A DNA stretch of 64,000 nucleotides from Cenarchaeum sp. GTDB taxonomy: Archaea > Thermoproteota > Nitrososphaeria > Nitrososphaerales > Nitrosopumilaceae. The DNA is taken from positions 992,001-1,056,000 of the forward strand of contig OZ242221.1 of the NCBI GenBank assembly GCA_965206845.1, read 5' to 3'. A program made the translations under genes and the position numbers. Numbering within the stretch: position 1 is the first letter of the stretch; every line of letters starts with the position of its first letter. A model generated the notes under the pieces. The model did no database searches. It worked only from the letters and a program-made list of their open reading frames with translations, and was not told the DNA's origin. This document shows, in pieces, positions 1 to 64,000 of this stretch.

Positions 1-344
1 CTCTCCTGGATCTGAAGGCGCCTGGAGTACTTTTCCACCAGCCGCACCATCTTGGATATCCCAAAGACCCGCCCGTTGGGCGAGTATGCAATGTGGACCT
101 TGCCAAAGAACGGCAGCATGTGGTGCTCACACATGGAGTAGAACTGGATTCCCTTTGCTACTACCGTGTCCGAGTCCTCGGAGAACTGGACTGACAGCTC
201 GGAGTTCGAGTCATAGCCGCCAAAGATCTCACTGTACATATCGGCAATGCGTCGCGGCGTCTCCCGCAGTCCCTCCCTGGTGGGATCCTCGCCTATCTCA
301 ATTATCAGCTCGCGTACAAGCTTCTGCACCCGTTCCCAATCCAT
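1..344 (-). CDS. folE: GTP cyclohydrolase I (5' part; runs off the window start)
   Basis: Not in the ORF track. Manual translation from ATG at 344: [34 protein letters not shown]...[20 protein letters not shown]...[21 protein letters not shown] (CEHH Zn motif). Next to queE. Confidence 0.95.
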
Positions 345-384
345 CACTGTTCCCACAGCGATTCCACTAATATTTGAAGCTAAA

Positions 385-565
385 GGGAATTATATACAAA
401 AGTACACAGTACCTTTGCCTTTTGCTGGCGCTCTTGCAATCCCCCCCACGCTTGGCTCTCGCGTGTTGTCTGGGGAACGCCCGGGAGCAATCCCGCGCTG
501 GTGTCTCGCGTCTTTGGACGACCTTCCCGGCCGCCCTGCCGCCTTGGCTGTTGCCTTGGAGGCAA
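385..565 (-). ncRNA. Putative omegaRNA scaffold overlapping the tnpB 3' end (E1)
   Basis: Nucleotide sequence conserved across the three copies, with shared hairpins. Position at the element end downstream of RuvC-III is as expected for TnpB omegaRNAs. Boundaries approximate. Confidence 0.6.
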
Positions 566-2042
566 TGTTATACGCGGCATTGATGTCCGCGTTGACGTCA
601 TTCTCACATCTGTCATTGGTGCACCGGAACTCACCCCGCGACACCCTGGATTCCTTGTCGGTGCGGCCGCACCTGTGGCATGTGATGCTGGTGCCCTTGG
701 GGTCCACCATTACCACGATCACGCCGGCATTGGCGCACGCGCCCTTGATCAATCGTTGGAACGTCCCGGGCCTTGAGTAGGCCATCTCCCTGTTTAGCCC
801 CGTCTTGGCGGAGCTTCCCTTGCCCTTGGACTTGGCTGTCATGTTGTTGAGGCTGAGGTCCTCCATGGCCACCGTTCCCGCGCCGTCCGCTATCCTCTTG
901 GACGCGTGCCTTTCCCAGTTGGTCTGGCGGTTGGCAATCTTTTCCCTCTTTTTCCGGATCTTCCTGTGCAGCTCCTTGTAGCTTCTTGACTTGGTCTTCC
1001 TCGGCTTGTCCCTGTTGCGGCCGCTCGTGTTGTTCCCGCCGTTAGTGGTTTTGCTTCCACTGTCAGCATCTTCCTTACTGTCCTGTTTGGTGCGCCTGTT
1101 GCCGCGCCCCCCTCGCTTCCTTGAGATCTCGGAATACATCTTGGATATGTCGTCGTTCTTCGCCCTCCTGCAGTCCTTTGGGAGGTCGTGGAACCTGTGG
1201 CGGCCGGTATCGAGGTCCGCCGTGGCGGCGCCGTGCACTATGCCCATGTCCACGCCCCTGACGACCGTGGATTCGGACGGCTCCGGGGCCTTGGTTTCAA
1301 CCTGGATGTGGAGCCTGTACGTCCTGTGGCGGTCTTTGGTGCGTTTCGTGGTCTTCTTCGTCGTCTCGACGAGCTGGAAGGAGAGCATGTCAAGATCCTC
1401 CACATCGCCGTGCACCCTTACGGTGCCTATGCCGGGGAGCATCACCGTGTTGTCGCCCTTGTAGACGGGCTTCTCGAAGACCGAGAGGGACCGCTGCTCC
1501 CCCTTCCTCTTGAACAGGGAATCCCTGTGGCGCCACTTGTTCCTCTTGTTGCTCCACTTGTTCGACGGCAAATTTACAGCAGTGTCAATATCCGGTATCC
1601 CCTCCTTTTCCCGGTCGAGCCTAGCCAGGTACTTCCATAATGACTTGTTGCGGCGCTTTTTGCCGTTTGATATTACGAACTTTTGAACGGCATCCAGGCC
1701 CAGCAGGAGCCCCGCCCTCTGCGCAAGGAAGCCGCCCTCTATCCATTCCTTCCCATGTCTCCATCCGGTGAGCATCTTGTTGAGGTCAAACTTGGTTGTC
1801 CTCGGGTCGTCCAGCTTCTCCCGCACCGCCATGTTGAACGCCCACCGCTGCTGGTCCATTCGGCAGGATATGAGATCCGACAGCTCCGCCGACTGGTCAA
1901 AGTCCACCTTTATGTTGCGTATCATGATGCCCTCCATTGGGCGCCTTGACCACTTTTTTGGAGCCGGCTCGGTTGCGGCTGCGGTTGCGTCCGCCTGCTC
2001 CGTTGCTGTTGCTGCTACTACCTCTGCCATGACGGATTTCAT
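390..2042 (-). CDS. tnpB: TnpB/Cas12f-like RNA-guided endonuclease, 550 aa
   Basis: RuvC-I RGVDMG, RuvC-II AMEDL, Zn ribbon TSITCHRCG...CTNDRC, RuvC-III NADINAAYNI. Stop TAA lies inside the TIR. Confidence 0.9.
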   Translation of the reverse strand: MKSVMAEVVAATATEQADATAAATEPAPKKWSRRPMEGIMIRNIKVDFDQSAELSDLISCRMDQQRWAFNMAVREKLDDPRTTKFDLNKMLTGWRHGKEWIEGGFLAQRAGLLLGLDAVQKFVISNGKKRRNKSLWKYLARLDREKEGIPDIDTAVNLPSNKWSNKRNKWRHRDSLFKRKGEQRSLSVFEKPVYKGDNTVMLPGIGTVRVHGDVEDLDMLSFQLVETTKKTTKRTKDRHRTYRLHIQVETKAPEPSESTVVRGVDMGIVHGAATADLDTGRHRFHDLPKDCRRAKNDDISKMYSEISRKRGGRGNRRTKQDSKEDADSGSKTTNGGNNTSGRNRDKPRKTKSRSYKELHRKIRKKREKIANRQTNWERHASKRIADGAGTVAMEDLSLNNMTAKSKGKGSSAKTGLNREMAYSRPGTFQRLIKGACANAGVIVVMVDPKGTSITCHRCGRTDKESRVSRGEFRCTNDRCENDVNADINAAYNIASKATAKAAGRPGRSSKDARHQRGIAPGRSPDNTREPSVGGIARAPAKGKGTVYFCI

Positions 2043-2064
2043 TACGCATTCAATATGTCATACG

Positions 2065-2101
2065 TATAAAAACACCGCGACAACACCATGCAGACCATGC
2101 A
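2065..2101 (-). promoter_or_regulatory. Putative tnpB promoter (TATA-like box plus tandem TGCATGGT(C) repeats)
   Basis: TTTTTATA ~23 nt upstream of the ATG. The same cassette is present in E2, E3 and the remnant at 16199-16260. Confidence 0.55.
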
Positions 2102-2292
2102 AACAGTCCGCACCGCCGCGACCATTATTTCCGCCGCGCTTGCCTGTGCTGTTCCTCCAGCCACTGGCGCCGCGCCGGCATCTGGCAGGAATGGCGCGCC
2201 GGAAGGAAAGCCGGAAAATGATGAAAGCATTGTGTACTTTTGTATATAATTCCCAAGCTAAACGGTCGCAGCCGCGGATGCCCGGCCGGGCT

Positions 2293-3006
2293 TTACGGCG
2301 CCCCTATGAACTTGTGCATCTGAGGCACTATGCGAACATCCCTGTAGTGGGGCCACACCGCATCGTACAGCTCCATGAGCAGGTCAAGGCCGGGACTGCC
2401 GGCCCCGTATACCGGCTGAATGACAAAACCGGAGATGTCGCCTGCCGCGATGACGCCGAATACCTGCCCTGCCAGCTCCGCCATGTCCTCCCCGGTGGTG
2501 CGGGAGCTGACGACGACCTTGATGTACGTGTCTTTCTTTGATGTTACAGACAGCCTCAGGCACTCGAGGGCGTTCTTGACAAGATCCGGATAGTGCCCGT
2601 CATCTACAAAACCCGAGTCCCGGGTCTTGAACTCGATCTTTACCAGATCGATACTGGGCAGCACACGGGAGAATCTCGCCGAGTCAAAGCACGCCGACTC
2701 GAGGTAGACGGGTATGCCCTTTGACCTGACATACTCTGCCATCTCCGCCACCGCGTCAGGCTGCATCAGGGGATCGCCGCCGGTGAAATTCACCTTGTAG
2801 GTGTTCTGCTGCAGGTTCTGCCCGATGAGCCTGCAGGCCTCTGCCACAGGGTACTCGGTCCCGGAGTTGGACGGGAGCGCCTCTGCGGTATCGCAGTAAA
2901 AGCACGAAAACGGACACCCGGCCAGCCTGACGAACATGGTCTTTGTCCCGTACAGTATGCCCTCCCCCTCTATGGAGGTGAATATCTCAAACAGCCTTAC
3001 CTTCAA
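2293..3006 (-). CDS. queE: 7-carboxy-7-deazaguanine synthase (radical SAM)
   Basis: EIFTSIEGEG...FVRLAGCPFSCFYCDT, FTGGDPL, C-terminal PQMHK. Confidence 0.93.
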   Translation of the reverse strand: MKVRLFEIFTSIEGEGILYGTKTMFVRLAGCPFSCFYCDTAEALPSNSGTEYPVAEACRLIGQNLQQNTYKVNFTGGDPLMQPDAVAEMAEYVRSKGIPVYLESACFDSARFSRVLPSIDLVKIEFKTRDSGFVDDGHYPDLVKNALECLRLSVTSKKDTYIKVVVSSRTTGEDMAELAGQVFGVIAAGDISGFVIQPVYGAGSPGLDLLMELYDAVWPHYRDVRIVPQMHKFIGAP

Positions 3007-3149
3007 CAGTTATGTGGGCCTGTCCTGTCTATTTATTCGGCGCATCTACTCCCGGTGACGGGCCGATACCGCCGGGGCTCCACTGTGAAGCAACCTCCAA
3101 GATCGGTACAGGCCAGCCGGTTCCCGTCCCCGGGCCGCAAAAACCGGAG

Positions 3150-3356
3150 TCAGTGCATTACGGGCTCTTTTGTGTAAAAGAGGCCTGCGATGAAGAAGAC
3201 CACGCCAAGAATGCCGATCAGACTTCCCACAAACTCCAGGGTGCCGGTGAACTCGGGCTCCAGGGTAGGCCAGTAGGCTGCCATCAGCGCGCCCACCACG
3301 ATCATCGGAATTCCAACACCGGCAGTGATCGCTCTGGACGCCATGGCGTAAATCAC
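3150..3356 (-). CDS. Small two-TM membrane hypothetical protein
   Basis: 68 aa, two hydrophobic segments, AT-rich promoter-like sequence upstream. Confidence 0.7.
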   Translation of the reverse strand: MIYAMASRAITAGVGIPMIVVGALMAAYWPTLEPEFTGTLEFVGSLIGILGVVFFIAGLFYTKEPVMH

Positions 3357-3639
3357 CTGTAAAATGTATAATAGTTTTTGCGTCGTGGCGCTGCGGGGGT
3401 GTTGGGCCTGTCTGGATATTTTTGTCCACTTTGTGTAAATTTATGTGCAGGTGATGACGGATGCGGCCGAATGCAAGTCTGACCCGTGTTCGGTCCTGCC
3501 CATGGATCCGGCAATGTCTGGAAGGCGGGATCCATGGCGCAGGGCCGGATCGGCCGTCCGCCTCCGGATCCGGCCCGGGCGCGTTCGCGCCGGATCCAGA
3601 CGGTCGCACAGCCTAATGGCGTGTTGCATAATTCCTCCC

Positions 3640-3779
3640 AAGATGTGATTCGTAATTAGCACGCAGGCACATTAGAGCACGATCTTTGGCATAATCATAC
3701 GAAAGTTGCATGCTTTGGAGCACACATCTGTAAGATTATGGGCATCGAAGGCCCGATTCTTAATTGCGGATCATGTCTC
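3640..3779. mobile_element. 140-bp MITE-like repeat, family A, copy 1
   Basis: Near-identical to 16274-16413 and (inverted) 17301-17440; imperfect TIR (G/A)AGATGTGATTCGTAATTA / TAATTGCGGATCATGTCTC. Confidence 0.85.
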
Positions 3780-4381
3780 GGGACGCAGTCGTCCTGCAGC
3801 GCAAGTTCCGGCACAAGTTTGTCAACCCCGAGGGCATGCACGTCTTCTCGGTGATACAGAGCTTCAACAGGACATGCCGCAAGCTGGGACTCGTCCCCTG
3901 GATGTGCGTGGAAAAGATTGCGGAGAACCCGAACTACAACATATTCGAGGCCGGACCTGAGATGGCACGCGCGCCGGCGCCTCCGGCGGATGCGCCCGAG
4001 TCAGACACATTCTACGCGGAACAGGCCCTCGTCGCGCACCCGGCGGTCGGTGAAAGTGTAGCCGAGACGGAACGGCCCCCGGTCGGGGCACCCGCCGCAC
4101 CGCCGGATCAGTCACCTGCTACGTCCCACACGCCGGCCGGAGACAGGGCCGATACGGAAGCAGACCCGCACGGGTTCGTGCCCCCGCTGGCGGCAGGCCT
4201 GCGGCCGGGCAGCCGCGCCGCAATGACCCGCGTCCCATCTCTGCCTCGCGCCATAACCGATCCCGATCATGTGCCGTTTTACGGCAAGCCGCCGCCGGCA
4301 GTATCTGCCTGACGCTGCAAGATGACACCTGGTTGGCACGGCTAGCCGGAGGGGGACAAGTGCTTGGACCTGAGGATGTAC
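3780..4381 (+). pseudogene. IS66-like transposase C-terminal remnant with Pro/Ala-rich tail and probable element end
   Basis: RDAVVLQRKFRHKFVNPEGMHVFSVIQSFNRTCRKLGLVPW resembles the IS66 TnpC C-terminus (stop at 4312). 5' part is cut at MITE-A. End motif GGACCTGAGGATGTAC at 4366-4381. Confidence 0.65.
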
Positions 4382-4402
4382 CCTGAACAGTAACCAAAAT
4401 TC

Positions 4403-4495
4403 GTAAGCGTTCACGTCCCCTCTTGTTCCGTGCCTGTAGACAGGTCGACGTGGGCTGTAGTTAGGCGTGGATTAAGGGAGGACGTGAACACTTAC
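4403..4495. mobile_element. 93-bp IS66-type MITE (family B)
   Basis: TIR GTAAGCGTTCACGTCC / GGACGTGAACACTTAC; 8-bp direct repeat CAAAATTC at 4395-4402 and 4496-4503. Confidence 0.85.
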
Positions 4496-4531
4496 CAAAA
4501 TTCTATATTGCAATCCCATCTATCTTATGAT

Positions 4532-6169
4532 GTGGCTGCAAAAAAGGAATGGCGCGTAAAACCCAGCAAGGAGATGATACGGAGCACGTCCAATCCCCGC
4601 ATATACAAGAGCGGACAGTCCTATTACGCAGACGGAAAGGTGATATCGGCCTATATCGACGGGAACGCTCTGATGGCGGTCGTGTCGGGGGGGATGGAAT
4701 ACGACGTGATGATCATAAGTAAGGGTGACCAGTTCACTGCAAACTGCACCTGCCAGTTCAACAGTTACCTCTACTACGAAGCGTGCGAGCACACAATCGC
4801 CGTCCTGATGCACCTGACCGAGCACTTTGAGGAGATGCTGAGCGAAGCGGAATCCAGGAAGTCCACGATAGCCAACATGATCACCTTGGTGGCTCCGGGC
4901 AAGGCGCTAAAGTTTCTGGCGGATCTCATGGTGCACGACGGGGATGCACGGCAGGAGTTTGTCAAGAAGTTCAAGCTGGAGCATGTGCGTCCTATGGTAG
5001 ACCACAAGTCCGAGGTGGACCGGATGTACTATTACGCGGCAGAGTCAGACGGAAGTGTGCGCGAGGCACTGGACTTTGAGCGCTACTTTGCCAGGGCCAG
5101 GGAGAATCGGGACGGCGGCGGGGCCGCCGAGGCGACAAAGATGTACCGGGGGCTGTCAGAAGCGATATCCGGACATATGGGCACGGTGGACGACTCGAGC
5201 GGATACTACACGGACTGCTTCATAGAGGCACTGGAGAGCATGGCCGAGTCGATAGTCCGGGAGGATCTGCCGGCAGACAAAAAACGCGAGCACATTTTGT
5301 ATCTTTTTAAGAAGTTCATGGATGGGACGCCTGCAGAACTCGCCCAGCACTACCGCGGCGCTCTGGAGGCTGTGTGCATCGCAGACGATGACGCAGCGTG
5401 CCTGCGCGACATGATAAAGCCACGCCTGCGGAACGCCGGCAGTGGCAAGTCGGACAACACGACGGATCTTGTGCGCATGCAGGCCCACATTCTCGAGGGG
5501 CTGGGCCGGACAGCAGAACTCGAGACGCTTCTGGAGAAGTTCCACAGCCTGGACAGAGGGCTGTGCGTCATGTACCTTGACATGCTAAAGCACGCCGATC
5601 AGGACAAGGCCCGACAGGCGGCCCGGGATGCCACAGGTGCGTTTCCGGGCGATGTGCGTATAATGGGTGCGGCCCTGGAGCTCTATCCCAAGGCAGGTCC
5701 AGACTACGTCCCGGCGCTCAGAGATCTGTTTGCGGCAACGGGCGACTGGCGGTACTTTTTCAAGCTCGGGGAGGTGTCCACGGACTGGCATGCCGAGGTG
5801 GCAACCACTGCCAGCAACCTTTTGAGGAAGGGCGCCCCCGGCACGGCCGTCGACGCCTACCTGAAGGGGGGCATGGCCGGAGACGCCATGGATCTGCTTG
5901 AGTCGCTGGGGGATGTCGAGCTCTTCGCCGCGTACCGCACAAAGCTGGCCAAGGGCTATCCGGATAGGTACATTGCCGCGTACGGTGAGCATGCCAGGCG
6001 ATTTGCCAAGAGCAGAACCGGAAGGGATCACTACGAGCGCGTCCGCAAGCACCTCGCCAGCATAAAGGCAATTCCAGGCAGCGGCGACAGGTACGAGGGG
6101 CTGATGCGCCACATCAGGCTGGACAACCATAACAAGCGTGTCCTGCTGAAGATCATGGAGGATCTGTAG
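4532..6169 (+). CDS. SWIM zinc-finger protein with helical C-terminal region
   Basis: CTC...CEH SWIM motif (ANCTCQFNSYLYYEACEHTIAVL). The ORF-track start 4430 lies inside MITE-B, so GTG 4532 is preferred. Confidence 0.8.
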   Translation: MAAKKEWRVKPSKEMIRSTSNPRIYKSGQSYYADGKVISAYIDGNALMAVVSGGMEYDVMIISKGDQFTANCTCQFNSYLYYEACEHTIAVLMHLTEHFEEMLSEAESRKSTIANMITLVAPGKALKFLADLMVHDGDARQEFVKKFKLEHVRPMVDHKSEVDRMYYYAAESDGSVREALDFERYFARARENRDGGGAAEATKMYRGLSEAISGHMGTVDDSSGYYTDCFIEALESMAESIVREDLPADKKREHILYLFKKFMDGTPAELAQHYRGALEAVCIADDDAACLRDMIKPRLRNAGSGKSDNTTDLVRMQAHILEGLGRTAELETLLEKFHSLDRGLCVMYLDMLKHADQDKARQAARDATGAFPGDVRIMGAALELYPKAGPDYVPALRDLFAATGDWRYFFKLGEVSTDWHAEVATTASNLLRKGAPGTAVDAYLKGGMAGDAMDLLESLGDVELFAAYRTKLAKGYPDRYIAAYGEHARRFAKSRTGRDHYERVRKHLASIKAIPGSGDRYEGLMRHIRLDNHNKRVLLKIMEDL

Positions 6170-9100
6170 CGCGCGCCGGTTGCGGCTGGTCGGCCTCGTA
6201 CCCCGATGCGTTGCCGACGGCAGCCAGTCTGCCTGCCGGATCCCTTATCGCACTCGGCTTGCTGCCGCCATCACGCAGCAGGTACAGGTAGCAGTCGCCA
6301 CGGAGCGTCTTTGCCCGGAACCACTCGTTGAATGTAAACGTCACCGGTTCGTCTCCGGTTACCGACTTTGCCAGGATGTATCGAGTGGCTTCCCCCCGGC
6401 CCACAGATCTGATGTCAAAACCGCAGCCCGTCCCAGATACGTTCTCAGGACTCCTGCCGGATCTGCGCTCAAACTCCATGGATCTGTCCAGGGCGAGCCG
6501 CTTCAGGCGCGCGGCATCGGCCGGGCCGGGCAGCACCCTGGCAACGCCCACCACAGACACCCCGCCAATGCTCAAGTCCGCGTCCTGCCTCATCCGCATG
6601 CCCATGTCCCTTCTGGCCAGCCTGTACTTCCTACGGCTCTCCCTCTTGTTCCTGATGGCGAGATCCACATTGGTGCCCTTTCGCTTCTTTGTCAGCAACT
6701 CCACCATGTCGTCCCCTATCCTCTCCAGATGCGAGTCTAGCGACCGCATTCCATACTTTTGCACCAGCACTGCATGCCTGTCCCGCTCTGCAGCAAGATC
6801 CTTCGCATAGTCTGCCAGCAGCTCAGCCGACTTGGCAACTGCCATACCCTTGATCTTCTCCAGGTCCGTCTCCAGATCGTGCTCGGCGTGGCGCCTGTCA
6901 AGATCCAGCACCACCGACGGGGAGACCGGCCGGGTGCCTCCCCTCCCGTCAACAAAACAGGCGAGCATCTGCCTGCCAGCCAGTCTCTGGGATCCGTCGA
7001 ACACCTTGCCCTCGCAGAACACCAGATGGCCGTCCATCCCACCGGTCGGATCTACAAACACGGCTCCGCCCAGCGCGGCATCAGAGTACTTTTGCTCCGC
7101 CCAGTCAAGCGCCGCGTCAAACGCCGGATGCCCAAAGGTTATCAGCTCGGTTCCCGGGTTTGCCATCCTGATCCTCTTGTCAAAGGTGGCCACGGGGTAC
7201 GAGGACGGCACCGGCTCGCCGCTCCTTGCCTGCGCCATCCCGAGTATGTCCTCGGGCAGCTCGATGGATACCAGGTCGTCGTCCCCGACTATCCGGCCCC
7301 CGGCCGCATCCATTATTCTCTGGAACAGATCCCTTGTGTACTCGGGCACCAGCTGCTTCTCTCGCGCCTTCTCCCGCACGCCCTTGAGCATGGTATAGTC
7401 CATGTACTTGGTGGCCAGGCCGTCCTTCATGTAGTCGATTATGCGGTCGTTGTTCGTTGCGATGGACTCCTTCAGATCCGCGATTATGTCCGACTGCCTC
7501 CTCGCGCGGACCGTCGCGTCCAGCAGCATCTGTGCGAGGCTCTTTCCCTGGACGATCTCGCTTATGACGTCAAACACCTTGTCGCTTCCCATGGCCTCCT
7601 TTATCTCGTCTAGCTTCTCAAACAGCGTCTGCATTATCTTGCCCTCACGCGTGTCGGCGGCCACCAGGTTGAAGACGGACACCGGAAACTTTTGGCCGTA
7701 TCGGTGTACCCTGCCCATCCTCTGCTCCAGTCTGTTGGGATTCCATGGCAGGTCATAGTTTATCATCAGGTGGCAGAACTGGAGGTTGATTCCCTCGCCT
7801 GCCGCCTCGGTGGCGACCATCACGCGGGTCCTGTCACGGAAGACACTCTCGGCGTCCTTCCTCTCGTCGGCTGGCATGGCCCCGTGTATGGTGTTTACCG
7901 AGTAGCCCCATCGCCGTATGTTCTCCACCAGGTGGTCCAGCGTGTCCTTGGACTCGGTGAACACCAGTATCTTTTCCTCCGGGTGTCCCTTGTCCATCTC
8001 TTCCATGGTCTTTTTCAGCTGGCTCAATTTTGCCTCGGATCCCTTCCTGACGATCTTCTCGGCCTTTGCTATCAACCCGTCCAGGATGCCGATCTCTTCC
8101 CTGAGCTCCCTCCTGTTTTTGGCCACGGTGATCAGCTCCCATCTCTTCTCCTCGTCCCATTGGTCCTTTTCTGCCACCCCGTCCGCATAGTCGGGGGCGC
8201 CCGCCGGCATGCCCCTTTGTGCGGCATCCATCTTTAGCGCGTCGCTCTCAAGCTGCTTCAGCCTGTGCCTTCTTCTCTTGAGCGACTCTGACAGCGCAAA
8301 CGTGCTGGATGCGAACCGGCGCTGGAGGATTATGAGTGCAAACGTGATGTTGTGGCGCTTGATGGACTGGGTGGCCAGGTTGTACTGCTCGCTGATGTAC
8401 TTGGACATGGCGTTGTACAGGCTCTTTTCGGGACGCGACAGCTGCACGTCTGGCGTCTCCACACTGCGCGGTGCAAAGAGCGGCCTGCCGTCAAAGTCCT
8501 TCATGTCCTCCTTGGTGCGCCTCAGGAACAGCGGATTGTCCTGGTTCTTTATCGACTCATCCATCATTGCGTCCGTGGCAAAGTAGCCCGGCTCCAACAG
8601 GTCCAGGAGCAGCCTGAAGTTCTGGGTGTCCCCCTTGTGTGGTGTCGCGGTCAGGAACAGAATGTGCCTGCTCATTGCGGAGAGCATCTCGCCCAGCTTG
8701 TAGCGCTTGGTCTTGGCGGTGCTGCTGCCGTACGAGTACGCGCTCATCTTGTGCGCCTCGTCCACTATTATCAGGTCAAACCGTATGTCCCTCATCGAGC
8801 CCATCACGTCGTCCTGTTTTGCAAAGTCGATGGATGTAATCAGCTGGCCGCCGTCCCAGGCCCCCATTCCCTCGCTGGCTCCAAAATAACTGCGATCCAC
8901 CACCGTAAAGTCCTCATCGAGCTTGTCCCGGAGCTCCCACCTCCACTGCTCCTTCAGCTGTCCGGGAACCACTATCAGGACGCGCCGTACCTCATTTCTC
9001 ATCTTCATCTCCTTGATTACCAGCCCTGCCATGATCGTCTTTCCGGCTCCGGGATCGTGCGCCAGCATGAACCGTATCCTGGATTTTTTAAGCACATGCT

Positions 9101-9317
9101 CGTACACGGCCTCTATCTGGTGTGGCAGGGGATCCACCTTGGAGACACTCACCGCGAGGATCGGATCGTATGCGAAGGCGTACCTGAACCTTTTGGCTTC
9201 CAGCGCCAGAAACGCTTGCCCGGAATCGGCAGGCTTGTGCATCGGGATCGTGGAGCTCTTGCGGCGCCCCCCTGCACTCTTGGCACGGCTTATTCCTGCC
9301 TCACCTGCACTGGGCAC
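6153..9317 (-). CDS. SNF2-family helicase with C-terminal DUF3883-like domain
   Basis: DPLPHQ, PGAGKT, DEAH, TATPH, ATEAAGEGINLQ, EQRMGRVHRYGQ; C-terminal GFDIRS...RYILAK. The ORF-track start 9398 lies in MITE-C; true start uncertain (GTG 9317 or ATG 9242). Confidence 0.85.
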   Translation of the reverse strand: MPSAGEAGISRAKSAGGRRKSSTIPMHKPADSGQAFLALEAKRFRYAFAYDPILAVSVSKVDPLPHQIEAVYEHVLKKSRIRFMLAHDPGAGKTIMAGLVIKEMKMRNEVRRVLIVVPGQLKEQWRWELRDKLDEDFTVVDRSYFGASEGMGAWDGGQLITSIDFAKQDDVMGSMRDIRFDLIIVDEAHKMSAYSYGSSTAKTKRYKLGEMLSAMSRHILFLTATPHKGDTQNFRLLLDLLEPGYFATDAMMDESIKNQDNPLFLRRTKEDMKDFDGRPLFAPRSVETPDVQLSRPEKSLYNAMSKYISEQYNLATQSIKRHNITFALIILQRRFASSTFALSESLKRRRHRLKQLESDALKMDAAQRGMPAGAPDYADGVAEKDQWDEEKRWELITVAKNRRELREEIGILDGLIAKAEKIVRKGSEAKLSQLKKTMEEMDKGHPEEKILVFTESKDTLDHLVENIRRWGYSVNTIHGAMPADERKDAESVFRDRTRVMVATEAAGEGINLQFCHLMINYDLPWNPNRLEQRMGRVHRYGQKFPVSVFNLVAADTREGKIMQTLFEKLDEIKEAMGSDKVFDVISEIVQGKSLAQMLLDATVRARRQSDIIADLKESIATNNDRIIDYMKDGLATKYMDYTMLKGVREKAREKQLVPEYTRDLFQRIMDAAGGRIVGDDDLVSIELPEDILGMAQARSGEPVPSSYPVATFDKRIRMANPGTELITFGHPAFDAALDWAEQKYSDAALGGAVFVDPTGGMDGHLVFCEGKVFDGSQRLAGRQMLACFVDGRGGTRPVSPSVVLDLDRRHAEHDLETDLEKIKGMAVAKSAELLADYAKDLAAERDRHAVLVQKYGMRSLDSHLERIGDDMVELLTKKRKGTNVDLAIRNKRESRRKYRLARRDMGMRMRQDADLSIGGVSVVGVARVLPGPADAARLKRLALDRSMEFERRSGRSPENVSGTGCGFDIRSVGRGEATRYILAKSVTGDEPVTFTFNEWFRAKTLRGDCYLYLLRDGGSKPSAIRDPAGRLAAVGNASGYEADQPQPARATDPP

Positions 9318-9373
9318 ATCATTCTGGCAATGGGTCTCCTGATTGCCAATTAAAGTATAGCGTCTGCTAGTCG

Positions 9374-9464
9374 GTACATACTCACGCCCATGATGCACCT
9401 AGTCGTAAAAACACGCGGCAGTGTGCAAAACTATGCCTAGCTTTGATCCGGACCTGAGGAGTAC
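9374..9464. mobile_element. ~91-bp MITE, family C (diverged copy)
   Basis: GTAC termini; alignable by eye to the reverse complement of 28730-28821 (shared ctag..aaaa.acgcg.ca.t.tgcaaaac.atgcctagc core); no TSD seen. Confidence 0.65.
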
Positions 9465-9516
9465 CGTCGCAGCCTAAACAAGATTTATAACCAAACCGAC
9501 GAGTATGAGAGCTTGA

Positions 9517-10122
9517 ATGTCTGAGCAGGGTAGCCAGAGTACTGGCGGTCTTTCTAGACGCGACTTTCTCAAGCTGATGGGCGCCGCAGGAACCGGGCTG
9601 GCGTTTGCGCCGTTCGTCCCCTGGGGCAACTTTATGCCAAACCCGTCGTCTGCATCCCTGGAGAAGGTTCCAGTGGAGCTGCCGGACGGCACGCAGGCAA
9701 ACGCCAACACGTATCCGGTAAACTACGCAGAGGTGATCACATACCCCAGGACCGGAGACCGCGCTCTGGACGCGGAGGCGTTCCGCAAATGGCAGTTTAT
9801 CCGACTGCCTGCGGAGCTGGGCGGCGAACAGGTGGCAACATCCTCATTCCGTGCATACAGCATGGTGTGCCTGCACCTGTGGTGCCTGTGGAAGTACTGG
9901 CCCGAGGAGGGACGAAAGAGAGGCGAATGCCCGTGTCACGGCAGCATGTATGATGCCAGAACCGGCACCGCGTTTGCCGGACCGGCCTCGCTGCAGGCCC
10001 CGCCGTCAAACACCCTGCCGCAGCTTGACTTTGAGATGGATTCAGAGAAGCTGTTGTGGATCACACCGCCCACCTGGGGCATAAACACGAACGGAGTTAT
10101 TGGTTATGGCCGCCTTATCTAG
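9517..10122 (+). CDS. petC: Rieske 2Fe-2S subunit of complex III (Tat-exported)
   Basis: SRRDFLK Tat motif; CLHLWC and CPCHGS boxes. Confidence 0.93.
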   Translation: MSEQGSQSTGGLSRRDFLKLMGAAGTGLAFAPFVPWGNFMPNPSSASLEKVPVELPDGTQANANTYPVNYAEVITYPRTGDRALDAEAFRKWQFIRLPAELGGEQVATSSFRAYSMVCLHLWCLWKYWPEEGRKRGECPCHGSMYDARTGTAFAGPASLQAPPSNTLPQLDFEMDSEKLLWITPPTWGINTNGVIGYGRLI

Positions 10123-11680
10123 ACGTACCGGCGGAGTAGGATTCTTTCACTGGGTCTGGGACGGCCTGGATCGAACCATATTCACCGCCATCAAGTTCTC
10201 ATTTCCTGCAAGATTCGTGAGCCCCTTTGGATTCCTTGGGATGCTTACGTTCATCACGTTTGTTATCTTGGGCATCTCCGGGGCCCTGCTCATGTTCTAC
10301 TACCAGCCCATTCTGGACAGGGCCTGGGACAGCGTCCAGTTCATCAACGACGACGTCCCCTTTGGCTTCCACATCAGGAACATACACTATCACGGGTCCA
10401 ATGCCATGGTGCTCCTGGCCATACTGCACATGTACTACCAGTACTTCAGCGGCAGGTACAAGATCAGAAATGAGATACTTTGGGTTACCGGCGTCATACT
10501 GGGAACGGTCACCATACTGGAGGCCTTTACAGGATACGATGTCATATTCAGCGAGCGTGCAGAGCTGGCCATCAGCATTGCCGCGTCCCTGACCAACTCG
10601 ATACCCATCGTGGGGCCTACCATACGGGAATCCATGTTCGGAAACGGGTTCTCGGACTTTGTCCTGCGGTTCTACGCGCAGCATGTGTTCATACTGCCGG
10701 TGGTGATGCTGGGGCTGATGGCGGTGCACTTTCCGCGGTTTCTGGTGTTTGACGTGCCTATGGTCATGGCGATATCTGGCGCAATACTCATCACGGGAGG
10801 TGTGTTTCCCATCGACCTTGGATTCAAGTTCGAGCCGGAGGTGCCTCCGGGCATTACGGTGCCCGAGTGGTACCTGACGGGGCTTTACGCATTCCTGAGG
10901 ACGCAGTATGACAAGTTCGTGACCGGGGTGTTGTGGCCGGGCCTGTTCATAGGGTCGTTGCTGCTGATCCCCTTCATAGACAGGTACAAAAGGTTCTCGT
11001 GGAAGGATCGCCCCATCATTACCGCATGGGGAATCACGGGCATCGCCCAGATAATGGTGACAACCTACTGGGGATTCTACATACCCTCAGATGTCACGCG
11101 GCCCCTGGTGGAGAGGCTGGTCATAGATCCCGTGTACCTGTACACAGTGATGATCCTGCTGGTGCCGCTGGGCTTTGGGTTCAGCTACATGATGATCCAC
11201 ATGGCTAGGGAGGCCGAGCGAAAGGCGAAGATGGCCAAGTCCAAGGGACCCAAGAAGGTAGCTGCCATAGATCTCTCCGAGAGGTGGCTCAACTGGACCA
11301 TCGTGGCACTGATCGCGTTCCAGGTATTCCTGAACATATCTGCGTACAACGCGGTGCTTACGGGGATGAACAACCTGTCGTTGTTCTTTGTGGGGCTGAT
11401 ACTGATCGTGTTTGCGGGATTCTTCCACGTCTACCGGTACGCGCTCAACCAGGCAAAGAAGATGCCTCCGCCGCCGCCCAAGATTACAAGGAAGCAGAGG
11501 CCAAAGGCCATCTCAGAGCCGCAGGCGGGAGCCCCGGGGCTGCCGTTGAGGAGGCCCGCCGCGGCGCCCGCCAAAGAGCAGAACGCCCCGCAGGCCGTGT
11601 CGACACCGCAGATACAGGCAAGCCCACCAGGCACGGACAGGGACACGGCAATCGGCCAGTCCGACATCCCCAGGCCCTGA
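10106..11680 (+). CDS. petB: Cytochrome b subunit of complex III
   Basis: Multi-TM, heme-ligating His (HYHG, LHM, QHV, VHF), PEWY motif. Confidence 0.93.
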   Translation: MAALSRRTGGVGFFHWVWDGLDRTIFTAIKFSFPARFVSPFGFLGMLTFITFVILGISGALLMFYYQPILDRAWDSVQFINDDVPFGFHIRNIHYHGSNAMVLLAILHMYYQYFSGRYKIRNEILWVTGVILGTVTILEAFTGYDVIFSERAELAISIAASLTNSIPIVGPTIRESMFGNGFSDFVLRFYAQHVFILPVVMLGLMAVHFPRFLVFDVPMVMAISGAILITGGVFPIDLGFKFEPEVPPGITVPEWYLTGLYAFLRTQYDKFVTGVLWPGLFIGSLLLIPFIDRYKRFSWKDRPIITAWGITGIAQIMVTTYWGFYIPSDVTRPLVERLVIDPVYLYTVMILLVPLGFGFSYMMIHMAREAERKAKMAKSKGPKKVAAIDLSERWLNWTIVALIAFQVFLNISAYNAVLTGMNNLSLFFVGLILIVFAGFFHVYRYALNQAKKMPPPPPKITRKQRPKAISEPQAGAPGLPLRRPAAAPAKEQNAPQAVSTPQIQASPPGTDRDTAIGQSDIPRP

Positions 11681-11827
11681 ACGGCCATTCCGGCCCGCAC
11701 AGTAAGAGTCAGGCCGCCCAACGGGGTTTGGGCGCAAGGCCGGCACTTGACGGCCAACCCGATCCATACGTGACGCCATCCCCACAAAAATCAAGCTTTA
11801 TAATACTTTGACGAATGGGCAAATACG

Positions 11828-12292
11828 TTGAGCAGTACAACCACGGCCAACGCCTACGGCATAGGGATAATGACCATGATCGTGGGACTTACTGCAGTCG
11901 TAGTCTTCTACCAGTCGTTTTATCTCCCCGAGTCGCTGCTGAAGCCGTCCGTGGACGAGCACATCCTGAACCCTACACGGACCCTGCAGATATCCATCAT
12001 TCAGGGCTCCTCAAGCCCCGACCAGCAGGACAACTACCAGCCAAAGGTGGTAGGCATACAGCTGGGGATAGACAACCACGTGATCTGGATCAATGATGAC
12101 GACACTGCGCACACCGTGACCCCGGATCACTCTGTCGCAGACGCGTACAGCGGGGAGTTCGGCTCCATCGGCGTGATCAGGGTGGGCGAGACGTACGAGT
12201 TTCTGTTTACGGACTCGGTGACGATTCCCTACCACTGTACCCCGCATCCCTGGATGACAGGCATGCTGGATATCACAAAACAGAGATTCTAG
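11828..12292 (+). CDS. Membrane-anchored plastocyanin/azurin-family blue copper protein
   Basis: N-terminal TM, HTVT, YHCTPHPWM type-1 Cu site. Confidence 0.9.
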   Translation: MSSTTTANAYGIGIMTMIVGLTAVVVFYQSFYLPESLLKPSVDEHILNPTRTLQISIIQGSSSPDQQDNYQPKVVGIQLGIDNHVIWINDDDTAHTVTPDHSVADAYSGEFGSIGVIRVGETYEFLFTDSVTIPYHCTPHPWMTGMLDITKQRF

Positions 12293-12336
12293 GCTGCACC
12301 GTTGTGCCTGGTTTGACGCAGCAGCCCTGCGCCGTC

Positions 12337-12684
12337 CTACAGGTACCTTGCAAATATGATGTCGCTGGCGACCTCTTTGTGCTGCTCGATAATCGTCACG
12401 CGGAACTTGACCTCGTGCTCCCCCCTGGGCTCAAAGTCGATGCATGCGGCAAACTCGATCCTGTTGTCGGGCATGTGATCCCTGTTCACAAACAGCCTTG
12501 CCGTGTGCTGGGACACCTTCCTGCCGTTGTATGATATGTAGTGGATGAGCTCATTCGAGTCCAGGATCTGGACGTTTATCATCACGCCGTCGTACCTGCC
12601 GGGAAAGCCTACCGTTACCGTGCCCCTGATCTCATCGCCCCGGTGAACGTCTGTCTCTGCCAGACGTATCACTATGTCCTTCAC
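12337..12684 (-). CDS. Hypothetical protein (beta-rich)
   Basis: GTG start at 12684 preferred because the longer ORF overlaps the tRNA. Confidence 0.7.
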   Translation of the reverse strand: MKDIVIRLAETDVHRGDEIRGTVTVGFPGRYDGVMINVQILDSNELIHYISYNGRKVSQHTARLFVNRDHMPDNRIEFAACIDFEPRGEHEVKFRVTIIEQHKEVASDIIFARYL

Positions 12685-12752
12685 TGGGTATGGTGCTGCA
12701 TGATCACATAAATTTGTAGGCTGGCCGGCTCCGGGCGGCGCAGGAAAGAAGG

Positions 12753-12827
12753 CAGGCCCGAAGGGCTTCGATCCCTCGACCACTGGATTAGAAGTCCAAC
12801 ACTCTATCCAAACTGAGCTACGGGCCT
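12753..12827 (-). tRNA. tRNA-Arg(TCT)
   Basis: AGGCCCG acceptor stem, anticodon arm TTGGA-CT-TCT-AA-TCCAG, T-arm GAGGG-ATCGAAG-CCCTT. Confidence 0.93.
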
Positions 12828-12864
12828 ACTTGCAGCTCGTACCGGCAAATGTTATTTTAATTGT

Positions 12865-13695
12865 TCACCACGTCCTGTGCTCGTCCTCCCGCTGCATCTT
12901 GAAGAGAAACTGCTGCGCGTATCCCGCATGCGGGCCAAAGTACTCCACCAGCCTCCGGCGCGTCTCGGCGTAGCGCCTGGGCGTGAGCTGGCCGTCCGGG
13001 GCAAGGTCGGGGTAGTGCCTGGATATGGCCCGAAGCATCCACCTGTCCAGGGGAAACGCGTCCATCTTCTCCAGCGAGAACAGCATGGCGCAGTCGGCCA
13101 CCTTCTCCCCCACGCCGGGCACCTGCAGCAGGGCGTCTTTTGCCGCGGCATAGTCGGCGCGCCTCAACTGCTCCAGATCGAGCCGACCGTCCTGCACCAT
13201 CCTGGCCGCCTCCCTCACGTATCCGGCCCGGTACCCCAGTCCGCACCTTAGCAGCTCGTCGCCTGATGCCTGCGCCAGCTCCTGGGCCCCCGGAAACAGG
13301 GCAAACTCCCTGCCGTCAAGCTCGCACCTGCCACCAAACACGGCGCAGAGCCGCCGTAACGTTCCCCGGATGTTCTGTATGTTGGAGTTAGATGAGGTTA
13401 TGAACGATATCAGGCACTGAAAGGGCTCCTGCCTCAGGAGCCGCAGGCCCGCGAACCGCTCCGTTGCCCCCCTCATTGCGCCGTCCTTGGAGATCTCGTC
13501 CAGTATGCGGGGATAGTCGTCTGACATCCGGAAGAGGTCGCATCCGGGGCCCGTGTGGAGTACCCTGAACGGCTCCGGGCTCACCCTGATGACGTCGGAT
13601 CCGCTGACGCCGTACCATAGGCCCCCAGACTCTGTCCACAGGAATACCTGGCCGCTGTTGATGCTGGCATCCACGTCGACCCTGTCCGCCGGCAC
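12865..13695 (-). CDS. ogg: 8-oxoguanine DNA glycosylase (HhH-GPD, Ogg1-like)
   Basis: SGQVFLW, GLGYRA, PGVGEKVADC, FPLD, AGYAQQFLF. Confidence 0.88.
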   Translation of the reverse strand: MPADRVDVDASINSGQVFLWTESGGLWYGVSGSDVIRVSPEPFRVLHTGPGCDLFRMSDDYPRILDEISKDGAMRGATERFAGLRLLRQEPFQCLISFITSSNSNIQNIRGTLRRLCAVFGGRCELDGREFALFPGAQELAQASGDELLRCGLGYRAGYVREAARMVQDGRLDLEQLRRADYAAAKDALLQVPGVGEKVADCAMLFSLEKMDAFPLDRWMLRAISRHYPDLAPDGQLTPRRYAETRRRLVEYFGPHAGYAQQFLFKMQREDEHRTW

Positions 13696-13696
13696 C

Positions 13697-14962
13697 CTAT
13701 ACCTCTACCACTTCGTTCAGTTTTCCCGAATGGGCCTGCAGGCCAAACCTTTCATGGATCTCCTGTGCAAACGTACTGCAGGATTCGGCGTCGCCGTGAA
13801 TCGTAACAACCTTGGGATCTCCCTTTATTCCCTTGATAAGGTCAAACAGGCCGTTGCGATCCGAGTGTCCGGAGAACTCGAACTGTTTTACCTGGGCCCT
13901 TACGGCCATGGTCTTGCCCCGGGTGGACACGTTTCCCGTATCCAGCAGCATCCTTCCCGGCGTGCCCTCGCCCTGATATGACACCAATGCTATCCCGTTT
14001 CTCTCGTCAAAGGCCATGTTCTGCAGGTAGAACACCGCGTTGCCGCCCACCAGCATTCCGGCAGGCGATATCACGACGCACGGCTCGTCCAGTGCCCGTT
14101 TGCGCTGGCCGTGGTGCCTGATCGACGTTGCATGCCTTACGGCATCGGAAAAGATGTCCGGATCCCTCTGGAATTCCGGGTGCCGGAGGATTATGTCATT
14201 TACCTTCAGCGCCATCCCGTCCATTACGACCCTGTGCTTGAAGTTTCCACTCCTCAGCACGCAGGCAATCTCCTGTGATCGCTCCACCGAGAATGACGGA
14301 ACAAAGAGCACGCCCTTCCTGTCCATCACCTCGTTTGCAAACTCCAAAAGCCCCTTCTCGGACTCGGCCCTCGGCACCTGGGCCTTTTGCGAGTACGTGC
14401 TCTCGGTGATCAGCAGATCAATGTCTCCGATGTCAAGATCCGCCCCGCGGAGCATTCGCGACCCCTGGATGTTGATGTCCCCGGTGTAGAAGAGCTTCTT
14501 GCCCCCGGACTCGACTAGCGCGGTGCTGCCTCCGACCACATGGCCTGACTCCCTCAGCTCAAAGGTGGCCTTGCCCCGGGACACCTTCTGGCGGTAGTCG
14601 ACCGGCTTGTGGTTTCTCATCATCTTGTTGACCTCCATAATATCAAAGGTGTGCGCGTTCTTCTCGATCTTGAGCATGTCCTCTATGAGCAGGCGGGACA
14701 GCTCCATGGTGGGCTGGGTGCTGTACACCCCGGCGCTGCCGCTCACAAACAGCGACGGCACGTTGCCCGAGTGATCCAGGTGCGCGTGCGTTATTATGAC
14801 AGAGTCCACGTCCTTGGGCTTTACGTGGAGCGGATACTGCGGCGGCTTGCCCCGCCTCCCAAACATGACGCCATAGTCCAGCAGCAGGTTGGTTCCATCG
14901 GCATCCACCAGAAATCCTGACCGGCCAACCTCTTCGGCGGCCCCCAGTATTCTCACCTTCAA
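13697..14962 (-). CDS. Beta-CASP metallo-beta-lactamase ribonuclease
   Basis: EVGRS, THAHLDHSG, GHVVG, YTGD, FSGHSD, HGD. Confidence 0.9.
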   Translation of the reverse strand: MKVRILGAAEEVGRSGFLVDADGTNLLLDYGVMFGRRGKPPQYPLHVKPKDVDSVIITHAHLDHSGNVPSLFVSGSAGVYSTQPTMELSRLLIEDMLKIEKNAHTFDIMEVNKMMRNHKPVDYRQKVSRGKATFELRESGHVVGGSTALVESGGKKLFYTGDINIQGSRMLRGADLDIGDIDLLITESTYSQKAQVPRAESEKGLLEFANEVMDRKGVLFVPSFSVERSQEIACVLRSGNFKHRVVMDGMALKVNDIILRHPEFQRDPDIFSDAVRHATSIRHHGQRKRALDEPCVVISPAGMLVGGNAVFYLQNMAFDERNGIALVSYQGEGTPGRMLLDTGNVSTRGKTMAVRAQVKQFEFSGHSDRNGLFDLIKGIKGDPKVVTIHGDAESCSTFAQEIHERFGLQAHSGKLNEVVEV

Positions 14963-15118
14963 GAATTTTTGTCGATGCAGGCCCCTTAAAGTCTTATTGA
15001 TGCCAGGCTGGGCACGTATCCCGGCTCGGCACAGGCCAGGTCCGTGCCTGCAGGACGCGATCCGCCCCCAAAAAATTCTGGTAAACCTTTAAATCATCAC
15101 AGACGAAAACTCCAACCG

Positions 15119-15721
15119 TTGACCGTCGTTACCAAGTCAATCGATATCAAAGCTTCCATAGATTCCGTGTTTACATACTTTGCCAGACCCGAGCATGTCT
15201 CGGATCAGCTGAAGACCGACATGGTGGGAATGACCGTGGTTCCCATGGACATCAAGGAAGGCATGGGCGTGGGAACGACCTTCAGAATCATCGGCAACTT
15301 TGGCGGCAAGCGCCTGGAGTGGGACTGCGAGACCGTCGAGTTTGAGAAGGAGGAGAGGATATCCGCAAAGCAGATAGACGGCCCGTTCAAGAGATGGATA
15401 ATCGTCAACGAGTTTGAGGCAAGGGGCGACAACCTGACCCGGGTTACCATGACCGTGGACTATGAGATGCCCTTTGGACCGCTGGGAAGCATCATGGACA
15501 AGGCCAAGTTTGCAAAGTCCGCCGAGCGGGGCATGGAGACCGCACTCTACAACGTCCGTGGCCTGCTGGAGGGCAACGGCTCGATTCCGGTATACATCAC
15601 CTTGGACGCATACAGGAAGCTCCTGGCCGAGAAGAAGAAGATGAACAACCTGCCGGTCTCCACGGTACTTACCGCCATTCTGGAAAGGTATGACGCGATC
15701 GAGACCACGATCAAGAACTGA
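15119..15721 (+). CDS. SRPBCC-family protein
   Basis: SRPBCC-like pattern (GPFKRW...VDYEMPFGPLG); TTG start downstream of a TTTAAA box. Confidence 0.8.
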   Translation: MTVVTKSIDIKASIDSVFTYFARPEHVSDQLKTDMVGMTVVPMDIKEGMGVGTTFRIIGNFGGKRLEWDCETVEFEKEERISAKQIDGPFKRWIIVNEFEARGDNLTRVTMTVDYEMPFGPLGSIMDKAKFAKSAERGMETALYNVRGLLEGNGSIPVYITLDAYRKLLAEKKKMNNLPVSTVLTAILERYDAIETTIKN

Positions 15722-15920
15722 CATAATAGCTTAGGTCGCCGCCTGATCGGATCCACTGGATATTTCTGACCGTTTTGTGCAGGTTTGGGCATAAATTACG
15801 GCAAATACGATAAAATTTGCAGGCCTGGCCATGCCCAATCCGACGCCCCACAGGCGTGACGGGCGCGGCTTGGCTGCAATCCCAACTTTAATAAAAAAAC
15901 GATTTCTGCTGTCCTACAGT

Positions 15921-15994
15921 GGGTCTATGGCTCAGCCAGGTAGAGCACCGGACTCTTAATCCGGCTGTCGGGGGTTCGAATCCCTCTAGACCCG
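15921..15994 (+). tRNA. tRNA-Lys(CTT)
   Basis: GGGTCTA/TAGACCC acceptor, anticodon arm CCGGA-CT-CTT-AA-TCCGG, GGTTCGAATCC. Confidence 0.95.
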
Positions 15995-16017
15995 CCCACC
16001 ATACGCCAACTAAAATA

Positions 16018-16273
16018 GGGAATTATATACTTCGGTAGGCATAACCGGGGAATTACATACAAAAGTAACCAAAATTCCTGCCTTTTTGGCGCTCCCTTTC
16101 GCGCGCCGTCCTTGTTAGATGCCGGCGCGTCATCCGTGGCGGCCGTAATCGCACGGACAAGCATAACGGGATGGATGGCCATGACAGTGCGGACTGTCCG
16201 CATGGTCTGCATGGTATTGTCGCGGCGCTTTTATGCGATGTGAAATATTGCATGTGGTAATGAAATCAATCAT
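16018..16273 (+). mobile_element. Truncated left arm of the TnpB-TIR element family (two stacked TIRs, promoter, first 5 codons)
   Basis: GGGAATTATATACTTCGGT (E2 type) at 16018, GGGAATTACATACAAAAGTA (E1 type) at 16048, conserved promoter cassette, ATGAAATCAATCATG (MKSIM) at 16260 cut at MITE-A. Confidence 0.85.
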
Positions 16274-16413
16274 GAGATGTGATTCGTAATTAGCACGCAG
16301 GCATATTAGAGCACGATCTTTGGCATAATCATACGAAAGTTGCATGCTTTGGAGCACACATCTGTAAGATTATGGGCATCGAAGGCCCGATTCTTAATTG
16401 CGGATCATGTCTC
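16274..16413. mobile_element. 140-bp MITE family A, copy 2
   Basis: Near-identical to 3640-3779. Confidence 0.85.
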
Positions 16414-17200
16414 TGAAGCCGAATAGTGCCTTTTCACACAGGATCAAGGGGAAATCACTGCAGGCGCTCGGGGACCACCGGGAGGCGGTAGCGGGCCTTG
16501 ATGAGTCGATAAGGCTGGATCCTAGGAACGCCCCTGCGCACGCGGCCAAGGGGAAATCGCTGCAGGAGCTCGGGAAGTACCGGGAGGCGGTAGCGTGCCT
16601 TGATGTAGCAGTTGGGCTGAACCCGGAATACTCCTTTGCGCATGCGACCAAGGGAATATCGCTGCAGGCTCTCGGAAGACGCCGGGAGGCGGTAGCGTGC
16701 TTTGATGAGACACTAAGGCTGGATCCGAAGAATGCCTTTGCATACGGAACCAAGGGAAGATCGCTACAGGAGCTTGGGAGATACGAGGAGTCGTTGACGT
16801 GCCTTGACAGGGCGGTAGATCTGAGCCCGAACTACCCCTTTGCGCACGTGGCCAAGGGAATATCACTGCAGGCGCTCGGAAGACACCGGGAGGCGATGGC
16901 GTGCCTTGATGAGGCAATTGGGCTGAAGCCGGACTACTTTGCGCATGCGACCAAGGAGAGACTGCTGCAGGGGCTCGGGAAGACGCCGGAAGGCGATAGC
17001 GTGCCCTGACGGGTCGATAAGGCTGGATCCGGCGAATGCCCATGCATGTGGGGCCAAAGTGCGTGTCGCTGTAGAGGCCTGGAAGCACCGGGAGGCGATA
17101 GCGTGCCTTGGTGAGGCAATGGCGCCTGATCCATCTTGTGCCTTTGTGCATGGGGCGTGCGAAGGCGGGTTTTCCGGCCTTGGCCCCGGAACAAGGCACT
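16414..17200 (+). pseudogene. Tetratricopeptide-repeat protein fragment (5' truncated, 3' frameshifted)
   Basis: About six 34-aa TPR units (AHATKGISLQALGR.REAVACLD....L.P) as ~102-bp tandem repeats to the stop at 17009; degenerate TPRs continue in another frame. Confidence 0.8.
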
Positions 17201-17300
17201 GCCTCGTGGACACGATGGCGCTGCTGCCGACGTGCCAAGGCGATCCCGGTGTTGTTGGGGGTGCCAAACTGGGACTGCACGGTGCCGCCCTCATACTGCT

Positions 17301-17440
17301 GAGATGTGATCCGCAATTAAGAATCGAACCTTCGATGCCCATAATCTTACAGATATGTGTTCCAAAGCATGCAACTTTCGTATGATTATGCCAAAGATCG
17401 TGCTCTAATGTGCTTGCGTGCTAATTACGAATCACATCTC
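17301..17440. mobile_element. 140-bp MITE family A, copy 3 (inverted)
   Basis: Reverse-complement match to copies 1 and 2; ends GAGATGTGAT...ATCACATCTC. Confidence 0.85.
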
Positions 17441-17632
17441 TGGACAGGATCATCAGCGAGGCCGCGCACGGGCACGGCAAGCCTGCTTGTCTCAGAATAT
17501 TACAGGACGTTTGCAGACATGTGCAATGCAATCATCACGTACTACAGAACCGTGAGGTTTAAGCTGGACATAGTCAGATACGCCAGCGGAAATCCAAAAT
17601 TATTCTGTACAAAACTTATGATCGGCGCTATA
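17441..17632 (+). pseudogene. IS630-family transposase C-terminal remnant and right end
   Basis: LLVSEYYRTFADMCNAIITYYRTVRFKLDI resembles thaumarchaeal IS630 C-termini (from recall); ends ...GATCGGCGCTATA. Confidence 0.55.
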
Positions 17633-17855
17633 GATACACCAGTGTGCTCAAAAAATCTTTTGTTCGAAGGATTCTTCTCGAAATTCGGGCGCCGACCAGC
17701 GCGTCCGTTCTGCATGACCAATCCGAATTGTGTCGAGCAATTTCATACGAACGCAATGGGGGCCAAAGCAGTCCGATCACCTCGAGCTCATAACCTGACA
17801 AGTCGCTGAATCCCATGAAGATTGCAGGCGCCTCGCTTTTTGAAGCGGTATGCGG

Positions 17856-19274
17856 CTAGCCGCCCTTTGGCCCGTCCAGTCCTGCCTGCTGCCTTGCGGT
17901 CCTGCTGTATAGCGCCCTCCACAGGAAGAGCATGGTCAGGCCTGAGTCGACTGCAATTCCATAAAAGAAGAGCCACATGACGCCCTCGAATGTCGGCACC
18001 CATGTACCGGCCGTGTAGAGAGCGAACGCGGCTAGGTAGACCGTGCCGTTTGTAATGATCGACTGGAATGCCATGTATCTCGTCTTCCCGATGCCGTAAA
18101 AGACGCTGTCCGTCACGGTATTGAACGAAAAGAGCACGTAGGGGAGAAGCAATATCCCAAACGCCACTACGGCCAGCCTGAGCGTGTCCGCATCGCCGGT
18201 CAGGGAGCCTGCGATGTCCCCAAAGAAGGAGAGCACCGGGAGCCAGACGGCTGCCACCATCAGGGCCGTGATAAGCATGGATGCGAGCCAGAGCCTTCTG
18301 ACGCGCCGCAGGTCTCCGGACGCGTTGGCCACTAGCGCCTTTGCGGACTCGGCAAACGCCAAGACCGGCACGAGCATAAAGCTCCACATTATCTGGATGA
18401 ATACGTAGTAGCCACCAATCTCGTCGGCGCCTATCGAGTTTACAATCCCGATTATCATGACAAAGTAGGCTGCGTTGCGGATCGCGCTGTCGGTTCCGCT
18501 CCACATCCCGACGCGCAGGTACGTGCGCAGGCCAGAAAACGACGGCGGCACCACGAGCGATCTCAGCTGTACGCGCTTGGTACGAAACAGCAACACGAGC
18601 CCGAAGAGGAAGAGCGCGAGGCTCGCCAGCAATGTAGACCATGCCACGCCGATGACATCTGCCTGGAGCGAGAGCTCGCCGCTGCCAAAGAAGAGCATGT
18701 CCAACCCGAAGAGCAGGGCCACGTTGACAAACGCCATGATTAAGACCAGACGGCGCATCCCAAGCGACTCGAAGAGTACCACGATGGCGACTGCAAGCAC
18801 TGTAAACGGAAGGCTGAAGACGCTGATCTCCAGGTACTGCTGCGTCTGCTCCCGAATCCCCTCCGGCGTGCCTATGATCTCGACGAACGCGTCAGTGAAC
18901 ATGAAGACACCCGCCGAGTAGGCCAGCGACGCGACAAAGATGACAAAGAGGACGGTCTTCGCCCTGTCGATCTGCACAGCAGCGCCGCTACGTATCTGCG
19001 ATCCAAGGAAGAAAAAGATCGCTAGAACCGTGGCCTCCTGAAAGACCTCTATTACAAGCCCGACAAACTGCCACTGCGACACGATCGCAAGGCTTCCAGG
19101 ATCTGGCAGCTCGGTTCCGATTATGCCCGTACGGTAGATCTGATATATGTTCGGCAGGCCCAAAAACAGCAGGATGAAAAAATAGAGTCTCCAGTTCCAC
19201 TCCGTCAGGTAGCTGCGAAGGAGGCCCACGCCACCGGCCTTGTCGCTACCCACGCAAGATGCTCCCGGTGTCAA
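17856..19274 (-). CDS. MATE-family efflux transporter
   Basis: About 12 TM in two halves, YLEI..F.LPF, VFYGIGKT; start approximate. Confidence 0.85.
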   Translation of the reverse strand: MTPGASCVGSDKAGGVGLLRSYLTEWNWRLYFFILLFLGLPNIYQIYRTGIIGTELPDPGSLAIVSQWQFVGLVIEVFQEATVLAIFFFLGSQIRSGAAVQIDRAKTVLFVIFVASLAYSAGVFMFTDAFVEIIGTPEGIREQTQQYLEISVFSLPFTVLAVAIVVLFESLGMRRLVLIMAFVNVALLFGLDMLFFGSGELSLQADVIGVAWSTLLASLALFLFGLVLLFRTKRVQLRSLVVPPSFSGLRTYLRVGMWSGTDSAIRNAAYFVMIIGIVNSIGADEIGGYYVFIQIMWSFMLVPVLAFAESAKALVANASGDLRRVRRLWLASMLITALMVAAVWLPVLSFFGDIAGSLTGDADTLRLAVVAFGILLLPYVLFSFNTVTDSVFYGIGKTRYMAFQSIITNGTVYLAAFALYTAGTWVPTFEGVMWLFFYGIAVDSGLTMLFLWRALYSRTARQQAGLDGPKGG

Positions 19275-20470
19275 GAGTCGTTGGATGCCGTGTTGTCGCT
19301 CCCGGACTAGCCGACCGCAACACGGCAGCTCGCCCGGAACGCATTTCCCGCATCCGTCTCTCGCAGTACAGGAATGCAGGAAAAACAGACCGCCGCGAGC
19401 AGGATTCCTTGACGCAGGGGCACACGACAGCTTGTGGAGTTCCAGCTACACGCATCTTATCTAACGTCATACCATATCGCCTCTTTGCCATTAACTGTTT
19501 GTCCACGAGTGGACGAAACGACTTGACCCGGCAGGGATCGGATCGGCTCACGGGCGTGTTTTCCTGTGGCGGCATGTCAGAACTCTGTGGTGCTGACGAC
19601 TCGTCCGCCACGAATACGCGACAGCTGGCAGGAGCCGGGCCTACCCATACCCTGCCAAGTCCGCGGGCCCATACACTGCCGCCCTGCCCTTGATTTTCAT
19701 GGGTTTTCCGGCCCCATACACGCGGACTGTTCCCCATACTCAAACGGCGCCATCATACATTCCCGCAGCCTCCATACACATCCGCAATCCCCATGCATCC
19801 CAATTCCCCCATATTGGCCTCATGCCCGCCGAGACCGGCGCGGGTTTGCGGTAGGCCTGCACAGGCAAGTCCGGTGGCAGGCACTGAGCGGCGCACCTAT
19901 AGTCACACAAGTCCCGTCACTGCGCCGGCGTCGCGGCATCGGGCTGCCCGGCGTTGCATGCCCGCCTGGGGGCGGGCCCCTACGTCTCCTGCGGCCCGGG
20001 GAGCAGATCCCCTGGGAACGTTGGGGCTACGAACCCCGTGGCGCTGTGACACCAAAGGCATCGCAGCTTTACCTTTTCGGGTATCTCTCGCAGGGTGTCA
20101 CTGGTCTCTTGCGGTGTTGTGCGAGTCATCCGATGTGTCCAGCTTCTTCAGCTCGCTGTTCACCACGTCTTGCTCGCGGTTCATCACACCATGATTGTAA
20201 TAGATGAGGCAGTCCCGTAGCCATTCGTACATGGTTGTCGTCCATTAGGTTAGCCTAATAAATGTGGCGGCCGCCGGCATGCCCCGGCGTCCTGCGACGA
20301 GGGCACGCCGCCGGCGTGATCACATGACTGTGGATCAACGGGGCTTGCCGCGTGGGAGTGCGCTGCTCAGTGCCTGCAGCCGAGCTTGCCGGTGCGGGCC
20401 TACTGAAGCTCACGTTGGTCCCGGCGGGATCCGGTTCAAGCCACTCGTCTTATTAGCGAAGGTGTGGGAA

Positions 20471-20551
20471 GGTACTGTTAAAAATTTAGGATCTAATTTT
20501 CAAGTTTAGGAACAGATCAAGCATTCTAGATCTCTTGTTTTTAGCAGTGCC
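20471..20551. repeat. AT-rich 81-bp segment with 14-bp imperfect inverted termini (possible MITE)
   Basis: GGTACTGTTAAAAA ... TTTTTAGCAGTGCC; single copy, no TSD seen. Confidence 0.4.
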
Positions 20552-20750
20552 CTAATCAGCATTAATTTCCAAGGAACCTCACAGTTTGCATATATTGATA
20601 AAGACAGCCCAAGGTTGAACGGTGCAAGTCAGAGCGGGGGGAAGGGTCTGAAATAAGCCGACTATGCCATGTGGATTCCTCCAGACCGCTATCTTATGGC
20701 CTGTCCGGATGTGCAGGCCCATGGCCAAACGCAGGAGCCGGCCTCGTGCC

Positions 20751-21326
20751 CTAGATCTTCCTTACCAGCGTGAACCTGGCCTTTCCTGGCTCGATCTCCT
20801 CGTGCATGTCGACGTTGCTGATCACCTTTACCTTGTAGTCCAGCCACCGCGCAAAGGCATCCCGCAGCCGCAAGCCGCCCGCCGACTCGCCGTCCCTTCC
20901 GTACATCTCGCAGTTGACCACGTACTTTCTGGATACCCGAAACATCTCCGAGATCGCCCCGTCGACCTCGTCATCCTCCAGATAGTTCAGCAGCCTGTGC
21001 GTAAAGACAAAGTCAAAGGACGAGTCCCCGTATGGCATGTCCATGGCGGAGGCCTCCTCAAACTCCCAGTCCGGAAACCTCTTCCTGGCCTTCCCCACCG
21101 CGTACTCGCTCAGGTCCACCCCGCAGACCTGCGCGCGGGGATTGAAGAGCCGCAGGTCGCCCCCTGCGGAGCAGCCAACCTCCAGGGCGTTCTCTGCGCG
21201 CAGGGAGACTGCCAGATCCCGGATGAACTTGCAGAACTCCTCGCTGTTTGGCGGATCGCCCCCGTCGGCATGCCTGCGCCAGAAACCGGCATCAAACACG
21301 ATACCTACACCGCCCGGTGCCTGCAT
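20751..21326 (-). CDS. Class I SAM-dependent methyltransferase
   Basis: ALEVGCSAG, GVDLS, SFDFVF, EMFRVS; start uncertain. Confidence 0.85.
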   Translation of the reverse strand: MQAPGGVGIVFDAGFWRRHADGGDPPNSEEFCKFIRDLAVSLRAENALEVGCSAGGDLRLFNPRAQVCGVDLSEYAVGKARKRFPDWEFEEASAMDMPYGDSSFDFVFTHRLLNYLEDDEVDGAISEMFRVSRKYVVNCEMYGRDGESAGGLRLRDAFARWLDYKVKVISNVDMHEEIEPGKARFTLVRKI

Positions 21327-21493
21327 CGGCAGGGGATCGCCTTGGCATCAAAGGTACAGTCGTGCGGTCCGTCGGTTCTGCTGCCCACCATGATCTCTTG
21401 CATGCACTCGCCGTGCCGCCCCTTCTTGCAAAACCAACAGATCTCAGAATTCCTGCCGGGACTGCACCAGTCAGCTGTCGCTTTGTCGGCCAT
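21305..21493 (-). CDS. Small Cys/His-rich hypothetical protein
   Basis: CWFC..GRHGEC...CRCRH; co-oriented between ilvE and the methyltransferase. Confidence 0.65.
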   Translation of the reverse strand: MADKATADWCSPGRNSEICWFCKKGRHGECMQEIMVGSRTDGPHDCTFDAKAIPCRCRHRAV

Positions 21494-21511
21494 ACAGGTA
21501 GAGATTTTGCA

Positions 21512-22426
21512 TTAGATGTATTTAAGCCAAGTCAGGAACTTCTCGTTCCTGCCAGTTGCCGCATCGATGTATGCCTTCTGCAGCCTCCGGGTCTGGCTGC
21601 CCATCTGGCCGTCGCCGATCCTCACGCGGTCTATCATGGCCACCGACTTGACCTCTGCTGCCGTTCCCACCATGAACACCTCGTCGGCCGTGTACAGGTC
21701 TTCCCGGTCTATCTCCCTCTCCGTTACGCGGCCGCCGTCCGCCTCTATGATCTGGATTACGCTGTCCCTGGTGATTCCCTCTAGAATTCCCGACCCTGAC
21801 GGCGGCGTGAGGATGCTGTCGCCCCTGACGAGGAAGATGTTCTCCGCGCTGCCCTCGGTTACCTTGCCGTCGCGGTTGAGCATTATGGCCTCGTCGTATC
21901 CGCAGTCTATGGCCTCGAGCCTGGCCAGTGCCGCGTTTGCATAGTTTGAGGCGGCCTTTGCCTTTACGGGTTGCACCCTCGAGTCTATCCTTACCCAGCT
22001 TGATACCTTGCATTTTGCCCCGGTGAATTTGCCCGCCACCGACTCGCCCATGTTCCACTCCCAGCAGGCGATGGACACGTCGACCTTGTTCTTTGTGGGG
22101 GTGAGGCCCATCTCGCCGTATCCGTAGTAGGCGATGGGTCTGATGTAGCACTCGTGCAGTCCTGACTTCCTTACGGTCTGTATGATGGCCCCGGTGATCT
22201 CATCCTTGGAGTAGGGCATCTCCATCGAGTATATCTTGGCCGAGTTAAACAGCCTGTCCACATGCTCGCCCAGCCTGAATATGGCGGGCCCCTTCTCCGT
22301 GCTGTAGCACCGCAGGCCCTCAAACACGGCAGTGGAGTAGTGCAGGGCGTGCGTCAGCACATGCACCTTGGCGTCCTTGAACGGAACCAGGTTGCCGTTC
22401 ATCCATATGCTGCCCTCCTCCTTCAT
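21512..22426 (-). CDS. ilvE: Branched-chain amino acid aminotransferase
   Basis: HALHYSTAVFEG, YIRP, KAASNY, EGSAENIF, LEGITR, GTAAEV. Confidence 0.95.
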   Translation of the reverse strand: MKEEGSIWMNGNLVPFKDAKVHVLTHALHYSTAVFEGLRCYSTEKGPAIFRLGEHVDRLFNSAKIYSMEMPYSKDEITGAIIQTVRKSGLHECYIRPIAYYGYGEMGLTPTKNKVDVSIACWEWNMGESVAGKFTGAKCKVSSWVRIDSRVQPVKAKAASNYANAALARLEAIDCGYDEAIMLNRDGKVTEGSAENIFLVRGDSILTPPSGSGILEGITRDSVIQIIEADGGRVTEREIDREDLYTADEVFMVGTAAEVKSVAMIDRVRIGDGQMGSQTRRLQKAYIDAATGRNEKFLTWLKYI

Positions 22427-22699
22427 ACGGGTTTGGGCTTATCAAAGTAATTTAAGAGTTAAAGCGCGCCAGCCGGTGCGCCAGCTGCCGCATGGTCCTA
22501 TGCCTGGCCGGTCCTGCCTGGTTATTTCTGGCTGTTTCGTCCAGGTCTGGGAGTAAACGGCGACCGATACGACAGGATGTGGGGGACTGCTTATGCCCGA
22601 CGCATCTCCCTGCAAGCATGGCCGAAGCGATCCGGACTTTTTGCCTTCACAAAATTGAAACCCTTAAATAGAAAACTCTGATCCTTCAATTCAATTGTA

Positions 22700-22960
22700 A
22701 TGAAAGGCTGGTTCGTTCTTCTAGTGTTGGCGATCTTGGTAATCATACCTGCTGCCAATTATGTATATGCGGCCGGCGACGAGCCGGGCGAGTACCTGGA
22801 TCGGCGTGTGGAGATATGGAATCTGTTCTTTCGCATGATGACGGTGGCGTTTACCATCGGTGCGGTGGTGTCAGGCACCATAATCTGGCTGATCCTCCGC
22901 TTTAGGGAGTCAAACCCGAAGGCCAAGCCAACCCCATACGAAGAGGCCGGAGAGTGGTAG
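22700..22960 (+). CDS. Small membrane protein heading the heme-copper oxidase operon
   Basis: Signal/TM segments; 3 nt upstream of coxB. Confidence 0.75.
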   Translation: MKGWFVLLVLAILVIIPAANYVYAAGDEPGEYLDRRVEIWNLFFRMMTVAFTIGAVVSGTIIWLILRFRESNPKAKPTPYEEAGEW

Positions 22961-22963
22961 CAT

Positions 22964-23395
22964 ATGGGACAGCACTCCAACTGGCCTGAATGGATATACA
23001 TCGGCGTAGTGGTGGCCCTGCTGGTGTGGGTAGGCGCCGAGGCCTGGAATGTGGAGAGGATAGTGGAGCACATACCCGAAGACGCCGAGACGATCAAGGT
23101 CCTGGGACAGCAGTGGTTCTGGACCTTTGAGCACGAAGACGGCACCACGGAGATCGGCCAGCTGCATCTGGAGGCGGGCAAGGCCTACCGGTTTGAGGTG
23201 ACATCCAAGGACGTGATTCACAGCTTCAACATACACGACTATGTGGTGCTGCTGGACGCGGTTCCGGGCAGGACAAACATTGTGTGGTTCTCGCCCACAG
23301 AGGCAGGCGAGTACGACATCCAGTGCAGGGAGTACTGCGGGCTGATACACTACAACATGCGCGGCAAGCTCATAGTGGAGGATCCGACGGCATGA
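22964..23395 (+). CDS. coxB: Heme-copper oxidase subunit II (CuA)
   Basis: QWFW, DVIHSF, CREYCGLIHYNM. Confidence 0.93.
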   Translation: MGQHSNWPEWIYIGVVVALLVWVGAEAWNVERIVEHIPEDAETIKVLGQQWFWTFEHEDGTTEIGQLHLEAGKAYRFEVTSKDVIHSFNIHDYVVLLDAVPGRTNIVWFSPTEAGEYDIQCREYCGLIHYNMRGKLIVEDPTA

Positions 23396-23444
23396 TAACG
23401 CTTTTATCCATTTTGAAAAACGGTTCACAGGGGAATAGTCTCAC

Positions 23445-24971
23445 ATGGTACTAGAACTGCGGAATCCCAGACCGATCTGGCAGATCATGTTCTCCACGCA
23501 CCACACCGACGTGGGCCTCCTGTACCTGATCACCTCCCTGGCGTTCCTGTTCCTGGGCGGCGCCCTGGCCATAGCAATCCGGCTGGAGCTCTTCCTTCCC
23601 GGATCCCAGTTTATTGCAGACTCGATGACGTTCAACCGCATATTTACCGTGCACGGCACCACGATGATCTTTCTCTTCATACTCCCCTCGGCGTCGGCCG
23701 TGGGCAACTACTTTGTCCCGATAATGGTGAGGTACAAGGACATGGCGTATCCAAAACTCAACGCCATCGCCTTCTGGATGATCCCGCCAGCCGGAGCCCT
23801 CATCTGGCTGGGCTTTGCGGACTTTACGTGGTACGCAACGCCCCCCTACTCGATAATCAGCGCACCCGGACCGGCAGCCGACATGTGGATCTTCGGGCTG
23901 AAGATACTGGGGGTCTCCTCCATACTGGGAGCCATCAACTTCATCGTCACCATAATGAAGTGCAAGCACCCCGACATGTCCCTGGGCCAGGTGCCGTTGC
24001 TTGCCTGGGCGTTTCTGTCATCATCACTCATCATCCTGGTTGCCCTGCCGACCTTTGCTGCCGCCCTTGTGATGCTGCTCACAGACAGGCTCGGAGTCAG
24101 CGGTTTCTTCAACCCCGCCATGGGGGGCGACCCCATAGCCTATGCGCACCTCTTCTGGTTCACGTTCCACCCCGAGGTGTACGTGCTGGTAATTCCTGCC
24201 ATAGGCATGATGTACGAGATAATACCCCGTTTCTCAAGAAAGCCCATCTTCAGCGCCAGCTCCGGCATCTTTGCCTTTGTGCTGCTGGCCATAGTGGGAT
24301 TCTCGTCCTGGGCGCACCACATGTACGCCACGGGCATGTCGTTCACCGAAAAGACAGTATTCATGGTGGGCACGCTAGCGGCGGTTCCGGCATCTGCCAT
24401 GCATGTCTTTAACTTCTTGGCCACCATGTGGAACGGCCGGATCAAGTTTGCCACGCCCATGATGTGGTCCGTGGGCGGAATCGCGCTCTTCTTCTCTGCG
24501 GGAGCGGGCGGCGTGGTGAACAGCGCAATGCCGCTGGACTTTGTGACGCACGACTCGTACTGGGTGGTGGGACACTTCCACCTGTTCGTGATGGGCACCA
24601 TCGCCTTTGGCACCATAGGCTACATCTACTACATGTTCCCGTATGTGACCGGCAGGATGTACAACGAGAAGATGGGGGTTGCCCACTTTGTCATGGCGTT
24701 TATCGGCACTGTTCTGGTGTTCTTCACGCAGCATGTCTTGGGGCTCTTTGGAATGCCCAGAAGGGTATACGACTATCCGCCGATACCGGAGTGGATTGCC
24801 ATGAACCAGATTGCCACGGTGGGCGCGATGCTCATCGGCGTCAGCATGGCCCTGTTCCTGGGCAACATGATATACAGCACCGCCAAGGGCAAGATAGCCA
24901 ACATGGACGACCCGTTCGGGCTTGGAGGCAAGTACTATTATCCATACCAGCGGAAGAACCCGCAACACTAG
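23445..24971 (+). CDS. coxA: Heme-copper oxidase subunit I
   Basis: HGTTM, WFTFHPEVY, WAHHMY, HFH, GMPRR. Confidence 0.97.
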   Translation: MVLELRNPRPIWQIMFSTHHTDVGLLYLITSLAFLFLGGALAIAIRLELFLPGSQFIADSMTFNRIFTVHGTTMIFLFILPSASAVGNYFVPIMVRYKDMAYPKLNAIAFWMIPPAGALIWLGFADFTWYATPPYSIISAPGPAADMWIFGLKILGVSSILGAINFIVTIMKCKHPDMSLGQVPLLAWAFLSSSLIILVALPTFAAALVMLLTDRLGVSGFFNPAMGGDPIAYAHLFWFTFHPEVYVLVIPAIGMMYEIIPRFSRKPIFSASSGIFAFVLLAIVGFSSWAHHMYATGMSFTEKTVFMVGTLAAVPASAMHVFNFLATMWNGRIKFATPMMWSVGGIALFFSAGAGGVVNSAMPLDFVTHDSYWVVGHFHLFVMGTIAFGTIGYIYYMFPYVTGRMYNEKMGVAHFVMAFIGTVLVFFTQHVLGLFGMPRRVYDYPPIPEWIAMNQIATVGAMLIGVSMALFLGNMIYSTAKGKIANMDDPFGLGGKYYYPYQRKNPQH

Positions 24972-24980
24972 GAGACGGGA

Positions 24981-25928
24981 ATGAGCCAGGTACAACAAGA
25001 ACCAATCTACCGAACCTCTTCGGAGAGAACCGTCAAGATGATGGTCATAATGCTGGGCATATGTATCGCCGGAGGCGCCATATTCTTTGGAATGTGGGAC
25101 TACTGGATATCGCAGCTGCCTGCCGTGGTGACGCAGGGGATCTCAGATAGCCCGCCACCCGCCATACCGTCCGGCGATGACATCCCGGTGTCCCTGAATT
25201 TTGTCGAGTCAGACGATCTGCTGACCCTTGGATTCAACGCCATAACGGGCGAGCCTGATGCCAACCCGATCATCAGTGCCAAGGTGGGCGATCGCATCAT
25301 ATTTGACGTAACCAACGCCGGCAGGTCCTTTCACTCGTTTGGCGTGACGTCCGACGAGGAGGGCATTAGCGGAATTTTCACCGGCACGGACGTGGCATCG
25401 CCCCTGGCACCGCTGTTGCCAGGCGAGGGCGGCGTATCGGAGTTTGTGCCTACCGCGGAGGGCATCTACTACTACATCTGCACCGTTGCAGGCCACCGGG
25501 AGCAGGGAATGGTGGGAATGATCGAGGTGGGACCCGCCGAGATCAGCGTCGCCGCGGCCCCCACGGGAGTGTCCCACGACTTCAGCCTCGACATGCTCGA
25601 GTCATCTGACCTGCTCACCATGGGGTTTGATGCCGTGCGCGGGGAGCCCGGCTCCAACCCGGAGATTGTCGTTAACTCCGGCGACGAGGTCACAATCACG
25701 ATCACCAACTCGGGAAGATCCTTCCACTCCTTTGGAATTACGGTGGATCCCGACGACATTACCAACACACTGTGGGGTTCGGAGATCGCCTCTTCGCTCA
25801 GCCCGCTGTTGCCGGGCGAGTCTGACACTACCACCTTTACGGCGGGAGCCCCGGGAAGATACTACTACGTCTGCACCGTGGCCGGGCACTCGCAGCAGGG
25901 AATGCAGGGCTCGTTCACAGTGAACTAG
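24981..25928 (+). CDS. Membrane-anchored protein with two cupredoxin domains
   Basis: Two repeats of HSF...YYYxCTVAGH..QGM. Confidence 0.9.
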   Translation: MSQVQQEPIYRTSSERTVKMMVIMLGICIAGGAIFFGMWDYWISQLPAVVTQGISDSPPPAIPSGDDIPVSLNFVESDDLLTLGFNAITGEPDANPIISAKVGDRIIFDVTNAGRSFHSFGVTSDEEGISGIFTGTDVASPLAPLLPGEGGVSEFVPTAEGIYYYICTVAGHREQGMVGMIEVGPAEISVAAAPTGVSHDFSLDMLESSDLLTMGFDAVRGEPGSNPEIVVNSGDEVTITITNSGRSFHSFGITVDPDDITNTLWGSEIASSLSPLLPGESDTTTFTAGAPGRYYYVCTVAGHSQQGMQGSFTVN

Positions 25929-25929
25929 G

Positions 25930-26373
25930 TTGGCCCTGCAGTATCTAGCCCTGACAACGCTGATAGTCCTGTACTCGCTGATCTTCATCGGCGGATACGT
26001 GTCTGCGGCGGGCCTGGGCCTGACATGCCCGGACTGGCCGCTGTGCCCAAACGGCATACTTCCCGACGGCGAGTACTTTGTCGAGTGGGTGCACAGGCTG
26101 GTCGCCGCAACCACCGGGGCGCTGGTCATAGCCACCATGGTGGGAAGCTGGATCTCCAGTGACACCAACACAAAGATCCGGGTCACCAGTGCCCTGGCGT
26201 CTGCCTTCGTGGTGACGCAGATCACGCTGGGCGCCATCGTAATCGACACAAAGCTGCACGCAGTCCTGGTGGCGGTCCATCTGGGCATAGGCGTACTGCT
26301 GTTTGCCATGGTGCTGCTGACGGCCATCTTTGCGTTCAGGTTGGGCAAGCCGACGGTCGAGACTAGGATCTGA
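25930..26373 (+). CDS. ctaA: Heme A synthase (COX15/CtaA, 4-TM form)
   Basis: GLTCPDWPLC, EWVHRL, VHL. Confidence 0.88.
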   Translation: MALQYLALTTLIVLYSLIFIGGYVSAAGLGLTCPDWPLCPNGILPDGEYFVEWVHRLVAATTGALVIATMVGSWISSDTNTKIRVTSALASAFVVTQITLGAIVIDTKLHAVLVAVHLGIGVLLFAMVLLTAIFAFRLGKPTVETRI

Positions 26374-26872
26374 ACTTGGATCTTATGTATCTGGGAACGT
26401 AGACGTAGCCCATCACTATGGCAAATATCGACGCGCCGATGGTGATGCTGAAGATGAAGATGTACCCAAAGGGGCTCTGCGTGCTTATGTTGAAGGTGTA
26501 TGTGAGAATCCCGCGCTCGCCCACATTGTACAGGTCCACCTTTGCTATGTGGTTGCCGGGGCTGTCAAAGGCAAAGACCGTCTCAAAGTGGGAGCTCTCC
26601 ACGGACGTGGGCGCCACCGCGTATATCTGATCGTCGTTGAGGAAGATCCTCACGCCGATGGTCATCCTGTCCACCTCCTCAAAGTCGCCGTCGGTTACCC
26701 GCAGCAGTATCTGCGAGTCCTCGCCTATCTGGGGAAACTCGGGCAGCGTGGCAATCTGAACCCGGTATCCGCCAAAGAACTCCTCTGCGGAGTTGAAGAG
26801 CGAGTGGCCCCACACCGCCTGCACCGGCGCAGACAGGAGCAGAACCATACCTATTACCAGAACCAGCTTCAT
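26363..26872 (-). CDS. Secreted/membrane-anchored hypothetical protein
   Basis: Signal peptide MKLVLVIG...VWG-HS and C-terminal TM. Confidence 0.75.
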   Translation of the reverse strand: MKLVLVIGMVLLLSAPVQAVWGHSLFNSAEEFFGGYRVQIATLPEFPQIGEDSQILLRVTDGDFEEVDRMTIGVRIFLNDDQIYAVAPTSVESSHFETVFAFDSPGNHIAKVDLYNVGERGILTYTFNISTQSPFGYIFIFSITIGASIFAIVMGYVYVPRYIRSKFRS

Positions 26873-27013
26873 CCGGATATGTGTTAAATCTGCTTGAATA
26901 TAATGGTAAACCGTTTTTGTGTGTCCGGCAGGCCCGTCCGGAGGACCCGCGGTGCCGTCCGGCCGGAACCGATAGATCTGTTTAATTCCTGCATGGCGCA
27001 TCAGACTCTGCAG

Positions 27014-27751
27014 ATGATCTCTACCGGACTCGAGGAGGTTGACAGGGTTCTACAGGGGGGGCTGAGGGGCGGAATCGTCGACGTCTACGGAGCCCCGGCC
27101 ACGGGCAAGACCCAGCTGGCCCTCCAGGTGGCAAAGAACTGCATCTCGTCTGGGGGCACGGTTCTCTTTCAGGACACGACGGGAGAGTTCCGGCCCGAGA
27201 GGCTGCTTGAGATGCTTGATGCCGGCGGCTTGGATCACGGCCTGCTGGAGAGTGTGGCCGTATCGCGGGTCACCAACTCCGTAGAGCAGCAGAGGGCGCT
27301 TGAGATCATGGATCCGGCGGACTACTCCCTGCTGATAATCGACGACATCACGGATCTGTTCTCGTTTGACTACTTTAGAGGCCCGCAGGTGGTCGAGAAG
27401 AACCGCCTCTTCGTGAGGTATATGATGAGGCTCTCCCGCCTGTCACTGGAGAACGACCTGTCGCTCCTGGTCACAAACACCGTCCGAAGCATAAAATTTC
27501 AGGAGCAGGAGACCATGGCAAGGGCCATGGACCTGTTTACGCACGTAAAGATACACCTGTCAGCAGACGTCCAGGATCGCAGAACCGGGGACGGGCCCCG
27601 CTACATACCGAAGACTGCGCGCCGCGGCACGGTCATGCTTCCGTGGGTGCGCTCGGAGTTCTGCTACAACATATCTGCAGCGGGACTGGAGCACGATGCG
27701 CGTCCTGCCGGGGATCATATCGACCCGCCGGGATCTACCGGCGTTCCTTGA
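27014..27751 (+). CDS. RecA/RadA-superfamily ATPase (RadB-like paralog)
   Basis: STGLEEVD..LQGG, GAPATGKTQ, FRPERL, LLIIDD. Confidence 0.85.
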   Translation: MISTGLEEVDRVLQGGLRGGIVDVYGAPATGKTQLALQVAKNCISSGGTVLFQDTTGEFRPERLLEMLDAGGLDHGLLESVAVSRVTNSVEQQRALEIMDPADYSLLIIDDITDLFSFDYFRGPQVVEKNRLFVRYMMRLSRLSLENDLSLLVTNTVRSIKFQEQETMARAMDLFTHVKIHLSADVQDRRTGDGPRYIPKTARRGTVMLPWVRSEFCYNISAAGLEHDARPAGDHIDPPGSTGVP

Positions 27752-28466
27752 TTCGGGCGCGGCCAGTCTTGCGTGCCGCAATGCTTCCCACCTTGGCTCC
27801 CGGCGGCGCGTTCCGTGACACGGTGGAGCTCTGGCCCACATGCTGGTGCCTGCCGCCCCCGTGCGGATGGACGTATGCCGCCTGGGCAACACCGCGCACA
27901 ATGGGGTACTTTCTTCCCCTGGAGCGAAACTTTCTCCACTTGTTGCCGGCGCTCATCAGTGGCCTCTCGCCGGCACCACCGCCGGCCAGCGTGCCGATCA
28001 TGGCGCGGTTCCTTGGCTTTAGCGTGGTAAGGCGGCCTGACGGGAGCCTCAGCATGACACCCTCGTCCTCGTGGGAGAAGACGGTTGCGCTGGTACCTGC
28101 GGACTTGACTATCGTGCCGCCATCAAGATAATGCTTCTCCACGTTGCACACCACGGTGCCGTCTGGAATGTTCTGAACGCTGATTACGTTTCCTTTTTGA
28201 ATCTCTGACTTTAGTCCAAAGTTTATCGAAGAGCCCACGGCGGTTCCCAGGACTGCGGGGACAAAGGAGACCGTGCCATCCTCGAACCGGATCTTTGAGA
28301 GCGGCGCGTCGCGTCCCTGCTCATGAATCAGGTCGATCACCTCGCCCACGCGCTGCTCGCCCAGCGTAAACTTCGGATACCTGGCCTTGGCAACCTTTCC
28401 GGTGGCGTTTGCCCTGAACTGCATGCCTCCACGGCCACGTCGCCTGACCAGCGGTCTCTTGCCCAT
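27735..28466 (-). CDS. rpl2: 50S ribosomal protein L2
   Basis: GRDAP, VRGVAQAAYVHPHGGG, APPGAKVG.IAARKTG. Confidence 0.97.
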   Translation of the reverse strand: MGKRPLVRRRGRGGMQFRANATGKVAKARYPKFTLGEQRVGEVIDLIHEQGRDAPLSKIRFEDGTVSFVPAVLGTAVGSSINFGLKSEIQKGNVISVQNIPDGTVVCNVEKHYLDGGTIVKSAGTSATVFSHEDEGVMLRLPSGRLTTLKPRNRAMIGTLAGGGAGERPLMSAGNKWRKFRSRGRKYPIVRGVAQAAYVHPHGGGRHQHVGQSSTVSRNAPPGAKVGSIAARKTGRARIKERR

Positions 28467-28729
28467 CTAGCCAACACGCCTTGGGATAGAGATTTTAAGC
28501 TTGTGATCTACCGGGTCTTGCCCAAAAATTCTCCAAAAATCCGCATAACTGGGCCTGTCAGGGGCCGCCGGACGTGGCAGTGGCGGACTTGACCAAACGC
28601 GAGGCCCACCCGGCAACCGGTAGAATGCGCAGTCCGAGGCACGCTAGTGTCGTCACAGATCTCGATATGCACCAGCATGGCGTCCCGCATGGGGGCAAGC
28701 CGCTTTCCGGGCCACAGGTTATTCGGTTT

Positions 28730-28821
28730 GTACATACTCAGATCCCGCTCGATGCTAGGCATGGTTTTGCATAGTGTCGCGTATTTTTGTGCCTAGACAA
28801 ACTGCCGACCTAAGCATATAC
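28730..28821. mobile_element. 92-bp MITE, family C
   Basis: Imperfect TIR GTACATACTCAGATC / GACCTAAGCATATAC; 9-bp direct repeat ATTCGGTTT at 28721-28729 and 28822-28830. Confidence 0.8.
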
Positions 28822-28845
28822 ATTCGGTTTTTCATAAAGGTATAA

Positions 28846-31056
<2,211 letters not shown>

Positions 31057-31353
31057 CTGAGCACTCCTGATAACGTATGGCCAAGACAGCCCGTCTGTCA
31101 CTCCTACCGCAAAATGCCGCATCCTGCCGGATCTCTGCTGTGTGGCGCGTGGATCCTGGCGAACCGCTTCATTGAGAAGAGCGGCCCGGCCCAAGGAAAG
31201 GCAGGAGACGGCCCTCTCTGGGCTCAAGAAGTTCCTTGTGGAGCCCTTGGCCGGATCCGCCCTGGTATGGGCGCCCGCCAAAGAAACGCCCACCGGACGC
31301 TCAATGCCGTATAATTTCTCTTTATGTTTATTAACTCACCAGTTTAAGAAAAA

Positions 31354-34188
31354 TTGTTGGAGTACAAGATTCCAAGCGTGTTTGCTCTTGCAGTAATTGT
31401 AGCTAGCACCATGGGTGTCGGCGCGTATGCGCAGGACGGCGCCTCCGACTCTGGACTGTCCGGGGAGATCAGTCTTGGCCTGATCTCGCCGCTTACGGGT
31501 GACGTGGCCCAGTACGGGGAGGAGAACCTGGCTGCCACAGAGCTTGCCGTAGCTGACTTTAATGAGTATCTTGCCGGCAAGGATGCCGGCTGGTCAATTA
31601 GTGTGATAGTCGAGGACTCGGAGACGCTTCCCACAGCGGCGCTGGAAAGGCTGCAATCGCTGCACGCCAGGGACATAAGCGTCGTACTCGGGCCCTGGTC
31701 CAGCGCATCCCTGCAGAACGTAAAGGGATACGCCGATTCCAACGGGATGCTGCTCTTCAGCTGCTGCTCCACATCGCCGCTCATTGCCATCTCTGGAGAT
31801 TCCGTCTTTAGGATGTCGCCGGACGACTCCAAGCAGGGTACCGCAATAGGCAAGATCTTTGAGGATGCCGGGCTGGAAGTGATGGTGCCGGTGTGGCGCG
31901 AGGACGCATGGGGAGTGGGACTCCAGGATGCTTCACGGGGGTCGTTTGAGTCCCGGGGTGGCATAGTCGACGACGGACTGGGTTACAGCCCCGAGACCAG
32001 CGAGTTCTCATCCGAGGTGTCCGCCCTGGCAGACACAGTGCGGGGATATGTGAATGATTACGGCGCAGACAAGGTGGGTGTGCTGTACATCGGGTTCGGC
32101 GAGGTGCTGCCGTTCATGCAGTCCGCATCGGGCCACGCAGTGCTTTACGACGTAAGGTGGTTTGGCAGCGATGCCAACACGAATGATTTGAACCTCGTGG
32201 AGGATCCCGCCGGACTGCAATTTGTAACCGATACCAGGTATACCACCGTGCAGGTGGCGTCGGGCAAGAATGATCTCAGCAGGTATGTGGACAGCTCGCT
32301 GCAGACAAGCATTGGACGGATACCGAGCACGTACGCAAGCTCCGCATACGACATGATGTGGATAGCGGGACTTGCGATAGAGAGAGAGCAGAGCGTGGAT
32401 GTTGCGGCGCTGACCAAGGCAATACCTGAGATTGCCGCGGGATACAATGGAGCCTTGGGCTCCGCCCGACTCAACGACTTTGGCGACCTGGCCCAGACAA
32501 ACTACGACATATGGGACATCAGGGACGGCGTATGGACGGTGGCGGGAACGTACTTTGCATCCTCAGATACCATCAAGCATGACGACGGCACTGGGCTGTC
32601 CGGTGAGATACAGATAGGCTCAATCCTGCCGCTCACAGGCAGGCTCTCAAAGCACGGTGAGGAGAACTGGGCAGCCTCTGTTCTTGCCACTGTAGACTTT
32701 AACAAGTACCTGGCAGACAACAATGCAAACTGGTCGCTTAGCGCCGTAGTTGAGGATTCGCAGACATCGCCCACGGTCGCACTTGAAAAGCTCCAGGTGC
32801 TGCATGCCAAAAGCATAAAGATCGTGCTGGGACCCGAGACCAGCTCCAACCTTCAGAACATAAAGGGGTATGCGGACGCCAACGAGATACTGCTCTTCAG
32901 CTGCTGCTCCACGTCCCCGCTTCTTGCCATATCCGGCGATACGATATTCAGGATGGCACCGGATGACACCAACCAGGGCACCGCACTGGGCAAGATCTTC
33001 ACGGATGCAGGAATGGAGGCAGTGGTGCCGGTATGGCGCGAGGACGCGTGGGGCGTGGGACTTGTAGGGTCCGTGCGTGACTCATTTACGTCCAAGGGCG
33101 GCACGGTAGCCGACGGGCTTGGATACAACCCCGAGGCCAGCGACTTTTCGGCCGAGACGTCGCTCCTGGCAGAGATAGTGCGGGAGTATGTGGGCGAGTA
33201 CGGCGCGGACAAGGTGGCCGTGATGTACATCGGGTTCGGCGAGGGCCTGCTGTTCATGCAGTCCGCATCGGACCAGGAGATACTCAGTGACGTGAGGTGG
33301 TTTGGCACCGACGCCAACACCCGGGATCCGACATTCGTCGACGATCCGATAGGGCTTGAATTTGTAAATGATATCAGGTATACCACCGTGCAGGTGGCAT
33401 CGGGCAAGAACGACATCAGCAAGCGCGTGGACGAGTCGCTGGTGGCGGAGCTTGGAAGGGTGCCAAGCACGTATGCGAGCTCCGCATACGACGCGGTATG
33501 GGTCGTCGGCCTTGCGATGGATAGGGAACAGAGCACAGATGTCGCACTGCTGAGCCAGGCGATTCCCGAGATTGCCGCAGAGCACACGGGCGCCCTGGGC
33601 TCCACGCGACTCAACGACTACGGCGACCTGGCCCAGACAAACTATGACGTCTGGGACATCAGGGACGGCGTATGGACACTGGCCGGGACGTACTTTTCGG
33701 CCACTGACACGATCATGCTTGATGATGGCACGGTAGACACGCCTGACGAAGTAGTGCCGGACATGCCTGACGAAGTAGTGCCGGACATGCCTGACGAAAC
33801 CACGCCCCCTGGCGGATGCCTGATTGCGACCGCCGCATACGGCAGTGAGCTTGCACCGCAGGTCCAGTTCCTGCGCGAGATCAGGGACAACACGCTGCTC
33901 TCGACTGACTCTGGGACATCATTCATGACGGGCTTCAACCAGTTCTACTACTCGTTCTCCCCCGCTGTTGCAGACCTTGAGCGCGAGAATGTCGTGTTCA
34001 GGGACGCCGTGAGGGTGGCGATAACGCCTGGACTGTACACGCTGAACATAATGACGCTTGCGGACCAGAACTCTGATGCCTCGGTCATCGCATTTGGCCT
34101 ACTCGCGATTGCCGCCATGGCGGGCATCTATGTGGCAGGACCCGTCCTGGCGATACGCACCATCCGCAAAAGAGTAAGGCACGCATAG
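31354..34188 (+). CDS. Branched-chain amino acid-type ABC substrate-binding protein with two tandem PBP1 domains and CFI-box-CTERM anchor
   Basis: Two ~380-aa repeats; C-terminal GGCLIATAAYGSELAPQVQFLREIRD and TM. Confidence 0.88.
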   Translation: MLEYKIPSVFALAVIVASTMGVGAYAQDGASDSGLSGEISLGLISPLTGDVAQYGEENLAATELAVADFNEYLAGKDAGWSISVIVEDSETLPTAALERLQSLHARDISVVLGPWSSASLQNVKGYADSNGMLLFSCCSTSPLIAISGDSVFRMSPDDSKQGTAIGKIFEDAGLEVMVPVWREDAWGVGLQDASRGSFESRGGIVDDGLGYSPETSEFSSEVSALADTVRGYVNDYGADKVGVLYIGFGEVLPFMQSASGHAVLYDVRWFGSDANTNDLNLVEDPAGLQFVTDTRYTTVQVASGKNDLSRYVDSSLQTSIGRIPSTYASSAYDMMWIAGLAIEREQSVDVAALTKAIPEIAAGYNGALGSARLNDFGDLAQTNYDIWDIRDGVWTVAGTYFASSDTIKHDDGTGLSGEIQIGSILPLTGRLSKHGEENWAASVLATVDFNKYLADNNANWSLSAVVEDSQTSPTVALEKLQVLHAKSIKIVLGPETSSNLQNIKGYADANEILLFSCCSTSPLLAISGDTIFRMAPDDTNQGTALGKIFTDAGMEAVVPVWREDAWGVGLVGSVRDSFTSKGGTVADGLGYNPEASDFSAETSLLAEIVREYVGEYGADKVAVMYIGFGEGLLFMQSASDQEILSDVRWFGTDANTRDPTFVDDPIGLEFVNDIRYTTVQVASGKNDISKRVDESLVAELGRVPSTYASSAYDAVWVVGLAMDREQSTDVALLSQAIPEIAAEHTGALGSTRLNDYGDLAQTNYDVWDIRDGVWTLAGTYFSATDTIMLDDGTVDTPDEVVPDMPDEVVPDMPDETTPPGGCLIATAAYGSELAPQVQFLREIRDNTLLSTDSGTSFMTGFNQFYYSFSPAVADLERENVVFRDAVRVAITPGLYTLNIMTLADQNSDASVIAFGLLAIAAMAGIYVAGPVLAIRTIRKRVRHA
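33741..33798 (+). repeat. 24-bp coding tandem repeat (PDEVVPDM linker)
   Basis: GCCTGACGAAGTAGTGCCGGACAT, about 2.4 copies. Confidence 0.85.
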
Positions 34189-34674
34189 TATCCCCCGTAT
34201 GTCGGCAGCAGATATTCTTTGGCGCTCCTCGGGCATGATTTTGCATGCCTTTGGACCTGTCGCATGATGCCGTCTGCTGCATCGGGCTGGATGTGAAGGC
34301 GCTCCGAAATGCCTGCCTGTGCGCAGGCGAATGGGGATGCGGCCCATGACAGATCACGTGCTGTCGCCGGATCCACCCCCTTGCATGCCGGCGCGGCACG
34401 AGGCCATCGGGATTGTCAGGATGCACGGCTGCCGGCCGCTTCAGTGCACGTTCATCTCGCAGGCCGCTTCCGGCCCCTTCGGGTTCGGATCGTACCTGTC
34501 CGGCAGGCTGCACACCCGACGTCGGGGGCACACGCCCACCAACACAGCAGCCCTAGTCGCCCCCACGCCCGGGGGTCTCTTGGGTCATGCGCCTTTAGGG
34601 GTCGCCTGCAGCGCATGCCGCGTGGCAAATGCTATCATGCTCTCTCATGGGGACTGGGATCTAGCTGGCATTGT

Positions 34675-35151
34675 TCAGTTGAACGGGGCATCTGCCATTA
34701 TGACGTCCTCGTTGTTGAGAACGACTGCGTATGCCGTACTGCCAGATTCCAGCTCTATTGTCTGAAGTCCCGCGACGGTGCCATAGAATAGCGCATAGCC
34801 CGTCTCGCCATGCCTTACCTGGTCGTCATACAGCAGATAGTACTCGTCATTGCCTGTATCGATCAGGTAGGCAAGACCGTCAAGCGGCAACTCCTCAATT
34901 CCCACTATCTGTCCTGTCCCCTTTACTACCTGGCCCACGTACGAGTCGTTGTTCTCAACCAGTTCAGCATGGCTCACATCCCTTAGCGCTATCATATCCA
35001 GCTCCTCGTTTGAGATGCCCATGCCCATCTGCTCTTCTATTTCGCTCACGACAGCATACAGGAGTGCTGCGCCGGCTGCCACTATTACCCCAATGATAAC
35101 TCCGATAATGATGACTACCTTTACTGCCGTATGCACTACTGCACTCAGCAT
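34675..35151 (-). CDS. Membrane-anchored acidic hypothetical protein
   Basis: N-terminal TM then acidic beta-rich domain. Confidence 0.7.
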   Translation of the reverse strand: MLSAVVHTAVKVVIIIGVIIGVIVAAGAALLYAVVSEIEEQMGMGISNEELDMIALRDVSHAELVENNDSYVGQVVKGTGQIVGIEELPLDGLAYLIDTGNDEYYLLYDDQVRHGETGYALFYGTVAGLQTIELESGSTAYAVVLNNEDVIMADAPFN

Positions 35152-35312
35152 GCTCTTTCCATATGAAGGTAGTCTACTCTCCAGTAGCACAGATGCAGCC
35201 GCCGCAGGGGAACGGGATCCATGGCCCGCGCGAGGCCGAAACGGCGGATCCGCGTTTTGCGGGGAACTGCATGAGGTAGTTTTAATAAAAATAGGCTCCC
35301 CAATTCAACCAC

Positions 35313-36602
35313 ATGTCAGAGTTCAAGGGGTACACCGGACGATCTCTCGAGTTTCTCAGGTCCGAGAACCTTGCTGTCGGGGACCGGGTAAGGATCGCGG
35401 CCGGCCTGACCTATTCCGGGATCCTGATGCCCAGGTACGAGGGAGGCAGCGGCGGCATAATCGTGCTCAAGCTCCCGAGCGGCTACAACGTGGGGGTGGA
35501 CGTGGACGGAATCACCGGCGTCGAGAGGCTTGATCAGGAGCCCGAGGCGGAGCAGGGGGAGGATGTCCCCGCAGGGAACCCCGCGCTGCCGAAGATCCTT
35601 CTGCTCTCCACGGGCGGCACCATCGCCAGCAGGATAGACTACAGGACGGGGGCGGTGACCCCCACCGTCACGCCGGAGGATCTCAACGCCTCGGTGCCGG
35701 AGCTGGGCAAGATCGCCAACATCGAGACGGAGATACTGTTCTCCGAGTACTCGGAGAACCTGCAGCCGGAGCACTGGCAGGGCATCGCGCAGAGGCTGGA
35801 CCAGCTGTCCGGATCCGACTACCGGGGGATAATCGTCGCCCACGGAACGGACACCATGCACTACACCTCGGCCTTTCTCTCGTTTGCGCTCACCGGATAC
35901 CCGATCCCCATCGCCATGGTCGGCTCGCAGAGATCCTCCGACAGGCCGTCGTCTGATGCCGCCCTGAACCTCATCGGCGCCGCCAGGTTCCTGACCGAGT
36001 GCGGCACCCGGGGCGTCTTTGTCGTCATGCACCATGACGAAAGCGACACGGCGGTAGCGTGCCATCTGGGAACCAGGGTCAGGAAGATGCACACCAGCAG
36101 GCGTGGCGCCTTTCAGACCATAAACTCGGATCCCGCGTTTCTCATAACCGACGGGGAGATCAAGCGGAACATGGACGGCGGGTTCTTTGGCTCCGCCGGG
36201 TACAACCCGAGAACGGCAGTGGATGCGCGGGTCGCCCTGGTCAAGTACCATCCGGGGTACGACCCGGCACACCTGGACTACCTGGTAGAGTCTGGCACAA
36301 GGGCGGTCATCTTCGAGGGGACGGGCCTTGGCCATGTGGGACGGACCCTGTACGGTGCCGTGGAAAGGGCGGCCAGGAAAGGGGTATTTCTTGGAATGGC
36401 CTCGCAGTGCGTTGGCGGCAGAACCAGGATGACCGTCTACGAGAGCGGCCGGGATCTGACGGCCTTGGGCGTGACGCCGCTTGGCGACATGCTCTCCGAG
36501 GTGGCCCTGGTCAAGGCCATGTGGGCCCTGGGAAACTCGCAGGACCGTGACGGGTTCCTGAGACTGATGCTCTCCCGCGTGGCATCAGAGTCCTCCGACT
36601 AG
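35313..36602 (+). CDS. gatD: Glu-tRNA(Gln) amidotransferase subunit D
   Basis: STGGTIASRIDY.TG, HGTDT, SQRSSDRPSSD. Confidence 0.96.
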   Translation: MSEFKGYTGRSLEFLRSENLAVGDRVRIAAGLTYSGILMPRYEGGSGGIIVLKLPSGYNVGVDVDGITGVERLDQEPEAEQGEDVPAGNPALPKILLLSTGGTIASRIDYRTGAVTPTVTPEDLNASVPELGKIANIETEILFSEYSENLQPEHWQGIAQRLDQLSGSDYRGIIVAHGTDTMHYTSAFLSFALTGYPIPIAMVGSQRSSDRPSSDAALNLIGAARFLTECGTRGVFVVMHHDESDTAVACHLGTRVRKMHTSRRGAFQTINSDPAFLITDGEIKRNMDGGFFGSAGYNPRTAVDARVALVKYHPGYDPAHLDYLVESGTRAVIFEGTGLGHVGRTLYGAVERAARKGVFLGMASQCVGGRTRMTVYESGRDLTALGVTPLGDMLSEVALVKAMWALGNSQDRDGFLRLMLSRVASESSD

Positions 36603-36627
36603 GTTTTAATGGTTCGGCAATCCAAGG

Positions 36628-38532
36628 GTGGTGTTGAGCATAGATCCCAGCGAGATAGGGCTCAAGGTGGGCCTGGAGATACACCAGCAGCTGGCAACGG
36701 GGCGGAAGCTATTCTGCGCCTGCGGCCAGGCCGAGTCTGACGAGTTCACCAGGAGGTTCACCCGGAGACTGCGGGCCTCAAAGAGCGAGACGGGCAGGTA
36801 CGATCCCGCAGCCATCTTTGAAAAAGCAAAGTCAAAGGTCATGGTGTACAGCGGCGCCTCCCAGAGCAGCTGCCCGGTGGAGGAGGACGAGGAACCGCCA
36901 CACGACCCGGACCCGGCCGCAAAGGAGACGGCCCTGCTGATCGCATCGGCGCTCGGCTCGAGGATCTTCAGGGAGATCTTTGTGATGCGCAAGATCGTCA
37001 TCGACGGATCCAACACCTCGGGATTCCAGAGGACCGCGCTGGTCTCACAGGGCGGCGTCCTCAAGGTGGGAGACAGGCGGGTAGGCGTCCAGTCGATCTG
37101 CCTCGAGGAGGATGCGGCCAGGCTGATCGGGGACAGCGGTGATGTCCGGGAGTACAGCCTGGATCGGCTTGGGGTGCCACTGGTGGAGATCGCCCTGGAG
37201 CCGGTGGAGTCGGGACCGCAGGAGACAAGGAAGATAGCGCTGGCCCTGGGAAAGCTGCTGCGAACCACCAAGAGGGTGGCCAGGGGGATCGGCACCATCA
37301 GGCAGGACGTCAACGTGTCCGTTCGTGGCGGGGGCGTAGTCGAGGTAAAGGGCGTCCAGCAGCTGGATCAGCTGGAGAAGGCGATAGCGTTTGAGGCCAA
37401 GAGGCAGCACGGCCTCACCAGAATAGCGCAGAGGCTGCAGGGAAGGGACGTCGTGCCCCGCGACGATGACATATTCTGCGTCTCCGATCTTCTACAGGAC
37501 TGCGGCTCGAAGACAATCCAGAAGAGCCTGCGGGACGGCTCTGTGATCCGGGCGATCCGGGTCAGAGACTTTGCGGGGCTCTTTGGCTACGAGCCGTACC
37601 CCGGAGTGAGGGTCGGCCTGGAGATAGCCCAAGTGGTGAGGGCCTTGGGCGTCGGCGGGGTGTTCCACTCCGACGAGCTGCCAGGCTACGGAATCGGCGA
37701 TGGCGACGTGGCGGCCATCAGGGGCAGGCTGCGGGTGTCTGACGGTGACGGGTTTCTCATCGTCGCGGCCGACCCGTCCAGGATCGACTCCGTGACGGAT
37801 GCCATAGTGAACAGGATCCGCCAGGCGCAGGAGGGCGTCCCTGCGGAGACCCGGCAGGTCACCCCCGGCGGGGAGACCATATTCTTGAGGCCGAGGCCGG
37901 GGGCGGCCAGAATGTACCCGGAGACCGACATTGCGCCGATACCGGTGACACCCCAGGAGCTGCGCAGGGCAGAGGCGGACGTGCCCAGGCCCTGGGACGA
38001 CCTGCTGGCCGGTCTTGTGGCAAGATACCACCTGAATCCGCAGCTGGCAGAGCAGGTTCTCGACTCCAGGTACCTGGAGATCTTCGAGGAGATAGCCGGG
38101 CGGGGCGCGGTGCCGCCAAACTTTGTCGCATCAACGCTCTGCTCCACGATCACCGGCCTGCAGAGGCGGGGGCTGGCAGCGGAGCTGGCATCCCAAGACA
38201 TCCGGGATGCCTTTGATCTCCTGTCATCGGGCAGGATCCCAAAGGAGTCAGTGGAGCTCATCTTTGAGAGCATAATGTCCGGCGCGTCCCGGACCGCGCA
38301 GGAGGCGGTCGGCCGGCTGGGAATCGGCGCCATGGATCCCCAGGAGCTGGAGGAGATCCTGATGGGAATCGCGAAGGACAACCGCGACATGATCCTCAGG
38401 CAGAAGGAGAGGGCAGCGGGCTTTCTCATGGGGGCGGCCATGAAGCGGCTGCGGGGAAAGGCCCCGGGAAGCGCGATAAACTCAAAACTGCAACAGATAA
38501 TACGAGAAATGACCAAAGAAAAAAGCGGATAG
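36628..38532 (+). CDS. gatE: Glu-tRNA(Gln) amidotransferase subunit E
   Basis: GLEIHQQL, DGSNTSGFQRT, RPRPGAARMYPETD. Confidence 0.96.
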   Translation: MVLSIDPSEIGLKVGLEIHQQLATGRKLFCACGQAESDEFTRRFTRRLRASKSETGRYDPAAIFEKAKSKVMVYSGASQSSCPVEEDEEPPHDPDPAAKETALLIASALGSRIFREIFVMRKIVIDGSNTSGFQRTALVSQGGVLKVGDRRVGVQSICLEEDAARLIGDSGDVREYSLDRLGVPLVEIALEPVESGPQETRKIALALGKLLRTTKRVARGIGTIRQDVNVSVRGGGVVEVKGVQQLDQLEKAIAFEAKRQHGLTRIAQRLQGRDVVPRDDDIFCVSDLLQDCGSKTIQKSLRDGSVIRAIRVRDFAGLFGYEPYPGVRVGLEIAQVVRALGVGGVFHSDELPGYGIGDGDVAAIRGRLRVSDGDGFLIVAADPSRIDSVTDAIVNRIRQAQEGVPAETRQVTPGGETIFLRPRPGAARMYPETDIAPIPVTPQELRRAEADVPRPWDDLLAGLVARYHLNPQLAEQVLDSRYLEIFEEIAGRGAVPPNFVASTLCSTITGLQRRGLAAELASQDIRDAFDLLSSGRIPKESVELIFESIMSGASRTAQEAVGRLGIGAMDPQELEEILMGIAKDNRDMILRQKERAAGFLMGAAMKRLRGKAPGSAINSKLQQIIREMTKEKSG

Positions 38533-38548
38533 GCTAAAAACGCCCCCT

Positions 38549-38821
38549 TTATTTTTCCTCTGTTTCTTCTACTTTCCGTCGGCCGGTGCCTCTTCCAGTG
38601 GAGATGTACTTGCCCTCTGCAGAAGGCCGTCCTTCTGTCTCTTTTATATCGCCGAACTTTATCTTGCGGGTACCTCGACCGGAACTCACATACACATCCG
38701 CGGCGGCCTCTTTGCGCTTCTTCATGACTTCTTTGTACTCGTCTCCAGTCCAGTTGTCGGCTTCTTTGTCGACTACTCTTCTAGATGTTCCCCTTCCTCC
38801 GGAACGAACTACTTTGTCCAT
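38549..38821 (-). CDS. Small basic hypothetical protein with three SxGRGT repeats
   Basis: 90 aa with repeated (S/T)GRGT; promoter-like TTTAAA upstream. Confidence 0.75.
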   Translation of the reverse strand: MDKVVRSGGRGTSRRVVDKEADNWTGDEYKEVMKKRKEAAADVYVSSGRGTRKIKFGDIKETEGRPSAEGKYISTGRGTGRRKVEETEEK

Positions 38822-39042
38822 ATGAGACTGTACAACACACTATAGTTTAAAGTTATTTGTGCGGTGGTTCTTTTGCGCCATCGATGCCTGCCCGTTTTCC
38901 CTGTCTGGCTGTGCGAGGCAGCCCCCAGACATCAATATATTTAAGCACGGCATGCTATCTCTGCACATGGCCGGCATCTTTGACTTTATACCCGTCATCT
39001 CTGTAGTTCTGCTAGCTCTAGGTCTGATCGGTGTGATGGTGT

Positions 39043-41790
39043 ATGAAAGGGCAAGATCGGGGCACACCGAGAGACAGTCTGCCTGACTCGCTGTCGGCCA
39101 AGTTCCGGTCTCTGGGATTTGACAGCCTGACAGAGATCCAGAGAAGGGCTGTGCCCGTAATCTACCAGAAGAAGGACTCGCTGGTGATTGCGCCCACCGG
39201 CTCTGGCAAGACCGAGTGCTCCGTGATTCCGATCTTTGAGAGGGTAGGGCGGTCAAAGAAGCCCGGCCGGATAAAGGTGCTCTACGTCACGCCGCTGCGG
39301 GCGCTGAACCGGGACGTCTTTCGGAGGATCATGCGGTACGCCCAGTCCGACGGGCTTTCGATCGAGATCCGCCACGGCGATACCACCAGGGCTGCCCGGC
39401 GGAGGATCACCCTGAACCCGCCGGACATCCTCATCACGACCCCCGAGACGCTGGTGATCCTGCTGACGCAAAAGGCGGCGCTAGAGGCGCTCTCCGAGCT
39501 GGAGTGGGTCGTCATAGACGAGGTGCACGAGCTCCTCTCAAGCGAGCGCGGCGCCCAGCTCTCCCTGAGCCTGGAGCGGCTGCAGCTCAACGCCCGCTCG
39601 GAGATGACCAGGGTCGGGCTGTCCGCCACCGTGGGGGATGCGCTCCGGGCATCCAAGTTTGTCGTGGGAACGAAGCGGCGGTGCCGCATCATCCGGGACA
39701 CGTCACTGCGCAGGTATGACGTGGAGATCCGGTACGTGGACGGCACCATATCAGATGTCGCCGAGGCCATCGTCGACTACGTGGAGGGGCTGAAGCTGGA
39801 CTCGCAGGTCCTGCTCTTCACCAACACCAGGGGCGAGGCAGAGTTTCTCGCCTCCATCCTGCGCGAAAAGTCAGACGTGGGCATCGAGCTGCACCACGGC
39901 TCCCTCTCAAGGGACGTGAGGGAGGAGACCGAGTCCGTGCTCCGCGAGGGCAAGCGGGGAATCGTGGTGTGCACGTCATCACTCGAGCTGGGACTTGACA
40001 TCGGATCCATCGAGTTTGTCATCCATTACGGCTCTCCCAGGCAGGTGTCTAAGATGGTCCAGAGGATCGGCCGAAGCAAGCACTCCCGCAGGTCATCGGC
40101 CCGGGGGCTTGTCATCACCAACAGCGCAGACGACGAGTTCGAGGCCAAGGCCATCCTCGAGAGAATCCGGGAGGGCTCGATGGAGGACCAGGTCATCCAC
40201 GACGGCTCTCTGGACGTCTTGGCGCACCACCTGGTGGGCCTGACGATGCAGTGCGGCGAGGTCGAGGTGGGCGAGGCGCTGGGGATCTTTGCCCGGGCGT
40301 ACCCCTTTCGCAACCTGACGCTGGAGGACGTGGTCTCGGTGCTGGAACTGCTGGACGCAAACTACCTGGTCTTCTTTGACCGCCAGAATGCGCGCTTCAG
40401 GAGGAAGGGCCGCGCGTTCCGGTACTACTTTGAGAACCTCTCCACCATCCCCGACATACTCAAGTTCCGGGTGTTTGACTCCGTCGGCAAGAGGATCATC
40501 GGCACCCTGGATCAGAGATTCGTCGGCGACCACGGCGAGTCGGGAAACGTGTTTGTGCTGCGGGGAACCCAGTGGCGGATCCTGAACGTGGACGAAAAGT
40601 CCCTGGCGGTAAACGTGGAGCCGTTCCGGGGCGGCTCGACCACCGTCCCGTACTGGGAAGGCGAGTCGATTCCCGTGGATCGCCATACCGCAAGAAAGGT
40701 GGGCGCGTTTCGGACCAGGGTCGGTCAGGATCCCGGCCTTGTGCAAAACTCCGTGGTGTCCAGGTTGCAGATTCCCAGGATACCCGACGAGCGCGTCATG
40801 GTGGCCGAGTCCTCCCGTCCCAAGGGAATCCTGGTGCTGCACGCATGCCTTGGAAGCAGGATAAACTCCACCATATCCACGCTGCTCTCGTCCATGCTCT
40901 CCTCGCTGCTTGGCGTCGTGGTGGAGGCAAGGGCCGACGCCTACCGGATATCGCTCTCCTCTGCTGCCAGGATAACTGAGGCGCTTCTCCGGGATGTTCT
41001 GTGCGACGAGTACGACCTGTACTCGGTGATATCTGCATCCCTTGCGGACACGCACAACGTGACCTGGCGGACTTGGTGCGTAGCAAAAAAGTTCGGGGTC
41101 GTGGGCAGGGAGGCCGTATACGACAGGAGGCAGGCCAGGTTCCTCTACCAGAGGTACCTGGGCACCCCGATGGTAAAAGAGGCGCTGCGGGAGCTCTACC
41201 ACGACAAGTACGACCTGCCCGGAACCGAGCAGGCCCTGGCAGACATCAGGGAGGGCAGGATCCAGCTTGCGTGGACGGAGGTGGACGACTTTTCGCAGCT
41301 GGCCGAGCCCATACTGGATCACACGGCCAAGTACTACTCGTCCCCGTCCAGCCTGGACCAGGGCATACTGGACCTGATAAAGAGCCGCCTGTCCAAGACC
41401 CGGCACCGGCTGGTCTGCTGCCGGTGCGGCAAGTGGGAGATGGCAGTGCAGACCTGCGACGTAAAGGGCGCCCTGGCGTGCCCCTATTGCAGGGGCAGGC
41501 AGATCACCGCCACGTTCTACTCCGACTATGACCTTCCGGGCATCATAAGAAGGAAACACGCGGGCAAGAGGCTCAGCGCGGAGGAGGCCCACAAGTTTGA
41601 CCGTGCCTGGAAGGTCTCCTCACTGGTGGAGAGCTTTGGCAGCACCGCAATCTTGGTGATGTCCGGGTACGGCGTCGGCGCGGACACCGCGGCCCGCATA
41701 CTCCGGGATATGGTGGACGAGGAGACCCTGTACCGGCAGATCTACCAGGCAGAGAGGCAGTATGTCATGACCAGGGGCTTTTGGGACTAG
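39043..41790 (+). CDS. lhr: Lhr-like ATP-dependent helicase
   Basis: APTGSGKT, PLRALNRD, DEVHE, HHGSL, QRIGRS, C-terminal Zn finger. Confidence 0.92.
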   Translation: MKGQDRGTPRDSLPDSLSAKFRSLGFDSLTEIQRRAVPVIYQKKDSLVIAPTGSGKTECSVIPIFERVGRSKKPGRIKVLYVTPLRALNRDVFRRIMRYAQSDGLSIEIRHGDTTRAARRRITLNPPDILITTPETLVILLTQKAALEALSELEWVVIDEVHELLSSERGAQLSLSLERLQLNARSEMTRVGLSATVGDALRASKFVVGTKRRCRIIRDTSLRRYDVEIRYVDGTISDVAEAIVDYVEGLKLDSQVLLFTNTRGEAEFLASILREKSDVGIELHHGSLSRDVREETESVLREGKRGIVVCTSSLELGLDIGSIEFVIHYGSPRQVSKMVQRIGRSKHSRRSSARGLVITNSADDEFEAKAILERIREGSMEDQVIHDGSLDVLAHHLVGLTMQCGEVEVGEALGIFARAYPFRNLTLEDVVSVLELLDANYLVFFDRQNARFRRKGRAFRYYFENLSTIPDILKFRVFDSVGKRIIGTLDQRFVGDHGESGNVFVLRGTQWRILNVDEKSLAVNVEPFRGGSTTVPYWEGESIPVDRHTARKVGAFRTRVGQDPGLVQNSVVSRLQIPRIPDERVMVAESSRPKGILVLHACLGSRINSTISTLLSSMLSSLLGVVVEARADAYRISLSSAARITEALLRDVLCDEYDLYSVISASLADTHNVTWRTWCVAKKFGVVGREAVYDRRQARFLYQRYLGTPMVKEALRELYHDKYDLPGTEQALADIREGRIQLAWTEVDDFSQLAEPILDHTAKYYSSPSSLDQGILDLIKSRLSKTRHRLVCCRCGKWEMAVQTCDVKGALACPYCRGRQITATFYSDYDLPGIIRRKHAGKRLSAEEAHKFDRAWKVSSLVESFGSTAILVMSGYGVGADTAARILRDMVDEETLYRQIYQAERQYVMTRGFWD

Positions 41791-43211
41791 GCTTCCTTCT
41801 CTGTTATGGACGAGAACGGCGCAAGGACGAGCTCCGTCCTTCCGTCCAGCCCGGGCTTGGCGTTTGCTCCCGCGACAGACACGATCTGGCCCGCCTTCAG
41901 GCCGGCTATGGGTCCTGCCAGGTTGCGCCATCCCTTTACCCAGATCTGGCCCGTGTCGTCCTCCACAAACATCTCTCCCAGCTGGACCACATCCCCTCTC
42001 TTTGTGGATATGTCCCGGATCTCCGGGCTCTTCAGGATTATGGCCTCGATGCAGTATATCCCGCCGGGCCCGATGTCGCTCACCTTGGTGCGCAGGTCGG
42101 ATTTGGTGGGAATTTCGGGGTCGTCCTCCTTTTTGCTCACGTAGGACGAGTCGTTGAGGGTAATCGCGCTTCCAAATGACTTTGAGGGCATGCACGCCAG
42201 CACGTCGCCCTCCCCAAACCCCTCGGTCTGCCGTGAGGTGTCCTTCATGGTGTACATGTTCTTCTGCGCGTCGACCCCCAGAATCATGCAGTTTCCGGCC
42301 TCGTTCCTGTTTGATGATATGATCCTGACCCGAACCTCCTTGATCTCCTCGGAGCCGTCCATCTTGATCTCGGTGCCCTCGTTTCCATGGATCTCTAACT
42401 GTCCGTACCTTCCGCTCTTTGCCAGTACCCCAACCAGCTGGGCCTGGGCGTTGGGCGGAACCGACTGCGGTATGCTGGACTCGTCCTTTCCCCACAGAAT
42501 TACCTGAACCGATTCCCCGCTTGCCCCCTTGAGCCTCATCTTAAGCGCCTTTCTGGGCTGCCCCTGCGGGCCTGAAAACTCCATGACCGTCAGCAGGTCG
42601 ACCGTTCCCTTTACCACCAGGTCCTTCTGTCCGTCCGCCACCCCGCTGACATCCACCGCGATTGCCCCTATGTCCGGGATGTCGCTGCTCTCGTGCAGCC
42701 GCTCCACTGACGAGCTGGAGCCGATGTTGATCGCGACCGTGCCGTTCAGGTCCGTCTTTGTGTACGCCTTTGTTATTCTGATCAGATCGCCCGGCTTGAG
42801 GTCGTTGAGTCCGGGCATGTTTGCCTTCTCGTCCCATATCTTTACGCTGGCGGTGGCGTCGCCGTCGTAGACTGCCATGGTCCTTAGCAGCAGCGACGAG
42901 CCGTCCTTTTTCGTGAGGTGCCGCGTGGGCGCCAAGCTGAGCATCTTGACCTTCAGCGAGATCTCGTTTGCCCCGGCAAAGAGATCCTTCAGGCCCACCT
43001 CGGCCTCAACGGGCCCGCCCAGGGGTATCCCAAGATCCGAGGCCACCAGAAAGACGGCCCCCTGGTCGGTGAGGTATCCCGCGCCGATCTTCTCCTTCTT
43101 TTGCCTGATCCGCTCGTCAAGCTCAGCGCGGGACAGATCCGGCCGCTGGCTGAGCAGATTTTTTATGAGTGACTCCAGTTCTGACAATTGTGATAGCTTG
43201 CGCCGATGCAT
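41787..43211 (-). CDS. rpa: Replication protein A / multi-OB-fold ssDNA-binding protein
   Basis: N-terminal GYLTDQGA helix domain followed by several OB folds; start approximate. Confidence 0.8.
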   Translation of the reverse strand: MHRRKLSQLSELESLIKNLLSQRPDLSRAELDERIRQKKEKIGAGYLTDQGAVFLVASDLGIPLGGPVEAEVGLKDLFAGANEISLKVKMLSLAPTRHLTKKDGSSLLLRTMAVYDGDATASVKIWDEKANMPGLNDLKPGDLIRITKAYTKTDLNGTVAINIGSSSSVERLHESSDIPDIGAIAVDVSGVADGQKDLVVKGTVDLLTVMEFSGPQGQPRKALKMRLKGASGESVQVILWGKDESSIPQSVPPNAQAQLVGVLAKSGRYGQLEIHGNEGTEIKMDGSEEIKEVRVRIISSNRNEAGNCMILGVDAQKNMYTMKDTSRQTEGFGEGDVLACMPSKSFGSAITLNDSSYVSKKEDDPEIPTKSDLRTKVSDIGPGGIYCIEAIILKSPEIRDISTKRGDVVQLGEMFVEDDTGQIWVKGWRNLAGPIAGLKAGQIVSVAGANAKPGLDGRTELVLAPFSSITEKEA

Positions 43212-43243
43212 TAATAAAATTTCACTTTGTTCAATAAGGATCC

Positions 43244-44188
43244 ATGCCCTTGTCTATCACGGCAAAATCACTCTCAAAGTCCTACGGATCGATAGCTGCC
43301 GTGGACGGGATTGACCTGTCGGTAAAGCAGGGCCACATCTTCGGGTTTCTGGGGCCCAACGGCGCCGGCAAGTCCACCACCATCAAGATGCTGACCACGC
43401 TGATCGCCCCCTCCTCGGGCAGCCTGCATGTCCTGGGAATCGATGCGCAAGCGGATCCCATGGGGATCAGGCGGAGGATAGGCGTGGTGCTGCAGCAGCC
43501 CAGCTACGAACCGTCGCTGTCAGTGGAACGGTCCCTTGACGTCTACGGGATGATGTGGGACGTTCCCAAGAAGGTTCGCCAGAAGAGGGTACCAGAACTG
43601 CTGGCCGAGTTTGGCCTGCAGGATCTCAAAAGAAGAAACATGGACGATCTCTCCATCGGCCAGCAGCGGAGGGTCCAGGTCGCCAGGGAGTTTATGCATG
43701 ATATGGACCTGCTCTTTCTTGACGAGCCCACCGTGGGACTGGATCCGCATGCCCGCCGCGACCTGCTTGAGTACCTGAAGGCCAAGGCCAGGGCCGGCCT
43801 GACGATCCTGTACACGACCCACGTGCTATCCGAGGCCGAGTACATCTGCGACGAGATCGCCATCATAAACAGGGGCAAGATAGTCGCTCTCAGCACCCCC
43901 GCCGAGCTGAAGAAGAAGTTTGGCAAGCAGAAGACCATGGTGATCCACCTCTCATATCCGGAGACGCGCCTGCCCCGGTTGCTCCTAGACGTGGCTGGCT
44001 GCAGGGTCGACCTTAACTCGGGCACCGATGTCACAATCTCCTCTGGCGATCCCGAGGAGACGTTGCTCCAGATCCTGGATATCCTGCACACGCACGACAT
44101 CTCCCTAGAGGAGCTGTCCGTGGAGTCGACCAGCCTGGAGGACATATTCCTGAAGGTAATAGGAGAGCCTGATGCACCAGCTTGCTAG
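43244..44188 (+). CDS. ABC transporter ATP-binding protein (DrrA-like)
   Basis: GPNGAGKST, LSIGQ, LDEPTVGLD. Confidence 0.92.
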   Translation: MPLSITAKSLSKSYGSIAAVDGIDLSVKQGHIFGFLGPNGAGKSTTIKMLTTLIAPSSGSLHVLGIDAQADPMGIRRRIGVVLQQPSYEPSLSVERSLDVYGMMWDVPKKVRQKRVPELLAEFGLQDLKRRNMDDLSIGQQRRVQVAREFMHDMDLLFLDEPTVGLDPHARRDLLEYLKAKARAGLTILYTTHVLSEAEYICDEIAIINRGKIVALSTPAELKKKFGKQKTMVIHLSYPETRLPRLLLDVAGCRVDLNSGTDVTISSGDPEETLLQILDILHTHDISLEELSVESTSLEDIFLKVIGEPDAPAC

Positions 44189-44933
44189 GCTCGTAGTCCG
44201 CAACCTCACGGTGTCCCTGAACCCGGGATTTCTGGTATGGCAGGTGATATTTCCCGTAATCTACATCTTTGTCGCGGGCTTTGCATACACGGCTCTCATA
44301 GACGACGTGCAGCTGGCAGGCATGTCGGTGGACTACCCGGCGTTTCTTGCCACGGGCATGATCGGCTTTACCATCATGAACAGCACCATGATCTCCGGCA
44401 TAATCATATGGAACGATCGCCGGAACGGGATGTTCGAGCAGATCCTGTCGGGGCCGTTCAACAGGACCCACTACATCCTCGGCAACGTGGTCACCATCGG
44501 AATCGTGGGGCTGGTGAGTGGGGGCCTCATACTGCTGGTGGGCCTGCCAGTCTTTTTCGAATCTGCCAGCTTTGACATTCTCACCTTCCCGCTGCTTGTC
44601 TTCTGCGCGGTCACCGGATCGCTGCTCTTTGGCTCCATCGCCTCGATCATCTCCACGCGCCTCAAGTCCAGCGAGGGGTTCAACGTGCTGCTCAATACGG
44701 TCTTTCTCTTCTTTGCGTTTGTAAGCACGGCGTTCTACCCTGCCGAGGGGGCCCCCGAACCGCTGGCCACCATATTCTACCTCAACCCGCTTACATACCT
44801 GGTGGATATAATCCGGGCCGGCATCTTCGGGATCATAACGGACACCACGTTGCTGGAGATGGCAGCCATATTGGTGGCCGCCCTGGCCCTCTTTGGCGTG
44901 GCCACCCGGCTTCTCACAAAACTCGACTTCTAG
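44172..44933 (+). CDS. ABC-2 type permease
   Basis: 6 TM, NPLTY motif. Confidence 0.9.
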   Translation: MHQLARLVVRNLTVSLNPGFLVWQVIFPVIYIFVAGFAYTALIDDVQLAGMSVDYPAFLATGMIGFTIMNSTMISGIIIWNDRRNGMFEQILSGPFNRTHYILGNVVTIGIVGLVSGGLILLVGLPVFFESASFDILTFPLLVFCAVTGSLLFGSIASIISTRLKSSEGFNVLLNTVFLFFAFVSTAFYPAEGAPEPLATIFYLNPLTYLVDIIRAGIFGIITDTTLLEMAAILVAALALFGVATRLLTKLDF

Positions 44934-45001
44934 CGGGCCGGGAGCGCAGCCGACCTGCTCGGCTGGGATGCGTCCGCGGACTCCCCTGCCATAAGGGATG
45001 A

Positions 45002-45074
45002 TAGCCCGGCCCAGATTCGAACTGGGGTCGAGGGCTCCAAAGGCCCCCATGCTTAACCTCTACACTACCGGGCT
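45002..45074 (-). tRNA. tRNA-Gln(TTG)
   Basis: AGCCCGG acceptor, anticodon arm GGGGC-CT-TTG-GA-GCCCT, GTTCGAATC. Confidence 0.93.
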
Positions 45075-45227
45075 TCTGAGCAAAAACACCGCTCTCCCTT
45101 AATGATATTTTCTATTTGGCCGCGCCCTCGGCACGGCCTGCGGCGCCCGTGCATTCCGCCCTGACCGATCAGGCGCGCAACCGGCCGGGATCCGGCGCCC
45201 CGTACGTCCGGGGGCCGCACCTCCTAA

Positions 45228-46151
45228 CTACTCCAGAGACAACAGGTCCATGGCCTGCTGCAGTGCGTCGAAGGGATCCTCCATCCGGGACACGATCCTC
45301 TCGGCCCGCCTCCTGTTTGATGTCCCCACCATCTCCCTTGCGGCGCAGGCTATGTCCCGGGGCCGGGTCTCGCGCCTTATCAGGCGTCTTCCTGTCAGGT
45401 ACTCCCCCACCGCATCCGGGGCCGTGCCATAGGAGATGACAGGCACCCCCAGAAGCGCCGCCCGGGCGACCATCTCCACATCCTCTGCGACAAATACCGA
45501 GGCTCCTTCGTATGGCGCCCAGGCAGTGTCCTGGCCGCCGGAGACCGTCAACATGTCGCGCGGGAACTCGTCTTGCAGCGCCTCGGTGGCGGCGGCGCCC
45601 TGCGGGGTTCCGGTGTCTGCCTGAACCACGACCGTCACTTCGTGTGGCGCCTTGGGGTCTGCCGCCTGCCGGGAGGCAAAGGCGGCGGCGATGCCACGGT
45701 ATGGGATCACGTCGGCTCCGCCGACCCCGTACCTAGTAAAGACCCCCTTGGGAATGATCCAGGGGATCAGCAGCTTTTGCACCAAGGGCACGACCATCCT
45801 CAGCGACCTCACCTCGCGCTCGCAAAACGAGACATGCCTCACCCCCAAGCCAAAGGCCATCCGGGCGGCCTCGACTGAGGCGCAGCTGACTGTCAGATCC
45901 GGCGCAAAGTCCCTCACAGTAGGAAACAGCGCCTTCATCCTCTCGGTGCTTGCCCGGAGCCACTCAAAGCGGTCCGTCCCGCCGCACCTGCCTGCGCTCT
46001 TCAGCCCGAGACTGCAGGCATCTCCCAGTGCGTCTATTCCGTCGTGCTCTGGTGATGTGCAGAGCACCTGGTGGTTTCTGCGCAGCCTGCCCGCTATGTG
46101 CTCAAAGAAGAGCAGCTGTCCGGGCGTCAGTATGTCGCACCATATCCTCAA
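45228..46151 (-). CDS. DUF354-family (glycosyltransferase-like) protein
   Basis: N-terminal IWCDILTPGQLLFF; EAARMAFGLG; AALLGVPVIS. Confidence 0.8.
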   Translation of the reverse strand: MRIWCDILTPGQLLFFEHIAGRLRRNHQVLCTSPEHDGIDALGDACSLGLKSAGRCGGTDRFEWLRASTERMKALFPTVRDFAPDLTVSCASVEAARMAFGLGVRHVSFCEREVRSLRMVVPLVQKLLIPWIIPKGVFTRYGVGGADVIPYRGIAAAFASRQAADPKAPHEVTVVVQADTGTPQGAAATEALQDEFPRDMLTVSGGQDTAWAPYEGASVFVAEDVEMVARAALLGVPVISYGTAPDAVGEYLTGRRLIRRETRPRDIACAAREMVGTSNRRRAERIVSRMEDPFDALQQAMDLLSLE

Positions 46152-46212
46152 GATGTCTCGGTAAAACCCGACACTCAATAAGTTTTTCTTAGTCGCGTTT
46201 GCTACATCTGTC

Positions 46213-47352
46213 ATGGCAGCAAAACACGTGGTGACCGTATACGGGCTCAGCACGGAGGGGTACGCCATGGCGCGCCAGATGGCAGCCGGAGGCGCCCGCG
46301 TCTACATCGTCGACGAGGCGACGTCATCGGCCATATCCCTCGAGTCTGAGATCGCCAGGACCTACCCCAACGTGCTGTCCCTGAGGGAGGACGAGCCGCT
46401 GCTGACAGTCGAGTCGACACAGGCGGCCATCTCAAAGTCCCAGTATCTCTTCTTTGCTCCCACGGTCAGAAAGACCGGCCAGGACATCAAGACCGAGATC
46501 CAGTCAAAGTTCAGGGATGCCATCACGCCCATGAAGAAGGGAGGCTCCGTGGTCAACCACCTGCCTGTCGGGTTTGGGGGCAGCGGCGAGGCCATCTCCC
46601 TGCTGGAGTACGTCACCGGGTTTGTGGTGGGCGAGTCCGTCTCGTACTACCACTATCCCATATCCGGCCAGAGGCGGCCAAATGTGATCGGCTCCTTTGA
46701 CGGGATGGAGGATGCCGTGCTGGCAGGACTGCTGGCAGACGACAGGCCGCAGAGGCCGTTTGTCAACCTCAACTCGTCAGAGTACCTTCACTCGATGGAC
46801 GTGCTCTCGCGGTTCTCAAGGACAAGCAGCACCATCGAGATCTGCAAGCTTGCCCGCGACAGCGCCACAATGGACTGCCTCCTGTCGACTGACCTGAAGG
46901 ACCTCTATCTTGACGATATGATAAGCGGGCTGTACGACCTGCGCTTTTTGGGGGCCTCCTTTGAGGGCGTGAGCACCATCATGTACCTTATCAACGGCGC
47001 CTCGAAGGGAATCGACGGGTACATCAAGCGCCTGGTGGATGTGGTAAAGGGCATACTCAAGAGGAACAACCTCAAGGCAAGCAGGGCCAAGCTGCTGCTG
47101 CTGTGGACCCTGGACCAGGACTGCATGATGGGCGACAAGATGGAGGTGCGCCAGAACCTTGCCTCCCGCCTGCGGGACTATGTCGGGGACATAAGCATGC
47201 AGAAGGCGGCCGACTTTGATCTGTTCCACAGCGACAAGACCACCATCGTGGTCTCCTGCACAAAGCCAGACTTTGAGAACGTCCTCAAGTACAGATCCGA
47301 GAGCAACCTGATACTTGTAAAGGCAAACCCGCTGTACGAGACCATACAATAA
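46213..47352 (+). CDS. Hypothetical protein, divergent nucleotide-sugar dehydrogenase-like
   Basis: Degenerate N-terminal Rossmann VYGLSTEGY; upstream of grpE. Confidence 0.65.
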   Translation: MAAKHVVTVYGLSTEGYAMARQMAAGGARVYIVDEATSSAISLESEIARTYPNVLSLREDEPLLTVESTQAAISKSQYLFFAPTVRKTGQDIKTEIQSKFRDAITPMKKGGSVVNHLPVGFGGSGEAISLLEYVTGFVVGESVSYYHYPISGQRRPNVIGSFDGMEDAVLAGLLADDRPQRPFVNLNSSEYLHSMDVLSRFSRTSSTIEICKLARDSATMDCLLSTDLKDLYLDDMISGLYDLRFLGASFEGVSTIMYLINGASKGIDGYIKRLVDVVKGILKRNNLKASRAKLLLLWTLDQDCMMGDKMEVRQNLASRLRDYVGDISMQKAADFDLFHSDKTTIVVSCTKPDFENVLKYRSESNLILVKANPLYETIQ

Positions 47353-47385
47353 AAATAAAATTAGCCCGGCGGCGCCCATGTAGTA

Positions 47386-47928
47386 TTGCCAGATGACATA
47401 CCCGACGAGGTTCCGGTGGAGATAAAAGGCACCCAGGAGACGGCTGCCGCAGAGCCCGATCCGGAGCCGCAGAATCCCGCGGCGCTCCTTGAGGAGGAGA
47501 GGCGCAGATCCGCACACTATGAGGACCAGTTCAAGAGGGCCTTGGCCGACTTCCAGAACTTGAGGCGCAAGATCCACGAGGACATCGAGAGCGAGGTCAG
47601 CCGCAGGTTTGACAGGTTCATGCTGGACCTGCTTGAGATCTTTGACGACTTTGAGAGGGCCCGGGACACATACAGGGAGAACCAAGCGGATACCTCGGGG
47701 CTTGACTCGATCATAAAGAACACCGGCGCGCTGCTCTCCAGGTACCGTGTCGTTCCCATACCTGCCGTTGGAATGCGGTTTGATCCAAACCTGCACGAGG
47801 CGGTATCCTTCTCTGATGATGCCGATGCCAAGGAGGATACGGTAACCAGGGAGCTCCGCAGGGGGTACACCTCCGGTGATAGGCTTATTAGACCGACGCT
47901 GGTAGAAATATCCAGAAAATCAGAATAA
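47386..47928 (+). CDS. grpE: Nucleotide exchange factor GrpE
   Basis: ADFQNLRRK, FDPNLHEAV, RGY...LIRP. Confidence 0.93.
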   Translation: MPDDIPDEVPVEIKGTQETAAAEPDPEPQNPAALLEEERRRSAHYEDQFKRALADFQNLRRKIHEDIESEVSRRFDRFMLDLLEIFDDFERARDTYRENQADTSGLDSIIKNTGALLSRYRVVPIPAVGMRFDPNLHEAVSFSDDADAKEDTVTRELRRGYTSGDRLIRPTLVEISRKSE

Positions 47929-47940
47929 TGTGATGTTAAA

Positions 47941-49827
47941 ATGGCTAAAGTAATTGGAATTGATCTTGGAACAAGCAATTCTGCGGCTGCAGTGATGATG
48001 GGGGGCAAGCCCACCATAATCCCTGCCGCCGAGGGGGCCACCGTGGGCGGCAAGGCGTTCCCGTCAGTGGTCGCGTTTGCAAAGAACGGCGATCTCCTGG
48101 TCGGCGAGCCCGCAAGAAGGCAGGCCGTCACCAACCCCAACAACACGATAGTCGCGGCCAAGCGAAAGATGGGCACCGATCACACCTTTGCCGTGGGGGA
48201 CAAGAGCTACAAGCCCCAGCAGATATCGGCCTTTATCCTGCAGAAGATAAAAAAAGACGCCGAGGCCTTTACGGGGGATGCGGTGGCCAAGGCCGTAATC
48301 ACGGTTCCCGCCTACTTTGATGACAACCAGAGGCAGGCCACAAAGGATGCCGGAACCATTGCCGGGCTGGATGTGGTGAGGATCATCAACGAGCCCACCG
48401 CCGCCTCGCTGGCGTTTGGCCTGGACAAGGCAAAGCAGGACATGAAGATTCTCGTCTTTGACTTTGGGGGCGGCACCTTGGACGTCACCATAATGGACAT
48501 GGGCGGCGGGGTCTTTGAGGTGATGAGCACGTCGGGGGACACGCAGCTTGGAGGCACCGACATGGACAAGACCATCATCGATTACGTTGCGGACGAGTTC
48601 AGGAAGAAGGAGGGGGTCGACCTAACCTCTGACAGCACGGCGATGACCCGGATTCGGGAGGCCGCAGAGAGGGCAAAGATCGAGCTGTCGACTGTCATGG
48701 AGACCGACATCAACCTTCCGTTCATCTCGCATGATCCCTCTGCGGGGCCAAAGAACCTGGAGCAGCGCATGAGCCGCGCAAAGCTGGAGGAGCTGATACG
48801 GCCTATAGTGGAGAAGACGCGCATCTCAATCGAGAAGGCGCTGGAGGACGCCAAGCTGACGACCGCGGACATATCCAAGATCGTGCTGGTCGGCGGTCCC
48901 ACCAGGATGCCGCTGGTAAAAAAATTCGTGGGGTCGGTCGTGAGCCGGGAGCCCGAGTCCGGCGTGGATCCCATGGAGGCAGTGGCTCTGGGCGCCGCCA
49001 TACAGGCGGGAATCATTGCCGGTGACGTGGCAAGCGACATAGTGCTGCTGGACGTAACCCCGCTCACGCTGGGAATCGAGACACTGGGGGGAGTCCGGGA
49101 GCCACTCATTGAGAGAAACACGACGATTCCGACCTCCAAGGGCAAGGTCTTTACCACCGCGGCAGACAACCAGACCGCGGTCACGATACACGTGGTGCAG
49201 GGGGAGCGGCCGATGGCTGCTGACAACGTGTCCCTGGGCAGCTTCAACCTCACAGACATACCGCCGGCGCCGCGCGGGGTGCCGCAGATCGAGGTCAAGT
49301 TTGACATCGACGCAAACGGGATAATCAACGTCACGGCAAAGGATCTAGGCACCCAGAAGGAGGCGAAGATCACAATCGAGTCCAGCACCAAACTCTCCGA
49401 GGGCGAGATCGAGAAGCTCAGGGAGGACGCAGAAAAGTTCGCAGAGGAGGACAAGAAGAAGAAGAAGGGCATTGATCTCAAGAACGAGGCGGAGAGCTTC
49501 ATCTACACCACCGAGAAGCTGATCAACCACGACCTGAAGGACAAGATCTCACAGGAGCAGGGAATCAAGATCACCGACACCATCAAGGAGGTGCGGGACG
49601 TGCTGGGCAGGGATCCGGATGTCCTGCGGCCGAAGCTGGACGCGCTAAAGGCGGCGGTAAACGAGATAACCACGGAGCTGTACAAGAACGTGCAGGCCCA
49701 GGCACAGCAGGATGCAGGAGCGGCCCAGCAGGAACCACAAGACGGCCCATCGCCACAGGAACCGCAAGACGATTCGTCGCCGCAGCAGGAACCTCCAAAA
49801 GATGACGCAACCAAATCCAACATATAA
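47941..49827 (+). CDS. dnaK: Chaperone DnaK
   Basis: [30 protein letters not shown]. Confidence 0.98.
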
Positions 49828-49855
49828 CCATCCTTTGGGCAATACGTGGTAGCAC

Positions 49856-50938
49856 ATGAGCGCAAAAAGAGACTATTACGAGGTTCTGGGGGTGTCAAAG
49901 TCATCCCCTACTGATGAGATCAAGTCGCAGTACAGGAAGATGGCCCTCAAGTTCCACCCCGACAGGAACAAGTCAGCCGATGCCGTCGAGCACTTCAAGG
50001 AGATATCTGAGGCATATGCGGTCCTCTCAGACCCCGGCAAGAAGAAGCTGTACGACCAGTACGGGCACGAGGGGGTGGACGGCAAGTACAGCAGGGAGGA
50101 CATCTTCCAGGGCGCCAGGGGGAACTTTAGCGACGTGTTCGGTGATATGTTTGGCCAGCGCGGGGGATCCGGCGGCATATTCGACTCGATCTTCGGCGGG
50201 GGTTTTGGCGGGTTTGAGCGGCAGAGGGGAGAGGACCTGCTCTGCCACGTGTCCGTGTCCCTGGCAGATGTCCTGCGCGGCAAGCGGATCACGGTCGGCC
50301 TGAAGACGAACATGCCGTGCGTCACCTGCAGCGGCTCGGGGTGCTACCCGGGCACATCCAAGAGACGCTGCGACACATGCAGGGGAAACGGCCAGGTGAG
50401 GGTACAGAGGAACATGGGCTTTACGGCCTTTGTGACCGTGCAGCCGTGCAGCAGGTGCCGGGGGGCCGGGCACACGATCGAGAGACCCTGCAAGGACTGC
50501 AGGGGAAACGGGGTAAAGAAGGGAACAAAGCAGGTGAGCTTTGATCTGCCCCAGGGGGTAGACAACGGCGAGTACACTCTGCAGGGCCAGGGCGGCGCGA
50601 TGCCCGGAGGTACAAGCGGCAACCTTACGGTCAGGGTCAGGGTGGAGCCGCACCCGCACTTCAAGAGGGACGGCCGCGACATCTTTTACGACGAGAAGGT
50701 CTCCATTGTGGACGCCACGCTCGGCAAAGAGGTGGCGGTTCCCACGCTGGACGGCAGGGAGAGGATCAAGATCAAGTCCGGCAGCCAGCCCAACACGATC
50801 ATCAAGCTGTCGGGAAAGGGCGTCAGGCACATAAACGCCCGGGGCCGGGGAGACCAGTACGTGCGGCTCGTGGTGGAGATCCCAACCAGGCTGTCCAAGA
50901 ACCAGAAGCGCCTGCTTGAAGAGTTTGAGGGCGCCTGA
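49856..50938 (+). CDS. dnaJ: Chaperone DnaJ
   Basis: HPD motif, G/F region, four CxxCxGxG repeats. Confidence 0.97.
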   Translation: MSAKRDYYEVLGVSKSSPTDEIKSQYRKMALKFHPDRNKSADAVEHFKEISEAYAVLSDPGKKKLYDQYGHEGVDGKYSREDIFQGARGNFSDVFGDMFGQRGGSGGIFDSIFGGGFGGFERQRGEDLLCHVSVSLADVLRGKRITVGLKTNMPCVTCSGSGCYPGTSKRRCDTCRGNGQVRVQRNMGFTAFVTVQPCSRCRGAGHTIERPCKDCRGNGVKKGTKQVSFDLPQGVDNGEYTLQGQGGAMPGGTSGNLTVRVRVEPHPHFKRDGRDIFYDEKVSIVDATLGKEVAVPTLDGRERIKIKSGSQPNTIIKLSGKGVRHINARGRGDQYVRLVVEIPTRLSKNQKRLLEEFEGA

Positions 50939-50941
50939 ATT

Positions 50942-51133
50942 CTACGCCTTGACTGTGCGCATCACCAGCACGTGGCCGTCCCTGATGTGGCGGGCATGGC
51001 TGGCCTGGGTGACCTCCCACAGCCTGCTGTCGGTGTAGTACTTGGCGTTGTATGTGCCAAGGGCCTTGCGACAGTTGCTACAGTAGATCTCCATGTACGG
51101 CATTGTGTAAGTATCACGATCCCGTGCATCCAA
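50942..51133 (-). CDS. Small Zn-binding hypothetical protein
   Basis: YCSNC...HARHIRDGH; start uncertain. Confidence 0.6.
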   Translation of the reverse strand: MDARDRDTYTMPYMEIYCSNCRKALGTYNAKYYTDSRLWEVTQASHARHIRDGHVLVMRTVKA

Positions 51134-51231
51134 AAAAAGCTTGTGCGCGCCGGACGGAGGACGTGTGAGTGGCGGGGCTTGCGGGCACCGAACCGGGGGT
51201 CGTTATGGCCCGGACTGCAATATGGCCAAGG

Positions 51232-51534
51232 TCATACCATCCTTACGCGGTATACCGGCCGCCCGGCCGATTCGTCCTTGTCATATATCATTATGTGAAC
51301 CGCCCCTGCGTTCTGCTCTTCCAGTAGCGGGGCATATGCCTTTTTGTCGCTCGTCAACATGTCGCAACCGTTGGCCTTGCAGAACGATGCCAGCACCGAG
51401 TCGGAACTGCTTGCGTCTGGGTTTGGAGTTTCCCCGACATAGCGAATCTCGGAATAGTTCTCCTTGATCCGTGACTCGTTCCTCAAGGCCCATCCCTTTA
51501 GCTGGTAGTCTATCAGTACGCTGCCGCCCATCAA
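51232..51534 (-). CDS. Hypothetical protein, possible DUF5615/PIN-like fold
   Basis: LIDY..., SDS.LA.FC....DMLTSDK pattern. Confidence 0.5.
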   Translation of the reverse strand: MMGGSVLIDYQLKGWALRNESRIKENYSEIRYVGETPNPDASSSDSVLASFCKANGCDMLTSDKKAYAPLLEEQNAGAVHIMIYDKDESAGRPVYRVRMV

Positions 51535-51864
51535 GCTGCGTTGGTGCAGGCCGCTATTAGGTGTTGTGCGGAATTGACGCCAGCTTGATGTAGATGCACT
51601 GTCCTGCCAGGATGGGTATGCACATCACGCCGTCTGCAATTCTGTAGGCCTGGCTTTCCAGAACGATCCTGTCACTCTGCGTATGGGCATCCGGGATTTG
51701 GCCCCTCCTCTCCTGCCATCCTTGACTGCCTTGGCATGGCCAGGCTCAGGGGCATGGAAGGCCTGTCCCACACACTCGGACTGCACGACAGGCCTGTTCG
51801 GTCTTTTCAGGTTGGCCCGTTGCGCATGAATTATCATATATAGTCTAAAACCCGTACAGGGTGC

Positions 51865-52038
51865 ATGGATGCAAGGTGCCCAGAATGCGAAAGGGTGGCG
51901 GTACTTGACGACGAGATCACGCGGGTCCGGTGCCCCCACTGCGGCTTTGAGTCAGACTATGACGCATACATCGAGACCATGAAGGAGCAGGCAGTCAACA
52001 TGGCGACAGACTACATCCCGGACAGATCCGGGCTATAG
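51865..52038 (+). CDS. Small zinc-ribbon protein (57 aa)
   Basis: Below the ORF-track cutoff; MDARCPECERVAVLDDEITRVRCPHCGFESDYDAYIETMKEQA... Confidence 0.75.
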   Translation: MDARCPECERVAVLDDEITRVRCPHCGFESDYDAYIETMKEQAVNMATDYIPDRSGL

Positions 52039-52168
52039 TCGCCCAAAGGCCGCCCGTCGCAGTCCGGCCGGTTCCAGGCCCGCACGCCCGCAGACCGGGT
52101 GCTCATGCGCCCTTGGACATATCCGACACAACCTAAAATTGATTAATGGCAACCGGTCATTCCATGGC

Positions 52169-52447
52169 ATGGACAAGCAGCGCACACACCTGTTCGTATC
52201 CGGCCGTGTCCAGGGCGTGTTCTTCAGGCAGGCGCTCAAGGTAGTGGCAAGAAAGAACAAGGTGTGCGGCTGGGTCCGCAACCTCCGGGACGGCCGGGTG
52301 GAGGCGGTCATCGAGGGCGACGGCATGAGCGTCAGCTATGTGGTGGAATGGTGCCACGCCGGCCCGGCACACGCCAACGTTGACGATCTGAATATTAAAA
52401 ACGAAGAGTACACCGGCGAGTACTCAAACTTTGAAGTGCTGTACTAG
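52169..52447 (+). CDS. acyP: Acylphosphatase
   Basis: SGRVQGVFFR, GWVRNL.DGRVE. Confidence 0.93.
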   Translation: MDKQRTHLFVSGRVQGVFFRQALKVVARKNKVCGWVRNLRDGRVEAVIEGDGMSVSYVVEWCHAGPAHANVDDLNIKNEEYTGEYSNFEVLY

Positions 52448-52554
52448 GGCGAGGCCGCCCCGCCGTACCTGTGCAAGATCTGCCACACCGGCACAAGAAA
52501 CCGGCCCGGACACACACCCGTGCCCGAACCGGAGCGCCTGATCCCGTACCGGTA

Positions 52555-52869
52555 CTAGCGAATAGACGAAAACGCCGTCCGGATGAGCTCCTTGGCATCC
52601 TCCAGCTGCTGACCGCTTCGGATCTCCACCGTCGCCGCCGGCTCCCTTCTGTCCCTCTGGATCTTGAGCAGTATCGAATCCACAGTGGGCTCTGCATCGG
52701 CAAACCACCTAAAGGAGATGGACTTGCCCCACACCACGCGGTGCATGCGCACATCCTCCGTCACCCGTCCCTCCAGGGACAGGCAGTACTCCCTCAGCGC
52801 GTCAAAGTGATCCCGCACGCCGTGTGGAATCTGCTGCCTAAAGTCTTCGTAGCTGCGCCCACCGTACAT
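52555..52869 (-). CDS. Hypothetical protein (DUF5655-like)
   Basis: 104-aa ORF with typical composition. Confidence 0.6.
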   Translation of the reverse strand: MYGGRSYEDFRQQIPHGVRDHFDALREYCLSLEGRVTEDVRMHRVVWGKSISFRWFADAEPTVDSILLKIQRDRREPAATVEIRSGQQLEDAKELIRTAFSSIR

Positions 52870-52982
52870 TTTATCGCGCCTTTTGCGCCTGGCTATAAAA
52901 AACTACGCGCAGCCGCCCCAAATCATGGAGGATGGCAGCGTCTGACTCCCTCAGGCCAGGCCATCCCACACAGGAACAAAAA

Positions 52983-53298
52983 GGTAGTAGCCCCGCCGGC
53001 TCCGATCTGGACTGACGGCCCCATCTCCCGGCGTACAAGATCCGCCACGTTGACGGGGAAGCGTGGATGCTCCACCTTAGGGCTGCTCCCTCCCGGACCT
53101 CGCCCCTTTCGATGGTTCAGATTTAGAAGTTGTCCCTTCAGACAATCCCAATCCTGCAACCACCCGCCCCGGCGTGATTTCATCTCCGCACGCCAAGCGG
53201 GAACTGCCATTCCAGAGATTTACCCGACAGTTGCTGATCTCTGCATATAGCCGGTTTCAGAACGGGGCACGGCTGGCACCCCAATCCTCCCTACTACC
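52983..53298 (-). ncRNA. ffs: Archaeal signal recognition particle (7S) RNA
   Basis: Helix-8 motif GAGGTCCGGGAGGGAGCAGC on the minus strand; complementary termini GGTAGTAG/CTACTACC; ~316 nt. Confidence 0.88.
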
Positions 53299-53330
53299 GG
53301 TATCCCTAAAGGAGGCTGGCTATATTTGCA

Positions 53331-54242
53331 TTATCCCCTGCGGCCCTTCAGCCTCAGAACCATGCTGCACACAGAGCACGTGTCCCCGGTGCACCGGCTC
53401 CCGCAGCCGGGGCAGGTAACCTGCACCTTGCTGCCGGTGCCCCGTACCGCCTGCGCCACCTTCTGTGTGGACCTGTACATGTTGTTCTTGGCCCCGGCAT
53501 GCCCGTCCTCCAGGGCGTTGAGAAACCTCCGGATCTCGGTCCTTATGCCCTCGTTCATGTGCGGGCAGGGCTCCGTCTGGAAGGGGATGCCGTTGGTGAA
53601 CGCAAAGAACGCTATCTCGGCCTCGTGCAGCTCGTCAAAGGGCTTTATCCTCCTGATCCCGTCCGGGGTCGCGTCGGGATCCATCCACCCAATCCTGGTG
53701 ACATCCCCGGAGATCATGTTTATGAGAAACGTCTGCAGGCTGTCGTCCTTGTTGTGGGCCGTCGCAATCACGTCGGCGCCCAGTTCCTCTGCGGCGCGGT
53801 CAAGGGCCCTTCTTCTCAGGGTGCCGCATATGGAACACGAGGTGGTCTTGGTATCCCGCAGCGTGAGCGCCTCGTCCAGCGTCATGCCAAAGAGATCCCC
53901 GTACGAGTACACCCTGTACTGAACACCCAGCTCTGCGCAGTACCTCTCCACAATCCCCAGCGCCTCGTCCCGGTAGCCCGGTATGCCCTCGTCTATGGTG
54001 ACTGCCATAATCCGAAAGTTGTGGGTCTCTGCCATCCTTGAGAGCACGTACAGCAGCGCCAGCGAGTCCTTGCCGCCAGAGACTCCGACGCACACCAGCT
54101 GGCCGCTCCGTATCATGTTATACTTTGAGATGGTCCTTGCGGCCTTTCTCTGTATCGAGTCAGAGAAGCACCCCCCGCACAGGTTCTCTCCGGAGTACCT
54201 TCTCGAGTATGCCGCCTGGTTCTGGCACCTGTCACACTTCAT
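53331..54242 (-). CDS. tRNA 2-thiolation protein (TIGR00269, TtuA/NcsA family)
   Basis: SGGKDS PP-loop, CSICG, HNKDD, terminal Zn fingers. Confidence 0.9.
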   Translation of the reverse strand: MKCDRCQNQAAYSRRYSGENLCGGCFSDSIQRKAARTISKYNMIRSGQLVCVGVSGGKDSLALLYVLSRMAETHNFRIMAVTIDEGIPGYRDEALGIVERYCAELGVQYRVYSYGDLFGMTLDEALTLRDTKTTSCSICGTLRRRALDRAAEELGADVIATAHNKDDSLQTFLINMISGDVTRIGWMDPDATPDGIRRIKPFDELHEAEIAFFAFTNGIPFQTEPCPHMNEGIRTEIRRFLNALEDGHAGAKNNMYRSTQKVAQAVRGTGSKVQVTCPGCGSRCTGDTCSVCSMVLRLKGRRG

Positions 54243-54319
54243 GCCGTATCCAGGCAGCCGGCTTTAATTTACTTTGGCGAGTGTATCCAATCCGCCTCTG
54301 GCGCGTCACAGAGAAACCC

Positions 54320-54811
54320 TCACGCCGGGCTAGGCGCGGCCAGCCCTGCCGCGCTCCTCGACTCTGACTGCCTGCAGCAGTCGCCCATGGGGATGTCCAG
54401 GTCGTGGGGACACTTTCTTGGGTGGTTCAGCATGGTGCAGAGCGCGTCGGTAAACTGCTTGCTCATGTGGTGCTCGATCCCGCAGACCATCTCCTCGTCG
54501 ATGGCAAGCTTCATGGCGGAGCTCATCAGGACCTCCAGAAGCCTGCTGTTTCTCATCATGCCAGAGCCGATGCTCTCGCCATCGAGCGTCAGCTTGACGC
54601 CGGCCTTGTTGTAGTTTACCAGCTTCTGGCCGTTGAGCTTTTTGAGCATCTGCACCACGCTGGACTGCCTCACGTTGAGCATCTTGGCGATGGTGCTGAT
54701 CTTTACCGGGGTCTTGTTCTCCTTGAGGTGCCATATGGCCTTGAGGTACATCTCGACATGCTCTGCCTCTGCGGTGCCGACAAACAGAACCTCCTCGTCC
54801 AACTGATCCAT
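54320..54811 (-). CDS. DtxR/MntR-family metal-dependent regulator
   Basis: EMYLKAIW, HTH, IEH, P..CPH..IP. Confidence 0.88.
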   Translation of the reverse strand: MDQLDEEVLFVGTAEAEHVEMYLKAIWHLKENKTPVKISTIAKMLNVRQSSVVQMLKKLNGQKLVNYNKAGVKLTLDGESIGSGMMRNSRLLEVLMSSAMKLAIDEEMVCGIEHHMSKQFTDALCTMLNHPRKCPHDLDIPMGDCCRQSESRSAAGLAAPSPA

Positions 54812-54812
54812 G

Positions 54813-55580
54813 TCATATCTCCCTCGAGTCTTTTAATAAGTATTCAAAGTACTGCCGGGCAAACCCCGCCAGCCCCGCATGGTCAGCCCATATGGCAACG
54901 GTGTCCTTCAGGGAGCTGCTGCTGACCTCGGATCCCAGGAGTATCACCACGTATCGGCGATCCGATATGATGCCGCCGCCAAACAGGCCCTTCCTTACCT
55001 TGATCTGCGCAATGCGTGACCCGGCCTTGAGCGACTCCTCGTCCATCCGGTCCGACGTCAGGATGGTGATCTTCACGCCCCGGTCATAGAGCGCCCTGAG
55101 CTTCGGCAGCGCCTGTCTCACCAGGGCCTGCCCCGCCTCCGGGAGCGCGATCATCACCTCGCTCCGGCACGACTCGACCATCTCCAGCATCTTTGTGGCG
55201 ATGTTGACCGTCCCGGACAGGACCCAGATGTCGGGCCTCTCCCTGGTCCCGCTCTTCTCGTACAGGGGCATCAGCTCCCCCAGTATGACGCTCTGGCGCT
55301 CCGCAAACTCCGCCTCCATCTGTTGCTTGGCGGCCTCCATTATCATCGGGGGGGATCTGGCAAAGTAGTTGGTGGGCCGGGACTCGTCTGACTCGATCCA
55401 TCCCCTAGTCTTCATGGTGCCTAGCACCTCGTAGATCTTCGAGTAGGGCACGGCGGAGCTGCGGCTCAGGTTCAGGGCGTTCTGCTCCCCACGCTGCAGC
55501 AGTGACGTGAAGATCTTGATCTCATAGCCGGTCAGGCCGATCTTCTTGAGGGCCTCTCTGGTGCCGGGAGATATGCTCAC
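54813..55580 (-). CDS. TrmB-family transcriptional regulator
   Basis: GLTGYE, VPYSKIYEVL, RP..Y.A. Confidence 0.88.
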   Translation of the reverse strand: MSISPGTREALKKIGLTGYEIKIFTSLLQRGEQNALNLSRSSAVPYSKIYEVLGTMKTRGWIESDESRPTNYFARSPPMIMEAAKQQMEAEFAERQSVILGELMPLYEKSGTRERPDIWVLSGTVNIATKMLEMVESCRSEVMIALPEAGQALVRQALPKLRALYDRGVKITILTSDRMDEESLKAGSRIAQIKVRKGLFGGGIISDRRYVVILLGSEVSSSSLKDTVAIWADHAGLAGFARQYFEYLLKDSREI

Positions 55581-55689
55581 GCCACCTCTCGGCCTGCCTG
55601 TCTATTTAACTATCGTTTGTTTTCCTACAAAACCACCGGTGTGTGGTCGGAAAGCGATTATATATGATTATTTTGATTGCTAAACAGTA

Positions 55690-57354
55690 ATGGCTCTAAT
55701 TCAGATTGCGAATCAATCTATAAAGAAGGTAGGCAAGAGATCTACCATCCGGTTTACCCAGAGCATATGCCCCGACTGTAACATGATCCTGGATGCAGAG
55801 GTCTTTGAGAGGGACGGCATGGTATACATGACAAAGACATGCCCCACCCACGGCGAGTGTGAGGAGCTGTACTTTGGCTCGTACGAGATGTACAACAAGT
55901 TCAGCACGTACTGGATGGATGGCAAGGGTGCCCACGCTCCCAACGTTATGATTGACAAGTGCTCGTGTCCCAACAACTGCGGACTCTGTTCAAACCACCT
56001 GTCCCACAGCGGACTGGCCAACATGATTGTTACCAATAGATGCGACCTTACCTGCTGGTACTGCTTCTTTTATGTGAAGAAGGGCCTGGAGGGGGCGTAC
56101 ATGTACGAACCGTCGCACGACCAGGTGCGCGCAATGATGAAGACCCTCAGGGCCGAGAGGCCGATACCGGGCAACTCGATGCAGATCACCGGCGGCGAGC
56201 CCATGCTCCGGGAGGACATCGACACCGTAATCAAGATAATGAAGGAGGAGGGTGTCGACCACATCCAGATGAACACCAACGGTATCAGGCACGCAATGGA
56301 TCCGGAGGCTGCCAGGGATGTAAGGCTTGCAGGGTGCAACAACCTCTATCTCAGCTTTGACGGCGTTACCGCCAGGACCAACCCGAAGAACCACTGGGAG
56401 ATTCCACATGCTCTTGACAGCTGCCGCAAGACCGGAACCACCGTGGTCTTTGTCCCCACAGTGATAAAGTCAATAAACGATCACGAGCTGGGCGGAATCA
56501 TCAGGTACGCACAGAAGAACATGGACATCGTTCACGCAGTCAACTTCCAGCCCGTGTCCCTCACAGGCAGAATGGGCAAGCAAGAGCGTGAAAAGTACAG
56601 AATCACCATACCAGACTGCATACAGAGAATCGAGGAGCAGACCAACGGCGAGGTCACCATAGACGACTGGTTCCCGGTTCCCAGCTGCATGCCACTGACA
56701 AACGTCATCGAGGCGTTCTCCAGCAAGCCAAAGTACGAACTCTCGATCCACTTTGCATGCGGCGCAGGCACGTACATCTTTGAGGATGCCGACACCAAGA
56801 AGTTTGTCCCACTTACCAAATTCTGCGACATCCAGGGAATGCTGGAGCTCTTTGAGGACAAGTCAGAGGAGATTCGCTCCGGCAAGAACAAGTACTTTAC
56901 AATGCTTGAGGTGGTGAGAAAACTGAAGAGTTTCGTGGACACCAAAAAACAGCCTGCCGGCCTTGACTTGGCAAAGATGTTTGGCAACATACTCATGAAG
57001 AGATCCTTTGACTCTGTGGGCTCTTGGCACGTAAAGGGCCTGTTCCTTGGCATGATGCACTTCCAGGACAAGTACAACGAGGACTTGGAGCGGCTGCAGA
57101 GATGCGACATACACTACCTCACACCGGATCTCAGAATCGTTCCGTTCTGTGCCTTCAACGTGATTCCAGAGTGGTACCGTGACAGAATCCAGAAAAAGTA
57201 CTCCATTACCGTGGAGGAATGGGAGGAGAGAGAGGGCGTAAAGCTGGAAGACGGCCTGTACAGGGGCCTTATGAGACGCGGTGCCGGCGACGAGCTAGCT
57301 GCAGGCTGTGCCAAAAGCCAGATGTTCCACGAGGCATCACAGTCACTGATGTAG
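55690..57354 (+). CDS. tes: Radical SAM tetraether lipid synthase (Tes/GDGT-MAS)
   Basis: N-terminal CPDC...CPTHG, CPNNCGLC..H, CDLTCWYC radical SAM motif, C-terminal RC.IHY...PFC. Confidence 0.88.
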   Translation: MALIQIANQSIKKVGKRSTIRFTQSICPDCNMILDAEVFERDGMVYMTKTCPTHGECEELYFGSYEMYNKFSTYWMDGKGAHAPNVMIDKCSCPNNCGLCSNHLSHSGLANMIVTNRCDLTCWYCFFYVKKGLEGAYMYEPSHDQVRAMMKTLRAERPIPGNSMQITGGEPMLREDIDTVIKIMKEEGVDHIQMNTNGIRHAMDPEAARDVRLAGCNNLYLSFDGVTARTNPKNHWEIPHALDSCRKTGTTVVFVPTVIKSINDHELGGIIRYAQKNMDIVHAVNFQPVSLTGRMGKQEREKYRITIPDCIQRIEEQTNGEVTIDDWFPVPSCMPLTNVIEAFSSKPKYELSIHFACGAGTYIFEDADTKKFVPLTKFCDIQGMLELFEDKSEEIRSGKNKYFTMLEVVRKLKSFVDTKKQPAGLDLAKMFGNILMKRSFDSVGSWHVKGLFLGMMHFQDKYNEDLERLQRCDIHYLTPDLRIVPFCAFNVIPEWYRDRIQKKYSITVEEWEEREGVKLEDGLYRGLMRRGAGDELAAGCAKSQMFHEASQSLM

Positions 57355-57605
57355 ACCAGAACACTGCGTCTTCAGATTTTGATGGATCGGTTTGTGTTTG
57401 GGCGCCATCGGCCTGTGTACCCGGAAAGGATGCGGTTCCTGCGTCCTGTGCATGGATGTCCCCGCACTGGCACCCGTGCCATGCCGGTTTTGCGCTCTGG
57501 ACGAGGCAGCCCATTGGTTAGAGGGCTCACCAATGCGGGCCAAACGCCATAAAATTCATCCCGCCGGGCTCCGGGGAGCCGCCTGCTGGCCGATCCGTAA
57601 AAAAA

Positions 57606-59551
57606 GGGAATTATATACTTCGGTTACAGAACCGTTGCCTTTTTCTGGTGCTCTGTCGATCCCTCCCACTCGTGGCTCTTGCGTGATGTCTGTGGAGCGG
57701 ACTGGGCAGCCCTGTCATGGAATCCCGCGCCAGGCAGGCGACAAGGATGGCTATGACGGTATGGACAGTCTGCATGGTCTGCATACTAATGACAGTGTTG
57801 CCGCGGCGCTTTTATGCGGTGTGGCATATTGCATGCGGTAATGAAATCAATCGATATGGTGGCAACGGCGCTGGTAACGGTACCGGCGCCAGAAGCGAAA
57901 GCGAAACCGGCAAGGGAGGACACGGTGATCCGCACAATAAAGGTGGACTTTGGCCAGTCCGTGGCGCTGTCAGAGCTCATATCGCGCCTCATTGTGCAGC
58001 AGCGGTGGGCATACAACGTGGCCGTAGAGGAGATGCTGAATGACCCGACAGTAAGCAAATTTGATCTCAACAACAAGCTCACCGCGTGGAGGCAGAAGCA
58101 CGACTGGCTTGACGGCAACGTCTCTGTGCAACGGGCCGGGCTTGCCCAGGGAAGGGATGCCGTGCTGAAGTTTCTGGAATCAAACACTACAAAGCGCGCC
58201 CGCAGGATCATGTGGAAAGACAAATCCAAGAAATATAGAGAAAATAAAACGGAAAAAAATGACAAGAGGCTCAGGGAAGACGGAGATGGCGCCGGCGCAA
58301 ACCTGTCCCTGACCCCATGGAGTGGCAGAAAGAACAGGTGGAGCCACGAAAGCGACCTGTACAGGGCAAGGGGCGACAGGCAGGCGCTGTGTGTGTTTGG
58401 AAAGCCCGTGCAAAAGGACAACAACAGGATCATGCTACCGGGCATCGGCACAGTAGGCGTGCACGGCGAGATGATGGAATGGGACATGCGATCCTTCCAG
58501 CTTGTGGAGACAACCAAAAGGATCACCAGGCGCACCAGGGACCGCGACCGGACATACCGCCTCCACGTCAATGTCCGCATCAGAAAGCCCCGACCGGTGG
58601 AGTGTGATATAGTCCGTGGTGTCGACATGGGGATTGTCCACAACGCGACAACTGTGGACCTTGACACAGGCTACACGGAGTTCCACGACATGCCCAAGGA
58701 CTGCAGGAGGTCAAAGAACGATGAGGTATCGCGGATGCAGGCGGAGCTCTCAAGGAAGCGTGGAGGCAGCGGCAACCGGCGCATCAGGCAGAATGGTAAA
58801 GGCGACTGTCCCGGCAATGCCAGCATCAACGGCGGCACCAATGGGGACGGGAACGGCAGTAACAGCAAGCCGGGCAAATCGGGCAAGCAATGCAAGACCG
58901 TCGGGCCGAACCGCATCAACAGAAAGGCCAAGCGCGACAGGCCAAGGAAGCCCAAATCACGAAGTTACAAGGATCTGCAAAGGAAGATACAAAAAAAGCG
59001 GGAAAAGGTCGCCAACCGCCAGACGAACTGGGAGCGCCACGCGTCAAAGAAGATAGCCGACGGCGCCGGCACGGTGGCCATCGAGGATCTGAATATCAAA
59101 AACATGACGGCCAGGGCCAAAGGCAGTGGAAGCTCCGCCAAGAACGGCCTCAACCGCGAGATGGCATACTCCAGGCCGGGGACGTTCCAAAGGCGGATCG
59201 AGGGCGCATGCGCGAACGCCGGCGTGAAGGTAATCTCCGTTTATCCGGGGGGCACGAGCACCACATGCTACATGTGCGGCCGCAGGGACAAAGGCTCCCG
59301 CGTGTCGCAGGCCGAGTTCATATGCACGAATCACAAATGCGAATGCCACATCAACGCGGACGTCAATGCCGCGTATAACATTGCCGCCAGGGCGGCGGCA
59401 GGGCGGCGGGGAACGTCGTCCAAAGGCGCGAGATTCCAGGCCGGGATTGCTCCCGGACGCTCCGCAAACAACACGCAAGAGCCACGCGTGGGAGGGATCG
59501 CCGGAGCGCCAGAAAAAGGCAACGGTTCTGTAACCGAAGTATATAATTCCC
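57606..59551 (+). mobile_element. TIR-bounded, TnpB-carrying non-autonomous transposon (copy E2)
   Basis: TIR perfect for 43 bp (GGGAATTATATACTTCGGTTACAGAACCGTTGCCTTTTTCTGG), extending imperfectly to ~95-100 bp; flanks TAAAAAAA / TAAATAGG (no exact TSD). Confidence 0.9.
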
Positions 59552-59715
59552 TAAATAGGCTTCAAAACAATAGATCAGCAAGGTGTCCATGGGAGAAGAC
59601 TATCCGGAGTATGGTGAGGAGATCGGGTCCGCAGAGGTGCCAGAGGCAGACCCCTACAATTCCGACGTATTTGCAGAACCGGGACAGGCTCGGCACGATC
59701 CGGATATGGATCTGA
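57841..59715 (+). CDS. tnpB: TnpB/Cas12f-like RNA-guided endonuclease, 624 aa (reads through the element end)
   Basis: RGVDMG, AIEDL, TSTTCYMCG...CTNHKC, NADVNAAYNI; start MKSID homologous to E1/E3. Confidence 0.88.
   Translation: MKSIDMVATALVTVPAPEAKAKPAREDTVIRTIKVDFGQSVALSELISRLIVQQRWAYNVAVEEMLNDPTVSKFDLNNKLTAWRQKHDWLDGNVSVQRAGLAQGRDAVLKFLESNTTKRARRIMWKDKSKKYRENKTEKNDKRLREDGDGAGANLSLTPWSGRKNRWSHESDLYRARGDRQALCVFGKPVQKDNNRIMLPGIGTVGVHGEMMEWDMRSFQLVETTKRITRRTRDRDRTYRLHVNVRIRKPRPVECDIVRGVDMGIVHNATTVDLDTGYTEFHDMPKDCRRSKNDEVSRMQAELSRKRGGSGNRRIRQNGKGDCPGNASINGGTNGDGNGSNSKPGKSGKQCKTVGPNRINRKAKRDRPRKPKSRSYKDLQRKIQKKREKVANRQTNWERHASKKIADGAGTVAIEDLNIKNMTARAKGSGSSAKNGLNREMAYSRPGTFQRRIEGACANAGVKVISVYPGGTSTTCYMCGRRDKGSRVSQAEFICTNHKCECHINADVNAAYNIAARAAAGRRGTSSKGARFQAGIAPGRSANNTQEPRVGGIAGAPEKGNGSVTEVYNSLNRLQNNRSARCPWEKTIRSMVRRSGPQRCQRQTPTIPTYLQNRDRLGTIRIWI
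59381..59551 (+). ncRNA. Putative omegaRNA scaffold (E2)
   Basis: Hairpins at 59402-59420 and 59441-59456 show compensatory changes relative to E1/E3. Confidence 0.6.
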
Positions 59716-60014
59716 TCGAGCAGCTGAACCCCGTAGAGACCAAGGAGGGTGAAAAGATCGGCAAGAGCCAGTGCAAAAAAATCTGCTATGGGTTCAGGGC
59801 CATCAAGCCGCCCCGGCGTGGGCGCTACTCGTCGGGCCAGGTAAGGTGCATGATCTGTGACATCTTCATAAGCCGGGAGGGGTGCGCCGACAAGAGCGGG
59901 AACACCGCAACCCCGGAGGCCATGGGGCTGTTCTGCAAGTGCTGCGGGTACAGGGTGCGTACCAAGCCCAGGGCAAGCATATACAAGCAAAAGTTCAACA
60001 GGGATATCCAATAG
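59589..60014 (+). CDS. Cys-rich Zn-binding hypothetical protein
   Basis: CKKIC, CMIC, CKCCG.RVRTKPR. Confidence 0.75.
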   Translation: MGEDYPEYGEEIGSAEVPEADPYNSDVFAEPGQARHDPDMDLIEQLNPVETKEGEKIGKSQCKKICYGFRAIKPPRRGRYSSGQVRCMICDIFISREGCADKSGNTATPEAMGLFCKCCGYRVRTKPRASIYKQKFNRDIQ

Positions 60015-60083
60015 GGGGATACCCATTGCGGCAAAAAACCGCCGAACAAAAAACTTAACTTGAGACGGATCGTACCCTCTGAC

Positions 60084-60530
60084 GTGAAGCTGACCAGCCA
60101 GACGTTTCAAGACGGATCCGAGATTCCCAGGAGGTGCGGCTACAAGACAAAAAACGTCAGCCCCGCCCTGCATGTCAGCGACATCCCGCCGGGCACGAGA
60201 TCGCTTGCGCTGGTGATGGATGATCCTGACGCCATGAAGCCTGCAGGCAAGGTCTGGGTGCACTGGCTCGTGTGGGGCATAGGCCCGGCAGCCGCCGGGG
60301 TTGCCGAAGGCTCCGCCTTTGACGGCGCCGTGGAGGGGAAGACCGACTTTGGCAGTACGGGATACGGCGGACCGGCCCCACCGGACGGGAGGCACACATA
60401 CGTCTTCAAAATCTATGCGCTGGACGCCAGGCTGAGCCTTGCTGGCGGGGCCAGAAAGCCGGAGCTTGAGGGCGCCATCAAGGGACATGTCATCGGGCAG
60501 GCGGTCCTGAAGGGAACCTTTGCCCCCTGA
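60084..60530 (+). CDS. YbhB/YbcL (PEBP) family protein
   Basis: NVSP.L, DDPDA, WVHW, YGGPAPP, H.Y.F..YALD. Confidence 0.92.
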   Translation: MKLTSQTFQDGSEIPRRCGYKTKNVSPALHVSDIPPGTRSLALVMDDPDAMKPAGKVWVHWLVWGIGPAAAGVAEGSAFDGAVEGKTDFGSTGYGGPAPPDGRHTYVFKIYALDARLSLAGGARKPELEGAIKGHVIGQAVLKGTFAP

Positions 60531-60712
60531 CTGCGATCCGCCGGGCTCTCGCTGCGCGCCCCCCGCACACGGCAGCCCCATGCCAAAAAACTCAATTAGG
60601 AACGTGGCGGGGTTAGGGCGCGGGCATTGATGAGCATATCCCTCTGATTGGTGATGTGGATCTTGAGTTCTGAGCCTGCTGATTTTTATGGCAGACCGCG
60701 CATGCGGCAGGT

Positions 60713-61132
60713 GTGAAATCGCTGACACGGTACCTCAGATACGAGACAAAGACCCGCAGGGAGTTCGTCAACATAACGCCGGAGGTCGAGGCACTGGTCA
60801 GGGAGAGCGGGATCCGGGAGGGGCTCTGCCTGGTCAACGCGATGCACATCACTGCCAGCGTCTTCATCAACGATGACGAGGGCGGGCTCCACCGCGATTA
60901 TGAGCAGTGGCTTGAGGGGCTCGCCCCGCACGAGCCCACAGACGCGTACCTGCACAACCGGACCGGCGAGGACAACGCGGACGCCCACCTGAAGCGGCAG
61001 GTCATGGGCAGGGAGGTCGTCGTGGCGGTTACGGGCGGCGCGCTGGACTTCGGCCCGTGGGAGCAGATCTTCTACGGTGAGTTTGACGGAAGGAGATCCA
61101 AGCGCGTGCTGGTGAAGATAATCGGCGAGTGA
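60713..61132 (+). CDS. yjbQ: YjbQ/UPF0047 family protein
   Basis: [28 protein letters not shown]. Confidence 0.92.
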
Positions 61133-61133
61133 C

Positions 61134-61298
61134 CTATCCAAAGTCCACGTCGCGCTTCTGGCTCTGCCCCTCGTTCTTCCTGGCTGCCGCGCGAAACTTG
61201 TCGCTGTGGTTTTGTGGCCCGTGGCCGCACTTTACGCAGGCAATGAGGTACCCGTTGGTGTTCTTCTGGTATGTCTCGCAACCGCAAAAGCAGGCCAT
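61134..61298 (-). CDS. Small Cys-rich hypothetical protein (54 aa)
   Basis: Below the ORF-track cutoff; MACFCGC...CVKCGHGPQNH; ATATAT box ~25 nt upstream. Confidence 0.6.
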   Translation of the reverse strand: MACFCGCETYQKNTNGYLIACVKCGHGPQNHSDKFRAAARKNEGQSQKRDVDFG

Positions 61299-61338
61299 GT
61301 GATCTGCTGGAGTGCCGGTTGATATATCTCTTGAGAAA

Positions 61339-61519
61339 GGGAATTATATACATGAGTGTACAGTACCCATGCCTTTTGCTGGCGCTCTTGCATTGCCTCC
61401 CACGCTTGGCTCTCGCGTGTTGTTTGCGGAACGCGCGGGAGCAATCCCGCGCTGGCTTCTCGCGCCTTCAGACGACGATCCCCGCCGCCCTGCCGCCAAG
61501 GCTTTCGCCTTGGAAGCAA
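61339..61519 (-). ncRNA. Putative omegaRNA scaffold (E3)
   Basis: CCAAGGC-GAAA-GCCTTGG and GCGCGGGA-TTGC-TCCCGCGC hairpins; conserved with E1/E2. Confidence 0.6.
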
Positions 61520-63113
61520 TGTTATGCGCCGCGTTTATGTCGGCGTTGACGTCATTGTAACAGTTGTCATTGGTGCAGCGGAACCTGCCCTGCGATGTGC
61601 GGGATTCCTTGTCCTTGCGCCCACAAGCGCTGCATGTTATGCTGGTGCCCTTGGGGTCCACCATAATTACAGTCACTCCGGCGTTCGCGCACGCCTGCCC
61701 GATCTGCTTTTGGAACGTTCCGGGCCGGGAATAGGCCATCTCCCTGTTTAGCCCCGTCTTGGCGGATCTTCCCTTGCCTTTGACCTTGGCGGTCATGTTG
61801 TTTAGGTTGAGATCCTCCATGGCCACGGTTCTGGCGCCATCGGCTATCTTCTTTGACGCGTGCCTTTCCCAGTTGGTCTGGCGGTTGGCTATCTTCTCGC
61901 GCTTCTTGCGGATCTTCCTTTGGAGTTCCTTATAGCTGCGGGACTTTGGCTTCCTTGTCTTGTTTTTGTTGTGGCCTCTGGTGTTGTTGGTGTTGCTGCT
62001 GCTGCCGCTTCTCGTGTTGTTGGTGCTGCTGCTGCCGCCGCTGCCGTTGGTGCCGTTCCCGAAGTCCGCGTCCTTGCTCCCGCCACCAGAGTCTTCATTG
62101 GTGTCCTGCCTGATCCTGCGGTTGCCCCTCCCGCCGCGCTTCTGAGAGAGCTCGGAGTACATCCTGGACAGGTCGTCGTCCTTGGAGCGCCTGCAGTCCT
62201 TTGGGAGGTCGTGAAATTTATGATGGCCGGTGCCGAGGTCTGCCGTGGCGGCGCCGTGGACTATGCCCATGTCCACGCCCCTTACGACCGCGGATTCAGA
62301 CGGCTCCGGGGCCTTGGTTTCGACCTGGATGTGGAGGCGGTACGTCCTGTTATGGTTCTCCGTGCGCTTCGTGGCCCTCTTCGTCGTCTCCACCAATTGG
62401 AATGATCGCATGTCCAATTTCTCCACGTCGCCGCGCACTCTCACGGTGCCGATTCCCGGTAGCATCACCATGTTGTCGCCTTTGTATACTGGCTTCTCAA
62501 ACACCGAGAGTGACCGCTGCTCCCCTTTCCTCTTGAACAGGTCATTGGTGTGGCTCCATTCGTTCCTCTTGTTGCTCCACTTGTTTGACGGCAGGTTTGA
62601 CGCGGTGTAGATGTCGATGTCCGGTATCCCCTCCTTTTCCCGGTCCCGTCTGGCCAGGTGTTTCCACAGGGACTTGTTGCTGCGCTTTTTCCCGTTGGAT
62701 GCCATGAACTTCTTTACGGCGTCCATGCCCAGCAGGAGGCCGGCCCTCTGCACCATGCAGCTGCAGGCCTCATTGCGTCCGGCGGCCCGCGCCTCCTTGT
62801 CATGGACGAGCCACGCCTTTGAGTTTCTCCATTTCGTTAGCATGTTGTTGAGGTCAAACTTGGTTGTCCTCGGGTCTTTCAGCTTCCCGCGCACGGCCAT
62901 GTTGAAGGCCCACCTCTGCTGGTCCATGTGGCGGGATATGAGATCCGACAGCTCCGCCGACTGGTCAAAGTCCACCTTTATGTTGCGGACCATTATGCCT
63001 TCCATTGAGCGTTTTGACCACTTTTTTGGAGCCGGCTCGGTCGCGGCAGCGGTTGCATCTGCTACCGCCGGCTCCGTTGCTGTTATTGCCGTTGCCGTCA
63101 TGATGGGTTTCAT
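61344..63113 (-). CDS. tnpB: TnpB/Cas12f-like RNA-guided endonuclease, 589 aa
   Basis: RGVDMG, AMEDL, TSITCSACG...CTNDNC, NADINAAHNI; stop inside the TIR. Confidence 0.9.
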   Translation of the reverse strand: MKPIMTATAITATEPAVADATAAATEPAPKKWSKRSMEGIMVRNIKVDFDQSAELSDLISRHMDQQRWAFNMAVRGKLKDPRTTKFDLNNMLTKWRNSKAWLVHDKEARAAGRNEACSCMVQRAGLLLGMDAVKKFMASNGKKRSNKSLWKHLARRDREKEGIPDIDIYTASNLPSNKWSNKRNEWSHTNDLFKRKGEQRSLSVFEKPVYKGDNMVMLPGIGTVRVRGDVEKLDMRSFQLVETTKRATKRTENHNRTYRLHIQVETKAPEPSESAVVRGVDMGIVHGAATADLGTGHHKFHDLPKDCRRSKDDDLSRMYSELSQKRGGRGNRRIRQDTNEDSGGGSKDADFGNGTNGSGGSSSTNNTRSGSSSNTNNTRGHNKNKTRKPKSRSYKELQRKIRKKREKIANRQTNWERHASKKIADGARTVAMEDLNLNNMTAKVKGKGRSAKTGLNREMAYSRPGTFQKQIGQACANAGVTVIMVDPKGTSITCSACGRKDKESRTSQGRFRCTNDNCYNDVNADINAAHNIASKAKALAAGRRGSSSEGARSQRGIAPARSANNTREPSVGGNARAPAKGMGTVHSCI

Positions 63114-63518
63114 TACCGCATGCAAATGCCAAATATGTATAAAAACACCGTGGCAATACCATGCAGACCATGCGGACCGTCCGTGCCGTCACGGCCATCA
63201 GGGAGTGGCAGGTTGCAGGCGCCCAGATGGGAGTGGATACTGTGTGGAGAGACCCGAACAAAAACCCTATCCGAGGGCAGCGTATGGCCATGTTTGCCGT
63301 ATATGATTCCCCGCGCCAGGGACGGAAAAACATGAACGGGACAACCCTGCCGGCCATACTAGAGGGGCATTCCGATCTCTTTGACAACAGAAACAGGACA
63401 TATCGCTTGGATCAACAGGCACTGCGGTTTGCATGCAGACGTTCACTCAACTATATAATCCCCTTGAGAAACGGCCCGCCCGCCACAAGTTCATATCCTG
63501 CGTCGGCGTACCCGATCC

Positions 63519-63740
63519 ATGGACTGGCTTATGGGAGGCATTGCAATCATTCTGCTCGTGGTGGGCCTGGTGGGCCAGGCGTTTGAGATGCGAAGGATCA
63601 GGATATCGACAACCCAGGAGGGAGAGCTGGGCTCCCCCAACATATTTACGGATCGGCGCAATTTCAAGTGGTATGCGCTGATAGGCACGGGAGTCATACT
63701 CTGGTATGTGGCAGAGCAGATCCCGCCCATCTCTATATAG
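63519..63740 (+). CDS. Small two-TM membrane hypothetical protein
   Basis: 73 aa, two hydrophobic segments. Confidence 0.7.
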   Translation: MDWLMGGIAIILLVVGLVGQAFEMRRIRISTTQEGELGSPNIFTDRRNFKWYALIGTGVILWYVAEQIPPISI

Positions 63741-64000
63741 ATCACATCTATATATCGGACACGCGCATGTATGACAGAGCGTGTTTTGGGTAACGCCGAT
63801 CCGATTCTAGACGATGGATCAAGAACAAACCCTAGTATTGGCATCGTGGGTTGCAAAACCCCGACGCCACTTTATACTTTGCAGGCGCGCACTCCAGAAT
63901 GCCGCATGGCACGATGAACCCCATCATGCAGTGGACGGTGCCGCTTCAGACAAACCTTGCGACGTCTCTCTCCTGATGGATCGATCTTATCGCAGTATCG

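Follow-up and report, generated by a model that had tools for sequence, protein, structure and literature searches.

How does a gene for an RNA-guided nuclease spread through a genome in elements that have the inverted ends of a transposon and no transposase of their own? TnpB, the ancestor of Cas12, is thought to prevent the loss of IS605 and IS607 elements after their scarless excision. The question is raised here by the window, the whole stretch of 64,000 nt that was analysed (OZ242221.1, 992001–1056000), which comes from a sponge-associated ammonia-oxidising archaeon, Cenarchaeum sp., with a genome assembled as a single contig, 99.99% complete. The window contains three tnpB-bearing elements (E1, E2 and E3) with terminal inverted repeats (TIRs). 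The reading that we favour, to which we would give a probability of roughly 0.7, is that these are non-autonomous cut-and-paste elements (mobile insertion cassettes) belonging to a DDE transposon lineage of the IS1595 family, having as their sole cargo a complete OMEGA module.

Cassettes, ends and target sites

E1 is a complete cassette of 1870 bp on the minus strand (385–2254; genome positions 992385–994254), lying between a gene for GTP cyclohydrolase I on one side and a radical-SAM (QueE-like) gene on the other. Its TIRs (GGGAATTATATACAAAAGTACACA; 385–408 and 2231–2254) are perfect over 24 nt, and the target-site duplication (TSD), AAGCTAAA, is present as exactly matching copies at 377–384 and 2255–2262. 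E3 (61339–63463, minus strand; 2125 bp) is likewise bounded by exact copies of TTGAGAAA (61331–61338 and 63464–63471), and contains an inner, second left-end-like site (63300–63311) with no matching TSD. The inverted ends of E2 (57606–59551, plus strand) extend over ~113 nt, and its TSD is degenerate, the flanks TAAAAAAA and TAAATAGG agreeing at five of eight positions. Analysis of the ends confirmed what had been said of these elements from the sequence alone: that they are 1.9–2.1 kb in length with GGGRATTATATA inverted ends, and that E1 and E3 are flanked by exact 8-bp duplications. A remnant reported at 16018–16273 also proved real, and resolves into two nested left-end fragments on the plus strand: a truncated one directly 3' of a tRNA gene (16018–16046) and, nested in it and then itself truncated, a second (16048–16273) comprising TIR, 5' leader, candidate promoter and start region, with 73% identity to E1 2028–2254. 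Allowing one mismatch at most, GGGRATTATATA occurs at nine sites in the window against 0.19 expected, a number reached in none of 100 shuffles.

A genome-wide scan for such ends, followed by end pairing, gave 15 TIR elements. Ten have exact 8-bp TSDs (two random 8-mers match exactly with a probability of 1.5e-5 per pair), two have one mismatch and one has two mismatches; a clean TSD is absent for E2 and for the element at genome position 1075256. Exact 8-bp TSDs were also found outside this genome, around an element in the strain L052 and around three further elements and one MITE in the genome G310. The tabulation bears out the abundance that had been taken to suggest a genome-wide expansion, but the term itself is misleading, because nucleotide identity never exceeds 84% for any pair of copies (divergence between copies is 16–25%). 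This low copy-to-copy identity is a new feature of the present set.

Are the insertions, then, simply old? An empty queE–folE allele with a single homologous 8-mer, AAGCTGAC, of the kind envisaged in the sequence-only reading, is present in another genome of the same genus (G001). In L052, which is 99% identical, an extra element stands between two copies of TAACGTAG, at a site that is empty here and has a single TAACGTAG. A contig from run X16 joins position 376 to 2255 with eight ambiguous letters, as an empty E1 site would, its shorter side being only 22 letters long and under the caution level of 30. Conversely, a site that is empty here (CCATAGAA, 34781–34788, plus strand, preceded by a G at 34780) is filled in another population: a 132-nt contig in a sponge metatranscriptome library (X19) consists of 117 nt of right end and 15 nt corresponding to window positions 34781–34795. 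Cassette insertions are thus polymorphic, both between genomes with 99% identical flanks and inside sequenced populations, and metrics based on copy identity would score the cassettes as immobile in spite of this polymorphism between strains.

These observations bear on the proposal that the cassettes are immobile fossils whose TnpB persists because it serves the host, perhaps as a defence nuclease or an RNA-guided regulator, and not because it maintains the transposon. The absence of any copy pair above 84% identity, which gives no indication of a recent replicative burst, would fit such a proposal, as would the purifying selection on TnpB in every intact copy. It is opposed by the insertion polymorphism just described, by the exact TSDs of 10 of the 15 elements, which would not be expected if the insertions were as old as the 16–25% divergence of the copies, and by the intact catalytic residues of the protein, in contrast to the known regulatory derivatives of TnpB, in which these residues are not intact. 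We consider it very improbable that the cassettes are fossils.

The probable OMEGA module

In every full copy there is a single long ORF, matched by the Pfam families Cas12f1-like_TNB and OrfB_IS605, and no transposase. The tnpB gene of E1 (390–2042, minus strand) encodes 550 aa and has its TAA stop codon within the terminal repeat; that of E3 occupies 61344–63113, and the E2 ORF (57814–59715) continues past the right end into the flank. Residues D265, E394 and D486 and four zinc-ribbon cysteines are invariant in the 10 intact copies, in agreement with the earlier description of a lone tnpB-like gene with its RuvC D-E-D and zinc ribbon intact, and across 50 diverse homologues their conservation is 90% or more; the motifs GvDlG, vEdL and hADvNAA can be aligned with TnpB and Cas12f chains of solved structure. 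Scores against PF07282 (the TNB domain, with the zinc ribbon) are 51–57 bits for a cut-off of 26.3, and a profile built from the family aligns with the whole of ISDra2 TnpB (8h1j/8exa; residues 5–379, E 7e-43). Judged by profile the cassette protein is a typical TnpB, and judged by its residues the nuclease is catalytically intact. All 16 TNB-domain matches in the genome are members of this cassette family, and over 45 pairs the tnpB core has a dN/dS of 0.21, the mark of purifying selection.

The last ~190 nt of the cassettes form a conserved, covarying, structured RNA-like module that extends into the terminal repeat; in E1 it occupies 385–575 (minus strand), overlapping the 3' tail of tnpB and the TIR. 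In a 15-copy alignment, 10 of the 43 predicted pairs show compensatory changes, 97.5% of cells are paired compared with 33–52% when the alignment is slid, and the covariation score is 0.236 compared with 0.122 after shuffling, a value matched by none of 500 shuffles. Invariant G–U pairs indicate the tnpB-sense strand for the predicted RNA. Synonymous divergence is 0.18 in the right-end tail and 0.79 in the tnpB core, and the dN/dS of the tail is 1.2, an indication that constraint there is at the level of nucleotides and not of protein. The same right-end architecture is found in elements from two other genera, and the module has no match to an Rfam family. A weak hint of the RNA comes from two metatranscriptome libraries: contig depth over the right end was 81 and 476, compared with ~4–110 for the tnpB body, in contigs ~10% different from E1 and from libraries that may hold DNA, and such depth cannot rank the parts of a gene. 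At the other end of the cassette, a TATA-like box (TTTTTATAC in the tnpB sense; 2064–2072, minus strand, in E1) lies ~25–30 nt before the start region, itself conserved (GTAATGAAA); present in 12 of the 14 elements examined, it is probably an archaeal promoter. The OMEGA module would comprise the TnpB gene, expressed from a promoter of its own that lies in the left end, and then a putative omegaRNA scaffold that overlaps the tnpB 3' tail, passes through a hairpin inside the right TIR and stops only at the element's final base; the guide would thus come from the TSD and right flank.

A proposed transposase acting in trans

What moves such a module? A solo tnpB with an omegaRNA (putative in the cassettes) at its 3' end is reminiscent of the IS1341-type members of IS200/IS605, and it might be supposed that the cassettes belong there and are moved as single strands by TnpA in trans, the more so as OrfB_IS605 matches part of the protein. 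However, IS1341-type elements, whose hairpins are subterminal, depend on an HUH TnpA in cis or in trans and have neither TIRs nor a TSD, and the cassettes are their opposite in these last three respects, with perfect TIRs, 8-bp TSDs that are matched by empty sites, and no TnpA in the genome; IS200/IS605 and IS607 elements alike are described as having neither TIRs nor TSDs (PMC13565253). The Y1 TnpA domain (PF01797) has no match in this complete single-contig genome, control genomes being positive, and we attach almost no credence to IS1341-type membership. Membership of IS607 is contradicted by the lack of any match in the genome to the serine recombinase/resolvase domain (PF00239), for which 12 of the 14 controls were positive.

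The evidence leads instead to IS1595. Exactly one gene in the genome matches PF12762 above the cut-off. Its ORF is intact, encodes 309 aa and has the zinc ribbon of IS1595 at the N-terminus, and of 24 positions in the end upstream of it 19 agree with a cassette TIR; a decayed second copy adjoins GGGAATTATATACA..., of which the first 14 nt are identical to the E1 TIR. Both copies sit ~50 nt inside a cassette-type end. IS1595 genes in two related genera, represented by the genomes G018 and G016, have GGGAATTATATAC or GGGGATTATATAC ~55–60 nt upstream, and identical end cores of 13–14 nt adjoin IS1595 genes in all three genomes. On contig C69 of G018 a single unit brings together a degenerate left end, a pseudogene of IS1595, a fragment from the 3' part of tnpB and a right end; right ends in that genome are imperfect at best. 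Both the intact and the decayed transposase gene lie elsewhere than in the cassettes, none of which encodes DDE_Tnp_IS1595, and the cassettes are for this reason regarded as derivatives and not as autonomous members of the family. Their 8-bp TSD, and TIRs starting with GG that they have in common with the ends near DDE_Tnp_IS1595 genes, are IS1595 traits, and the cassettes may belong to its ISNwi1 subgroup, as the end consensus and direct-repeat length given for that subgroup in the sequence-only reading would suggest.

The sequence-only reading had looked to an intact IS1595 gene bounded by cassette TIRs. One matching end was found, but no second recognisable end for the single intact gene, and in none of the genomes could an IS1595 copy be defined that combines a TSD with matching ends on both sides; mobilisation of a transposase-less cassette in trans by an IS1595-type enzyme, as that reading proposed, is therefore supported short of proof, as something that we infer. 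Might the mover be a DDE transposase of some other family, encoded by an unrecognised gene or only in other strains, with ends that merely share ancestry with those of IS1595? The intact IS1595 gene has, after all, only its one end, different from the cassette TIR at five of 24 positions, and the genome also has seven near-identical copies of DDE_Tnp_1 and some IS66-like fragments. Nevertheless, the DDE_Tnp_1 and IS66 genes that occur within cassettes belong to other IS elements, multi-copy or fragmentary, that have inserted into them. Cassette-type ends lie constantly ~50–60 nt upstream of IS1595 genes (twice here, and in G018 and G016), and an 8-bp TSD with GG termini is the signature given for IS1595 and Merlin (PMC8101967). 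A mover from outside the IS1595 family thus seems unlikely. In the IS1595 reading, an IS1595-type transposase acting in trans would bind the ~13–24 nt GGGAATTATATAC... ends and insert the cassette with an 8-bp stagger.

Relatives of the cassettes and the flanking G

The sequence-only reading took it as established that the canonical hosts of TnpB lack TIRs, and the view of TnpB hosts as TIR-less is now outdated. In a PNAS paper of 2023 (PMC10691335), Altae-Tran et al. reported six DDE-associated TnpB branches, DDE-1 to DDE-6, with inverted terminal repeats, the 3' end of tnpB being no more than 250 bp from the element end, and solo TnpBs whose flanking ends resemble those of relatives that carry a transposase, a pattern that they read as probably reflecting mobilisation in trans. 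The cassettes resemble these in carrying TnpB within inverted ends, as solo copies. IS630, for DDE-6, is the only family named in the main text of that paper; IS1595 has no occurrence there (the clade may stand in its Figure 4 or supplementary tables), and TSDs are not discussed in its passages on these branches. A 2026 review lists ISL2, IS630 and IS1031 as DDE families with TnpB (PMC13565253). The novelty claimed for the cassettes is accordingly reduced, DDE-linked TnpBs with inverted repeats and trans-mobilised solo copies having been reported in 2023. The IS1595/Merlin superfamily, in which IS1595 is the relative found in prokaryotes and Merlin the one found in eukaryotes (PMC8101967), would join the TnpB-linked DDE families beyond those named in that main text.

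IS1595 was described along with IS copies bearing passenger genes (Siguier, Gagnevin and Chandler, 2009, cited in PMC3129680); the cassettes differ from the family in having no transposase and, as passenger, a probable OMEGA module. As transposase-less units they resemble MICs and MITEs, which have the IRs of a cognate IS at their ends and are activated in trans (PMC3129680), and MITE-size derivatives with cassette ends and exact 8-bp TSDs do occur, in G310 and on one metagenome contig. The difference from MICs and MITEs is that the cargo would itself be a system for maintaining mobile elements, its predicted RNA using the cassette end as 3' boundary. Fanzors provide a further parallel, being TnpB-family nucleases whose guide RNA, within TIR- and TSD-bearing DDE transposons, reaches into the terminal repeat (PMC13565253, PMC10312701); the cassettes differ in having an archaeal host and a protein that is by profile a typical TnpB.

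How, or whether, TnpB maintains DDE transposons that leave a break and duplicate their target is discussed in the 2026 review (PMC13565253). For the cassettes, TnpB with its omegaRNA would cut the emptied or naive allele with its single 8-mer, and recombination would then restore the cassette copy, by analogy with IS605-type TnpB. For the latter, restoration of a copy by recombination after cutting of the emptied allele has been shown. A small complete archaeal genome containing 15 diverged cassettes with defined ends, with empty as well as filled alleles on record, only one candidate transposase and an orientation-specific flank signature that yields a TAM prediction, offers a natural system in which to test this.

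The flank signature is a G directly 5' of the left-end TSD in 16 of 16 elements. It is seen in the tnpB-sense orientation only, the right end showing no mirror-image counterpart; it is new here and may be a TAM. That the invariant G, followed by T or C as first duplicated base, is the TAM of the cassette TnpB is a tentative idea, which we think more probably wrong than right. If it is true, the transposon would insert almost anywhere and be kept only at sites where a TAM happens to lie in front of the 8-mer; the guide (TSD and right flank) would direct TnpB to the emptied allele and spare the occupied one, in which the TAM position is taken by the C of ...ATTCCC. RNA-guided homing would then be explained for a cut-and-paste element that makes TSDs, as would the occurrence of each copy as a separate old lineage, one copy per genome.

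Cassettes of the window and of the genome

Each of the three full cassettes in the window contains a single long ORF, matching Cas12f1-like_TNB and OrfB_IS605, and none contains a transposase gene. E1 (385-2254), which has a GTP cyclohydrolase I gene and a radical-SAM QueE-like gene as its neighbours, has perfect 24-nt inverted ends with AAGCTAAA on each side; E3 (61339-63463) has TTGAGAAA at both flanks; and in E2 (57606-59551) the inverted ends extend for about 113 nt and the flanks agree at only five of eight positions. A remnant (16018-16273) comprises two left-end fragments, one nested in the other, adjoining a tRNA gene. When ends, flanks and ORFs were rechecked, the sequence-only reading proved to have described all four accurately. 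With at most one mismatch, GGGRATTATATA occurs nine times in the window (0.19 expected), a count reached in 0 of 100 shuffles.

Some minor features of these copies may be mentioned here. In the E2 tnpB (57814-59715) a single base differs in the loop of the terminal hairpin, which removes the usual stop in the terminal repeat, and the frame continues for about 55 codons into the flank. The sequence truncating the remnant (window 16270-16400) is a repeat of about 130 bp also found in another retrieved locus (L008 880-1020, at about 1466140 in the genome); its window copy is upstream of a gene for a TPR-repeat protein (16398-17009). One contig from sequencing run X9 connects the terminal repeats of E1, 404 to 2229, omitting 1824 bases (side of 22), and this joint may be either an ends-only mini-derivative or an assembly artefact at inverted repeats. 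In a comparison of RNA and DNA reads, stretches of E1 had no coverage in X19 and X20.

The host genome is one contig of 1.65 Mb (57% GC). Genome-wide pairing of ends within 3.5 kb of each other gave 17 rows, representing 15 separate elements, full or nearly so, a derivative of 706 bp and an alternative inner pairing of E3. The 8-bp TSDs are exact in 10 of the 15 elements, which bears out on the genome scale what had been seen in the window; there is one mismatch in two elements, two in one and three in E2, and the element at 1075256 has no duplication. All 25 protein segments revealed by tblastn of the genome fall within cassettes or cassette fragments, and all 16 TNB-domain matches come from the cassette TnpB family.

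The nearest neighbour of each cassette is 75-84% identical in nucleotide sequence, and no pair in the genome is closer than 84%. Since 10 of the 15 TSDs are perfect despite this divergence, the insertions are far more recent than the branching of the element lineages. A lineage seems to survive as one mobile copy, without amplification; it looks as if separate old lineages are each kept single within a genome, a pattern that agrees with cut-and-paste transposition and restoration of the copy. Unlike the diverged TnpB cassettes, an IS encoding a DDE_Tnp_1 transposase of 342 aa has been recently active, its seven copies (870769-871794 and six other places) being 94-100% identical. One of them lies in the cassette at 870565, where its ORF was considered as the cognate transposase and rejected, as belonging to a separate, nested IS. 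Counting this one, two cassette copies contain nested insertions of other IS elements, the second being in L052, a contig of a 99%-identical strain.

TnpB and an RNA-like right end

The cassette proteins had been recognized from sequence as TnpBs with a RuvC D-E-D and a zinc ribbon, and this identification holds: ten intact copies show 60-80% identity to E1, and in all of them D265, E394, D486 and the CxxC...CxxxxC cysteines are invariant, these residues being at least 90% conserved among 50 diverse homologues. The family profile aligns full length with ISDra2 TnpB (8h1j, 8bf8/8exa; E 7e-43), and also aligns with Cas12f chains. At 550-600 aa the proteins are above the size of typical TnpBs, owing to a variable low-complexity insert between RuvC-I and RuvC-II. 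A pairwise dN/dS of 0.21 for the core (45 pairs; median dS 0.79) indicates purifying selection on TnpB in all lineages. A library of 1.84 billion representative proteins gave 4391 matches at E <=0.001 and 31 at E <=1e-30, so the cassette TnpBs form a narrow subfamily. No close relative was found outside this genome among 60 relatives, 300 genomes of the family and 400 of the class (these sets being samples of species representatives), nor was a relative found by a protein-pattern scan of metagenomes; close homologues are present in the protein collection, on contigs of 1.6-2.5 Mb. A TATA-like box and start region, conserved in the left end of 12 of the 14 elements examined, suggest that a tnpB promoter is located there.

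At the other end of the element, the terminal 190 nt or so are far better conserved than the remainder, and look, from their aligned sequences, like an omegaRNA scaffold. RNAalifold gave 43 pairs in seven helices, with compensatory changes at 10 pairs; under this fixed structure 97.5% of cells pair, and after sliding of the partners by 1-3 columns the figure is 33-52%. The covariation score (0.236, against 0.122 for shuffled alignments) was equalled by 0 of 500 shuffles, but related sequences may surpass shuffles without any structure, and because kinship alone can do this it is the slid controls and the compensatory pairs that bear the argument. The structure can be assigned to the tnpB-sense strand, since several of its invariant G-U pairs would read C-A in the complement. 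The final hairpin lies inside the terminal repeat; 13 unpaired bases (GUAUAUAAUUCCC) separate it from the flank. The TAA within the terminal repeat serves as the tnpB stop in 9 of 15 copies, and over the 42 codons that overlap the module dS is 0.18 and dN/dS 1.2, which points to constraint on nucleotides and not on protein. An equivalent layout is found in elements of two related genomes (G018 and G310), whose TnpBs are 27-47% identical to that of E1. No Rfam family was assigned to the module: a gathering-threshold run over the whole window returned only SRP RNA and three tRNAs, and a permissive run on 300-2400 one chance match (E 4.6). Library contigs of the right end had depths of 81 and 476, compared with about 4-110 over the gene body, although such depths cannot rank parts of the gene.

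IS1595-type ends and a candidate transposase

Neither a Y1 TnpA nor a serine recombinase was found in the genome, in searches that were positive for control genomes. Exactly one DDE_Tnp_IS1595 match in the genome is above the cut-off, an intact ORF of 309 aa with the IS1595 zinc ribbon. The sequence-only reading had proposed a search for such a gene within cassette-type TIRs; the gene is there, and so is one end, GGGGCTTATATCGCTGAGTACACA, 53 bases upstream of the gene start and agreeing with a cassette TIR at 19 of 24 positions, but a second end was not found by an inverted-repeat search and loose motif scans (genome 20-36 kb). Downstream of the gene, where the second IS end would be expected, repeats of about 26-28 nt (GGCTCTGGTAAATTCTAGTGATCT-like; L001 1060-1320) form a cluster, inverted relative to one another. 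The decayed N-terminal fragment of a second IS1595 gene adjoins GGGAATTATATACACAAGTAGC, the first 14 nt of which are those of the E1 repeat, and in the related genomes G018 and G016 GGGAATTATATAC or GGGGATTATATAC is located about 55-60 nt ahead of IS1595 genes. Among the G018 copies similarity ceases at the stop codon, the sole right-end candidate being an imperfect GGCAATTCCTATATAAAAATCA in L007, without a TSD. A single 1458-bp unit on G018 contig C69, with flanks agreeing at five of eight positions, combines a degenerate left end and a right end with an IS1595 pseudogene and a 3' fragment of tnpB; it may be what is left of a composite element, or else a nested insertion.

Duplications of 8 bp and GG termini are described as a signature of IS1595 and its eukaryotic relatives, Merlin (PMC8101967). 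The cassettes are best seen, on these likenesses of sequence, as probable non-autonomous derivatives of an IS1595-type element, presumably moved by this genome's own IS1595 enzyme. The original observation is confirmed and its interpretation is supported; mobilisation in trans and RNA-guided homing are inferred.

Ends of the same family, in G310 and G282, enclose TnpBs of a different subfamily (about 27% identity to E1), and the 8-bp duplications are exact in the element pairs L080 (TAAAAAAA) and L082 (AATTCAAT); MITE-size derivatives in these genomes also have exact TSDs (ATGTTAAC, TTTCATAT). Since ends of one family surround TnpBs in related genera, the link between end type and TnpB is old, extending over at least three genera. 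A metagenome scan with a right-end DNA pattern gave three stretches, none a TnpB right end; one was a 616-bp MITE (L078 2530-3145) with GGGAATTATATACTTGACTCCCA-type ends and an exact 8-bp TSD (CTTTTTTA), so the end family is present beyond the genomes studied. In G310 an IS1595 transposase gene adjoins a 372-aa TnpB of another type (L074 4151-8040). This locus was rejected as a composite element: the tnpB is bounded by different inverted repeats, of about 30 nt (GGTTCTGTTGGGTTAACGGGTGTTGA...), and a tRNA gene, immediately upstream of the transposase gene, separates this gene from the end.

In its general principle the finding has precedents. Altae-Tran et al. (2023; PMC10691335) reported six branches of TnpB associated with DDE transposases, each having inverted terminal repeats, together with solo TnpBs inside ends like those of transposase-bearing relatives, suggesting mobilisation in trans; IS630 is the only DDE family named in the main text of that paper. 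A 2026 review lists ISL2, IS630 and IS1031 as DDE families and treats the scarcity of prokaryotic DDE-OMEGA pairs as needing explanation (PMC13565253). IS1595 is named neither in that main text nor in the DDE context of the review, and we found no literature linking TnpB to IS1595 or to ammonia-oxidising archaea, although the supplements of PMC10691335 may list the clade. The IS1595 family was itself first described along with IS forms bearing passenger genes, and transposase-less cassettes activated in trans are a known class, MICs (PMC3129680). What is added is a further DDE family, in an archaeal symbiont, and the novelty of TnpB-IS1595 cassettes is moderate; the documentation of this pairing reaches TSDs, empty sites and RNA covariation.

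Empty sites and a flanking G

L052 carries a 4167-bp cassette copy between two copies of TAACGTAG, and its sequence to either side of the insertion shares 99% identity with this genome, where the site is uninterrupted and has a single TAACGTAG. G001, a genome of the same genus, has a spacer of about 105 bp between the two genes that border E1, with one AAGCTGAC at the homologous place; this is the empty queE-folE allele with a single 8-mer expected by the sequence-only reading. A contig from run X16 joins window position 376 to 2255, with eight ambiguous letters and a shorter side of 22 letters; the 1878 bases skipped are E1 plus one duplication, a hint that the joint marks an empty E1 site. 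Lastly, a 132-nt contig from a sponge metatranscriptome library consists of 117 nt of right end and 15 nt equal to window 34781-34795, a site that is empty in this genome. Taken together, these four sites show cassette insertions to be polymorphic among very close genomes.

The L052 record, a 31-kb contig labelled as a Dehalococcoidia MAG, is probably mis-binned (it matches the archaeal genome at 975292-980869, with 99% identity outside the insertion). Its cassette holds an IS66-family transposase gene, rejected as the cognate transposase because it is a nested insertion of a separate IS, and its tnpB is disrupted by a MITE-like repeat of about 229 bp (L052 5363-5591), which has at least five copies in the genome that are 92-97% identical (at about 523996, 1111261, 1117375, 1345389 and 1515095).

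With 16 elements (the 15 of this genome and that of L052) set in the orientation of tnpB, every one has G immediately 5' to its left-end duplication (probability 1.9e-9 by base composition, or 4e-7 corrected for 224 tests). Thirteen duplications begin with T and three with C, and at the mirror position, past the duplication of the right end, 5 of 16 elements have C, which is the background level. The independently recovered site at 34781 is likewise preceded by G. In TnpB systems the guide begins directly after the right end, so this G would be the TAM-proximal base in the empty allele; once the allele is filled, its place is taken by the C of ...ATTCCC. It may be, then, that the G is the TAM of TnpB, acting through differential retention. 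It is also possible that it reflects an asymmetric target preference of this genome's transposase, and the presence of G at both IS1595-linked left ends here speaks for that preference and against a TAM; on the other hand, C, T, A and T stand at this position beside four IS1595-only left ends (in G018 and G016), and three sites with exact TSDs in another genus (g13), where the TnpB subfamily is about 27% identical, have T, A and T. These differences favour the TAM reading, and led us to reject the G as universal to the end family, but the present data fit retention through a TAM and transposase preference alike and do not separate them. The TAM-like G and the pattern of one copy per lineage are the parts most worth pursuing.

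Some further flanks were read by eye. In 12-nt flanks inspected in this way, without a script, G precedes the nested fragment at 16048 and four left-end-like termini (genome 938659, 976525, 1079757 and 1178755), left-end status being uncertain for two of these. The outer remnant at 16018 has A at -1.

Follow-up and report, generated by a model that had tools for sequence, protein, structure and literature searches.

A covarying fold at the 3' end of tnpB in Cenarchaeum transposons as a probable guide-RNA scaffold

The fold at the right end of the tnpB elements

In a 64,000-nucleotide stretch of the genome of Cenarchaeum sp. (contig OZ242221.1, positions 992,001 to 1,056,000; hereafter the window), we found that the 3' end of tnpB very probably encodes the scaffold of the TnpB guide RNA (omegaRNA), read in the tnpB direction. 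The same DNA also encodes the C-terminal tail of TnpB, which is translated but not constrained, and the last 13-25 bp of this DNA are the transposon end. The original prediction had proposed this threefold use from three copies, E1, E2 and E3. We identified 17 diverged right-end copies in the genome (74-100% identity), and in all 17 the fold lies at the tnpB 3' end, where it extends from within the RuvC-III codons up to the final element base. The sequences quoted earlier were found where they had been placed, and the proposed right ends at 385, 59551 and 61339 are true element ends. The structured stretch itself was recovered, whereas its proposed length of 181 nt was too short; the fold spans about 200-209 nt and starts within the RuvC-III codons. 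The features of the three elements are as follows.

385..593, minus strand: candidate omegaRNA scaffold of E1 (209 nt), beginning in the RuvC-III codons and reaching the final base of the element
573..591, minus strand: E1 helix 1, within the RuvC-III codons N-A-D-x-N-A-A
537..564, minus strand: E1 helix 2, hairpin of variable length with a UGCC/GGCA closing stem
516..536, minus strand: E1 helix 3, GGGCGGCN-GGGAW-NGUCGUCC
427..512, minus strand: E1 helix 4, long-range stem pairing 508-512 with 427-431 around helices 5-7
481-496; 474-477 with 443-446; 447-465, minus strand: E1 helices 5, 6 and 7
396..418, minus strand: E1 helix 8, terminal hairpin adjoining the inverted repeat
385..397: E1 right terminal inverted repeat, GTATATAATTCCC in tnpB sense, from the genome motif scan
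365..384, minus strand: predicted guide region of E1, comprising the copy of the target site duplication (TSD) at 377-384 and the next 12 nt of flank, as expected from TnpB biology
390..2042, minus strand: open reading frame of tnpB in E1; translation probably starts further downstream, with the core from near IKVDF
2242..2263: E1 left end, with the repeat at 2242-2254, the TSD at 2255-2262 and the candidate target-adjacent motif (TAM) at 2263
59353..59551, plus strand: E2 scaffold, matched by model R1 with 227 bits
57606..57823, minus strand: E2 left end, an outward-facing copy of scaffold helices 4-8, R1 84.9 bits
61339..61547, minus strand: E3 scaffold, matched by R1 with 228.8 bits
61331..63472, minus strand: whole E3 element with its TSDs and TAM base; the element itself is 61339-63463

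Model R1 scored 225 bits on the E1 scaffold (992385-992593 in contig coordinates). At the right end of E1, conservation ceases exactly past CCC, and the tnpB stop codon TAA (390-392) lies inside the terminal repeat, while base 2263 is G on the tnpB sense strand. In E2, a 2-nt deletion in the loop of helix 8 shifts the frame, and the ORF continues beyond the element end; its left-end copy of helices 4-8 forms a 95-nt inverted repeat with 93% complementarity. E3 is bounded by the 8-bp duplications TTGAGAAA at 61331-61338 and 63464-63471, next to the candidate TAM base 63472.

Judged by their sequences, the encoded proteins are members of the TnpB family with the RuvC D-E-D and zinc-finger residues intact. 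They match NF040570 (guided_TnpB) with 122 bits (E1) and 131 bits at a cut-off of 100, and PF07282 with 52-57 bits at a cut-off of 26.3. D220, E349 and D441 as well as C410, C413, C429 and C434 are invariant in the alignment of the copies (A4), and Cas12f/TnpB structures in the PDB are matched with E-values down to 9e-10.

Covariation, strand and coding constraint

The alignment of the genomic copies, which the original prediction had proposed as a check, yielded a consensus fold (RNAalifold, 17 copies) of eight helices and 47 pairs. The fold is paired in 97.7% of 793 pair cells, and 15 of the 47 pairs show compensatory changes, with both sides changed in 56 cells. For four of five measures the observed value was reached by none of 500 shuffled alignments, whereas 40 of 500 reached it for the fifth, further pair types; all copies in this alignment stem from a single genome, and their kinship inflates the comparison with shuffles, which is partly offset by slid controls and by a second genus. 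The slid controls, in which kinship is retained, were 35-50% paired and contained 2-5 compensatory pairs, compared to 15 in the fold. As a single sequence, E1 folds with -82.7 kcal/mol (z = -3.29), a value equalled by none of 200 shuffles.

The 5' limit of the fold lies in the RuvC-III codons, since a search of the 200 nt upstream of helix 1 revealed no further covarying helices. On the 3' side, the fold ends about 12 nt short of the element end and leaves a single-stranded tail of about 12 nt within the 13-nt terminal inverted repeat. In helix 1, one pair is GC in 11 and CG in 6 copies and changes by paired synonymous alanine codons (GCG..GCC versus GCC..GCG). The variable-length hairpin that had been noted earlier corresponds to helix 2; two of the four pairs of its UGCC/GGCA closing stem covary, and the length of its insert differs by 9-12 nt among the copies. 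Helix 3 comprises the swap previously described as GGCGGCC-GGGAA-GGTCGTC in E1 versus GGCGGCG-GGGAW-CGTCGTC in E2 and E3, and the wider sample extends it: over the 17 copies the loop-closing pair is GC in seven, CG in six and AU in four, and two G.U pairs are invariant. By eye, its loop GGGAW may form a pseudoknot with the terminal UUCCC, both sides being near-invariant.

Helices 4-7 are 96.5-100% paired, with changes on both sides in helix 5 (two pairs), helix 6 (one) and helix 7 (four). The outer pair of the helix-5 motif NNGGGA-TTGC-TCCCNN is GC in 10 copies, CG in five and AU in one, the single mismatch being that of E1, as had been claimed. CACGC/GCGTG in helix 7 is present in E1, E2 and E3 as described and covaries elsewhere (CAUGC/GCAUG, GGCGC/GCGCC, GGCAC/GUGCC), so that four of its five pairs vary in concert. 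In helix 8, four of nine pairs are compensatory (GGGUAC/GUACUC, CGGUU/AACCG, AAAGUA/UACUUU, GGGUG/CACUC). Two long-range pairings had also been proposed, and only one of them stood. GGCGC/GCGCC is 96.5% paired; it shows no double change within this genome, and in another genus both partners differ in two of its pairs. TTGCC/GGCAA, in contrast, is 91.5% complementary with seven unpaired cells, has no compensatory change and does no better than shuffles (500 of 500). Its bases are better explained by helices 2 and 8, which covary.

The pair cells comprise 690 Watson-Crick and 85 G.U combinations compared to 9 A.C, which places the fold on the tnpB sense strand; pairing amounts to 97.7% on this strand versus 88.1% on the antisense strand. 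The coding pattern changes over the same stretch. Pairwise differences at the first, second and third codon positions number 513, 569 and 591 in the tail, compared to 877, 750 and 2270 in the upstream gene body, which is under purifying selection across the copies. The ratio of third- to first- or second-position differences shifts over the last ~55 codons, from 2.4-7 in the gene body to 0.4-1.3 in the tail. The loss of the third-position excess indicates that the constraint in these codons acts on nucleotides and not on amino acids. The tnpB frame nevertheless spans the whole structure, and the stop codon TAA lies within the terminal repeat, 5 nt before the element end, in 10 of the 17 copies. 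These include E1 and E3, for which a stop inside the repeat had been noted, and the proposed role as protein tail agrees with this arrangement, although the tail shows no constraint at the amino-acid level.

Occurrence in other genomes, RNA data and alternative explanations

Model R1 was run against 61 related genomes and matched in two, this one and that of another genus (G018). Twelve more diverged copies are 82.4% paired in the fold, with 21 compensatory pairs. In G018, helix 4 reads GACGG/CCGUC and helix 3 is kept; the latter is also found in G088, where helices 1, 3 and 4 persist in a compact 453-aa TnpB subfamily, together with the terminal repeat and its internal stop codon. The only relative found in the set genome_contigs, L067, shows 74% TnpB identity, and a scan of metagenome_contigs with the TnpB alignment gave 321 pattern matches, of which none was confirmed. 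A search of the window against Rfam 15 at gathering score gave no match to any family. With E-values up to 10, positions 340-660 gave two chance-level matches to unrelated families; a model for this lineage may not exist in Rfam. The fold is therefore not linked to a curated omegaRNA covariance model.

RNA data were taken from assembled contigs of four sponge metatranscriptome runs of one study (X2-X5), in which contig depth is a rough measure that may sum k-mers common to several copies, and in which contigs show neither strand nor ends. Short contigs over the E3 scaffold (61363-61513) reached word depths of 180-940 in X2 and 70-249 in X4, compared to 10-55 for neighbouring genes and 0-3 for the tnpB body. 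No contig covered the E3 scaffold (61284-61800) in X3 and X5, where the neighbours were covered; with contigs as the only data, this absence is uninformative. Most of the E2 scaffold is devoid of depth in all runs, with the exception of X3 contig 9 (2.7) and of X4 contig 17, which has depths of 13.1 and 10.8 in the bins of 59282-59463 and joins 59386 to 61495 on opposite strands. X3 contig 9 and X4 contig 14 run over the right end into the flank at low depth, without end information. The high contig depth over the scaffold in two of the four runs is a weak hint at a discrete RNA.

Taken together, the predicted role as guide-RNA scaffold agrees with the covariation, with the G.U pairs on the sense strand, with the location of the fold at the 3' terminus of a tnpB whose product passes NF040570 and, weakly, with the metatranscriptome contigs. 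Covariation reveals a selected RNA fold and not its function, and the stretch might instead fold at the 3' end of the tnpB mRNA for a different purpose, for example stability, termination or translational control, without acting as a guide scaffold. The lack of a guide extension among the metatranscriptome contigs would fit such an mRNA end, although these contigs carry no end information. We consider this explanation improbable. The fold is retained where tnpB is truncated or lost, i.e. in c755088, c1178387 and the G018 elements of ~1.2 kb, and cannot serve an mRNA there. Moreover, conservation ends exactly at the element end, and place, size (~200 nt) and architecture fit TnpB guide RNAs as far as these are known and covered by the main text of PMC10691335.

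A role of the hairpins as DNA, either as sub-terminal transposase sites or as single-strand hairpins like those of IS200/IS605 ends, with no RNA function, is less probable still. It is suggested by the 3' part of the stretch, which lies in or beside the terminal inverted repeat, and by two elements and one MITE-like remnant whose left ends mirror helices 4-8 in inverted orientation. Most left ends, which fall into three types, have only ~13-25 nt in common with the right end, which argues that some 200 nt are not needed as a transposase site. IS1595 loci without TnpB lack the scaffold (R1, E-values up to 1), save for those with TnpB remnants. In addition, the excess of G.U over A.C makes the pairing strand-specific, and helix 1 lies ~190 nt inside the element, in coding sequence. 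That the covariation is a by-product of coding constraint or shared ancestry, a concern with 17 related copies from one genome for which shuffles overstate significance, is hardly credible in view of the tail without third-position excess, the helix-3 changes that alter amino acids (R/P/Q), the few compensatory pairs of the slid controls and the second and third lineages, which keep the helices with other base pairs.

Transposon ends, candidate TAM and known systems

A genome motif scan identified 15 full elements with the 13-nt terminal inverted repeat at both ends. Ten of the 15 have a perfect 8-bp TSD, which matches at 7/8 positions in two others, at 6/8 in one and at 5/8 in one, and is absent in one; five of six compact G088 elements have a perfect 8-bp TSD. 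Apart from its first base (Y), the TSD sequence is variable. The elements measure 1.8-2.6 kb, tnpB is their only gene, and none of the 15 carries its own transposase gene. The borders of E3 are confirmed by an empty-site contig from run X2, in which 61338 is joined directly to 63472 onward and T replaces C at 63472, i.e. A for G at the candidate TAM.

The IS1595 family is characterised by 8-bp duplications and by an ISNwi1-type end consensus ggnnatTAT (ISfinder), with which the ends GGGAATTAT... and the duplications observed here agree; IS1595 elements differ from those in the window, which hold no transposase and only tnpB and the RNA. PF12762-type transposase genes of this genome and of relatives are preceded by the same terminal 13-mer, 50-63 nt from their start; GGGAATTATATAC or GGGGATTATATA[CG] takes this place in L074, L076, L082, L084 and L087, and L073 has a variant of the ends (17/24 identical). 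The role of the stretch as transposase-binding end, which had been predicted, is thus supported by the terminal 13 nt, which are an inverted repeat flanked by 8-bp TSDs, and by ends held in common with IS1595-family transposase genes. From these similarities, the elements would be non-autonomous IS1595-type transposons moved in trans by DDE transposases. In this genome, the only intact IS1595-family transposase gene has diverged ends (17/24 positions identical) and the gene copy whose ends match exactly is a pseudogene, so the elements may be immobile here.

Other affiliations were rejected. IS200/IS605 and IS607 elements are described in general terms as devoid of terminal inverted repeats and of target site duplications (PMC13565253), and such an identity is ruled out by the 13-nt repeats, the 8-bp TSD and the empty site. 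A PF03050 ORF within the L067 element pointed to an IS66-family partner; comparison with other copies identified it as a separate IS nested in the element, with repeats GTAACAGTTCGG... and an 8-bp duplication TTCGGTAG of its own. None of the other IS families present here (four DDE_Tnp_1, one IS110, one rve) has GGGAATTATATAC ends. One of these families interrupts copy c872716.

Directly 5' of the left duplication (position -9), G is found in 20 of 21 scorable TnpB elements (15/15 here, 1/1 for L067 and 4/5 scorable in G088). The TnpB-less IS1595 controls, which were drawn from different genomes and subfamilies and for which the TSD length was assumed, have G in three of nine (Fisher's test for 16/16 versus 3/9, p = 0.0005). 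The mirror-image C on the right side occurs in only five of 15 elements. This G is a candidate TAM or part of one; it could instead reflect a target preference of the transposase. Characterised TnpBs have TAMs of 4-5 nt, much longer than a single base.

The carrier is not IS200/IS605-like and has terminal repeats and a TSD, so any guide would begin with the target duplication. In the mechanism that we propose, transcription would leave the right end of the element, and the guide would consist of the 8-bp duplication and the flank next to it. The resulting complex of TnpB and RNA would recognise and cut the empty site, made up of the left flank, one copy of the duplication and the right flank, with the G directly 5' of the left duplication acting as TAM or TAM part, and this cleavage would favour restoration or retention of the element. 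The occupied right junction, where that position is C, would be spared. Mobilisation would be provided in trans by IS1595-family DDE transposases. We tentatively suggest that an OMEGA system has become adapted to an IS1595-type transposon that makes TSDs, such that the scaffold end coincides with the transposase-binding repeat, guides start with the TSD, and the TAM is reduced to a G (perhaps G+Y) outside the TSD. If this is true, restoration driven by TnpB would retain only insertions of that polarity, and a single TAM mutation could let an empty allele escape; the E3 empty site (A for G) would be one natural example. The mirrored helices 4-8 at the left end of some copies could provide a further guide that reads outward, directed at the other flank.

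These elements provide a testable case, with ~20 diverged copies with intact nucleases, a covarying RNA, exact borders, an empty site and a candidate one-base TAM, and could reveal how a homing nuclease serves a target-duplicating cut-and-paste transposon. With the RNA, a new covariance model becomes available for the annotation of such elements, and a compact nuclease with a very short TAM, if true, would be of practical interest for genome editing.

For IS200/IS605 and IS607 elements, whose excision leaves no scar, TnpB guide RNAs have been studied in depth. The omegaRNA (reRNA) of the ISDra2-type IS200/IS605 elements lies on the sense strand, measures ~150-250 nt and overlaps the tnpB 3' end. 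In general accounts (PMC13565253 and PMC10691335), TnpB omegaRNAs reach the right transposon end and derive their guide from the flank that follows it. The candidate described here likewise has a structured fold on the sense strand, overlaps the tnpB 3' end and extends up to the right end, with a predicted flank guide. It differs in its carrier, which has terminal inverted repeats and 8-bp TSDs instead of hairpin ends without duplications, in a predicted guide that starts with the duplication, and in a candidate TAM of a single G instead of 4-5 nt.

The closest parallel in the main text of Altae-Tran et al. 2023 (PMC10691335) is given by the TnpB branches DDE-1 to DDE-6, in which TnpB lies inside inverted-terminal-repeat elements with its 3' end at most 250 bp from the transposon end, and in which the ends of solo TnpB elements resemble those of transposase-bearing ones, which points to mobilisation in trans. 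The elements in the window are similarly bounded by inverted repeats, carry only TnpB and have ends like those of transposase-bearing elements. The main text of PMC10691335 names only IS630 among the DDE families, and the review PMC13565253 names ISL2, IS630 and IS1031. IS1595 was found in neither main text, although the supplements may list the family, and IS66 is not mentioned in that of PMC10691335; nor do both main texts give an RNA structure, a logic of TSDs in guides or a TAM for DDE-linked elements. A literature search, covering sources in part, returned nothing for TnpB with Cenarchaeum and incidental co-mentions only for TnpB with IS66 or IS1595. The 2026 review PMC13565253 describes combinations of OMEGA systems and DDE transposases as rare in prokaryotes and asks for the reason. 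Most likely, then, the candidate omegaRNA family is new, while its kind of architecture is rare and already reported. Fanzor omegaRNAs of eukaryotes resemble it in that an RNA-guided TnpB relative resides in TIR-bounded, TSD-making DDE transposons of the cut-and-paste kind, and the review's account of Fanzors has the duplication join target recognition, the 5' duplication being part of the TAM (PMC13565253). Unlike in Fanzors as described there, the conserved base here lies outside the duplication, the host is an archaeon, and the nuclease is a prokaryotic TnpB.

The right-end fold of the tnpB elements

The genome analyzed here is archaeal and consists of a single contig of 1.65 Mb, of which the window is a part; it carries an archaeal SRP RNA match (window 52985-53296) and six TFIIB paralogues. 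The three stretches for which an omegaRNA-like guide-RNA scaffold, formed by the last tnpB codons and the terminal repeat, had originally been predicted are the right ends, i.e. the tnpB 3' sides, of three elements:

385-2254, tnpB on the minus strand: element E1
57606-59551, tnpB on the plus strand: element E2
61339-63463, tnpB on the minus strand: element E3

Membership of their proteins in the TnpB nuclease family is indicated by NF040570 (122 and 131 bits, cut-off 100), PF07282 (52-57 bits) and matches to solved Cas12f and TnpB structures (E down to 9e-10). The alignment of the copies shows no variation at the RuvC residues D220, E349 and D441 or at four zinc-finger cysteines. The proteins total 550-593 aa, including an N-terminal extension and a low-complexity insert between RuvC-I and RuvC-II. 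This insert is hypervariable, rich in G, N, S and T and variable in length between copies, and its first and second codon positions vary as much as the third:

about 1000-1130: insert of E1
about 58790-58900: insert of E2
about 61960-62100: insert of E3

A 231-nt right-end query matched 23 places in the genome, 17 of which are near-complete right ends (74-100% identity). The alignment of these 17 copies, all from this one genome, is conserved through ...GTATATAATTCCC and random directly beyond. RNAalifold, applied to 260 nt per copy, yielded eight helices with 47 pairs, 15 of them with compensatory changes. We found 97.7% of 793 cells to be paired, with changes on both sides in 15 pairs and 56 cells. 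In the shuffle control, four measures were reached by 0 of 500 shuffles and the measure "further pair types" by 40 of 500; when the 3' partners were slid by 1-3 columns, 35-50% of cells were paired and 2-5 compensatory pairs were left. The E1 sequence alone has a folding energy of -82.7 kcal/mol (z = -3.29). The conserved paired structure anticipated from three copies is borne out far more strongly with 17. Four and a half of its five pairing items hold; what falls is the TTGCC/GGCAA half of the long-range item, with 91.5% complementary cells, 7 unpaired cells, no compensatory changes and a performance no better than that of shuffles. We rejected this pairing, the bases of which belong to helices 2 and 8, both covarying.

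Helix 1 sits within the RuvC-III codons N-A-D-x-N-A-A, and one of its pairs is G-C in 11 copies and C-G in 6, by way of two synonymous alanine codon changes. A search of the 200 nt upstream of it for covarying helices found none. At the other side, helix 8 stops about 12 nt short of the element end; the remaining single-stranded tail falls inside the 13-nt terminal inverted repeat (TIR), the first base of which is in the last pair of helix 8. These limits therefore delineate a structured unit of 197-209 nt:

385-593: structured unit of E1
59353-59551: structured unit of E2
61339-61547: structured unit of E3

Read on the tnpB sense strand, the 793 cells comprise 690 Watson-Crick and 85 G.U pairs and only 9 A.C combinations, and two G.U pairs are invariant in 17/17 copies. 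The same pairs are 88.1% paired when read on the opposite strand, a comparison that somewhat favours the sense strand, on which the structure was predicted. This pattern argues that the constraint on the fold acts at the RNA level, on the sense strand. The protein-coding signal was assessed in the 11 of 17 copies that are in frame. Pairwise differences at codon positions 1/2/3 amount to 877/750/2270 in the 118 codons upstream of RuvC-III, the pattern of a protein under selection, and to 513/569/591 in the last 62 codons. Sliding windows over 10 copies gave a ratio of third to first and second positions of 2.4-7 in the gene body and of 0.4-1.3 in the last ~55 codons. In 10 of 17 copies, the frame is open as far as a TAA within the terminal repeat. 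Of the others, one ends 9 nt before that point, and six (E2 included) read through the element end after small indels. With its frame kept open, the C-terminal tail is thus translated; with its third-position excess gone, it nevertheless resembles a passenger of the RNA.

Additional support comes from related genomes. A covariance model of the 17 copies matched 2 of 61 genomes, the present one and one from another genus of the same family (G018; nine matches, E 8e-12 to 8e-7). On these nine and three diverged copies of the present genome, 82.4% of the structure is paired and 21 pairs are compensatory (3-10 in slid controls), in an alignment that was fitted to the model and thereby favours its structure. 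Helices 1, 3, 4 and 8 are kept in the diverged copies, and a different middle domain replaces helices 5-7. A third genome, G088, from the genus of G018, has compact elements of 1.43-1.57 kb with a 453-aa TnpB, identical 13-nt ends, 8-bp duplications and a stop codon likewise inside the repeat. Joint folding of the G088 and G018 right ends recovered helices 1 and 3 and the long-range helix, in which two pairs have both partners changed from one set of copies to the other (AU:9/GC:6 and GC:7/CG:6).

Element borders and the IS1595 link

The genome contains 15 complete elements of 1829-2644 bp, one of them split by an unrelated insertion sequence, with tnpB as the sole element-borne gene. All are bounded by GGGAATTATATAC in inverted orientation. 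The 8-bp target duplication (TSD) is perfect in 10, matches at 7/8 positions in two, at 6/8 in one and at 5/8 in one, and is unrecognisable in one. Because a contig from the sponge metatranscriptome run X2 joins 60734-61338 directly to the sequence from 63472 onward, the empty site with one duplication copy, the borders of E3 are confirmed to the base.

IS200/IS605 and IS607 elements lack terminal inverted repeats and target duplications, as described in passages of PMC13565253, and the tnpB elements are therefore not members of either group. A 4.2-kb copy on contig L067 carries an IS66-family ORF, which we rejected as partner transposase since it is an insertion nested within that copy, with repeats and a duplication of its own. 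That contig is labelled as a Dehalococcoidia MAG, has 57.7% G+C and near-identical stretches in common with the present genome, including a solo left end also present at genome position 976525; it is probably archaeal and mis-binned.

The one intact PF12762 (DDE_Tnp_IS1595) gene of the genome (119.6 bits) has an upstream end, GGGGCTTATATCGCTGAGTACAC, that shares 17 of 24 positions with the end of the TnpB elements, and a transposase pseudogene copy lies 63 nt from an exact GGGAATTATATAC. No intact transposase gene in this genome has exactly matching ends. Of 81 genomes of the family, nine (this one counted) have homologous transposase genes, with a concentration in the genus in which the RNA is also found (3/3 genomes). 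The terminal 13-mer, exact or with one or two bases changed, lies 50-63 nt upstream of the transposase gene at five loci:

G062: one locus
G016: one locus
G018: two loci
present genome: the pseudogene copy

Given these ends common to TnpB elements and IS1595 transposase loci, the best reading of the TnpB elements is that they belong to an IS1595-type TIR family, are non-autonomous and are moved in trans. For the ISNwi1 subgroup, we take the end consensus to be ggnnatTAT, with 8-bp duplications (ISfinder). Two complete IS1595-type elements of G088 have no TnpB; from transposase stop to right end they contain ~235 nt of G+C-rich non-coding sequence, in which the covariance model found no match.

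The genome is rich in insertion sequences for 1.65 Mb, with four DDE_Tnp_1 families (5-14 copies each), an IS110 family, an rve family and IS66-like fragments. A MITE-like repeat of ~140-145 bp (92-99% identity) occurs at window 3641-3784 (genome 995641-995784) and about 35 other places; one copy is nested within the IS66-like element on L067. At window 16018-16280 (genome 1008018-1008271), two left-end fragments of different types, GGGAATTATATACTTCGG... and then GGGAATTACATACAAAAG..., lie 30 nt apart, and ~100 nt of internal element sequence follow; the locus is the remnant of a decayed or nested element. Within E3, a type b left-end-like motif, GGGAATCATATAC, at window 63311 (genome 1055311), 152 nt inside the outer left end, suggests a past nested or tandem insertion.

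Candidate guide, TAM and transcripts

As in characterised TnpB systems, the RNA would be made in the tnpB direction, from the mRNA or an internal start, and would retain the ~200-nt scaffold and some 16-20 nt of flank as guide. Since the element duplicates its target, the guide would have to begin with the 8-bp duplication. An empty site (left flank, one duplication copy, right flank) would hold a full guide match, which would place the TAM at the end of the left flank. G stands directly 5' of the left duplication in all 15 elements of the genome, in the L067 copy and in four of five scorable G088 elements (one has A; two further loci were not scorable), and the duplication begins with T or C in all scored elements. 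On the right, only 5 of 15 elements have C at the mirror position; the signal thus has a polarity relative to tnpB that a symmetric transposase complex would not be expected to produce. Among nine IS1595-type elements without TnpB, from other genomes and with an 8-bp duplication assumed, G occupies this position in three and Y the next in four (Fisher's test against 16/16, p = 0.0005 and p = 0.002, respectively).

Because C stands at the TAM position in the occupied right junction, the element would spare itself from cutting. In the X2 empty allele of E3 (contig 3), T at 63472, i.e. A on the tnpB sense strand, replaces the conserved G. This is the sole difference in 30 nt past the junction, and 8 of 605 aligned positions differ from the window. 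The allele would fit one immune to cleavage, as a single case.

RNA data came from four sponge metatranscriptome runs of one study, as assembled contigs covering parts of 59100-61800. In X2, five short contigs cover 61370-61492 at word depths of 180-940, compared with 31-32 for two neighbouring genes and nothing for the tnpB body. In X4, three contigs cover 61363-61513 at 70-249, with neighbours at 10.7-55 and two small pieces at 61635-61686 at 2-3; X3 and X5 have no contig over the E3 scaffold region. These depths, which are rough, may sum words common to several family members and carry no strand or end information, give a hint, no more, of RNA from the scaffold region at far higher abundance than RNA from elsewhere in tnpB.

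Two elements bear, at the left end, an outward-facing copy of scaffold helices 4-8 (84.9 and 132.5 bits with the covariance model):

window 57606-57823: left end of E2
genome 1189705-1189924: left end outside the window

In one of the two, this copy has base pairs other than those at the right end of the same element. Such copies could conceivably give rise to a second guide RNA, reading outward. Both long-TIR elements have C directly after the right duplication, the mirror of the left-side G. A MITE-like remnant of 369 bp, made up of two facing scaffolds, lies outside the window (genome 1178387-1178755).

Relation to known TnpB systems

A guide RNA overlapping the tnpB 3' end is textbook for IS200/IS605 and IS607. 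All direct evidence for the guide-RNA reading of the present fold is comparative. The survey by Altae-Tran et al. 2023 (PMC10691335), in which "IS66" has no matches, reports TnpB within DDE transposons with inverted terminal repeats, solo copies of TnpB that have the same ends, and a distance of <250 bp between the 3' end of TnpB and the transposon end. Passages of PMC13565253 name ISL2, IS630 and IS1031 as DDE partners and call the association rare in prokaryotes. We found no main text linking IS1595 with RNA-guided TnpB, and the supplements of PMC10691335 could list such a branch.

The scaffold can thus be regarded, from its comparative record, as a new RNA family within a known kind of system, and IS1595 is probably a new transposase partner within it. 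Our findings add a fully resolved RNA structure and exact element borders, together with the logic of a duplication-first guide and a testable one-base TAM candidate. The nearest functional parallel is provided by the Fanzors in eukaryotic TIR/TSD transposons.

Follow-up and report, generated by a model that had tools for sequence, protein, structure and literature searches.

The window analysed here is a stretch of 64,000 nt of Cenarchaeum sp. (assembly GCA_965206845.1, contig OZ242221.1, positions 992,001-1,056,000 of the forward strand). It contains three tnpB-only elements, E1, E2 and E3, and a truncated nested remnant, E4, whose features are collected in Table 1. Motif positions are read in tnpB orientation, and position -1 is the base that directly precedes the left copy of the 8-bp target-site duplication (TSD).

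Table 1. Location of the tnpB elements of the window and of their parts
Feature	Position	Strand	Remarks
E1, tnpB-only element	385..2254	-	1870 bp; inverted-repeat ends GGGAATTATATACAAAAGTACAC
E1 tnpB ORF	390..2042	-	550 aa; stop codon inside the right inverted repeat
E1 putative omega-RNA scaffold	385..575	-	about the last 190 nt to ...TTCCC; 5' limit approximate
E1 predicted guide template	365..384	-	right TSD copy (377-384) plus 12 nt of flank
E1 left TSD copy	2255..2262	-	TTTAGCTT; identical 8/8 to the right copy (377-384)
E1 CCG	2263..2265	-	G at 2263 (C on the + strand); genome-wide, the G alone is common to the copies
E2, tnpB-only element	57606..59551	+	1946 bp; 95-nt inverted repeats, 93% complementary
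E2 tnpB ORF	57814..59715	+	extends beyond the right end of the element
E2 CCG	57595..57597	+	G at 57597
E2 left TSD copy	57598..57605	+	TAAAAAAA; right copy TAAATAGG
E2 predicted guide template	59552..59571	+	right TSD copy plus flank
E3, tnpB-only element	61339..63463	-	2125 bp
E3 tnpB ORF	61344..63125	-	
E3 predicted guide template	61319..61338	-	right TSD (61331-61338, TTTCTCAA) plus flank
E3 left TSD copy and CCG	63464..63474	-	TSD 63464-63471, CCG 63472-63474; G at 63472
E4, truncated nested remnant	16018..16271	+	right limit approximate

With slashes marking the boundaries, the junctions of E1 read ...GACCG / TTTAGCTT / GGGAATTATATA...TATATAATTCCC / TTTAGCTT / CAAATATTAGTG, those of E2, ...ATCCG / TAAAAAAA / GGGAATTATATA...TATATAATTCCC / TAAATAGG / CTTCAAAACAAT, and those of E3, ...GGCCG / TTTCTCAA / GGGGATTATATA...TATATAATTCCC / TTTCTCAA / GAGATATATC. 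An earlier note on this DNA had seen, in front of each of the three elements, CCG and an 8-mer that begins with T, and the sequence does read so. The TSDs are perfect over 8 bp in E1 and E3, and the copies of E2 agree at only 5/8 positions; the inverted repeats of E1 have 45-nt arms with a complementarity of 80%. The remnant E4 consists of two left-end repeats (at 16018 and 16048), a promoter-like region and the start of a tnpB, followed by unrelated repeats; it has A at the motif position of its outer 30-nt end, and G at that of its inner end.

The ORFs of E1, E2 and E3 are all TnpB by family cut-offs: Pfam Cas12f1-like_TNB scores 51.6-57.1 bits (cut-off 26.3; 2e-15 for E1), Pfam OrfB_IS605 exceeds its cut-off in E2 only, and the ORF of E1 passes NCBIfam guided_TnpB with 122 bits for a cut-off of 100. 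Pattern matching finds VDMG, A[MI]EDL, NAD[IV]NAA and both Cys pairs in each of the three (in E1 as VDMG, AMEDL, NADINAA and two Cys pairs), motifs that we take to be the RuvC D/E/D catalytic triad and a CxxC...CxxC zinc finger. Within E1-E3, no ORF other than tnpB has a family match; the elements have no DDE transposase of their own, and are thus non-autonomous.

At the 3' end, the last ~190 nt are highly conserved across the 15 copies of the genome up to the terminal CCC, and the sequence beyond is unique. RNAalifold applied to these 3' ends predicts 53 pairs, with compensatory changes in 11 of them; the last hairpin is that of the subterminal repeat. The conserved RNA and the 3' end of tnpB overlap, and the RNA stops at the element boundary. 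Conservation and covariation support a structured RNA, whose role as omega-RNA, like its guide, is putative. Since this conserved, RNA-structured end runs exactly to ...TTCCC, the guide would begin with the right TSD copy, in agreement with the earlier note. The guide templates of Table 1 are predicted from their location directly past the conserved 3' end, and their extent is putative. The fixed base described below is located upstream of the left end; the right end is followed by the predicted target.

Transposase-carrying siblings

The 12-nt inverted-repeat core GGGAATTATATA bounds elements in related Nitrosopumilaceae genomes as well, including, in G226 and G176, elements that carry a transposase. 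IS1595 DDE transposases (Pfam PF12762, NCBIfam transpos_IS1595) are found between ends with this same core and 8-bp TSDs in elements L070, L073, L082, L083, L086 and L134. In the genome of the window, one IS1595 transposase gene is complete, and the left end upstream of it has diverged (20/26 match); another is truncated, with a canonical end 63-69 nt upstream. A TSD of 8 bp is typical of IS1595: E1-E3 share the ends and the TSD length of that family, and do not have its transposase. They are probably cut-and-paste elements with a shell of the IS1595 family, a view that forms part of the explanation preferred below. Assignment to IS200/IS605 (IS1341 group, tnpB only) is contradicted by the inverted repeats, 24-95 nt long, and by the TSDs of 8 bp.

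The 15 copies of this genome are mutually 70-84% identical, yet TSDs are perfect in 12/15, a picture that fits old lineages still moving.

A one-sided G next to tnpB elements

All 15 full tnpB elements of this genome have a G at position -1 (binomial p = 9e-9, for a G frequency of 0.29). Among elements with the same 12-nt core in four related Nitrosopumilaceae genomes (G226, G143, G176 and G102), the G is present in 28/37 tnpB elements (p = 2e-11, flank G = 0.23), a count that splits across these genomes into 16/19 and 12/18. Overall, 43 of the 52 tnpB elements have the G. The mirror position, past the right TSD, holds C in 11/52, which is background: the signal is one-sided. The orientation-specific signal that the earlier note saw 5' of the left TSD is supported, as a G in tnpB orientation. 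Chance or base composition could be suspected in a G+C-rich genome (57%) and for a pattern initially observed at three sites; with background levels at the mirror position and in the controls that carry a transposase, and with the two p-values above, this explanation is refuted, and its probability is negligible.

The same comparison bears on the motif itself. The earlier note had proposed CCG as the shared TAM, but CCG precedes only 3/15 full copies of the genome, and these are the three copies of the window. When the flanks of all genome copies are compared, no general CCG emerges: what they share is the G. T is also favoured as first base of the TSD, found in 30/47 tnpB elements versus 3/23 transposase-carrying siblings. 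In this genome, position -2 has C4/G6/T5; A is also found there in related genomes, and position -3 is mixed. A TAM equal to CCG is thus very improbable, even if CCG stands before all three window copies and before the target in one natural empty allele of E3 described below.

Of the nine tnpB elements that have another base at -1, five belong to two separate TnpB clades (A/T/T and A/A), which occupy the same shell and in which no obvious alternative motif was found. The other four are L080, with a truncated tnpB and a perfect TSD, and L090, L107 and L119, with decayed TSDs. When the two clades are set aside, the G is present in 33/34 elements whose TSD copies match at 7 or 8 positions. Presence or absence of the G tracks the phylogeny of TnpB, and not the shared 12-nt repeat core.

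Siblings that carry an IS1595 transposase, and whose repeat core is identical or related, have the G in 6/23 cases at the transposase-proximal end and in 2/10 at the far end; the difference from tnpB elements is significant (Fisher p = 4e-6). The earlier note held that its reading would fail if tnpB-less elements with the same repeats shared the signal, and these siblings do not share it, an outcome that favours a link to TnpB. On these counts the one-sided G is specific to tnpB cargo, against which stand two transposase remnants of this genome, both with G at the transposase-proximal end (2/2).

Could such a G/T bias be set at integration, with no part played by the TnpB nuclease? The transposase, or a host factor, would then treat the two ends of tnpB elements differently, for example by way of subterminal sequences or of transcription at the right end, and strand transfer of the right end would prefer a G/T step. 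In DDE transposition chemistry, this step is indeed where the 3'-OH of the right end would be expected to join the target; the ends of several genome copies diverge from position 13 on (GTTAAGTGAAC versus CATGAGTGTAC); and the AT-rich TSDs indicate that the transposase does have target preferences. However, in many copies (E2, L079, L088 and others) the left and right repeats differ little or not at all along 26-95 nt, so that terminal repeats alone cannot let a transposase distinguish the ends, and the G of these copies is still found on the side upstream of tnpB. At neither end do the siblings that share the core and carry a transposase show such a G, which goes with the TnpB clade rather than with the core. 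We therefore consider a bias of this kind unlikely.

A candidate single-base TAM

Empty sites occur naturally. Contigs of runs X9, X10 and X14, from three other studies, do not have E3: they join 61338 to 63474, with a single TSD copy. In X14, the empty allele consists of CCG, one TSD copy and the flank, which is what the earlier note had predicted of an empty site, CCG followed by the full target. In X9 and X10, CCA precedes the TSD, that is, an A at the motif position, which fits an escape from the TAM and equally a divergence between strains. Genome G001, of the same genus, has an empty E1 site, with one TSD-like copy and then the same base, and is also without element e1188043 at the syntenic site.

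A TAM is conserved, adjoins on its 5' side the sequence matched by the guide in the empty allele, and is missing at the occupied right junction. In keeping with this, the G is found in 43/52 elements, the right junction always has the C of ...TTCCC, and the empty allele of X14 is composed of G, one TSD copy and flank. Our preferred explanation, which we hold to be rather probable, is that the G is a minimal TAM of TnpB, that the guide begins at the TSD, and that the element's own ...CCC end prevents self-cleavage. E1-E3 each have an intact tnpB as sole gene, and their right terminus ...TTCCC would also be the end of an omega-RNA scaffold. The right TSD copy and the flank beyond would supply the guide, so that a site that is empty, or has been repaired precisely, would read N-G, TSD and flank. 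The invariant G would be the TAM of this TnpB lineage, cut down to one base, perhaps with T favoured as first target base, and the pattern suggests that the nuclease may find and cut the empty site on the strength of that base alone. Such a short TAM would suit a transposon mobilised by a DDE enzyme whose insertion sites are AT-rich 8-mers of variable sequence.

Where the site is occupied, the C that ends the element would stand before the full target, and the left junction, which bears the G, matches the guide over the 8-nt TSD only, so that the element would spare itself. The self-avoidance imagined in the earlier note thus keeps its logic, a C in the occupied allele where the empty allele has a G, with G instead of CCG as its motif. 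Copies that land beside a G in the right orientation would have their empty site cut again and restored from a sister copy, and would persist and multiply; copies that land elsewhere would be lost, from which the observed bias would follow.

A survival filter that yields 33/34 would require frequent excision and efficient homing, both putative in these archaea. That figure comes more easily from a mechanistic requirement, and integration takes place right at the G. TnpB might then read the G as its TAM at the time of insertion: bound to the right end or to the transposase, it would bias the site and orientation of integration, and a filter after insertion would be unnecessary. Guide-free insertion beside a TAM would be a new activity, and the elements contain neither a fusion nor a conserved partner gene, tnpB being their only family-matched ORF; we know of no precedent for a non-CRISPR TnpB that directs a DDE transposase. 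This possibility seems to us quite unlikely. We return to the TAM acting after insertion: under the single-G reading, only copies 3' of a G and in the right orientation would be restorable after excision, which would turn non-replicative transposition into a source-sink system.

We advance only tentatively the broader proposal that an archaeal TnpB lineage with a single-G TAM serves a variable-site IS1595 transposon, decides which of its insertions survive, and amounts to a miniature RNA-guided nuclease of natural origin that is nearly PAM-less. The TnpB TAMs given in a passage of a 2026 review have 4-5 nt (TTAC, TTGAT, TTTAA; PMC13565253), and a TAM of one base would be unusually short next to them. 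If the single-G TAM is true, these would be nucleases of 450-600 aa with far looser targeting than TnpBs with 4-5-nt TAMs, of interest for genome editing.

Relation to known systems

The role of TnpB is established for IS200/IS605 and IS607 elements, both seamless in excision. What it brings to a DDE cut-and-paste element with variable targets is treated as an open issue in a passage of the same review (PMC13565253). The natural insertion sites studied here give a testable answer: a one-base motif tied to tnpB orientation, specific to certain TnpB clades, and absent from transposase siblings. Insertion-site logos separated by cargo gene could expose the specificity of a nuclease without experiment.

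In IS200/IS605 elements of the ISDra2 and IS608 type, the TAM equals the insertion motif of the transposon. The window elements resemble them in the RuvC and zinc-finger motifs of TnpB, in a structured RNA at the tnpB 3' end that reaches the boundary, in a fixed motif 5' of the left end, in a predicted target past the right end, and in the proposed cutting of empty sites. They differ by the absence of a Y1 TnpA and of a fixed 4-5-nt insertion motif, by a candidate TAM of one base, and by a predicted guide whose first 8 nt are the duplicated target. They also have terminal inverted repeats and 8-bp TSDs; as defined in the review passage, IS200/IS605 elements have neither, and insert 3' of a fixed tetra- or pentanucleotide (PMC13565253).

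Closer in architecture are the DDE-associated TnpB branches DDE-1 to DDE-6 and the solo TnpBs, described in main-text passages of Altae-Tran et al. 2023 (PMC10691335), where, as here, TnpB lies inside inverted repeats shared with DDE-transposase elements, and the tnpB 3' end is at most 250 bp from the element end; solo TnpBs are presumably mobilised in trans. The DDE families named are IS630 in those passages (PMC10691335) and ISL2, IS630 and IS1031 in those of the review (PMC13565253); IS1595 is named in neither set of passages, and in the main-text passages of PMC10691335 neither a TAM nor a bias of insertion site is reported for TnpBs linked to DDE transposases.

Fanzor1 and Fanzor2* are likewise RNA-guided nucleases of the TnpB family carried as cargo in TIR/TSD cut-and-paste transposons, and their TIR is part of the RNA scaffold, as the subterminal repeat is the last hairpin here (passages of Yoon et al. 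2023, PMC10711439, and of the review, PMC13565253). For Fanzors with TIRs and TSDs, the same passages report the right TSD as scaffold, not guide, and read the 5' TSD as part of the TAM (PMC10711439, PMC13565253). If the TSD belonged to the scaffold here too, the G would not adjoin the target. In our elements, the conserved base lies outside the TSD, and the TSD is a variable 8-mer, so that it is neither a fixed part of the scaffold nor a fixed TAM; the hosts are archaea, whereas Fanzor hosts are eukaryotes.

Finally, IS1595 insertion sequences have the same 12-nt core and 8-bp TSDs. The elements of the window differ from them in carrying tnpB and a structured RNA instead of a transposase, and in a one-sided flank bias that IS1595 elements do not have.

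Elements with tnpB and their IS1595-type shell

The three tnpB-only elements of the window, E1, E2 and E3, share the same inverted-repeat ends, and a fourth copy, E4, is a nested and truncated remnant. The ORFs of all three score above the cut-off for the Pfam family Cas12f1-like_TNB and have the RuvC D/E/D and zinc-finger motifs at the expected positions; OrfB_IS605 exceeds its threshold in E2 alone, and the E1 ORF passes the NCBIfam model guided_TnpB with 122 bits for a cut-off of 100. Target-site duplications (TSDs) of 8 bp flank the elements: they are perfect in E1 and E3, and the two copies of E2 are identical at 5 of 8 positions. Having inverted repeats and TSDs, the elements are not of the IS200/IS605 type.

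Elements and repeats of the window
Feature	Window positions	Ends	Content
E1	385-2254	GGGAATTATATA...TATATAATTCCC	one long ORF
E2	57606-59551	GGGAATTATATA...TATATAATTCCC	one long ORF
E2, left end	57606-57700		95-nt inverted copy of right end
E2, right end	59458-59551
E3	61339-63463	GGGAATTATATA...TATATAATTCCC	one long ORF
E4	16018-~16271		remnant
E4, surroundings of its ends	15960-16050		apparent tRNA 3' end, two element ends
Repeat, three copies	3641-3779, 16275-16413, 17301-17444		139-145 nt, 93-99% identity, one inverted
Tandem array	16413-17159		102-nt units, flanked by the repeats

The inverted copy at the left end of E2 extends over the final hairpin of the putative omega-RNA, and the tnpB ORF of this element continues 55 codons beyond the right end, because the usual stop codon within the repeat is out of frame. 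E4 lies directly behind the apparent 3' end of a tRNA gene (GGTTCGAATCC...CCA); its two element ends, 30 nt apart, correspond to one end inserted into another, and the inner one has a TSD-like 8-mer, CATAACCG, similar to the TSDs of two elements elsewhere in the genome, e1332002 and e1188043.

The source genome contains one full IS1595-family transposase gene, at C1:27527-28453. The sequence 62 nt upstream of it shares 20 of 26 positions with the element ends, a strength reached by only about 3 unexplained matches genome-wide; a right end belonging to this full gene was sought in the source genome and not found. Another IS1595 gene, a truncated one, is located 63-69 nt inward of a canonical element end at C1:1467226. 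The 13-nt core of the elements occurs in 35 of the 401 genomes of the class that were searched, and two genera of the same family have it in several copies; for the five genomes whose hits were listed in full, 27 elements with paired ends and 53 single ends were retrieved. Retrieved elements of 1.4-1.6 kb have tnpB as sole cargo (445-454 aa), and in those of 2.0-7 kb there is an IS1595 transposase, mostly accompanied by a DNA methylase-HNH fusion. Both kinds share the core and make 8-bp TSDs; thus tnpB is the cargo of a non-autonomous shell of the IS1595 type.

One candidate for an autonomous partner, element e870565 (2151 bp), was rejected: its 342-aa ORF is part of an insertion sequence of the DDE_Tnp_1 type, which is unrelated and has inverted repeats of its own. 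This 1.2-kb insertion, at G000 C1:870717-871928, outside the window and with ends GGGGTTGGTGCGTAATTCT, replaced the 5' half of tnpB; its transposase has 7 copies in the genome, at 94-100% protein identity. Among 40 relatives, no close TnpB homologue was found, and distant matches appear in 4 genomes only; these cover partial stretches and do not exceed 47% identity, the stronger among them having 36-40%.

The fusion found in transposase-carrying siblings joins an N6/N4 DNA methylase to an HNH endonuclease (278-454 aa) and is a second type of nuclease riding in the same shell. It accompanies the IS1595 transposase at loci L070, L073, L082 and L086, and stands alone at L084, in the related genomes G226 and G176; its HNH part weakly resembles, by NCBIfam, the HNH of IscB/Cas9. 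A cargo-less element of 274-372 bp with the same ends (L092 in G226, L132 in G176) has the same flanks in two species of one genus, and is therefore an old insertion, vertically inherited.

A literature search pairing TnpB with Nitrosopumil- found no paper, and the titles and abstract openings of the literature on TnpB, IS1595 and DDE held nothing relevant. The main-text passages of PMC10691335 and the portions of the review PMC13565253 covered here name DDE partners, with no IS1595 among them, and give no TAM or insertion bias for DDE-linked TnpBs.

The base preceding the left TSD

All flanks are read here in tnpB orientation. The earlier note had reported that CCG precedes the left TSD of E1, E2 and E3, and the junctions read exactly so; it had also proposed CCG as a candidate TAM. 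The source genome, a single 1.65-Mb contig with 57% G+C, contains 15 full tnpB elements, and CCG stands at this place in the three window copies alone, which rules it out as the common motif. The base directly 5' of the left TSD, or motif position, is G in all 15, the TSD begins with T in 12 of them and with C in the other 3, and the base following the right TSD is unbiased. The observation was thus real, but over-read: the common signal is a G, usually followed by T. Among remnants, G is found at 976525, at 938659 and at the inner end of E4, and A at its outer end.

Adding 19 and 18 elements from related genomes gives 52 tnpB elements for which the two ends were identified, and G occupies the motif position in 43 of them (binomial p = 9e-9 in the source genome, where flank G is 0.29, and 2e-11 in the other genomes, where it is 0.23). 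All flanks differ, so that the insertions count as separate events, although the genomes are kin. At the mirror position, C is found in 11 of the 52; this is the background level, and rules out a palindromic target preference. No conserved position between -24 and -10 is consistent across genomes: T at -11, for example, is found in 20/32 elements of AT-rich genomes versus 1/15 in the source genome.

The nine elements without G comprise three from a TnpB clade on a long branch (A, T, T), two from another clade (A, A), a copy with a truncated tnpB (L080), and three with decayed TSDs (L090 and L107, with full-length tnpB, and L119, with a partial one); the clades come from a quick IQ-TREE search. 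When the two non-G clades are set aside, G is present in 33 of the 34 elements whose TSDs match at 7 or 8 positions.

The transposase-carrying elements serve as a control, with 23 members (22 loci and L082) once L166, whose end is dubious, and seven loci that have no recognisable end are left out. They have G in 6/23 cases at the transposase-proximal end and in 2/10 at the far end; the comparison with tnpB elements yields a Fisher p of 4e-6 for all elements and of 1e-8 for the intact subset. Similarly, T is the first TSD base in 30/47 tnpB elements versus 3/23 transposase-carrying ones (p = 9e-5). Cargo-less short elements, whose orientation is not assignable, stand outside all counts (L076, L081, L092, L130, L132, and source genome 1178387-1178755).

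The bias is therefore far beyond chance, one-sided, linked to the tnpB cargo and limited to particular TnpB clades. A preference of the transposase might be its origin, and the earlier note had named tnpB-less elements with the same CCG as an observation that would speak for this; however, siblings that carry the transposase and have the same core show no such bias. In many tnpB copies, moreover, the two terminal repeats differ little or not at all over 26-95 nt, yet the G lies without exception on the upstream side of tnpB. Since near-identical ends still give an upstream G, and since its presence or absence tracks the TnpB clade, the bias points to TnpB rather than to the transposase.

A putative guide and a candidate TAM

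When the last 260 nt of the 15 genome copies are aligned, high conservation extends over about 190 nt and ends exactly after ...TTCCC. RNAalifold predicts 53 pairs, 11 of them with compensatory changes, and the subterminal portion of the inverted repeat supplies the 3' arm of the terminal hairpin. This is the expected place and shape for a putative omega-RNA scaffold, and a scaffold ending at ...TTCCC would imply a guide that starts with the right copy of the TSD. With such a guide, the empty site would read G + TSD + flank, the occupied right junction would read C + TSD + flank, and the left junction of the occupied allele would offer a match of 8 nt only. The G would then be best explained, from these sequences, as a candidate minimal TAM, with self-avoidance through the terminal C of the element. 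A one-base TAM is unusual. For Fanzor elements, a passage of PMC10711439 counts the right TSD within the scaffold, which would shift the register of the guide. One contig of the RNA run X17 joins a right end resembling that of E3 to a different flank; DNA carry-over is possible in such a run, and contigs are blind to transcription ends.

Empty alleles and element history

Contigs from three sequencing runs of three studies, X9, X10 and X14, join window position 61338 to 63474, skipping E3. These empty alleles have one copy of the TSD and, compared to the window, one extra 4-nt repeat unit upstream; the motif base is G in X14, and A in X9 and X10. E3 is thus polymorphic among sponge-associated populations. 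The left junction of E2 is occupied in X10 and X14, whose contigs cross from the flank into the element. In G001, a genome of the same genus, the site of E1 is empty: it has one TSD-like copy, and the base after this copy is the same. The element e1188043 is absent from its syntenic site in G001; the flanks of E2, E3, e411159 and e514372 are no longer syntenic there or are split between contigs. At the 70-78% identity of this genome, most intergenic sites are too diverged for single-base reading.

The 15 genome copies have pairwise DNA identities of only 70-84%, yet 12 of the 15 have perfect TSDs. This suggests lineages that are old and still moving by cut-and-paste, with no recent burst. Insertion sequences are typically found as near-identical bursts, and lineages that look old but moved recently are unusual among them; the history of these elements fits selection for persistence at a site rather than bursts of copy number.
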